64,000 bases of DNA, taken from the NCBI GenBank assembly GCA_964016885.1, contig OZ024741.1, forward strand, positions 254,138,001 to 254,202,000, written 5' to 3'. The notes beneath the pieces were generated by a model. The model was not told where the DNA came from. It ran no database searches and saw only the letters and a program-made list of their open reading frames with translations. Positions 1-64,000 of this stretch are shown here, piece after piece (the stretch's first letter is position 1; each line of letters begins with the position of its first letter). The position numbers and the translations under genes were made by a program. The stretch comes from Eledone cirrhosa. Taxonomy: Eukaryota.

Positions 1-245
1 CTGGCATAAATTCCATAAAATGTACACAATGCAGATCTTGGGTGCACAAGAGATGTAGTGGTATAGCAGGAAAACTAACAGGAAGGGAAAATGATGTATG
101 CAGTAGATGTACAGGGAAAGTTGGCAGTATTAATCGCAGTGATAGACATATTTTTCCAATGCAGGTAGGTTCTATAGAAGTGGTTGATAGCTTCTGGTAC
201 CTAGGTGATCAGATTAGCATGGGGGAGGGGGGTAGTTTTACCTGA
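1..245 (+). mobile_element. RTE-clade LINE fragment (C-terminal ORF region)
   Basis: Translation HKRCSGI...CSRCTG...EVVDSFWYLGDQIS matches the RTE copy at 12527-13273 (HKRSSGI...CNSCTG...ETVDSFCYLGDQIS). Confidence 0.8.
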
Positions 246-417
246 CTATCCAGGTAAAACTTGAACCGTTAAGGTCTCATTCCTGGATATGTCAATATTT
301 ATAAAACAAGCTCTGTATTTTATCTGATGAGAGTGTACCAAAGTTTTGGTACCATGGAAATATATATAATAGAATAAATATTGTTTTATAAATATAGTTT
401 CCATTTATTAATATCAT

Positions 418-452
<35 letters not shown>

Positions 453-483
453 TATATTCATTTTCTTAAGGCTAAAGATTGAA

Positions 484-576
484 TCTTGTTACTCTGGAAT
501 TTTTCTTGCTTCTCACAAGAACAAGTTCTTGTCTGATAACCCTGTGAGAAGCAAGTGAAGCTCCAGAGTAATAAGA
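484..576. repeat. Imperfect inverted repeat (hairpin)
   Basis: TCTTGTTACTCTGGA..CTTGCTTCTCACA pairs with TGTGAGAAGCAAG..TCCAGAGTAATAAGA. Confidence 0.7.
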
Positions 577-867
577 CTCCTTATTTAGTCATAATAAAAT
601 GAATATTTAAACTCCACTTCAGTATTGAGTGCTCTTTTCTCTTGGCTGTCAACTACATATGGATATATATATATATATCCCTCTCTATCTATCTCTATAT
701 ATTATACAGAACTCATAATACAGCCTTGCTCTTCTATATCCCTCACTCTGGCTCTTTCATGTGAAAAAGTCACGTCTGTCATGCCTGAGAAAGGCAACCT
801 GTTACTGCCCCATTAACTTACCTAAAGATACTTTTTATACTTTGTGTACACCTGTATGTACAATGTT

Positions 868-938
868 TATGTGTGTATGTATATGTATGCATTATAAATA
901 TATATGTGTGTATATATATATGTATATATACATATATG

Positions 939-1017
<79 letters not shown>

Positions 1018-1026
1018 ATATATATA

Positions 1027-1102
<76 letters not shown>

Positions 1103-1270
1103 TATATAACATACACATGTGTCTGTGTATATATATGTATACATACATATATGTATATATAAATATATAAAACATACATATATGTCTGTGCACAAAACCA
1201 CACACACTTGTGCACACACACGCCCCCCCCCCCCCCCACACACACACAGACACACAGAAGCACACACAGA
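868..1270. repeat. (TA)n/(TG)n/(CA)n microsatellite block
   Basis: Direct reading; accounts for the YIYI ORFs. Confidence 0.95.
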
Positions 1271-1305
1271 GATGAATATGTATCTGTATGTACAGTAACA
1301 ATATG

Positions 1306-1345
1306 ACTATATATAGTACTGACCAGTTATGGCCAACCCATAGTT
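1306..1345 (+). promoter_or_regulatory. Putative core promoter of gene A (TATA plus Inr-like site)
   Basis: ACTATATATAGT at 1306-1317, CATAGTT about 30 nt downstream, ATG at 1372 in CAACATG context. Confidence 0.55.
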
Positions 1346-1371
1346 GCTGCAAAATACCTCAACAATTCAAC

Positions 1372-1426
1372 ATGAAGTTTCTTCTATTCGTCACCATTTC
1401 TCTCTTTGTCGCTTTAATTGCTGCAA
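1372..1426 (+). CDS. Gene A exon 1: signal peptide MKFLLFVTISLFVALIAA
   Basis: ATG-K plus hydrophobic core; 55 nt, followed by GTAAGT donor (phase 1). Confidence 0.85.
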
Positions 1427-1499
1427 GTAAGTATTATTGTATTGGTGGTACTTCTGATGCATTATGGTACTTGTTTAGTATTTCTGTAAAATGTTTTAC

Positions 1500-1508
1500 C
1501 TATCTATC

Positions 1509-1539
<31 letters not shown>

Positions 1540-1543
1540 CTAC

Positions 1544-1587
<44 letters not shown>
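1500..1587. repeat. (CTAT)n microsatellite; a second tract lies at about 2022-2095
   Basis: Direct reading. Confidence 0.95.
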
Positions 1588-2051
1588 GGTGGACAAGGTT
1601 AAAGGGGCTGAGGTCAGACACCTTTCTCTCCGGCCAACAACTGATTCTTTTTTTCAAATACCACTTTGGAAGAAGAATCAGGATGGAGAGAGAAGTGCTG
1701 TACCCCAGCAAGTTTTATGAAAGATGGGTGAAAGTGGCGAGAATGGCCCGAGTGAATGGGCCTTCTCTCTATATCAGCCTGTAGGTTGAGGAAAAAGAGG
1801 AAGAGAAGAAAGGGGTACAAACTCTTCGTACTCCTGGAGATGAGGGTTGCACATTTTTTCGGGGGTATGTGTTACCCATATGAAATGTCTCCTCCTATTG
1901 GGGAAAATCGATTAATTTTTAAATTGCATTTGTGATAGTATTTTACACGTTTTTATTGTATGTAAACTTCCCCCTTTGTATTTGTCCCCTTCTTTTGTGC
2001 CCCTGTGGCTAATAAAGAAACATATCTATCTATCTACCTGTCTATCTATCA

Positions 2052-2085
<34 letters not shown>

Positions 2086-2154
2086 ATATCTATCTTGTAA
2101 CTCTATTCTGTACCACTATGATAATGATTCTACTCGTCTTCTACCTATGCAGAT

Positions 2155-2790
2155 ATTCTTCTTCTTCTTCTTCTTCTTTGTTGCCCACTTATTCCTGAGA
2201 AGGCCATGGGGGTAAAGTCCTCAAATGCTCCTTCCAGTTGGTCCTGTCAAAAGCAACCCTCTCCAATTAATCTGGCTGGAACTCCAAGTGATACCAGCTG
2301 GGCTCATGGATCTTGCTCAACCATCTTGCTCGGGGTCTATCCCTGGTTTTCCAGTTGGTTTTTGCCCATAAAATCTATGTAGAGTTTCTTTCCTGAGACA
2401 TTCTAACCCCATGCCCATAATATCAGAGCTGTAATATCTCAATTAGGAAAGGTAGCAGCTCTACCTGGTGTGATTCTCTGATCTCTAAGCTATGCACTCC
2501 ATTGAGTAACATTATACCAAATACCCTTTGGAGAAATCCCATTTTGACCATTTGTATTCAAAATCGTACTCTTTCAGTCATTAATCAAGACATGTTTATA
2601 AGTAAGGTTTGGCATGAATACCAAATTGAAGATAGTAAGTTTGGCTTTTAGATCTAGCCATCAGCCATCAGCGATCATATTCTTTTGGACATTACCCAAG
2701 ATTCCATGCATAAAACCACCCAAACTGGAATATTGTGAGAGGTAACCTCTGAAGATGAACACCAAAATAGGTGACACACATGCTTTTTCT
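2155..2790 (-). mobile_element. Decayed LINE 3' fragment with (GAA)n tail
   Basis: Minus strand has degraded RT C-terminal-like text (..GHGVRM.., ..PRGRPRARW-like) ending in a (GAA)n microsatellite. Confidence 0.5.
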
Positions 2791-2966
2791 AAAAAAAAAA
2801 AAGTTTCCATTCTATATCTTTCTATTTTCATCTTTTATTTTTCATTCTATCTTTTGATGAAGGACTAGTGTCCAACACATAAAGATACTTTTCTAACTAT
2901 ATCAAGCGTTAAACTAATATATTTCTTCATTGTACTGTGCTTTTTTCCATTTACTTTTTGCTTATA

Positions 2967-3015
<49 letters not shown>

Positions 3016-3069
3016 CTTACATAACTACAAAGCTCTGGATTGAATTACAACAACATCCTAATTTTCTTA

Positions 3070-3344
3070 TCAACTAGAAACTTTCGGACTTTCGCAGTTA
3101 TCTTCCTTACACCTCTCGCACGCAATTTAGTATTTCCTGTGTGAAGTGATCATTTCTGCGCATGCGCGTTTGTACGGTTGTCCTTCCTGTTCCATATAAC
3201 CATGTCCATTACGAGCTGAGGATCCGCTAAGGTGAAACAATTGCTCTCGGTATGGTGAACTAACTGTTGTGTAACCACTTCTACCTAACTCGTCCCAGGG
3301 ACTGAGTGCTCTACCACTACAGATATTACCTTCCAGTGTTCTAC

Positions 3345-3347
<3 letters not shown>
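3070..3347 (+). mobile_element. Penelope-like terminal remnant with degenerate minimal hammerhead motif; partial second copy at about 3988-4155
   Basis: CGAG-CTGAGGA-stem-GAAA-CAATTG-CT-CTCG at 3212-3249; downstream GGTATGGTGAACTAA...CTGAGTGCTCTA repeats at 4008-4072. Confidence 0.5.
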
Positions 3348-3382
<35 letters not shown>

Positions 3383-3389
<7 letters not shown>

Positions 3390-3778
3390 TAAATGGAATA
3401 GAAAATGCTGACAAATTGTCCACAGTTGAAAAATGGTTTAATTAGGAATAAAAGAGTATTAGTGATTGTATAGGTTAGTATTCAGTTGTGGTTTTAAGTT
3501 TTTAAGTTTTTACCGGTTGCGCATTTCTAAATGCTTTTCAAAAATAATTTTGAGATAGAGTGTCCGTGCTGTTTGCTCTGATCAGAGCAAACAGCACGGA
3601 CACTCTATCTCAAAATTATTTTTGAAAAGCATTTAGAAATGCGCAACCGGTAAAAACTTAACTTAAAACCACAACTGAATACTAACCCATACAATCACTA
3701 ATACTCTTTTATTCCTAATTAAACCATTTTTCAACTGTGAACAATTTGTCAGCATTTTCTATTCCGTCTACCAATATA
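3383..3778. repeat. Spacer-less palindrome of about 400 bp, centred on TGA|TCA at 3579-3584
   Basis: Arms of about 195 bp are near-perfect reverse complements (GTGTCCGTGCTGTTTGCTCTGA|TCAGAGCAAACAGCACGGACAC). Confidence 0.95.
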
Positions 3779-3809
3779 TAATAACTTGTGTGTTACACCT
3801 CTATTCTTT

Positions 3810-3844
<35 letters not shown>

Positions 3845-4069
3845 TAAAATAAAACTTTTAGTCATATTACACCTTAAATAGCCCAAATACTATATAGGCT
3901 AAACATTATAAAATATAGAGCTTCATTTTTCCAAAATATATATATAAATTGCATATAAATGAAGTTGTACAGAAAAGGAAAAACAACTGAGCTGAGGATC
4001 TGAATAAGGTATGGTGAACTAAATGTTGTGTTACTACTTCTACCAAACTCGTCCCATGGACTGAGTGCT

Positions 4070-4130
<61 letters not shown>

Positions 4131-4254
4131 GGATATAACCCACCAGTGTTCTACTATTATATATATATATATATGCATGCATGTGTGTATGTATATATAT
4201 ATATATGTATGCATGTGTGTATGTATATATTATATATATATATGTTATCAATCA

Positions 4255-5175
4255 TCAACATCAAGTGCCAGGCAACTATGAAGATCCTGCCTCCATACAC
4301 AACAATAGAAGATTGAAATTGTCACTAGGAGGTCAAACAAGTTCAACCAAAACCTTGAGTGATGACCTTCCCCAAGGTTGAGTCCTGGCACCAATGTTCT
4401 TTAACATGTATGTGAGTGATACACCCAGGACAACTTCGAGAAAATTTTGTATATGTAGATAACCTTATATGTTGTATAAGAAGATAGACTGCTACTATCC
4501 CTCCTGGTGCCTTCAGCCTAACCCAAGCAAGACCACTGTAATATCCTTCCATTGCAGAGTACTGTTCACCAGTCTGGGCAGGGAGCTACCATGCCAAGCA
4601 TGTTGACACCATCCTCAACTCACGAATGAGAATAGTATCTGGCACACTGAAGTCTACACCTACACAGTGGCTGCCTACTCTTTCTTATATAGCTCCTTCT
4701 CACATCTAATGTCAGGAGATGATCCCTTAAACAGCACTTCTTACTAAGTCCAAGCCTGACCTTCTCAAGATGCACATGAAATCATGCAAACTATTCTTGG
4801 AATCAATGAAAACCCTTCAGAACAATAAGTTTGATTGGAAAGAAGAGTGGCAAAGATCATGGAAGGCATCCAAATTTGCCGACCAGGACCTTGTCCAAGA
4901 CCCTACATCTAAACCAGCTGGCTTTTCCTTTCCTGAAAGCAGTGAGTGTCCTCTAATTTGATTCACACAACATATGCCAGGACAGCTCATCATCTCCATC
5001 GATGGAAAATAAAAGACAGCCCAGCATGTGACTGTGGGGACCCTGCATGTTGTTCGGGATTGCCCTCTCAGAAGTTTTCCAGGCAGCCTGGAGGCTATCC
5101 ATAATGTTGCAAATGGTGCCTTGGTTTGGCTCACCGGTCTCAACTTGCCTCTCTAGCTACTGTGCATATATCATA
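4255..5175 (+). mobile_element. Decayed non-LTR retrotransposon RT fragment
   Basis: Frameshifted LPQG*VLAPMFFNMYVSD motif (RT domain 4, QG.VL.P.LF..Y..D). Confidence 0.7.
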
Positions 5176-5559
5176 TCAAAAGGAGAAGCGATTTAATGAT
5201 TCTCTCACTGTCTGTTTCGCCATACCCTGAGAGAGAGAAGCCGTGTCGCTGCCGCCTTCGCAGCGCGTGCCTCTTTCTTCTTTTTTTTTTTTTGTTATGG
5301 CCATGGGAAGTTGGGAGTCACAGAAGAAGCGAGAGTCGTTGCTCGCAGAATGCTCCATCTCCCGTATTGAAATAATTAACGCTTTTCGTCATTTTTTTTA
5401 TTTCTTGTCGTTCGCTTCGGAGATCACACAGAGAAAGATTTAGAAGAAGGTAACCGATGATGAGAGAGAACGAAAGAAAAGAAACGCAGTAAGCAGGCGC
5501 GGTCGTTTGTCGGACAGGCGTACGCTCTGCGACGAGAAAATGAGATCGAGATCGAAATC

Positions 5560-5809
5560 ATGTAGGTGTCACGACAAAAAAAAGACAGTCCACGCTGTAA
5601 TGTAGCCATAACACGGTAAAAAGTTCCCAGTCCACACTGTAAATGTGGTTGGTGTTAGGAAGGGCATCCAGCCATAGAAAACCTGCCAGATAGTCCTATA
5701 TGAGCGAAACACGGTCACCCGACCAACCTTGTCTCAAGGGGGACAACGCCTGTCTAACCCATGCTAGCGTGGAAGGTTAAACGATGATGATGATGATGAT
5801 GATGATGAT
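5560..5809 (+). mobile_element. RTE-derived 3' end / SINE tail with (GAT)n
   Basis: TGGTGTTAGGAAGGGCATCCAGCC..AACCCATGCTAGC..(GAT)n; same tail at about 6640-6815, 10130-10343 and 20930-21130. Confidence 0.85.
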
Positions 5810-6099
5810 CTAATAATACTGAAAATATTCAGAGTTGTCTCCTCATTAAAAAAAAATGTATTAACGATGGAGTGAATTCTATATTTTCATCAAAGTATAA
5901 TTATTTTGAATTAACTTTTTGACACTAATGACATTAAATAATCTACCACTAACTTTTGCTAACATTATTAATTATTGGGTATTTGCTGGCCTTGTGCCTA
6001 ACGTAGAAACAATTATTAATTATTGGCAGTATAAAGTACCAGTAATGTACTGGGTAATTGCTGGCCTTGTGCCAAAAGTATAAAAAATTATTAATTATT

Positions 6100-6280
6100 G
6101 GCAGTATCGGTAGAGGGTCGGACGCCATGCTTTGATGCATTGAGTTACGGCCCTTGCCATTCTGAGTTCAAATCCCGCCGAGGTTAACTTTGGCTTTCAT
6201 CATTATGGGGTCGATAAAATAAAGTACCAGTAATACACTGGTTAATTGCTGGCCTTGTGCCAAAAGTAGAAACAATTATT
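6100..6280 (+). mobile_element. Abundant SINE family; other copies at about 8430-8585, 15620-15990 (tandem), 16745-17150, 18375-18520, 52765-52970, 53800-53930 and 58150-58335 (minus)
   Basis: Shared core TTCTGAGTTCAAATCCCGCCGAGGTTAACTTTGCCTTTCATCC..GGTCGATAAAATAAAGTACCAGT with a B-box-like GAGTTCAAATC. Confidence 0.85.
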
Positions 6281-6305
6281 AATTATGCCTTCTCTCTATT
6301 CACAG

Positions 6306-6329
6306 GTCCTTCAATTGATGATATAACAT
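6306..6329 (+). CDS. Gene A exon 2 (24 nt): (S)PSIDDIT
   Basis: ttctctctattcacAG acceptor, GTAAGT donor, symmetric phase 1-1, open frame. Confidence 0.75.
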
Positions 6330-7461
6330 GTAAGTTGTTTTTATTTTTCTCAGTCTTCAATATCCACAATATATATTGATTTCTAACATAAACACAAAGG
6401 TTATAGGTATGGTGGAAAGGAGAAGTCAATTATATTGAACTCCAGCTGCTACTTAAGAGATCATTGTCTTCACAATGATAAAAGGTAAACATATTAATTT
6501 CTGAATCATATTTGTTTAGCAAGTGACTTGATTTGAGAGAGTCAATTGAAACTAAAGCAACTACATCATTGAAAAGCCATTTTAACCACTCCTTAAACAC
6601 ATGTAAACTGTTAGATTCACTTTATATTTATTATTTACACAAAGTGGTTGGCATTAGGAAGGGCATTCAGCCATAGAAACCAATCTATGCATACAAACAA
6701 GACATGGTCACCCAATCCATCCAGCCTCAACACATAACAACTTGCATTATCCATGCAAACATGGAAAATAGACATTAAACAGTTATGATAATGATGATGA
6801 TGATGATGATTATGACAATGATTTATTTCAACAACAATAAATAAATAATAAATGTAAAGTGAATTTAACAATTTTTATATTATTTTAAGGCTGGTTAAAA
6901 TGGCCTTTTTGGGGATGTAATAGCTTTGTTATTTTAATCGCTTCCAAGGCAGAGTGATTCATTGGCAGTGAATTGATACTAGATAAGTATTATGTTTGAC
7001 ATAATCAACTTTCACTTCCATTAAATTGCTGGCCTTGTGCCAAAATTAGAAATCGTTATTAATATCTTTCTACAATTCATTTTTTTTTAAAAACTTTTTA
7101 TTTTATGAAGTTTCATTTGTTGGATTGTAATTTCTTTCAATAATAAATTTGTAGGAACCTATTATCGTCTACATGAGTAACTATCAATATTTATTCTACA
7201 AAGGATATCTTTTATTTCAACTCAGAGAGTCACAGAAAATACAGCAAGACACTTTGTCCCAAAGGGCCATAACTCTATGCTGCGAAGCATGATGTCCAAG
7301 GCTCCTCCGATACAGCTAATACACCACCCTACCAAATGAATTATAAAACTGATGTAAAAATCAACTACATATGTGTTAGTATTGGTAACATGACCCTTCC
7401 AAAATATAACACTATCTGTTTGAACACATGATTTTACAGCAAGAATCTTGCAAAACAAATA

Positions 7462-7766
7462 CAGTGGAACCTCGATTCATAACCACCTTTCTTCATGAAC
7501 AATTTTTCCTAACATAAAACATCTCGGTTCATGAACGATGTCCTAAGTAATGAACACACAAGCTGGCAACAAGCTTGAATGTGAGAATGCATCACTTGCT
7601 GTGTAGTTAGTTACTATGGGGATATCTATCAATCTTTTGCACACTCTCTCTCTCACTGTATTTATCTCTGAATATTTTGTATTGGAAAAATAGTTTCAGT
7701 TTATGAAAATTCAGGTACTGAATGGCCTTCAGGAATGAATTAAGTTCATGAACCAGGGTTCCACTG
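7462..7766. mobile_element. Tc1/mariner-pogo (Tigger-like) MITE
   Basis: TA|CAGTGGAACC...GGTTCCACTG|TA terminal inverted repeats with TA target duplication. Confidence 0.85.
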
Positions 7767-7949
7767 TATATAAATATATATCTACTGCTGCTGTTTCATT
7801 ATATTTTGGGGACAAGACAATACTACTTCAATCCCTCATAGCTATGGAGAAAAGACTATAGTTTATGAATAGAATTGGGTAGAAAGGAACTGTGTTGTGT
7901 CCTGTTGGAGAGCGCTGCTCTCATCAATTGTCTTCTGACTAAACCAGAA

Positions 7950-8245
7950 AATACACACACTGACACATACATATGCATACACACACCAAACAGACACACA
8001 CCTCACATACACACACATATGCATACACACACACAACAAATACATACACATAAGCATTCACACTGCACAGACACACACATGCAGATACATATGCATACAC
8101 ACCATACACATACACACACAGCTGCACTCACTGACACATGCAGACACACACACACACATACAAAATACTCAAGTACAGAGACACAGACACAGACATACAC
8201 AGGCACGCTCACTGACATATGCAGACACACACAGACACATACATA
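7950..8245. repeat. Degenerate (CA)n tract; similar tract at 19025-19410
   Basis: Direct reading. Confidence 0.9.
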
Positions 8246-8298
8246 AAATAATTAAACTACTCCATTGTCACTTATATCAAAGTATTTTCATATTTCAG

Positions 8299-8322
8299 TT
8301 AAAATTGAAAGAGCTGTGCAAG
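8299..8322 (+). CDS. Gene A exon 3 (24 nt): (F)KIERAVQ
   Basis: ttttcatatttcAG acceptor, AG|GTGAGT donor, phase 1-1. Confidence 0.75.
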
Positions 8323-9069
8323 GTGAGTAATGGATTTCATATATTTACTCTGTAACTATTATCATTATCATTGTCATCTTGTTAATGAAAGAGTGAGAGA
8401 ATACACAATGCATGTATGTACACACAATAGGCGGGGAATTGGCAAAGGCATTAGAACGTCAGATAGAATGCTTTGTAGAATTCATTTCAGCTCTCTGCTT
8501 TCTGAGTTCAAATCCCACCGAGGTCAACTTTGCCTTTCATTCATTCATGGTTGATAAAAAGTACCAGTCAAGTACTTGGGTCGATTCTTCTTCTACATCT
8601 CTTTCTCATTTCCTTTATCTTACTTTCTCTATCTTTCTCTAGAAGAAATCTACTGTATTCAGGCGTGGAGAGGAGGTGGGCTCTGCCAGATTTAAAAAAT
8701 GCCCTAGAAATGCTGTATGTCAATATGGGGCCCTACGACTCCTGAGGAGTTATGGGTCCATACCATACCATACTTTACACCCACCCACCCACACACATAT
8801 ACATGTTGTTGAGTATGATAGTCTGATTGTATTCTTAGTTAAAATTTTGTGGTAAGTTCTTATCTAGTAACTTGAAGAATATATAAAGTAATTTAGTCTT
8901 AAATAAGTTGTTTGTGGAGGATTATACCATAGGTATGAGTTGCTTTAATATCGTTCAGGTATTTCACCAGCTCAGGATTTTTTTAGATGTCAAAGACTAA
9001 GGTCCTAGTAAATAGAAGGGAAAACAGAACCCTGATTCCTTCAGGGAAATAGCCTTGTTAGTGTGTATG

Positions 9070-10343
9070 AAATTTTAGGTAGAAATTCAATCCTCTGCCC
9101 CAAATGCAAACTATGGGTACACAAGAGATATAGTGGGATCTCAAGTAGTTTAGCTAAGAACGTAGGTTTTACATGCAGTCATTGCACAGGAGCAGTAAGC
9201 AGCTAAAAAACACAGGAAATAAGCACTATCAAATTCTGGGAAGGTTTGATAGAAGCAGTAGACAGCTTCTGCTACCTAGGTGACCAAATCAGCAGTGGAG
9301 GTGGGTATTTTGAAAGTATAGTAGCCAAAGTGAGAATGGGATGGAAGAAGTTCAGGAAGCTACAAAAGGCTTTTCCCTCAAAATGAAAGGCCAACTGTAT
9401 GATGCATGCACATGAACACCAATGGTGCATGGTAGTGAAGCATGGGCACTGTGTGCAGAGGGCTTGCAAAGATTGGAAAGAAATGAAGCTTGCAAGCACC
9501 AATAGATATGTAATAGTAATATACGTGAACGGCAAAGCATAAACAAACTGATAGAGAAACTAGGCATAAGAGGAATCAGATGCAGTGTGCACAGGAGAGG
9601 AGACTGCATTGGTAGTATGGACATGTGATGAATACAAAGATAACAGCCATATAAAAAGATGCAGAGTGCTCAAAGTTGATGGAAGCCATGGAGTAGGAAG
9701 ACCCAGGAAAATTTCAGATGAGTTGATAAAAGCTGACCTTGCACAATTACACCTCTCAACGGCGATGACACAACACCAAGATCGTTGGCGTTATGCAGTA
9801 ATACAGTAGATCCACTTTTCCATGAGCACAGGCTGAAGTATACATTTAGTGTGCATCACCTTCACCTCTACCCCTTCCATTTACCTCCCACATCTTAACA
9901 CTCCACCTCTCATACATGTCCAAATACCCACCTTCTCAATCCCCACACACCTCTCCCACTAAAGTCCGCAGCACTCACTGTAAAGTGGTCATGATGACAA
10001 CACAACAAAAAGCTCCCAGCCTGCACTGTAAAGTAGTTGTGTAGGCTTCACAACAAAAAAAACATCTATCTCATACTGGAAAGTGGTCATGTAGGTGTCA
10101 TGACAAAAAGCACCTAGCCCACATTGTAAAGTGGTCATGTAGGTGTCACGATAAAAAGTACCTAGCACACACTGTAAATATGGTTGGCATTAGGAAGGGC
10201 ATTCAGCTGTAGAAACCAAGCTAAAAGCAGTTCTGTATGAGCAAGGCACGGTTACTTGACTTGGCATTTCTCACAACAGGACAACTCATCTAACCCATGC
10301 TAGCATGGAAAAATGGATGTTAAACGGTGATGATGATGATGAT
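9070..10343 (+). mobile_element. Decayed RTE LINE 3' half with 3' UTR and (GAT)n tail
   Basis: Homologous to the reverse complement of 12215-13290 (VDSFCYLGDQIS, GVGRPRK..., KADL.QL). Confidence 0.85.
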
Positions 10344-10399
10344 ATATATTCATAGATAATATAGATAGATACATTTTATCTTATCTTTTCCATCACCCT

Positions 10400-11070
10400 T
10401 ATGCGAGCCAGCAAGCACAACTTCATGCCAACAATCTCACTTTCCCATCAAGGTTTACAGGTCTTCCTTGTTAATTCTAGTGTCTCTTGCTATGGTATCT
10501 TGGTATCTGAGCTTTCAAGAGGCCTGAAACCATCTAGCATGGAAGCAGTAACCAGCAAACCTGTATGACATTCAATCACTCATGCACTTACTTTTGGGAT
10601 TTTTCCATATATCTAACAAACGACAGGATGGGTCTGCCAAGGAATATTTTGAGCCTTTCTCAGAAGGGTAATGAAACATCCATCTAAACATCTCTGTAGA
10701 CGGGAGTGCAAGGTTCAAGTCTCAGAACCATAAAGAAGGATAGGCTCTACTTTTGTTCTAAACTGGCTGATTTTAAGTTTGTTTGGTATACTGGATTTCC
10801 AAATTCTATCCAGCTTATGAAATGTATTCCAGGCCAAGTATTTGGAAGTCATTTTCTGACTTCGTTATGAAGGAACCAAAGTACTTGCTTTAAGTATTTC
10901 CTCTTTACTGTAAGATAAACTCAGTTTTGAGTCATTGCAGTAGAGTCCAACATAAGCAACAGTTGATTCCAGCATACAAAGGAGAAACTGGACATTTGCT
11001 ACTGAGTTTGTAGAAGGAGTCAAATCATCAGCAAAGTCCAGATTAGTGATATATTCTTTACCTGATTTTC
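10400..11070 (-). mobile_element. Decayed LINE RT fragment
   Basis: Minus strand GACTTTGCTGATGAT (DFADD) near 11030 and KYFGS motif near 10880. Confidence 0.6.
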
Positions 11071-11149
11071 TAAGTTATTATTTATAGCGACCAGCTATTG
11101 TTATAGTGATTTTCTGCATTTGGGATTCTTACACTTTCAAATTTCCCAT

Positions 11150-12025
11150 ATATGACACAATGGATCATGGACTGGCAACTCAAGCTGGCTGTGGACAAGT
11201 GTACCACCATGCATTTTGGGAGGAAAAACTCAGTGTCCACATACTCCCTCCACAACACTAATATCAAGAAGTCTTTTTGTGAACATGACCTGGGCATTAC
11301 TGTCAGTAGCGATTTACGTTGGACAAAGCACATCTCTAAAATTGTCAAGAAGGCCAAAGGTGTCTTGGCATCACTCAGCAAGACCTTTGTCAGCCACTCT
11401 CCAGCTATCTATTTAAAGCTGTATATAGCTATGGTGCAACCACACTTAGAATTTACATCACCAGTCTAGAACCTCCTATCTTCTTCAGAACATTGCCCTC
11501 CTGGAAACTGTTCAGAGATGTGCAAGCAAGCGAAAACTCTCCATCAGGCATCTACCATACTCTGAACGCCTTGCTTCCCTTGGTATGGATACATTGAAGC
11601 TCTGATGTCTGGCAACAGACATGGTAAACACCCACAAAATTATTAACCATCTTGCCAACAACAACTCTGAGCACCTTTTCGAATTCCATATGTCTAACAC
11701 CTGTGGGCATGCCTACAAAGTCAGAAAACAGCACAGCTACCATGACTTTTGGAAACATTTTTTTCACACTCAGCATGGGACAAACTAGCTGCATCAGTTA
11801 TTAGCTGACGGGACACTGCATCCTCTAAAACCTCCATGATACCTGAAATGTGCCAACGCTACACCTAACATTTCCCCTTCCATACACATGCACACATATA
11901 TCTGTGTGTATATCATGACTCATACACTGTTCACTTTCCTGACATTTGTAAATTATTCTATGTTCTATACATGCACCTTTGATGAGTTGTAGTGCACCTG
12001 AGCACTGTACACAATAATTTCATTA
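11150..12025 (+). mobile_element. CR1-clade LINE 3' fragment; related 3' end on the minus strand at about 53490-53800
   Basis: WQLKLAVDKCTTMHFG..EHDLGITVSSDLRWTKHI..LYIAMVQPHLEF, typical CR1/L2 ORF2 C-terminus. Confidence 0.8.
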
Positions 12026-12027
12026 TT

Positions 12028-12058
<31 letters not shown>

Positions 12059-12214
12059 TTGTGTGTATGTATGTATGTATGTATGTATGTATGTATGGGT
12101 GCGTATATATATATATATATATATATGCTTGTGTGTGTATGTTTATGTGTGTGTATGAATGTGTGTGTTTATGTACCAAAGGGGTGGTGTATATGAAAGC
12201 ATATACAATGTGTT

Positions 12215-24400: not shown

Positions 24401-27400
24401 GTCTATCCAGTCAACAGCCATAGTCAGTCTATACTGTCAACATCTACACACTGTGTCTATCCAGTCAACAGCTACACAGTGGCTATCTATACTGTCAACA
24501 TGTAAACACTGTGTCTATCCAGTCAACAGCCACACAGTCACTATCTATACTGTCAACATCTACACACTGTGTCTATCCAGTCAACAGCTACACAGTGGCT
24601 ATCTATACAGTCAACATGTAAACACTGTGTCTATCCAGTCAACAGCCACACAGTCACTATCTATACTGTCAACATCTACACACTGTGTCTATCCAGTCAA
24701 CAGCCACACAGTGGCTATCTATACTGTCAACATCTACACACTGTGTCTATCCAGTCAACAGCCACACAGTCACTATCTATACTGTCAACATCTAAACACT
24801 GTGTCTATCCAGTCAACAGCTACACAGTGGCTATCTATACTGTCAACATGTAAACACTGTGTCTATCCAGTCAACAGCTACACAGTGGCTATCTATACTG
24901 TCAACATGTAAACACTGTGTCTATCCAGTCAACAGCTACACAGTGGCTATCTATACTGTCAACATCTACACACTGTGTCTATCCAGTCAACAGCTACACA
25001 GTGGCTATCTATACTGTCAACATGTAAACACTGTGTCTATCCAGTCAACAGCCACACAGTCACTATCTATACTGTCAACACCTACACACTGTGTCTATCC
25101 AGTCAACAGCTACACAGTGGCTATCTATACTGTCAACATGTAAACACTGTGTCTATCCAGTCAACAGCTACACAATGGCTATCTATACTGTCAACATCTA
25201 CACACTGTGTCTATCCAGTCAACAGCTACACAGTGGCTATCTATACTGTCAACATGTAAACACTGTGTCTATCCAGTCAACAGCCACACAGTCACTATCT
25301 ATACTGTCAACATCTACACACTGTGTCTATCCAGTCAACAGCTACACAGTGGCTATCTATACTGTCAACATGTAAACACTGTGTCTATCCAGTCAACAGC
25401 TACACAGTGGCTATCTATACTGTCAACATCTACACACTGTGTCTATCCAGTCAACAGCTACACAGTGGCTATCTATACTGTCAACATCTACACACTGTGT
25501 CTATCCAGTCAACCGCCACACAGTCACTATCTATACTGTCAACATCTACACACTGTGTCTATCCTGTCAACAGCTACACAGTGGCTATCTATACTGTCAA
25601 CATGTAAACACTGTGTCTATCCAGTCAACAGCCACACAGTGGCTATCTATACTGTCAACATCTACACACTGTGTCTATCCAGTCAACAGCTACACAGTGG
25701 CTATCTATACTGTCAACATCTACACACTGTGTCTATCCAGTCAACAGCCACACAGTGGCTATCTATACTGTCAACATCTACACACTGTGTCTATCCAGTC
25801 AACAGCTACACAGTGGCTATCTATACTGTCAACATGTAAACACTGTGTCTATCCAGTCAACAGCCACACAGTGGCTATCTATACTGTCAACATCTACACA
25901 ATGTGTCTATCCAGTCAACAGCTACACAGTGGCTATCTATACTGTCAACATGTAAACACTGTGTCTATCCAGTCAACAGCCACACAGTCACTATCTATAC
26001 TGTCAACATCTACACACTGTGTCTATCCAGTCAACAGCTACACAGTGGCTATCTATACTGTCAACATCTACACACTGTGTCTATCCAGTCAACAGCCACA
26101 CAGTCACTATCTATACTGTCCACATCTACACACTGTGTCTATCCAGTCAACAGCTACACAGTGGCTATCTATACTGTCAACATCTACACACTGTGTCTAT
26201 CCAGTCAACAGCTACACAGTGGCTATCTATACTATCAACATGTAAACACTGTGTCTATCCAGTCAACAGCTACACAGTGGCTATCTATACTGTCAACATC
26301 TACACACTGTGTCTATCCAGTCAACAGCTACACAGTGGCTATCTATACTGTCAACATCTACACACTGTGTCTATCCAGTCAACAGCCACACAGTCACTAT
26401 CTATACTGTCAACATCTACACACTGTGTCTATCCAGTCAACAGCTACACAGTGGCTATCTATACTGTCAACATCTACACACTGTGTCTATCCAGTCAACA
26501 GCTACAAAGTGGCTATCCATACTGTCAACATCTAAACACTGTGTCTATCCAGTCAACAGCTACACAGTGGCTATCTATACTGTCAACTTGTAAACACTGT
26601 GTCTATCCAGTCAACAGCTACACAGTGGCTATCTATACTGTCAACATGTAAACACTGTGTCTATCCAGTCAACAGCTACACAGTGGCTATCTATACTGTC
26701 AACATGTAAACACTGTGTCTATCCAGTCAACAGCTACACAGTGGCTATCTATACTGTCAACATGTAAACACTGTGTCTATCCAGTCAACAGCTACACAGT
26801 GGCTATCTATACTGTCAACATGTAAACACTGTGTCTATCCAGTCAACAGCTACACTGGCTATCTATACTGTCAACATCTACACACTGTGTCTATCCAGTC
26901 AACAGCTACACAGTGGCTATCTATACTGTCAACATCTACACACTGTGTCTATCCAGTCAACAGCCACACAGTGGCTATCTATACTGTCAACATCTACACA
27001 CTGTGTCTATCCAGTCAACAGCTACACAGTGGCTATCTATACTGTCAACATGTAAACACTGTGTCAATCCAGTCAACAGCTACACAGTGGCTATCTATAC
27101 TGTCAACATCTACACACTGTGTCTATCCAGTCAACAGCTACACAGTGGATATCTATACTGTCAACATCTACACACTGTGTCTATCCAGTCAACAGCCACA
27201 CAGTCACTATCTATACTGTCAACATCTACACACTGTGTCTATCCAGTCAACAGCTACACAGTGGCTATCTATACTGTCAACATCTACACACTGTGTCTAT
27301 CCAGTCAACAGCTACACAGTGGCTATCTATACTGTCAACATCTACACACTGTGTCTATCCAGTCAACAGCCACACAGTCACTATCTATACTGTCAACATC

Positions 27401-30400
27401 TACACACTGTGTCTATCCAGTCAACAGCTACACAGTGGCTATCTATACTGTCAACATCTAAACACTGTGTCTATCCAGTCAACAGCTACACAGTTGCTAT
27501 CTATACTGTCAACATGTAAACACTGTGTCTATCCAGTCAACAGCTACACAGTGGCTATCTATACTGTCAACATGTAAACACTGTGTCTATCCACTCAACA
27601 GCCACACAGTGGCTATCTATACTGTCAACATCTACACACTGTGTCTATCCAGTCAACAGCTACACAGTGGCTATCTATACTGTCAACATCTACACACTGT
27701 GTCTATCCAGTCAACAGCTACACAGTGGCTATCTATACTGTCAACATCTACACACTGTGTCTATCCAGTCAACAGCCACACTGTGTCTATCGAGTCAACA
27801 GCTACACAGTGGCTATCTATACTGTCAACATGTAAACACTGTGTCTATCCAGTCAACAGCCACATAGTCACTATCTATACTGTCAACATCTACACACTGT
27901 GTCTATCCAGTCAACAGCCACACAGTGGCTATCTATACTGTCAACATCTACACACTGTGTCTATCCAGTCAACAGCTACACAGTGGCTATCTATACTTTC
28001 AACATCTACACACTGTGCCTATCCAGTCAACAGCCACAGTCAGTCTATACTGTCAACATCTACACACTGTGTCTATCCAGTCAACAGCTACACAGTGACT
28101 ATCTATACTGTCAACATGTAAACACTGTGTCTATCCAATCAACAGCCACACAGTCACCATCTATACTGTCAACATCTACACACTGTGTCTATCCAGTTAA
28201 CAGCTACACAGTGGCTATCTATACAGTCAACATGTAAACACTGTGTCTATCCAGTCAACAGCCACACAGTCACTATCTATACTGTCAACATCTACACACT
28301 GTGTCTATCCAGTCAACAGCCACACAGTGGCTATCTATACTGTCAACATCTACACACTGTGTCTATCCAGTCAACAGCCACACAGTCACTATCTATACTG
28401 TCAACATCTACACACTGTGTCTATCCAGTCAACAGCTACACAGTGGCTATCTATACTGTCAACATCTACACACTGTGTCTATCCAGTCAACAGCCACAGT
28501 CAGTCTATACTGTCAACATCTACACACTGTGTCTATCCAGTCAACAGCTACACAGTGGCTATCTATACTGTCAACATGTAAACACTGTGTCTATCCAGTC
28601 AACAGCCACACAGTCACTATCTATACTGTCAACATCTACACACTGTGTCTATCCAGTTAACAGCTACACAGTGGCTATCTATACAGTCAACATGTAAACA
28701 CTGTGTCTATCCAGTCAACAGCCACACAGTCACTATCTATACTGTCAACATCTACACACTGTGTCTATCCAGTCAACAGCCACACAGTGGCTATCTATAC
28801 TGTCAACATCTACACACTGTGTCTATCCAGTCAACAGCCACACAGTCACTATCTATACTGTCAACATCTAAACACTGTGTCTATCCAGTCAACAGCTACA
28901 CAGTGGCTATCTATACTGTCAACATGTAAACACTGTGTCTATCCAGTCAACAGCTACACAGTGGCTATCTATACTGTCAACATGTAAACACTGTGTCTAT
29001 CCAGTCAACAGCTACACAGTGGCTATCTATACTGTCAACATCTACACACTGTGTCTATCCAGTCAACAGCTACACAGTGGCTATCTATACTGTCAACATG
29101 TAAACACTGTGTCTATCCAGTCGTCAGCCACACAGTCACTATCTATACTGTCAACACCTACACACTGTGTCTATCCAGACAACAGCTACACAGTGGCTAT
29201 CTATACTGTCAACATGTAAACACTGTGTCTATCCAGTCAACAGCTACACAGTGGCTATCTATACTGTCAACATCTACACACTGTGTCTATCCAGTCAACA
29301 GCTACACAGTGGCTATCTATACTGTCAACATGTAAACACTGTGTCTATCCAGTCAACAGCCACACAGTCACTATCTATACTGTCAACATCTACACACTGT
29401 GTCTATCCAGTCAACAGCTACACAGTGGCTATCTATACTGTCAACATGTAAACACTGTGTCTATCCAGTCAACAACTACACAGTGGCTATCTATACTGTC
29501 AACATCTACACACTGTGTCTATCCAGTCAACAGCTACACAGTGGCTATTTATACTGTCAACATCTACACACTGTGTCTATCCAGTCAACAGCCACACAGT
29601 CACTATCTATACTGTCAACATCTACACACTGTGTCTATCCTGTCAACAGCTACACAGTGGCTATCTATACTGTCAACATGTAAACACTGTGTCTATCCAG
29701 TCAACAGCCACACAGTGGCTATCTATACTGTCAACATCTACACACTGTGTCTATCCAGTCAACAGCTACACAGTGGCTATCTATACTGTCAACATCTACA
29801 CACTGTGTCTATCCAGTCAACAGCCACACAGTGGCTATCTATACTGTCAACATCTACACAATGTGTCTATCCAGTCAACAGCTACACAGTGGCTATCTAT
29901 ACTGTCAACATGTAAACACTGTGTCTATCCAGTCAACAGCCACACAGTCACTATCTATACTGTCAACATCTACACACTGTGTCTATCCAGTCAACAGCTA
30001 CACAGTGGCTATCTATACTGTCAACATCTACACACTGTGTCTATCCAGTCAACAGCCACACAGTCACTATCTATACTGTCCACATCTACACACTGTGTCT
30101 ATCCAGTCAACAGCTACACAGTGGCTATCTATACTGTCAACATCTACACACTGTGTCTATCCAGTCAACAGCTACACAGTGGCTATCTATACTATCAACA
30201 TGTAAACACTGTGTCTATCCAGTCAACAGCTACACAGTGGCTATCTATACTGTCAACATCTACACACTGTGTCTATCCAGTCAACAGCTACACAGTGGCT
30301 ATCTATACTGTCAACATCTACACACTGTGTCTATCCAATCAACAGCCACACAGTCACTATCTATACTGTCAACATCTACACACTGTGTCTATCCAGTCAA

Positions 30401-33400
30401 CAGCTACACAGTGGCTATCTATACTGTCAACATCTACACACTGTGTCTATCCAGTCAACAGCTACACAGTGGCTATCCATACTGTCAACATCTAAACACT
30501 GTGTCTATCCAGTCAACAGCTACACAGTGGCTATCTATACTGTCAACATGAAAACACTGTGTCTATCCAGTCAACAGCTACACAGTGGCTATCTATACTG
30601 TCAACATGTAAACACTGTGTCTATCCAGTCAAAAGCTACACAGTGGCTATCTATACTGTCAACATGTAAACACTGTGTCTATCCAGTCAACAGCTACACA
30701 GTGGCTATCTATACTGTCAACATGTAAACACTGTGTCTATCCAGTCAACAGCTACACAGTGGCTATCTATACTGTCAACATGTAAACACTGTGTCTATCC
30801 AGTCAACAGCCACACAGTGGCTATCTATACTGTCAACATCTAGACACTGTGTCTATCCAGTCAACAGCTACACTGGCTATCTATACTGTCAACATCTACA
30901 CACTGTGTCTATCCAGTCAACAGCTACACAGTGGCTATCTATACTGTCAACATCTACACACTGTGTCTATCCAGTCAACAGCCACACGGTGGCTATCTAT
31001 ACTGTCAACATCTACACACTGTGTCTATCCAGTCAACAGCTACACAGTGGCTATCTATACTGTCAACATGTAAACACTGTGTCTATCCAGTCAACAGCTA
31101 CACAGTGGCTATCTATACTGTCAACATCTACACACTGTGTCTATCCAGTCAACAGCTACACAGTGGATATCTATACTGTCAACATCTACACACTGTGTCT
31201 ATCCAGTCAACAGCCACACAGTCACTATCTATACTGTCAACATCTACACACTGTGTCTATCCAGTCAACAGCTACACAGTGGCTATCTATACTGTCAACA
31301 TCTACCCACTGTGTCTATCCAGTCAACAGCTACACAGTGGCTATCTATACTGTCAACATCTACACACTGTGTCTATCCAGTCAACAGCCACACAGTCACT
31401 ATCTATACTGTCAACATCTACACACTGTGTCTATCCAGTCAACAGCTACACAGTGGCTATCTATACTGTCAACATCTAAACACTGTGTCTATCCAGTCAA
31501 CAGCTACACAGTTGCTATCTATACTGTCAACATGTAAACACTGTGTCTATCCAGTCAACAGCTACACAGTGGCTATCTATACTGTCAACATGTAAACACT
31601 GTGTCTATCCAGTCAACAGCCACACAGTGGCTATCTATACTGTCAACATCTACACACTGTGTCTATCCAGTCAACAGCTACACAGTGGCTATCTATACTG
31701 TCAACATCTACACACTGTGTCTATCCAGTCAACAGCTACACAGTGGCTATCTATACTGTCAACATCTACACACTGTGTCTATCCAGTCAACAGCCACACT
31801 GTGTCTATCCAGTCAACAGCTACACAGTGGCTATCTATACTGTCAACATGTAAACACTGTGTCTATCCAGTCAACAGCCACATAGTCACTATCTATACTG
31901 TCAACATCTACACACTGTGTCTATCCAGTCAACACCTACACAGTGGCTATCTATACTGTCAACATCTACACACTGTGTCTATCCAGTCAACAGCCACACA
32001 GTCACTATCTATACTGTCAACATCTACACACTGTGTCTATCCAGTCAACAGCTACACAGTGGCTATCCATACTGTCAACATCTAAACACTGTGTCTATCC
32101 AGTCAACAGCTACACAGTGGCTATCTATACTGTCAACATGTAAACACTGTGTCTATCCAGTCAACAGCTACACAGTGGCTATCTATACTGTCAACATGTA
32201 AACACTGTGTCTATCCAGTCAACAGCCACACAGTCACTATCTATACTGTCAACATGTAAACACTGTGTCTATCCAGTCAACAGCTACACAGTGGCTATCT
32301 ATACTGTCAACATGTAAACACTGTGTCTATCCAGTCAACAGCTACACAGTGGCTATCTATACTGTCAACATGTAAACACTGTGTCTATCCAGTCAACAGC
32401 TACACAGTGGCTATCTATACTGTCAACATGTAAACACTGTGTCTATCCAGTCAACAGCTACACAGTGGCTATCTATACTGTCAACATGTAAACACTGTGT
32501 CTATCCAGTCAACAGCCACACAGTGGCTATCTATACTGTCAACATCTAGACACTGTGTCTATCCAGTCAACAGCTACACTGGCTATCTATACTGTCAACA
32601 TCTACACACTGTGTCTATCCAGTCAACAGCTACACAGTGGCTATCTATACTGTCAACATCTACACACTGTGTCTATCCAGTCAACAGCCACACAGTGGCT
32701 ATCTATACTGTCAACATCTACACACTGTGTCTATCCAGTCAACAGCTACACAGTGGCTATCTATACTGTCAACATGTAAACACTGTGTCTATCCAGTCAA
32801 CAGCTACACAGTGGCTATCTATACTGTCAACATCTACACACTGTGTCTATCCAGTCAACAGCTACACAGTGGCTATCTATACTGTCAACATCTACACACT
32901 GTGTCTATCCAGTCAACAGCCACACAGTCACTATCTATACTGTCAACATCTACACACTGTGTCTATCCAGTCAACAGCTACACAGTGGCTATCTATACTG
33001 TCAACATCTACACACTGTGTCTATCCAGTCAACAGCTACACAGTGGCTATCTATACTGTAAACATCTACACACTGTGTCTATCCAGTCAACAGCCACACA
33101 GTCACTATCTATACTGTCAACATCTACACACTGTGTCTATCCAGTCAACAGCTACACAGTGGCTATCTATACTGTCAACATCTAAACACTGTGTCTATCC
33201 AGTCAACAGCTACACAGTTGCTATCTATACTGTCAACATGTAAACACTGTGTCTATCCAGTCAACAGCTACACAGTGGCTATCTATACTGTCAACATGTA
33301 AACACTGTGTCTATCCAGTCAACAGCCACACAGTGGCTATCTATACTGTCAACATCTACACACTGTGTCTATCCAGTCAACAGCTACACAGTGGCTATCT

Positions 33401-35378
33401 ATACTGTCAACATCTACACACTGTGTCTATCCAGTCAACAGCTACACAGTGGCTATCTATACTGTCAACATCTACACACTGTGTCTATCCAGTCAACAGC
33501 CACACTGTGTCTATCCAGTCAACAGCTACACAGTGGCTATCTATACTGTCAACATGTAAACACTGTGTCTATCCAGTCAACAGCCACATAGTCACTATCT
33601 ATACTGTCAACATCTACACACTGTGTCTATCCAGTCAACACCTACACAGTGGCTATCTATACTGTCAACATCTACACACTGTGTCTATCCAGTCAACAGC
33701 CACACAGTCACTATCTATACTGTCAACATCTACACACTGTGTCTATCCAGTCAACAGCTACACAGTGGCTATCCATACTGTCAACATCTAAACACTGTGT
33801 CTATCCAGTCAACAGCTACACAGTGGCTATCTATACTGTCAACATGTAAACACTGTGTCTATCCAGTCAACAGCTACACAGTGGCTATCTATACTGTCAA
33901 CATGTAAACACTGTGTCTATCCAGTCAACAGCTACACAGTGGCTATCTATACTGTCAACATGTAAACACTGTGTCTATCCAGTCAACAGCTACACAGTGG
34001 CTATCTATACTGTCAACATGTAAACACTGTGTCTATCCAGTCAACAGCCACACAGTGGCTATCTATACTGTCAACATCTAGACACTGTGTCTATCCAGTC
34101 AACAGCTACACTGTGGCTATCTATACTGTCAACATCTACACACTGTGTCTATCCAGTCAACAGCTACACAGTGGCTATCTATACTGTCAACATCTACACA
34201 CTGTGTCTATCCAGTCAACAGCTACACAGTCACTATCTATACTGTCAACATCTACACACTGTGTCTATCCAGTCAATAGCTACACAGTGGCTATCTATAC
34301 TGTCAACATGTAAACACTGTGTCTATCCAGTCAACAGCCACACAGTCACTATCTATACTGTCAACATCTACACACTGTGTCTATCCAGTCAACAGCTACA
34401 CAGTGGCTATCTATACTGTCAACATGTAAACACTGTGTCTATCCAGTCAACAGCCACACAGTCACTCTCTATACTGTCAACATCTACACACTGTGTCTAT
34501 CCAGTCAACAGCTACACAGTGGCTATCTATACTGTCAACATGTAAACACTGTGTCTATCCAGTCAACAGCTACACAGTGGCTATCTATACTGTCAACATG
34601 TAAACACTGTGTCTATCCAGTCAACAGCCACACAGTCACTATCTATACTGTCAACATCTACACACTGTGTCTATCCAGTCAACAGCTACACAGTGGCTAT
34701 CTATACTGTCAACATCTAAACACTGTGTCTATCCAGTCAACAGCCACACAGTCACTATCTATACTGTAAACATCTACACACTGTGTCTATCCAGTCAACA
34801 GCTACACAGTGGCTATCTATACTGTCAACATCTACACACTGTGTCTATCGAGTCATCAGCTACACAGTGGCTATCTATACTGTCAACATCTACACACTGT
34901 GTCTATCCAGTCAACAGCTACACAGTGGCTATCTATACTGTCAACATGTAAACACTGTGTCTATCCAGTCAACAGCCACACAGTCACTATCTATACTGTC
35001 AACATCTACACACTGTGTCTATCCAGTCAACAGCTACACAGTGGCTATCTATACTGTCAACATGTAAACACTGTGTCTATCCAGTCAACAGCTACACAGT
35101 GGCTATCTATACTGTCAACATGTAACACTGTGTCTATCCAGTCAACAGCCACACAGTCACTATCTATACTGTCAACATCTACACACTGTGTCTATCCAGT
35201 CAACAGCTACACAGTGGCTATCTATACTGTCAACATCTACACAATGTGTCTATCCAGTCAACAGCTACACAGTGGCTATCTATACTGTCAACATCTACAC
35301 ACTGTGTCTATCCAGTCAACAGCTACACAGTGGCTATCTATACTGTCAACATCTACACACTGTGTCTATCCAGTCAAC
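21430..35378. repeat. 58-bp satellite array, about 240 units; degenerate monomers at about 21185-21430
   Basis: Unit ACACTGTGTCTATCCAGTCAACAGCT+ACACAGTGGCTATCTATACTGTCAACATCTAC (26+32-nt related halves); copy number is length divided by 58. Confidence 0.98.
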
Positions 35379-35924
35379 ATATTGTATCTCTCTCTCTCTC
35401 TCTCTTTCTCTCTCTACCATACCTGCACTGCCATTACACTCTAACTATTCTTAAACTGACTCTTGAAGCTAGTCTTGCTATTGTTTTCAAAACGTTTTGT
35501 TGGGAAAAGATTTTAAAAGAATTCTTTACATTATTTTGTGAAGGAAATCTATAGTTTTAGAGATTTCTCGAAATCTTGAAATTCTCGAGTACTCTTGCTA
35601 TCTGTGGTTATTGTTGTTGTTAAGTACCAGTAATGCACTTGGTAATTGCTGACCTTGTGCCCAAAGTAGAAACAATTATTATGATTGAGATATGAGTTAA
35701 GAGCCTCCAACCAATGTGAAATATCGATATGCAAAAATAAATTCTCCTGAAGGTCAAGTTATAAAACTATAAAAATTTTATAAAGACTAAAAACATTTTT
35801 TTTTCTAAATTTGAAAAATTTAAATTTTGAAGTTGTCACAGAACTGCACCAGGAGGAACTTTAGGTCAGCAGAATTATATATCAATTTGACAATGCCTTG
35901 AATCTTTGGTGTTTTTAAAATTAG

Positions 35925-35954
<30 letters not shown>

Positions 35955-35958
<4 letters not shown>

Positions 35959-36678
35959 CATCATCACCATTTAACATCCATTTTCCATGCTAGTATGGGT
36001 TATATCATCATCATCATCACCGTTTTATGTCCGTTCTTCCATGCTAGCATGGCTTAGACGGGTTGTCCTGTTGTGGGCAGTATCCGGTCGTCTGACCTTG
36101 TCTTGCTCATATGGGAACTGATTCTGGCTTGATTTCTACAGCTGGGTGCCCATCCTAACACCAACCTCATTTACAATGAGTGCTGGGTGCTTTTTTTCCA
36201 TGGCGCCTACACGTCCACTTTACAGTGTGGGCTGGGTGCTTTTTTGCTATGGCGGTGTTAGGGAAGGTAAATGAGGGAGGAGGAGGGAAATGCTAGTTGC
36301 AGGCTAGTGTACTCTACATGGTTTTCCTTCCTGTGCACATGGGAAGGCAGGTCTTCTGCAGTACAGCATAACATGAGAACCCAATCTTGTGTCATCTTCT
36401 TTGAGAGGGTTAATTGTGCAAGGTCAGCTTATATCACTTCATCCTAAGTTTTTCCATCTCTTCCCCTTCCATAGCTTCCATCACTTTTGAGCACCCTGCA
36501 CCTTTTTATACATTTGTCATCCTCCATACTATGCATCACATGTCCGTACCATTACCATCTCCTTTTCTGCATACTGCATTTGATTTCTCTTATACCCAAT
36601 TTTTCTCTTAGTTCATTTACACCTCATCATTCATGCCCACTACTATTACACATCTGTCAAAGTATACAAGCTTCATTT
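35955..36678 (-). mobile_element. RTE 3' fragment; 36258-36678 is a near-identical inverted copy of 19841-20262
   Basis: ORF track gives almost identical peptides (MSTLHLFIHLSS.., MCKVSLYHFIL..) on opposite strands at both sites. Confidence 0.9.
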
Positions 36679-36769
36679 CATAATTATGATGTTAAGTACT
36701 CTCTTCCACTCTCTTTCTTTCTCTCCCTCTCTTAGACACACACAATATAGAAAATATTATGTTCCTTAC

Positions 36770-36790
36770 CTGCCTGGTGGTGTGAATGAT
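36770..36790 (-). CDS. Gene B exon 5 (21 nt): (H)HSHHQA
   Basis: ttttgatattttcAG acceptor, AG|GTAAGG donor, phase 1-1. Confidence 0.8.
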
Positions 36791-38131
36791 CTGAAAATAT
36801 CAAAATTATATTTAGCTTAGCAAGGAATTAAAATAACACATTAAATATTAAAATCACAAATCACAAGTGAAAAGTTTGCAAATTATTAGCAACATCTCAT
36901 AATGTGGAAAATTATTAGCAATATTCCAATAATGTAGAAATTATTAGCAACATTGAATAATGTACCAATATATTAGCAACAACCTAATAATATACAAATC
37001 TATATTCGCAACAACCCATAATGTATCAATAGCAATATAATAGTAATAAAGTAAATTATATCAGTATGATGATGTCCCATGATATAGCATAAAACTTGAA
37101 GCTGACATTCCATATAAGGGCAACAAGTTATCACTGTCATCCTCGCCATTGTCGTTGTCATCATTACCATCATTATTTTATGTCTCTTTTCTGTGCTGGC
37201 AGGAGCTGAACAGGTTGTCACGGTTCAAGACTAGATTGGTCAGAGCAACCAATCTTGTCCATTATGTTCTGTATTTGGTATCATATCTACAGCTAGATAT
37301 CCTTCCTAACACCAACCATTTTATAGGCTGTGTTGAGTGTATTTTTCATGACACCAGCACTGGTGTGATTTTTGTGACAGCAGAATCATCACTTTACAGA
37401 GTGGACTGGGTATATTTAATTAAAAATTCATAGAGATGAATTCTGCTGTTTCAGTCAAGAAAGGCGAAGGGACATATAGACTCTACAAGAAATAACAGTC
37501 AAATCTTCTTCAAATCACACTCCATTATTCTAAATAAGGGAATGACACAGGATAATGTTGTCTTAGTCATAGTTCTAATTCAAAAAGGTGGTCATGGCTG
37601 GAACACCATTGATTATTGGCTGTCTTGGTCAAATTTAACTTGAGTGTCTTTATGGCACATCATCATCATCATCATTACATGTCTGTTTTTCCTGTTAGCA
37701 AGTGTTGGATAGGTCATCACAGATCAAGTCAGCAAGATGGGATCCTGCTTACATATCTTCCCACATTCTATAGTGTGTATCATATAATCATAGGACCTCC
37801 CTACCCTTTGTTTGGCAAGTTTTCTTCAACTGGATGCCTTTCCTTTCACTAACCCTTTACAGAATGTATTTAGTGCAATTTCTCATGTCATTAATGCTAA
37901 AGACATTGTTATGCCTTCGACACAACTGAAGAGACTTCTTAACCCATGTAGCAGCTTAATCTTCAGCATTCTAGAAACGTTAATGAATTACTTCCCTTGG
38001 CACTGCATTATGTATTGAGGGGAGATTACTCTATTGGAGAGATAATTCGCCTGTAGAGTCCAATAGGTAAGATAGGAATTAGTGTGTTAGTGTTTATCAA
38101 TAAGTGAGGTATATATATGTGTTATACTTAC

Positions 38132-38173
38132 GATCATGATCATAGCTATGCTCATGGCTTCCTTGATTGCCCT
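38132..38173 (-). CDS. Gene B exon 4 (42 nt): (E)GNQGSHEHSYDHD
   Basis: ctccctaatttcAG acceptor, GTAAGT donor, phase 1-1, His/Asp-rich frame. Confidence 0.8.
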
Positions 38174-38379
38174 CTGAAATTAGGGAGTACAACAACAATT
38201 TACTAGAAAGTCATAAAATATATATGCATTATTCAATCTATGCCTATGTACATGAATGTATGTATGTAAGTGTGTATGTAAATGTGTATGTATGTATCTA
38301 TAATATGTGTATTTATGTATGTCCGTATGTATGTATAAATGTAATTGTGTATGTATGTATGTATGTATGGGTATTATAA

Positions 38380-38920
38380 TTGCAGATAATTGCTTCTGGT
38401 AGAACCTGCTGATAGGCATTTTTGAGAATTCTGCCTAGGGCAAGGTGGTGTTTGGGCTATGCCCCACGGACAAAACTGCAAAAGCATTTCTGTGGATAAT
38501 TGCCAGCGACACCTGCTGCAATAGCCACTCCATCTCTTGGGGCTCCTTCTTCTGATGGGCTGCAGACATTCTGATTTTGCGGAGGAGTTCAGTAGGACAG
38601 GGACCGAGGATGCCTGAAGTCTCAACAGCAACTGGTGCGAAGAGGAAGCGGCTGGACAATCCCCAGTATTTGTTTGTCTTCCTGTCTTCTATATTGCAAG
38701 CCACACTACTAGGGTTTGTGGCCAAAGTGGCTAAGCTGGAGGCAGAGAACATATCACAACATGTGGCATCCCAGATGAGGCATCTACCTCCTTAAATCGA
38801 ATGAGGGTAATTCTGTTGGGGCACTTGCCATCTCCACAGTCAAGACCTACAGTTGGGATGGGAAGCTAGCTGCACCCAGGCTCCTTTTAATACACAACTT
38901 AACTGACAGTTATTTGTACC
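38380..38920 (-). mobile_element. Fragment of an RLE-type (CRE/NeSL/R2-like) non-LTR retrotransposon
   Basis: ..EDRKTNKY..FLFAPVAVETSGILG..QQVSLAIIHRNA, the typical restriction-like endonuclease C-terminus. Confidence 0.75.
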
Positions 38921-39122
38921 CATTTCATTCCTGACCACTATGCTACCACTCACACTACTCCAAAGAGACCCTTCTTCTCCACTTCTTCCCTAACAAAATA
39001 AACTATATTTATAATGAACATGTATCACATGAGGTTCATAGATAACTATGTTACTAGAATTCAGGAATCTATTTGCCCAGGTTTATCCATCTAATTACTA
39101 GGAACAATGTTACACAACTTAC

Positions 39123-39161
39123 CTCCATGTTGGTGGTGATCGTGATGATCATGCCCATGGT
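39123..39161 (-). CDS. Gene B exon 3 (39 nt): (H)HGHDHHDHHQHG
   Basis: tttatttctatctttctAG acceptor, AG|GTAAGT donor, phase 1-1. Confidence 0.85.
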
Positions 39162-40094
39162 CTAGAAAGATAGAAATAAATTAAAAACATTTAAAATCTT
39201 TTTGATACCAACCTACTCCAAACTTCTCTATCAAACAAAACCACCCATTTTAAGGGATTCCTATTTAAATGAAGACTTTCAGACATAATTATATATATGA
39301 ACATCCTCCTCCTCCTCATCATCATTTTATGTCTGCTTTTCCCTTCTTGCAAAGGTGGGAGGGGTCCTCTTCAGCACAGCATATCTCCATTTGTCACGGT
39401 CCTTTTTCATGTCCTCTGTGAGCTTCAGTGATCTGAGTTCAGCTCACACCACCTCCGCCCATGTTTTCTGTGGTCTTCCTCTACTGCATCTTCCCTCCAC
39501 TGGGATTACTTAGCAAATATATTATATTACAAATACTATCTAAATAAAATTATAATTTTATCAAATCCTTTACTAATTCTTCATTAATTAATCAAAATAC
39601 AAGAAAAAAATATAAAAAATGGCAGCTTAAGAATGACAAAAAATATACAGCCTCAAATTAGTTTTATCATTTAATCTTTTGATGAAGGGATTTTATCCTG
39701 AAATATAAGGATATATAAAAGAAAATGCAAGGTAACACCCCAATATCTTTATTGTCATCATATTTTTAACATTTACCAACAAATTTACATTGTGGTAGCT
39801 TTCTAATAAATCATTATTTTTAACAAAGTATTTCATTATAAATCTTTGTGTAACCCTAAATCTCAGCTTAGTGTATCCCTGATATTAGCTCAAAGTAAAC
39901 CCTAATGCTAACAGGTAAATCTACATTTTCAGACATACACAAAAAACAGATAAACACAGACACACACTCACACATACACATATATGTGTGCTGAGGGGGA
40001 ATATCAGGTGTGGTGGTGGTGAATCTCGGGAAGTATGGAAGACACAAACAGAGAGATAGAGAGAGTGAAAGTGAGAGAAAGGTGGGAGAGAGAG

Positions 40095-41205
40095 ACAGAC
40101 AGATAGACAGGCTGACAGATAGACAGGCTGAGAGATAGACAGGCTGACAGATAGACAGGCTGACAGATAGACATGCTGACAGATAGACAAGCTGACAGAT
40201 AGACAGGCTGAGAGATAGACAGGCTGTCAGATAGACAGGTTGACAGATAGACAGGCTGATAGATAGACAGACTGACAGATAGACAGGCTGTCAGATAGAC
40301 AGGTTGACAGATAGACAGGCTGACAGATAGACAGGCTGAGAGATAGACAGGCTGTCAGATAGACAGGTTGACAGATAGACAGGCTGTCAGATAGACAGGT
40401 TGACAGACAGGTTGACAGATAGACAGGCTGAGAGATAGACAGGCTGACATATAGACAGGCTGAGAGATAGACAGGCTGACAGATAGACAGGCTGATAGAT
40501 AGACAGGCTGACAGATAGACAGGCTGACAGACAGGTTGACAGATAGACAGGCTGAGAGATAGACAGGCTGACAGATAGACAGGCTGAGAGATAGACAGGC
40601 TGTCAGATAGACAGACTGACAGATAGACAAGCTGACAGATAGGCAGGCTGAGAGATAGACAGGCTGTCAGATAGACAGGCTGTCAGATAGACAGGCTGTC
40701 AGATAGACAGGCTGACAGATAGACAGGCTGACAGATAGACAGACTGACAGATAGACAGGCTGTCAGATAGACAGGCTGTCAGATAGACAGGCTGTCAGAT
40801 AGACAGGCTGACAGATAGACAGGCTGTCAGATAGACAGGCTGTCAGATAGACAGGCTGACAGATAGACAGGCTGAGAGATAGACAGGCTGTCAGATAGAC
40901 AGACTGACAGATAGACAGGCTGAGAGATAGACAGGCTGTCAGATAGACAGGCTGTCAGATAGACAGGCTGTCAGATAGACAGGCTGACAGATAGACAGGC
41001 TGACAGATATACATGTTGACAGATAGACAGGCTGACAGATAGACAGGCTGTGAGATAGACAGGCTGTGAGATAGACAGGCTGAGAGATAGACAGGCTGAG
41101 AGATAGACAGGCTGTCAGATAGACAGGCTGACAGATAGACAGGCTGAGAGATAGACAGGCTGACAGATAGACAGGCTGAGAGATAGACAAGTTGAGAGAT
41201 AGACA
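40095..41205. repeat. 16-bp minisatellite (GACAGGCTGACAGATA)n
   Basis: Direct reading; variants GTCAG/GACAG/GAGAG. Confidence 0.95.
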
Positions 41206-41334
41206 GGCAGAGAGAGAGTCAGACAGAGACAGGCTAACAGACAGATAAATAGACAGAGAGACAGATAGGAAGACAAACCGATAGACATACACACAGACAG
41301 ACAGACATGCAGATTGACAGGCTAACAGAAAGAT

Positions 41335-41618
41335 AGACAAACAGAGCGGCAGATGGGCTGACAGATAGACAGGTAGTGAGATAGAGAGACAGACAGACTG
41401 ACAGACAGACAGGCAGGCAAATAGACAGAGAGACAGATGGGCTGACAGATAGACAGGTAGTGAGATAGAGAGACAGACAGGCAGGCAGGCAGGCAAATAG
41501 ACAGAGAGACAGATGGGCTGACAGATAGACAGGTAGTGAGATAGAGAGACAGACAGACAGACAGGCAGGCAAATAGACAGAGAGACAGATGGGCTGACAG
41601 ATAGACAGGTAGTGAGAT

Positions 41619-41651
<33 letters not shown>

Positions 41652-44600
41652 GGCAAATAGACAGAGAGACAGATGGGCTGACAGATAGACAGGTAGTGAG
41701 ATAGAGAGACAGACAGGCAGGCAGGCAGGCAAATAGACAGAGAGACAGATGGGCTGACAGATAGACAGGTAGTGAGATAGAGAGACAGACAGACTGACAG
41801 GCAGGCAAATAGACAGAGAGACAGATGGGCTGACAGATAGAACAGGTAGTGAGATAGAGAGACAGACAGACTGACAGACAGGCAGGCAAATAGACAGAGA
41901 GACAGATGGGCTGACAGATAGACAGGTAGTGAGATAGAGAGACAGACAGGCAGGCAGGCAGGCAAATAGACAGAGAGACAGATGGGCTGACAGATAGACA
42001 GGTAGTGAGATAGAGAGACAGACAGACTGACAGGCAGGCAGGCAAATAGACAGAGAGACAGATGGGCTGACAGATAGACAGGTAGTGAGATAGAGAGACA
42101 GACAGACTGACAGGCAGGCAGGCAAATAGACAGAGAGACAGATGGGCTGACAGATAGACAGGTAGTGAGATAGAGAGACAGACAGACTGACAGACAGGCA
42201 GGCAAATAGACAGAGAGACAGATGGGCTGACAGATAGACAGGTAGTGAGATAGAGAGACAGACAGGCAGGCAGGCAGGCAAATAGACAGAGAGACAGATG
42301 GGCTGACAGAGAGACAGATGGGCTGACAGATAGACAGGTAGTGAGATAGAGAGACAGACAGACTGACAGGCAGGCAAATAGACAGAGAGACAGATGGGCT
42401 GACAGATAGACAGGTAGTGAGATAGAGAGACAGACAGACTGACAGACAGGCAGGCAAATAGACAGAGAGACAGATGGGCTGACAGATAGACAGGTAGTGA
42501 GATAGAGAGACAGACAGACTGACAGACAGGCAGGCAAATAGACAGAGAGACAGATGGGCTGACAGATAGACAGGTAGTGAGATAGAGAGACAGACAGACT
42601 GACAGGCAGGCAAATAGACAGAGAGACAGATGGGCTGACAGATAGACAGGTAGTGAGATAGAGAGACAGACAGACTGACAGACAGACAGGCAGGCAAATA
42701 GACAGAGAGACAGATGGGCTGACAGATAGACAGGTAGTGAGATAGAGAGACAGACAGGCAGGCAGGCAGGCAAATAGACAGAGGGCTGACAGATAGACAG
42801 GTAGTGAGATAGAGAGACAGACAGACTGACAGGCAGGCAGGCAAATAGACAGAGAGACAGATGGGCTGACAGATAGACAGGTAGTGAGATAGAGAGACAG
42901 ACAGACTGACAGACAGACAGGCAGGCAAATAGACAGAGAGACAGATGGGCTGACAGATAGACAGGTAGTGAGATAGAGAGACAGACAGGCAGGCAGGCAG
43001 GCAAATAGACAGAGAGACAGATGGGCTGACAGATAGACAGGTAGTGAGATAGAGAGACAGACAGACTGACAGGCAGGCAAATAGACAGAGAGACAGATGG
43101 GCTGACAGATAGACAGGTAGTGAGATAGAGAGACAGACAGACTGACAGGCAGGCAAATAGACAGAGAGACAGATGGGCTGACAGATAGACAGGTAGTGAG
43201 ATAGAGAGACAGACAGACTGACAGGCAGGCAGGCAAATAGACAGAGAGACAGATGGGCTGACAGATAGACAGGTAGTGAGATAGAGAGACAGACAGACTG
43301 ACAGGCAGGCAAATAGACAGAGAGACAGATGGGCTGACAGATAGACAGGTAGTGAGATAGAGAGACAGACAGACTGACAGGCAGGCAGGCAAATAGACAG
43401 AGAGACAGATGGGCTGACAGATAGACAGGTAGTGAGATAGAGAGACAGACAGACTGACAGGCAGGCAAATAGACAGAGAGACAGATGGGCTGACAGATAG
43501 ACAGGTAGTGAGATAGAGAGACAGACAGACTGACAGGCAGGCAGGCAAATAGACAGAGAGACAGATGGGCTGACAGATAGACAGGTAGTGAGATAGAGAG
43601 ACAGACAGACTGACAGGCAGGCAAATAGACAGAGAGACAGATGGGCTGACAGATAGACAGGTAGTGAAATAGAGAGACAGACAGACTGACAGGCAGGCAA
43701 ATAGACAGAGAGACAGATGGGCTGACAGATAGACAGGTAGTGAGATAGAGAGACAGACAGACTGACAGGCAGGCAGGCAAATAGACAGAGAGACAGATGG
43801 GCTGACAGATAGACAGGTAGTGAGATAGAGAGACAGACAGACTGACAGGCAGGCAGGCAAATAGACAGAGAGACAGATGGGCTGACAGATAGACAGGTAG
43901 TGAGATAGAGAGACAGACAGACTGACAGGCAGGCAGGCAAATAGACAGAGAGACAGATGGGCTGACAGATAGACAGGTAGTGAGATAGAGAGACAGACAG
44001 ACTGACAGGCAGGCAAATAGACAGAGAGACAGATGGGCTGACAGATAGACAGGTAGTGAGATAGAGAGACAGACAGACAGGCAGGCAAATAGACAGAGCG
44101 GCAGATGGGCTGACAGATAGACAGGTAGTGAGATAGAGAGACAGACAGGCAGGCAGGCAGGCAGGCAAATAGACAGAGAGACAGATGGGCTGACAGATAG
44201 ACAGGTAGTGAGATAGAGAGACAGACAGACTGACAGACAGGCAGGCAAATAGACAGAGAGACAGATGGGCTGACAGATAGACAGGTAGTGAGATAGAGAG
44301 ACAGACAGACTGACAGACAGGCAGGCAAATAGACAGAGAGACAGATGGGCTGACAGATAGACAGGTAGTGAGATAGAGAGACAGACAGACTGACAGACAG
44401 GCAGGCAAATAGACAGAGAGACAGATGGGCTGACAGATAGACAGGTAGTGAGATAGAGAGACAGACAGACTGACAGACAGGCAGGCAAATAGACAGAGAG
44501 ACAGATGGGCTGACAGATAGACAGGTAGTGAGATAGAGAGACAGACAGACAGGCAGGCAAATAGACAGAGCGGCAGATGGGCTGACAGATAGACAGGTAG

Positions 44601-47600
44601 TGAGATAGAGAGACAGACAGACTGACAGGCAGGCAGGCAAATAGACAGAGAGACAGATGGGCTGACAGATAGACAGGTAGTGAGATAGAGAGACAGACAG
44701 ACAGGCAGGCAAATAGACAGAGCGGCAGATGGGCTGACAGATAGACAGGTAGTGAGATAGAGAGACAGACAGACAGGCAGGCAAATAGACAGAGAGACAG
44801 ATGGGCTGACAGATAGACAGGTAGTGAGATAGAGAGACAGACTGACAGACAGGCAGGCAAATAGACAGAGAGACAGATGGGCTGACAGATAGACAGGTAG
44901 TGAGATAGAGAGACAGACAGACTGACAGGCAGGCAAATAGACAGAGAGACAGATGGGCTGACAGATAGACAGGTAGTGAGATAGAGAGACAGACAGACTG
45001 ACAGGCAGGCAGGCAAATAGACAGAGAGACAGATGGGCTGACAGATAGACAGGTAGTGAGATAGAGAGACAGACAGACTGACAGGCAGGCAAATAGACAG
45101 AGAGACAGATGGGCTGACAGATAGACAGGTAGTGAGATAGAGAGACAGACAGACAGGCAGGCAAATAGACAGAGCGGCAGATGGGCTGACAGATAGACAG
45201 GTAGTGAGATAGAGAGACAGACAGACTGACAGGCAGGCAGGCAAATAGACAGAGAGACAGATGGGCTGACAGATAGACAGGTAGTGAGATAGAGAGACAG
45301 ACAGACTGACAGGCAGGCAGGCAAATAGACAGAGAGACAGATGGGCTGACAGATAGACAGGTAGTGAGATAGAGAGACAGACAGACTGACAGGCAGGCAA
45401 ATAGACAGAGAGACAGATGGGCTGACAGATAGACAGGTAGTGAGATAGAGAGACAGACAGACAGACAGACAGGCAAATAGACAGAGAGACAGATGGGCTG
45501 ACAGATAGACAGGTAGTGAGATAGAGAGACAGACAGACAGGCAGGCAAATAGACAGAGCGGCAGATGGGCTGACAGATAGACAGGTAGTGAGATAGAGAG
45601 ACAGACAGACTGACAGACAGGCAGGCAAATAGACAGAGCGACAGATGGGCTGACAGATAGACAGGTAGTGAGATAGAGAGACAGACAGACTGACAGGCAG
45701 GCAGGCAAATAGACAGAGAGACAGATGGGCTGACAGATAGACAGGTAGTGAGATAGAGAGACAGACAGACTGACAGGCAGGCAAATAGACAGAGAGACAG
45801 ATGGGCTGACAGATAGACAGGTAGTGAGATAGAGAGACAGACAGACTGACAGGCAGGCAGGCAAATAGACAGAGAGACAGATGGGCTGACAGATAGACAG
45901 GTAGTGAGATAGAGAGACAGACAGACTGACAGGCAGGCAAATAGACAGAGAGACAGATGGGCTGACAGATAGACAGGTAGTGAGATAGAGAGACAGACAG
46001 ACTGACAGGCAGGCAGGCAAATAGACAGAGAGACAGATGGGCTGACAGATAGACAGGTAGTGAGATAGAGAGACAGACAGGCAGGCAGGCAGGCAAATAG
46101 ACAGAGAGACAGATGGGCTGACAGATAGACAGGTAGTGAGATAGAGAGACAGACAGACTGACAGGCAGGCAGGCAAATAGACAGAGAGACAGATGGGCTG
46201 ACAGATAGACAGGTAGTGAGATAGAGAGACAGACAGACTGACAGGCAGGCAGGCAAATAGACAGAGAGACAGATGGGCTGACAGATAGACAGGTAGTGAG
46301 ATAGAGAGACAGACAGACTGACAGGCAGGCAAATAGACAGAGAGACAGATGGGCTGACAGATAGACAGGTAGTGAGATAGAGAGACAGACAGACAGGCAG
46401 GCAGGCAAATAGACAGAGAGACAGATGGGCTGACAGATAGACAGGTAGTGAGATAGAGAGACAGACAGACAGGCAGGCAAATAGACAGAGCGGCAGATGG
46501 GCTGACAGATAGACAGGTAGTGAGATAGAGAGACAGACAGACTGACAGGCAGGCAAATAGACAGAGAGACAGATGGGCTGACAGATAGACAGGTAGTGAG
46601 ATAGAGAGACAGACAGACAGGCAGGCAGGCAAATAGACAGAGAGACAGATGGGCTGACAGATAGACAGGTAGTGAGATAGAGAGACAGACAGACAGGCAG
46701 GTAAATAGACAGAGCGGCAGATGGGCTGACAGATAGACAGGTAGTGAGATAGAGAGACAGACAGACTGACAGGCAGGCAAATAGACAGAGAGACAGATGG
46801 GCTGACAGATAGACAGGTAGTGAGATAGAGAGACAGACAGACTGACAGGCAGGCAGGCAAATAGACAGAGAGACAGATGGGCTGACAGATAGACAGGTAG
46901 TGAGATAGAGAGACAGACAGACTGACAGGCAGGCAAATAGACAGAGAGACAGATGGGCTGACAGATAGACAGGTAGTGAGATAGAGAGACAGACAGACAG
47001 GCAGGCAGGCAAATAGACAGAGAGACAGATGGGCTGACAGATAGACAGGTAGTGAGATAGAGAGACAGACAGACAGGCAGGCAAATAGACAGAGCGGCAG
47101 ATGGGCTGACAGATAGACAGGTAGTGAGATAGAGAGACAGACAGACTGACAGGCAGGCAAATAGACAGAGAGACAGATGGGCTGACAGATAGACAGGTAG
47201 TGAGATAGAGAGACAGACAGACTGACAGACAGACAGGCAGGCAAATAGACAGAGAGACAGATGGGCTGACAGATAGACAGGTAGTGAGATAGAGAGACAG
47301 ACAGACTGACAGGCAGGCAAATAGACAGAGAGACAGATGGGCTGACAGATAGACAGGTAGTGAGATAGAGAGACAGACAGACTGACAGGCAGGCAAATAG
47401 ACAGAGAGACAGATGGGCTGACAGATAGACAGGTAGTGAGATAGAGAGACAGACAGACTGACCGGCAGGCAAATAGACAGAGAGACAGATGGGCTGACAG
47501 ATAGACAGGTAGTGAGATAGAGAGACAGACAGGCAGGCAGGCAGGCAAATAGACAGAGAGACAGATGGGCTGACAGATAGACAGGTAGTGAGATAGAGAG

Positions 47601-50600
47601 ACAGACAGACTGACAGGCAGGCAAATAGACAGAGAGACAGATGGGCTGACAGATAGACAGGTAGTGAGATAGAGAGACAGACAGACTGACCGGCAGGCAA
47701 ATAGACAGAGAGACAGATGGGCTGACAGATAGACAGGTAGTGAGATAGAGAGACAGACAGGCAGGCAGGCAGGCAAATAGACAGAGAGACAGATGGGCTG
47801 ACAGATAGACAGGTAGTGAGATAGAGAGACAGACAGACTGACAGGCAGGCAAATAGACAGAGAGACAGATGGGCTGACAGATAGACAGGTAGTGAAATAG
47901 AGAGACAGACAGACTGACAGGCAGGCAAATAGACAGAGAGACAGATGGGCTGACAGATAGACAGGTAGTGAGATAGAGAGACAGACAGACTGACCGGCAG
48001 GCAAATAGACAGAGAGACAGATGGGCTGACAGATAGACAGGTAGTGAGATAGAGAGACAGACAGGCAGGCAGGCAGGCAAATAGACAGAGAGACAGATGG
48101 GCTGACAGATAGACAGGTAGTGAGATAGAGAGACAGACAGACTGACAGGCAGGCAAATAGACAGAGAGACAGATGGGCTGACAGATAGACAGGTAGTGAG
48201 ATAGAGAGACAGACAGACTGACCGGCAGGCAAATAGACAGAGAGACAGATGGGCTGACAGATAGACAGGTAGTGAGATAGAGAGACAGACAGGCAGGCAG
48301 GCAGGCAAATAGACAGAGAGACAGATGGGCTGACAGATAGACAGGTAGTGAGATAGAGAGACAGACAGACTGACAGGCAGGCAAATAGACAGAGAGACAG
48401 ATGGGCTGACAGATAGACAGGTAGTGAGATAGAGAGACAGACAGACTGACAGGCAGGCAAATAGACAGAGAGACAGATGGGCTGACAGATAGACAGGTAG
48501 TGAGATAGAGAGACAGACAGACTGACAGGCAGGCAGGCAAATAGACAGAGAGACAGATGGGCTGACAGATAGACAGGTAGTGAGATAGAGAGACAGACAG
48601 ACTGACAGCAGGCAAATAGACAGAGAGACAGATGGGCTGACAGATAGACAGGTAGTGAGATAGAGAGACAGACAGACTGACAGAGCAGGCAAATAGACAG
48701 AGAGACAGATGGGCTGACAGATAGACAGGTAGTGAGATAGAGAGACAGACAGACTGACAGGCAGGCAAATAGACAGAGAGACAGATGGGCTGACAGATAG
48801 ACAGGTAGTGAGATAGAGAGACAGACAGACTGACAGGCAGGCAAATAGACAGAGAGACAGATGGGCTGACAGATAGACAGGTAGTGAGATAGAGAGACAG
48901 ACAGACTGACAGGCAGGGCAGGCAAATAGACAGAGAGACAGATGGGCTGACAGATAGACAGGTAGTGAGATAGAGAGACAGACAGACTGACAGGCAGGCA
49001 GGCAAATAGACAGAGAGACAGATGGGCTGACAGATAGACAGGTAGTGAGATAGAGAGACAGACAGACTGACAGGCAGGCAGGCAAATAGACAGAGAGACA
49101 GATGGGCTGACAGATAGACAGGTAGTGAGATAGAGAGACAGACAGACTGACAGGCAGGCAAATAGACAGAGAGACAGATGGGCTGACAGATAGACAGGTA
49201 GTGAGATAGAGAGACAGACAGACAGGCAGGCAAATAGACAGAGCGGCAGATGGGCTGACAGATAGACAGGTAGTGAGATAGAGAGACAGACAGGCATGCA
49301 GGCAGGCAGGCAAATAGACAGAGAGACAGATGGGCTGACAGATAGACAGGTAGTGAGATAGAGAGACACCAGACTGACAGACAGGGCAGGCAAATAGACA
49401 GAGAGACAGATGGGCTGACAGATAGACAGGTAGTGAGATAGAGAGACAGACAGACTGACAGCAGGCAGGCAAATAGACAGAGAGACAGATGGGCTGACAG
49501 ATAGACAGGTAGTGAGATAGAGAGACAGACAGACTGACAGGCAGGCAAATAGACAGAGAGACAGATGGGCTGACAGATAGACAGGTAGTGAGATAGAGAG
49601 ACAGACAGACAGACAGGCAGGCAAATAGACAGAGAGACAGATGGGCTGACAGATAGACAGGTAGTGAGATAGAGAGACAGACAGACTGACAGGCAGGCAA
49701 ATAGACAGAGAGACAGATGGGCTGACAGATAGACAGGTAGTGAGATAGAGAGACAGACAGACTGACAGGCAGGCAGGCAAATAGACAGAGAGACAGATGG
49801 GCTGACAGATAGACAGGTAGTGAGATAGAGAGACAGACAGACTGACAGGCAGGCAGGCAAATAGACAGAGAGACAGATGGGCTGACAGATAGACAGGTAG
49901 TGAGATAGAGAGACAGACAGACTGACAGGCAGGCAAATAGACAGAGAGACAGATGGGCTGACAGATAGACAGGTAGTGAGATAGAGAGACAGACAGACAG
50001 GCAGGCAAATAGACAGAGCGGCAGATGGGCTGACAGATAGACAGGTAGTGAGATAGAGAGACAGACAGACTGACAGGCAGCAGGCAAATAGACAGAGAGA
50101 CAGATGGGCTGACAGATAGACAGGTAGTGAGATAGAGAGACAGACAGACTGACAGGCAGGCAAATAGACAGAGAGACAGATGGCTGACAGATAGACAGGT
50201 AGTGAGATAGAGAGACAGACAGACTGACAGACAGGCAGGGCAAATAGACAGAGAGGACAGATGGGCTGACAGATAGACAGGTAGTGAGATAGAGGAGACA
50301 GACAGACTGACAGGCAGGCAGGCAAATAGACAGAGAGACAGATGGGCTGACAGATAGACAGGTAGTGAGATAGAGAGACAGACAGACTGACAGGCAGGCA
50401 AATAGACAGAGAGACAGATGGCTGACAGATAGACAGGTAGTGAGATAGAGAGACAGACAGACAGGCAGGCAATAGACAGAGCGGGCAGATGGGCTGACAG
50501 ATAGACAGGTAGTGAGATAGAGAGACAGACAGACTGACAGGCAGGCAAATAGACAGAGAGGACAGATGGGCTGACAGATAGACAGGTAGTGAGATAGAGA

Positions 50601-52668
50601 GACAGACAGACAGGCAGGCAGGCAAATAGACAGAGAGACAGATGGGCTGACAGATAGACAGGTAGTGAGATAGAGAGACAGACAGACAGGCAGGGTAAAT
50701 AGACAGAGCGGCAGATGGGCTGACAGATAGACAGGTAGTGAGATAGAGAGACAGACAGACTGACAGGCAGGCAAATAGACAGAGAGACAGATGGGCTGAC
50801 AGATAGACAGGTAGTGAGATAGAGAGACAGACAGACTGACAGGCAGGCAGGCAAATAGACAGAGAGACAGATGGGCTGACAGATAGACAGGTAGTGAGAT
50901 AGAGAGAGACAGACAGACTGACAGGCAGGCAAATAGACAGAGAGGACAGATGGGCTGACAGATAGACAGGTAGTGAGATAGAGAGACAGACAGACTGACA
51001 GGCAGGCAGGCAAATAGACAGAGAGACAGATGGGCTGACAGATAGACAGGTAGTGAGATAGAGAGACAGACAGACTGACAGGCAGGCAGGCAAATAGACA
51101 GAGAGACAGATGGGCTGACAGATAGACAGGTAGTGAGATAGAGAGACAGACAGACTGACAGGCAGGCAAATAGACAGAGAGACAGATGGGCTGACAGATA
51201 GACAGGTAGTGAGATAGAGAGACAGACAGACAGACAGACAGGCAAATAGACAGAGAGACAGATGGGCTGACAGATAGACAGGTAGTGAGATAGAGAGACA
51301 GACAGACTGACAGGCAGGCAAATAGACAGAGAGACAGATGGGCTGACAGATAGACAGGTAGTGAGATAGAGAGACAGACAGACAGACAGACAGGCAAATA
51401 GACAGAGAGACAGATGGGCTGACAGATAGACAGGTAGTGAGATAGAGAGACAGACAGACTGACAGGCAGGCAAATAGACAGAGAGACAGATGGGCTGACA
51501 GATAGACAGGTAGTGAGATAGAGAGACAGACAGACTGACAGGCAGGCAGGCAAATAGACAGAGCGGCAGATGGGCTGACAGATAGACAGGTAGTGAGATA
51601 GAGAGACAGACAGACTGACAGACAGGCAGGCAAATAGACAGAGCGGCAGATGGGCTGACAGATAGACAGGTAGTGAGATAGAGAGACAGACAGACTGACA
51701 GGCAGGCAGGCAAATAGACAGAGAGACAGATGGGCTGACAGATAGACAGGTAGTGAGATAGAGAGACAGACAGACTGACAGGCAGGCAAATAGACAGAGA
51801 GACAGATGGGCTGACAGATAGACAGGTAGTGAGATAGAGAGACAGACAGACTGACAGGCAGGCAGGCAAATAGACAGAGAGACAGATGGGCTGACAGATA
51901 GACAGGTAGTGAGATAGAGAGACAGACAGACTGACAGGCAGGCAGGCAAATAGACAGAGAGACAGATGGGCTGACAGATAGACAGGTAGTGAGATAGAGA
52001 GACAGACAGACTGACAGGCAGGCAGGCAAATAGACAGAGAGACAGATGGGCTGACAGATAGACAGGTAGTGAGATAGAGAGACAGACAGACAGGCAGGCA
52101 AATAGACAGAGCGGCAGATGGGCTGACAGATAGACAGGTAGTGAGATAGAGAGACAGACAGACTGACAGACAGGCAGGCAAATAGACAGAGAGACAGATG
52201 GGCTGACAGATAGACAGGTAGTGAGATAGAGAGACAGACAGACTGACAGGCAGGCAAATAGACAGAGAGACAGATGGGCTGACAGATAGACAGGTAGTGA
52301 GATAGAGAGACAGACAGACTGACAGGCAGGCAGGCAAATAGACAGAGAGACAGATGGGCTGACAGATAGACAGGTAGTGAGATAGAGAGACAGACAGACT
52401 GACAGGCAGGCAGGCAAATAGACAGAGAGACAGATGGGCTGACAGATAGACAGGTAGTGAGATAGAGAGACAGACAGACTGACAGGCAGGCAGGCAAATA
52501 GACAGAGAGACAGATGGGCTGACAGATAGACAGGTAGTGAGATAGAGAGACAGACAGACAGGCAGGCAAATAGACAGAGCGGCAGATGGGCTGACAGATA
52601 GACAGGTAGTGAGATAGAGAGACAGACAGACTGACAGACAGGCAGGCAAATAGACAGAGAGACAGATG
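41335..52668. repeat. Purine-rich satellite, unit about 72-84 bp, roughly 145 units
   Basis: GCAAATAGACAGAGAGACAGATGGGCTGACAGATAGACAGGTAGTGAGATAGAGAGACAGACAGACTGACAGGCAG with variable numbers of GACA/GGCA tetramers. Confidence 0.98.
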
Positions 52669-52695
52669 GATATGTATCAATATATTTATACTTAC

Positions 52696-52710
52696 GAGCA
52701 GCAGAGTGAA
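52696..52710 (-). CDS. Gene B exon 2 (15 nt): (V)HSAA, probable signal-peptidase site VHS|AA
   Basis: ctttattctttccttacAG acceptor, GTAAGT donor, phase 1-1. Confidence 0.8.
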
Positions 52711-55101
52711 CTGTAAGGAAAGAATAAAGTTTGAGAATATAAATCAAAACAACAATAATTATTATTGGCAATATTATTAGGGCTTTGGGTAAAATGCTTT
52801 GTGGCATTTGTTTCGGCCCTTTACATTGTAGGTTTGAATCCTGCTGAGGTTAGCTTTGCCATTCATCCCTATAAGGTTGATAAAATAAAGTACCAGTTAT
52901 GTATTGGGTCAATTTAATTGATTTTTCCCACCCACAAAATTGTTGGCCTTGTACCTAAATCAGAAATCAGTATTAACAGAGTCCTTGGAGCATTGGTCAA
53001 AATGCCTTGCAGTATTTGTTCCAACATTTTATCTAAACTATAATAAAGAAAGGAGTGTGGGACTGCATCCAGAATATATTATTATCCTGTTTGTAAAATA
53101 AGTTGGATTACTTTGAATAAATAATGAATGAATATTACATAATTTATCTACTAAATTTCGTTATTCTTGATTAAATATAAATAATTTTGTTGTTTATTTT
53201 AAGATTCACTTCTTTAAAATTTTCAAATGTGAACACTTCCGGTTAGCGATCATTTAAATAAACATTCATATATTTCCGTCACTAATTTTCTCCTAATGCA
53301 GATAATATCATCTTTTTTTAATGTATCATGGATTACGTTACTGAATACATAAGACAGTGTGAGGCAGTCTCCATGCATTTTATTTGATGTGTCATATCTG
53401 CATGCATATATATTTGCGTATGATATCAATATACACACTACACATGCTAGCAGAAAACCACCCATGGTTTTTCTGTTAATAATAATAATGAAAATTATTG
53501 TGTACAGTGCTCAGGTGCACTACAACTCATCAAATGTACATGTATAATACATAGAATAATCTACAAATGTCAGAAAAGTAATCAGTGCATCGATTATGAT
53601 ATTTACAGATACACACACATACATGCATGCGTGTGTATAGAGGGGGAATATCAGGTGTAGTGTTGGCGAATTTCAGGAAGCATGGAAGTTTTGGAGGATG
53701 CAGTGTCCCGACAGCTAACTACCTATGCAGGTAATTTGTTCCATGCTTCAGCAACTCCGAGCATGAAAACATGTTTCTGAAAGTCATGGGAGCTGTGCTA
53801 TTCTGAGTTCAAATCCTGATGAGGATAATTTTTGACTTTTATCCTTCAAAGTTTGATAAAATAGCAAATGGTGTTCTGGGTTGATATAATTGATTAGTTC
53901 CTCCCACAAAATGTTTGGCATTGTGATTATGTAAGAAATTTTTTTTTTTTTTTTTTTAGCATGCGCACCAGGTCACAGATTTTAGAGATATGTAGTTGAC
54001 TATACCAAGCCAAGTACACCACTGGGAATTTATATTTTATCAACCCAGGAGGATAATCTTAGGGAGGGGGAATTTGAAATTCTGAACATAAAGTGTTGAA
54101 ACTAAATTTACTACAAGGTGTTTTGTCTGCTGCTCTAAGGAGTCAGCTAATTGCATGCTTTAAAATCAACAACAACAACTTCTGCGGATCACTCATGTAG
54201 AAAGCCCACAAAGAAACCATGGTCACCCTGACCATGGGGCAAGTGTTCCCTCCCAGTTGTCCTCCAATGTACACGTATATACTCAGAGCAGGCCCTTTTA
54301 CTCAGACTATGATTATCACTCGCATTCACCTTTCAACAAATATGTTGGAAGGCAACACTTCCTTTCCACCCTGATTTGCTTGTTCAAGGGAAACGTGAAA
54401 AAGTTAATCAGGACCTTTGCCAAATAGGAAAGCGCTTGTCCTCAACCCTGTCAAATACATCCAGCACAGCAACTCTTTCGCCATGGACATCAGGCAAATA
54501 AAAGCAGCCTGCCCTCCCTAGTGGGGCAATCTTTGTGATGGACTCAACTGATAACTGCAACCATCCTATATGTGATAGTGGGTGTTTGACATAAACCTAC
54601 AACTCAGCAATGGGGAATAGAAGCATATTAATGACAAACTTCCTATTTGATGTGATGCCGACATGGTAAAAAAGCACCCAACCCACACTGTAAAGTATTC
54701 ACTTAGTTGTCGTGACTGCAGTTTCATTGAGTAACCTCAGTTTTGAGCACTGTGAAAAATCTCTACTCATCAGGGAACTTCGCGATCAAGAAAAAAATTC
54801 TGATGAGTTATCCGCTACCAGCGATAATTTTGAATGGGAGAATTATCACATGATTTACAGCCAACAGAAGGGCAGCAGTATGTGGACAATGGCAAGTAAC
54901 GGGGCTGCTAGAGGCAGTCTGATTCAGTCAAATTTATTTTACTCAACCACAAAGGAGAAATTTACAAATTTATTGAAGATTATATATATATATATAAAAT
55001 GATGAAATTATTTGCAGTGTAATGAGTGAAAACAGTAAATTAATAAAAGTAAAATTAAGATACAATAAATGAACTGTGTATACAGTTAAAATTTTTCTTA
55101 C

Positions 55102-55156
55102 CTTCAACAACCAAGGCAAAAGCCACGAGCACAACAAGAGTAATTGGTATCTTCAT
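55102..55156 (-). CDS. Gene B exon 1: signal peptide MKIPITLVVLVAFALVVE
   Basis: ATG-K plus hydrophobic core; 55 nt; AG|GTAAGA donor (phase 1); TATA about 55 nt upstream. Confidence 0.85.
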
Positions 55157-55176
55157 TCTTGATGATTCTCACTTAA

Positions 55177-55232
55177 AAATGATCCCAGTTCGGTAGTGAT
55201 GCTTCTTTATATATATAAAGAAGCATCACTAC
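55177..55232 (-). promoter_or_regulatory. Core promoter of gene B: TATATAAAG inside a perfect 40-bp palindrome, Inr-like TCATTT near 55180
   Basis: GTAGTGATGCTTCTTTATATATATAAAGAAGCATCACTAC (55193-55232) is its own reverse complement. Confidence 0.65.
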
Positions 55233-55249
55233 TGAATATATAATAAATA

Positions 55250-55290
<41 letters not shown>

Positions 55291-55304
55291 CAAGTGTGTA
55301 TACA

Positions 55305-55359
<55 letters not shown>

Positions 55360-55899
55360 TATGCACACACACACACGTATATATATATATACACACACAG
55401 ACATACATGTACATACATATGTATATATCTAATCTTATTTATCTTTACTCAAATTTCATAATGTAATATAAAATCTAAGCCAGTATCTTATAGATTTGTG
55501 CATCCTATTTCAAAGTAAACACATTAGAAGTTAACCTTTCACCTTGTTTATTTTAGCATCGTCCTAGTTTACCATCTTCCAATGATGGTTCAAGTCACAC
55601 AAGATATATTTATTGTACTGTTTGTTTTATGACTTTGCTGTAATGTATATCATATTATTTTGAAAAAAATGATCTACATTTCAAGCTAAAGTACATCTGA
55701 AACAGGCATAGCCTTTGTGGTTAAGAAGTTTTACTATATACACAAGCACACATTTCTAAGCCTAATCATTATCTGTGGTACCTTGGTTAAGTATATTCTA
55801 CCAAAGCTATAGCTTTTTATACAGATTGTTATACAAATTGTTAATAACTTTATTAATTATAGCTCAATTTTCATAAAACGTGTTTTATTTTGAACGGTA

Positions 55900-56400
55900 T
55901 AGTGATAGAAGTACAGTACGGTGTTAAAATTCTGCATAGGCACTAGTGTTGTCCAGTAGTGTTTGTAATTGTCTGGGTATATCATCAACTAACCCCATCA
56001 GGAACTCAGCGAGTGTTCGAGGCAGCACATGACAAATACATTCCTCCAATGAGTCAGGGATTTTGGTTTCGAGCTATAAACTTCTTTCTTCTTTCATCAC
56101 AACAGGAAAAAATCACATGGTGTTAAGTCAGGGCTTTTTGCTGGCCATTCATGTGGACCTTGATGGCCCAGTCAATGTCCTGGAAATTGGACATCAAGCC
56201 ACTCATGGGCATCATCATCATCATCATCATCATTATTATCATCATCATCGTTTAACGTCTATCTTCCACGCTAGTGTGTGCAAAATAAGGAGGGGCTCCA
56301 TCTTGCATGAATATGAGGTCATTGATGTTGTCCAAGTGGTCACAGTAGGCCAAAAGTTGTAAGTAATTTTCACTAGGGAGTTTTTTTTTACCCATCCAGT
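55900..56400 (-). pseudogene. Decayed Tc1/mariner transposase, rosa/DD41D-like, interrupted by a (CAT)n-tailed insertion at about 56210-56274
   Basis: Minus strand reads DLIFMQDGAPPYFAHT..HEWLDVQFPGH*LGHQGPHEWPAKSPDLTPCDFFL**KKKEVY; about 41 residues between the second and third catalytic D. Confidence 0.85.
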
Positions 56401-56487
56401 TGACTGTACAAGCAACAGCTACTTGAGTTTTATAGATTGCACAAGCAAAAGCTTATAAAGTTAAAAAGTGGTAAATGAGAAATTTAA

Positions 56488-56672
56488 TTGAAACTTGACA
56501 ATTAGGCAATGTAACTGCAGTCAAACTTGATCAACAGGAAATGTAACATGCTGTCAAACTTGACACTCAGGCAATATAATGTGCTGTCAAACTTGACAAT
56601 TAGGTGAGGTAACATGAGTCAAACTTGACAATTAGGCAATGTAACATGCTGTCAAACTTGACCAACAGGAAA
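56488..56672. repeat. About 6 tandem 31-33-bp units, each carrying the near-palindrome GTCAAACTTGAC
   Basis: Direct reading. Confidence 0.85.
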
Positions 56673-57781
56673 CATTACAGAGAAAAGTGAACAACTTAAA
56701 TTATTTTGAGCTTTTTTTTTATTTTAACCAAATGTGGTTCAAATGTTTTGATTTGAAGAAACAGGCAGAGTCAGATTATTGTACAGAGAAAGCTTTAGTA
56801 AAATATGCTGCTGCTAGGAAATCAGGAATATCCACACCAAATCTACAACTGGTTCATTTTAAAGAATTTCAGAAATAACCACACATCATAGTATTTAAAA
56901 AAAAAAAAGAAATAATAATAATGGTTTCTGATTTAAGAAATGTGGTGAGGCAGAAGGTTAAAAAGTGAGTACATATTAAAAAATCTATTGTAAATCAACA
57001 AGCCATAAATGTGCTTGTTGGATGGGAGGTTAAAAGAATTATTTACATGAATTAAAAGAATTATTTACATCAGTTAAAAGTTCTCTGTAAGTTTGCTAAG
57101 AATATGAATGTGGGGCAGAGTAAAAAAAATGCTATGAAATACATTCTGAAACACAAACTTACTTTTAAGACATTTATAAAAGTAAACTGTCTCCCTTGTC
57201 TAGACCTCTTTCTTTACCTGTGCGAAACAAGATTTTTTTTTTTTTTTTTAAATTGTTAGCTCCCTTGTCAAGCACTCTTCTTTGATTTGGAACATTACAA
57301 TGGTTTGCCAGGATAAAAGAAACTGTAATATTCAAATTTATATAATTTTAAACTGTTGTATCTCTTGTTTGAAACCTTTCTTTAGGCTGTAACAGTTGAA
57401 AAGTTTGCTAGGAGAAACACAAAAACCGTAATATTAATTTTTTTATTCATCCTAAAAGTATCTGAGAAGTAAATCCCAAATCCAAACCTAATTGGAATCT
57501 CTTTCCTTCAATAACACAATATCTACCTGTCTGTGTCTTTGATAAGTATAATTATAAGAGGTCATGAATGTTGCTGAGTTAGAGATTCTTTCAGGACATT
57601 GCTGATAATAGGAATCTCCAGCTTTTCAGAAATTCTGGTTTCAACTGTTACTAGAAAGAAGTTTACTTTGTTAGAATAGCAAACAGTGAGTGAAGTGTTA
57701 TATATATATATAAATATATAAATATACATACACACACATATATATATATCTACATACACACACATATATATATATCTACAT

Positions 57782-57812
<31 letters not shown>

Positions 57813-57864
57813 CATTGTGGGAGTAAGAGGAGTGGATATGTTAGTAGCCACAACAATTCAGGTA

Positions 57865-58540
57865 AAGGATCTCAAATTTTAGCTAATAGTCTGCTATGAG
57901 GAAGAATACAAATATAAGTTGAAACTAATATATTAAAAAAGCTAAAATAATAAAGTTATATAATATTAAATAAAGGATAAAAAGCATAAAAATAACTTGA
58001 AGGACATAATAAACATAGATGGGAGGATATATAGTTTGAAATATTTTAGCTTAGGGTCAGCTATGAGGGAGAATAAGAAGAGGGGTCGAAATTTCAGTAT
58101 TAAACAAAGTAAAAATAAAAAATAAAGGTTAAAAAGAATTTAAAAAAAATAATTGTTTCTGCTTTTGACACAAGGCCACCAATTACCCAGTGCATTACTG
58201 GTACTTTATTTTATCGACCCCATAAGGATGAAAGGCAAAGTTAACCTCGGTCGGATTTGAACTCAGACGATAAAGGGCCATAACTGTTTGCTTGCAAAGC
58301 ATGGCGTCAGACCCTTTACCGATACTACCAATCCACAAAAAAATAATAAAAATAAACTTGGACATATACGGGAGGATTTATAATTAGAAATATTTTAGCT
58401 TAGAGTCAGAGAATAATAAGAAGGGTCGAAATTTCTATATTAAACAAGGTAAAAATAAGACAAAAATAAAGGATAAAAAGAATTAAAAAATAATAAAAAT
58501 AAACTTGATGAACATAAACATACATGGGAGGATTTATAAA
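57865..58540. repeat. Three degenerate ~150-bp A-rich tandem units with a SINE inserted at about 58150-58335
   Basis: GGGAGGAT.TATA..T.GAAATATTTTAGCTTAG.GTCAG..GGGTCGAAATTTC..TATTAAACAA.GTAAAAATAA recurs at about 58021 and 58370, more degenerate at about 57870. Confidence 0.7.
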
Positions 58541-59013
58541 CAGGCGTGGGGAAAATATTCAAAAGATGTGGGAGGAATTATAAAAAAATATATGGGGGAA
58601 ATAATCAAAAAATTATTGGAGGAATCATGAATAATACATAAGTTTGTTTTACTATTTACAAATAACTGAACATTCAGTCAATAAAAACGAAAAAATGTCT
58701 AATATACATTAAAGTGTAACCCTCCACCATCAAAACTATACATGGGTAAAAATGTAAGAGACTGTGGCAATGGAATGGTTCTGTTAACCCCAACTGCTGC
58801 CACAAATCTTACAGTTAAAATATAATACACTAAAAATATTTACATGAAATTTTCTTCTTCTTCTCCTCCTCCGTCCACAACTAAGCTTAAATTCACAGAA
58901 GTTTGAAATCAATGTCAAAAAATTTAACGAAATATACAAATAATAAGTTAAACATCTTGTTAATAGATTATTTGCCTAAAGAAACAGAAACTTTGACATC
59001 AATTGTAAAAGTA

Positions 59014-64000
<4,987 letters not shown>

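What the first reader, a model, noticed from the sequence alone, without database searches (positions are those of the whole stretch)
1306..55232. Shared architecture suggests a cluster of micro-exon secreted-peptide genes (MEG-like system)
Seen: two tail-to-tail genes (polyA signals about 1.9 kb apart) with unrelated mature sequences. Both have a TATA about 55-60 nt before the ATG, an MK-initiated signal exon of exactly 55 coding nt, only phase-1 introns (9 of 9), and seven symmetric internal exons of 15-45 nt. Known: schistosome micro-exon genes (MEGs) use symmetric micro-exons to diversify secreted proteins by exon skipping, and vertebrate SCPP genes (casein, statherin, histatin) form clusters of small-exon secreted genes, though with phase-0 introns. 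Inference: a common-origin, fast-evolving cluster in which any internal exon can be skipped or duplicated without frameshift. A phase-1 intron after a signal exon is common in animals, so shared ancestry is not proven.
Basis: partly seen in the sequence, partly recalled or inferred. Interest (0 to 1): 0.82.

Follow-up and report, generated by a model that had tools for sequence, protein, structure and literature searches.

The report
Two octopod short-exon secreted-peptide genes
Two neighbouring genes in an octopus-type genome, each laid out in short frame-preserving exons, are predicted to encode small secreted peptides with no likeness to each other (one histidine-rich and likely metal-binding); they form a lone pair rather than a large cluster, and exon skipping is untested.

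Summary
The gene anatomy holds. Gene A (+, 5 coding exons, 71 aa) and gene B (-, 6 coding exons, 65 aa) each have a TATA box, a 55-nt MK signal exon, only phase-1 introns (9 of 9) and seven symmetric internal exons in all; their polyA signals lie 1.9 kb apart. Such exons are about sevenfold above local background.

The MEG-like cluster reading is only partly supported. No third member appears in 1.26 Mb. All eight own-genome searches returned only the gene itself as a significant match. A and B share no detectable sequence, even in the signal exon. Exon number and micro-exon share fall far below schistosome MEGs. B exon 2 carries the only plausible signal-cleavage sites, so it is probably not freely skippable.

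Best reading: an old, fully diverged pair of orphan gland-peptide genes, SCPP-like in layout, with mostly fixed splicing. B is a His/Asp/Ser pH- and metal-responsive peptide; A is a KR-processed precursor. Splicing, tissue and function are untested.

The parts
1306..1317 (+). Gene A TATA-like box (centre of a 12-bp palindrome), 62-64 nt before the ATG
1372..1426 (+). Gene A exon 1 coding part, 55 nt: MK start and whole predicted signal peptide (cleavage after residue 17 or 18); phase-1 donor
6306..6329 (+). Gene A exon 2, 24 nt, phase 1-1, acidic
8299..8322 (+). Gene A exon 3, 24 nt, phase 1-1, holds a single Arg (residue 31)
15090..15134 (+). Gene A exon 4, 45 nt, phase 1-1, holds the Lys-Arg pair (residues 45-46); alternative in-frame acceptor at 15039 would give 96 nt
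17219..17286 (+). Gene A last exon, coding part with stop (tandem acceptor 17216/17219)
17570..17575 (+). Gene A polyadenylation signal
19460..19465 (-). Gene B polyadenylation signal
19593..19618 (-). Gene B last exon, coding part with stop
19840..20262 (.). Arm 1 of a 423-bp inverted repeat (98.8%) in B intron 5, 221 nt from the acceptor
21251..35380 (.). 58-bp satellite array inside B intron 5
36259..36679 (.). Arm 2 of the inverted repeat, 90 nt from the B exon 5 donor
36770..36790 (-). Gene B exon 5, 21 nt, phase 1-1, His-rich (3 of 6 whole codons)
38132..38173 (-). Gene B exon 4, 42 nt, phase 1-1, His/Ser/acidic (3 His of 13)
39123..39161 (-). Gene B exon 3, 39 nt, phase 1-1, His-rich (7 of 12)
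40110..52669 (.). 76-bp satellite array inside B intron 2
52696..52710 (-). Gene B exon 2, 15 nt, phase 1-1; supplies the predicted signal-peptidase site (after residue 21 or 23)
55102..55156 (-). Gene B exon 1 coding part, 55 nt: MK start and hydrophobic core of the signal peptide; phase-1 donor
55193..55232 (-). Gene B TATA box at the centre of a perfect 40-bp palindrome

Best explanation
Two single-copy, tail-to-tail genes with open, stop-ending reading frames are predicted to encode small secreted peptides and are likely an old duplicate pair whose symmetric phase-1 exons likely served as building blocks gained and lost over evolution, rather than as a switchboard for many splice forms. 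Shown from sequence: TATA box, short intronless leader, 55-nt signal exon, all-phase-1 introns, stop and AATAAA in both. Inferred: strong expression in one secretory tissue, mostly one splice form per gene. Gene B would yield a peptide of about 42 residues, cysteine-free and without Lys or Arg (16 His, 8 Asp/Glu), whose computed charge runs from +4 at pH 5.5 to -9 at pH 8.1; it likely binds Zn or Cu and changes state on release from an acidic granule into seawater. Gene A would yield a 53-residue cysteine-free precursor, likely cut at its Lys-Arg pair to free a 25-residue C-terminal peptide. Because exon 1 ends in phase 1, as in most secreted proteins, only phase 1-1 exons can be added or lost without a frameshift, which explains the uniform phase without any regulated skipping.
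For: Gene models and open frames. Short symmetric exons enriched sevenfold. His content recurs across separate B exons in one phase; only 1 of 26 background open symmetric candidates reaches 20% His. A and B are the only MK + TATA + hydrophobic phase-1 first exons among 16 candidates in 1,264,000 bases, yet they are adjacent and share exon-1 length, which favours a shared origin (my rough inference, not a computed result). Precedent: SCPP genes are grouped by intron-exon structure with mostly non-alignable sequence, and a shark scpp gene lies tail-to-tail with its parent (PMC9122587, passages). Against free skipping: B exon 2 is needed for a cleavage site; no exon pair with alike flanks and exon (36 pairs). 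His-driven pH and Zn switches are known in secreted marine proteins (PMC9999432, passages).
Against: No sequence trace of common origin: exon 1 24 of 55 nt and 4 of 18 aa (codon-shuffle p 0.60); promoter-exon 1 p 0.21, 5' UTR p 0.97, 3' UTR p 0.85, mature peptides p 0.87, signal p 0.66. In SCPP and aphid cassette families the signal part does stay alike. The cleavage site sits in exon 1 in A but in exon 2 in B; internal exon lengths do not correspond. No orthologue was found, so conservation of the KR site or the His residues is not shown. Function and tissue rest on composition alone. The (-3,-1) scan is a simple rule from established knowledge, not a trained predictor.
Confidence: 0.5

Rival explanations
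1. A and B are unrelated orphan genes that happen to be neighbours; the shared traits are generic features of highly expressed secreted-peptide genes.
For: All homology tests at chance. A phase-1 intron 50-100 nt into the CDS is general for conotoxin, neuropeptide and secreted genes in a snail (PMC12621736, passages) and was explicitly rejected as evidence of common descent in scorpion venom genes (PMC5308243, passages). Opposite orientation; different position of the cleavage site. An MK start is common in secreted proteins (recalled, no call).
Against: The only two such first exons in 1.26 Mb lie next to each other and match in length exactly; all seven later introns are also phase 1 in both (chance 0.008 at a 50% base rate; the 50% figure is for human secreted proteins).
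Confidence: 0.3
2. A MEG-like system: both genes are alternatively spliced by exon skipping to give pools of secreted variants (up to 8 and 16 frames).
For: All skip combinations stay in frame. Signal peptide plus small symmetric exons and long introns are MEG traits. A has alternative in-frame acceptors. Unchecked scan notes report many micro-exon arrays in this genome (leads only).
Against: Only 3 and 4 internal exons against 10-20 in MEGs; 18-22% of the CDS in internal exons of 36 nt or less against up to 75%; single-copy genes; no recent exon duplicates; B exon 2 is needed for cleavage; donors match the consensus at 5-6 of 6 positions.
Confidence: 0.12
3. One or both models are wrong in part or are no longer expressed (for instance A exon 4 is 96 nt, or B's very long satellite-filled introns break the transcript).
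For: Models are read from DNA alone; 4 of 11 sense-strand candidates are decoys; A's exons have no compositional thread and a GC content close to their flanks; B has introns of 13.5 and 17.2 kb filled with satellites.
Against: Complete promoters, strong splice sites, open frames, stops and polyA signals in both; B exons 2-5 are 45-53% GC against 20-27% upstream.
Confidence: 0.08

Closest known systems
Schistosome micro-exon genes (MEGs) (bioRxiv 10.1101/2023.06.21.545858, part 1 of 3 read; PMC4350168 and PMC4015677, passages)
   Same: Signal peptide, small symmetric internal exons, long introns, no known domain.
   Different: MEGs have 10-20 very short exons (mostly 15 nt), up to 75% of the CDS in micro-exons, multigene families and documented skipping, and are reported as restricted to flatworms. 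Here: 3-4 internal exons of 15-45 nt, 18-22% in exons of 36 nt or less, two single-copy genes, skipping untested.
Vertebrate SCPP cluster (PMC9122587, passages; membership of casein, statherin and histatin is recalled)
   Same: Linked secreted genes recognised by shared layout rather than sequence; one uniform intron phase; a tail-to-tail pair is known.
   Different: SCPP introns are mostly phase 0, the signal peptide stays alignable and members descend from sparc-L. Here phase 1, no signal likeness, mollusc; analogy only.
Pea aphid KQY/KHI cassette effector families (PMC7495047, part 1 of 5 read)
   Same: Big genes, small secreted products, divergent mature parts built from miniature exons.
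   Different: Those share a conserved signal cassette, have up to 37 exons, 6-11 members and known isoforms.
Squid histidine-rich beak proteins and Nereis jaw proteins (PMC9999432, passages; PMC9068888, passages)
   Same: Secreted, His-rich, charge switch near pH 6.5; Nereis proteins also acidic and Zn-responsive.
   Different: HBPs are Gly/Ala-rich with GHGXY/GAGFA repeats, 10-16% His, and were not found in O. bimaculoides. B is far shorter, about 38% His, with 4 Gly, 1 Tyr and no such repeats, so hydrophobic coacervation is unlikely and metal binding more likely.
Histatins and other His-rich salivary or antimicrobial peptides (recalled, no call)
   Same: Short, secreted, His-rich, cysteine-free.
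   Different: Histatins are cationic (Lys/Arg-rich); mature B has no Lys or Arg and is acidic at seawater pH.

Membership tests
Schistosome-type MEG | N-terminal signal peptide, secreted product | tested here: met
   Hydrophobic core and (-3,-1) sites in both; rule-based prediction only
Schistosome-type MEG | Internal exons symmetric (multiples of 3) | tested here: met
   7 of 7
Schistosome-type MEG | 10-20 very short exons making up most of the coding region | tested here: not met
   3 and 4 internal exons; 22% and 18% of CDS in internal exons of 36 nt or less; 43% and 59% in all internal exons; no further convincing candidates
Schistosome-type MEG | Multiple isoforms by exon skipping | not testable with these tools
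   Needs RNA; see Tried and rejected
Schistosome-type MEG | Multigene families or clusters of paralogues | tested here: not met
   Single-copy in eight searches; no third gene in 1.26 Mb. Very diverged paralogues elsewhere would be missed
Schistosome-type MEG | Raised dN/dS in the mature part | not testable with these tools
   No orthologue or paralogue in hand
SCPP-like cluster | Shared intron-exon layout among linked secreted genes | tested here: met
   Same exon-1 length, uniform phase, adjacency
SCPP-like cluster | Phase-0 introns and descent from sparc-L | tested here: not met
   All phase 1; neighbours found are a receptor tyrosine kinase, zinc-finger genes and a protocadherin (only the longest ORFs were scanned)
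SCPP-like cluster | Alignable signal peptide among members | tested here: not met
   4 of 18 aa; p 0.60 and 0.66
Aphid-type cassette effector family | Conserved signal cassette on divergent mini-exon bodies | tested here: not met
   Exon 1 of A and of B are single-copy and unlike each other
Squid histidine-rich beak proteins | Gly/Ala-rich with tandem GHGXY/GAGFA pentapeptides | tested here: not met
   Composition after residue 23: 16 His, 4 Gly, 1 Ala, 1 Tyr of 42
His-rich metal-binding secreted peptide (functional class) | Binds Zn/Cu/Ni | not testable with these tools
   Composition and charge curve only

The most novel reading that the evidence does not exclude
A and B are the remains of an octopod SCPP/MEG-like system: one ancestral signal-exon gene duplicated head-out, each copy rebuilt its secreted body from phase-1 short exons, and both now put out co-expressed pools of skip isoforms, with B varying its number of metal-binding His blocks. 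This would be a free-living mollusc using the micro-exon diversification known from parasites and aphids.
Probability: 0.12. Interest if true: 0.7.

Novelty: new member of a known kind. Interest (0 to 1): 0.38.

Why it matters
Genes like these are easily missed by annotation: 216 and 198 coding bases are spread over 16 and 36 kb of repeat-filled DNA. They add two candidate lineage-restricted secretory peptides to octopods. One is an unusually His-dense acidic peptide in a group where the squid His-rich beak proteins were not found (PMC9068888, passages). The torso/Mer-like kinase next door gives a synteny anchor, so common origin and skipping can be tested directly with public Octopus genomes and long reads. 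The design itself (signal exon, uniform phase, short exons) is already known from MEGs, SCPPs and aphid effectors, so surprise is moderate unless skipping is shown.

Tried and rejected
RNA: no RNA holder listed. The three runs offered cover introns and exons alike as short contigs and behave as DNA; none of the 15 joints shown (of more than 2,100) matches a predicted intron (laid on the part of gene A holding exons 1-3 only). This says nothing on expression.

Protein relatives: A exon 4 frame, no candidate (28-91 aa only); A exon 1 frame, 7 candidates, none at E<=10; B exon 4 frame, one unnamed 633-aa protein, 30% identity, E 5.6e-5, rejected as probably compositional; ESM Atlas no usable hit for two exon frames; Pfam 0 of 6 exon frames; Rfam 0 in the window. 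All protein queries were single exons padded with intron, so these blanks are weak; the spliced proteins and A's last exon were not searched against the protein collections, and no fold was attempted.

Genome-wide signal-exon pattern: not run; only fetched flanks were scanned, so the genome-wide frequency of this layout is open. His-exon-end pattern: 6 matches, 2 being B exons 3 and 5 by construction, control 2; the other 4 are not His-rich exons. The two weak extra matches (E 4.5, 4.8) were rejected.

Nesting in the kinase gene rejected: its last exon ends about 9 kb before B's promoter. The 12-nt candidate exon at 18751-18740 was rejected because it lies beyond B's stop and AATAAA. Three of 36 exon pairs had one nominal p below 0.03, as expected from 108 tests; B3-B4 (p 0.01) reflects His codons.

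Literature: ten searches listed no paper on these genes or on cephalopod MEG-like genes; two short motifs occur in 0 papers. DeMarco 2010 and Kawasaki and Weiss 2003 are not held. No supplements were read; the gene tables of PMC9068888 and PMC7656900 may list orthologues.
Full report
Observation. Gene A has coding exons of 55, 24, 24, 45 and 68 nt (71 aa; introns 4.9, 2.0, 6.8, 2.1 kb). Gene B has 55, 15, 39, 42, 21 and 26 nt (65 aa; introns 2.4, 13.5, 0.9, 1.3, 17.2 kb). All 9 introns are GT-AG and phase 1, both frames end in a stop followed by AATAAA, and the signals are 1,884 nt apart. TATA-like boxes lie 62-64 nt (A) and 55-59 nt (B) before the ATG.

Is it chance? In 864 kb (327,634 bases not tandem repeat), 7 of 11 sense-strand candidates within the genes are symmetric and open in phase 1, against 26 of 114 elsewhere (p 0.007); density predicts 0.96 (p 6e-5). 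Thresholds were chosen after seeing the exons, so these values are optimistic. B is the firmer model: exons 2-5 are 45-53% GC against 20-27% upstream, and His recurs in all five later exons. A rests on splice sites, promoter, frame and polyA. Splice sites of the neighbouring kinase gene have the same look.

Setting. The window lies in a 3.0-Gb genome. The region is 62% tandem repeat; a 39-bp array starts 169 kb from the window start, and 11 of 12 one-kb samples out to about 1.2 Mb downstream are satellite. The next gene on B's side is a torso/Mer-like receptor tyrosine kinase: 10 co-linear matches of 46-100% identity to an Octopus bimaculoides protein, ending about 9 kb before B's promoter; residues 1-345 were not placed. 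On A's side lie C2H2 zinc-finger ORFs at about -80 to -115 kb (150 of 693 ORFs scanned) and a protocadherin ORF at about -495 kb (50 of 172 scanned). The animal is thus an octopod; I did not name it further.

Cluster? I fetched 1,200,000 flanking bases (740 kb upstream with one 10-kb gap, 400 kb downstream, and a 70-kb island beyond). With the window, 544,190 bases are not tandem repeat. A strict filter gave 16 hydrophobic phase-1 first-exon candidates, 5 rows with a TATA. Two are A and B, two share one donor in a dispersed repeat, and one lies in an inverted repeat; only A and B start MK. Own-genome searches with A exons 1, 4 and 5 and B exons 1, 3, 4 and 6 found only the gene itself at significant scores. 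So this is a pair, not a family, unless paralogues are too diverged for these searches.

Common origin? There is no sequence trace. Exon 1: 24 of 55 nt, 4 of 18 aa, codon-shuffle p 0.60. Promoter plus exon 1 p 0.21, 5' UTR 0.97, 3' UTR 0.85, signal 0.66, mature 0.87; none of 36 exon pairs is alike in both exon and flanks. A phase-1 intron 50-100 nt into the CDS is generic for secreted genes in a cone snail (PMC12621736, passages) and was rejected as evidence of descent for scorpion venom genes (PMC5308243, passages). On the other side, the only two such genes in 1.26 Mb are neighbours with the same exon-1 length and start, and seven further introns keep phase 1 (0.008 at a 50% rate). SCPP genes are classed by layout with non-alignable bodies, including a tail-to-tail pair, though their signal peptides stay alike (PMC9122587, passages). 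I put common origin a little above even; this is judgement, not computation.

Skipping? All 24 skip combinations are in frame, but that follows from the phase. By the (-3,-1) rule (established knowledge; simple scan), A is cut after residue 17 or 18, inside exon 1. B is cut after 21 or 23, inside exon 2, and without exon 2 no site remains between residues 15 and 30. MEGs have 10-20 very short exons (bioRxiv 10.1101/2023.06.21.545858, part 1 of 3), up to 75% of the CDS in micro-exons and documented skipping (PMC4015677, passages; PMC4350168, passages). Here the share is 22% and 18%. Aphid cassette effectors share a conserved signal cassette (PMC7495047, part 1 of 5), which A and B do not. Isoforms could not be examined.

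Likely function (inferred). Mature B (42 aa after residue 23): 16 His, 6 Ser, 5 Asp, 3 Glu, no Cys, Lys or Arg; computed charge +4.4 at pH 5.5, -0.1 at 6, -8.7 at 8.1; GRAVY -2.5. That fits a disordered Zn/Cu-binding, pH-switched peptide better than a cationic antimicrobial or a beak-type coacervating protein, which needs Gly/Tyr pentapeptide repeats (PMC9999432, passages). Beak HBPs were not found in O. bimaculoides (PMC9068888, passages). Mature A (53 aa, no Cys) has Arg at 31 and 39 and Lys-Arg at 45-46, the layout of a prohormone- or gland-peptide precursor; its last exon shows no Gly-basic amidation signal. PMC7656900 (passages) reports that novel gene families are a main feature of octopod genomes but names nothing like these.

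Earlier scan notes: none near this locus or on look-alike DNA. Unchecked notes report other micro-exon arrays and a Gly/His secreted peptide gene elsewhere in this genome; I used them as context only.

Verdict. The anatomy is real and well read. It is a pair of orphan secreted-peptide genes with a modular all-phase-1 layout, possibly of common origin. It works like SCPP-type modular secreted genes but is not shown to be, and on two tested features is not, a MEG system. Interest 0.38; 0.7 if skipping and common origin were shown (probability about 0.12).

Noticed in passing
window 19840-20262 and 36259-36679: A 423-bp inverted repeat (98.8%) sits 90 nt from the donor and 221 nt from the acceptor of B's 17-kb last intron and encloses 16 kb with the 58-bp satellite. 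The arm is an old LINE-like piece only 67-72% like other local copies, so the near-identity is recent (local copying or conversion). In pre-mRNA it could pair and bring the splice sites together. Near-identical inverted pairs are common in this region.
   Followed up: partly
window 55193-55232: B's TATA box is the centre of a perfect 40-bp palindrome, one of 8 perfect palindromes with arms of 20 or more and at least 5 G/C in 864 kb; A's TATA centres a 12-bp palindrome.
   Followed up: partly
window 15039-15134: Alternative in-frame acceptor with a perfect branch-point heptamer; would add 17 codons to A exon 4.
   Followed up: partly
window 21251-35380 and 40110-52669: Two satellite arrays (58-bp, about 241 copies; 76-bp, about 160 copies) fill two introns of gene B; the 58-bp unit was found nowhere else in 864 kb.
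   Followed up: partly
window 3380-3780: A 400-bp near-perfect palindrome (96.5%), fold-back or MITE-like, in A intron 1.
   Followed up: no
L024-L028, window-scale +64.4 to +111.3 kb, minus strand: Torso/Mer-like receptor tyrosine kinase gene directly upstream of gene B; a useful synteny anchor.
   Followed up: yes
L012:2074-3636, L014:701-1396, L015: C2H2 zinc-finger ORFs, one intact over 521 codons.
   Followed up: no
L113:4564-6987 (-): An 808-codon open protocadherin-type ORF about 495 kb upstream.
   Followed up: no
G000:C2, from about 254.307 Mb to beyond 255.4 Mb: More than 1 Mb of alternating 39-bp and 16-bp satellite, possibly pericentromeric.
   Followed up: no
window-scale -244 to -231 kb and +126.8 to +130.6 kb: Pieces of a recent segmental duplication (98-99%) 360-370 kb apart that carry several exon-like segments.
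   Followed up: no
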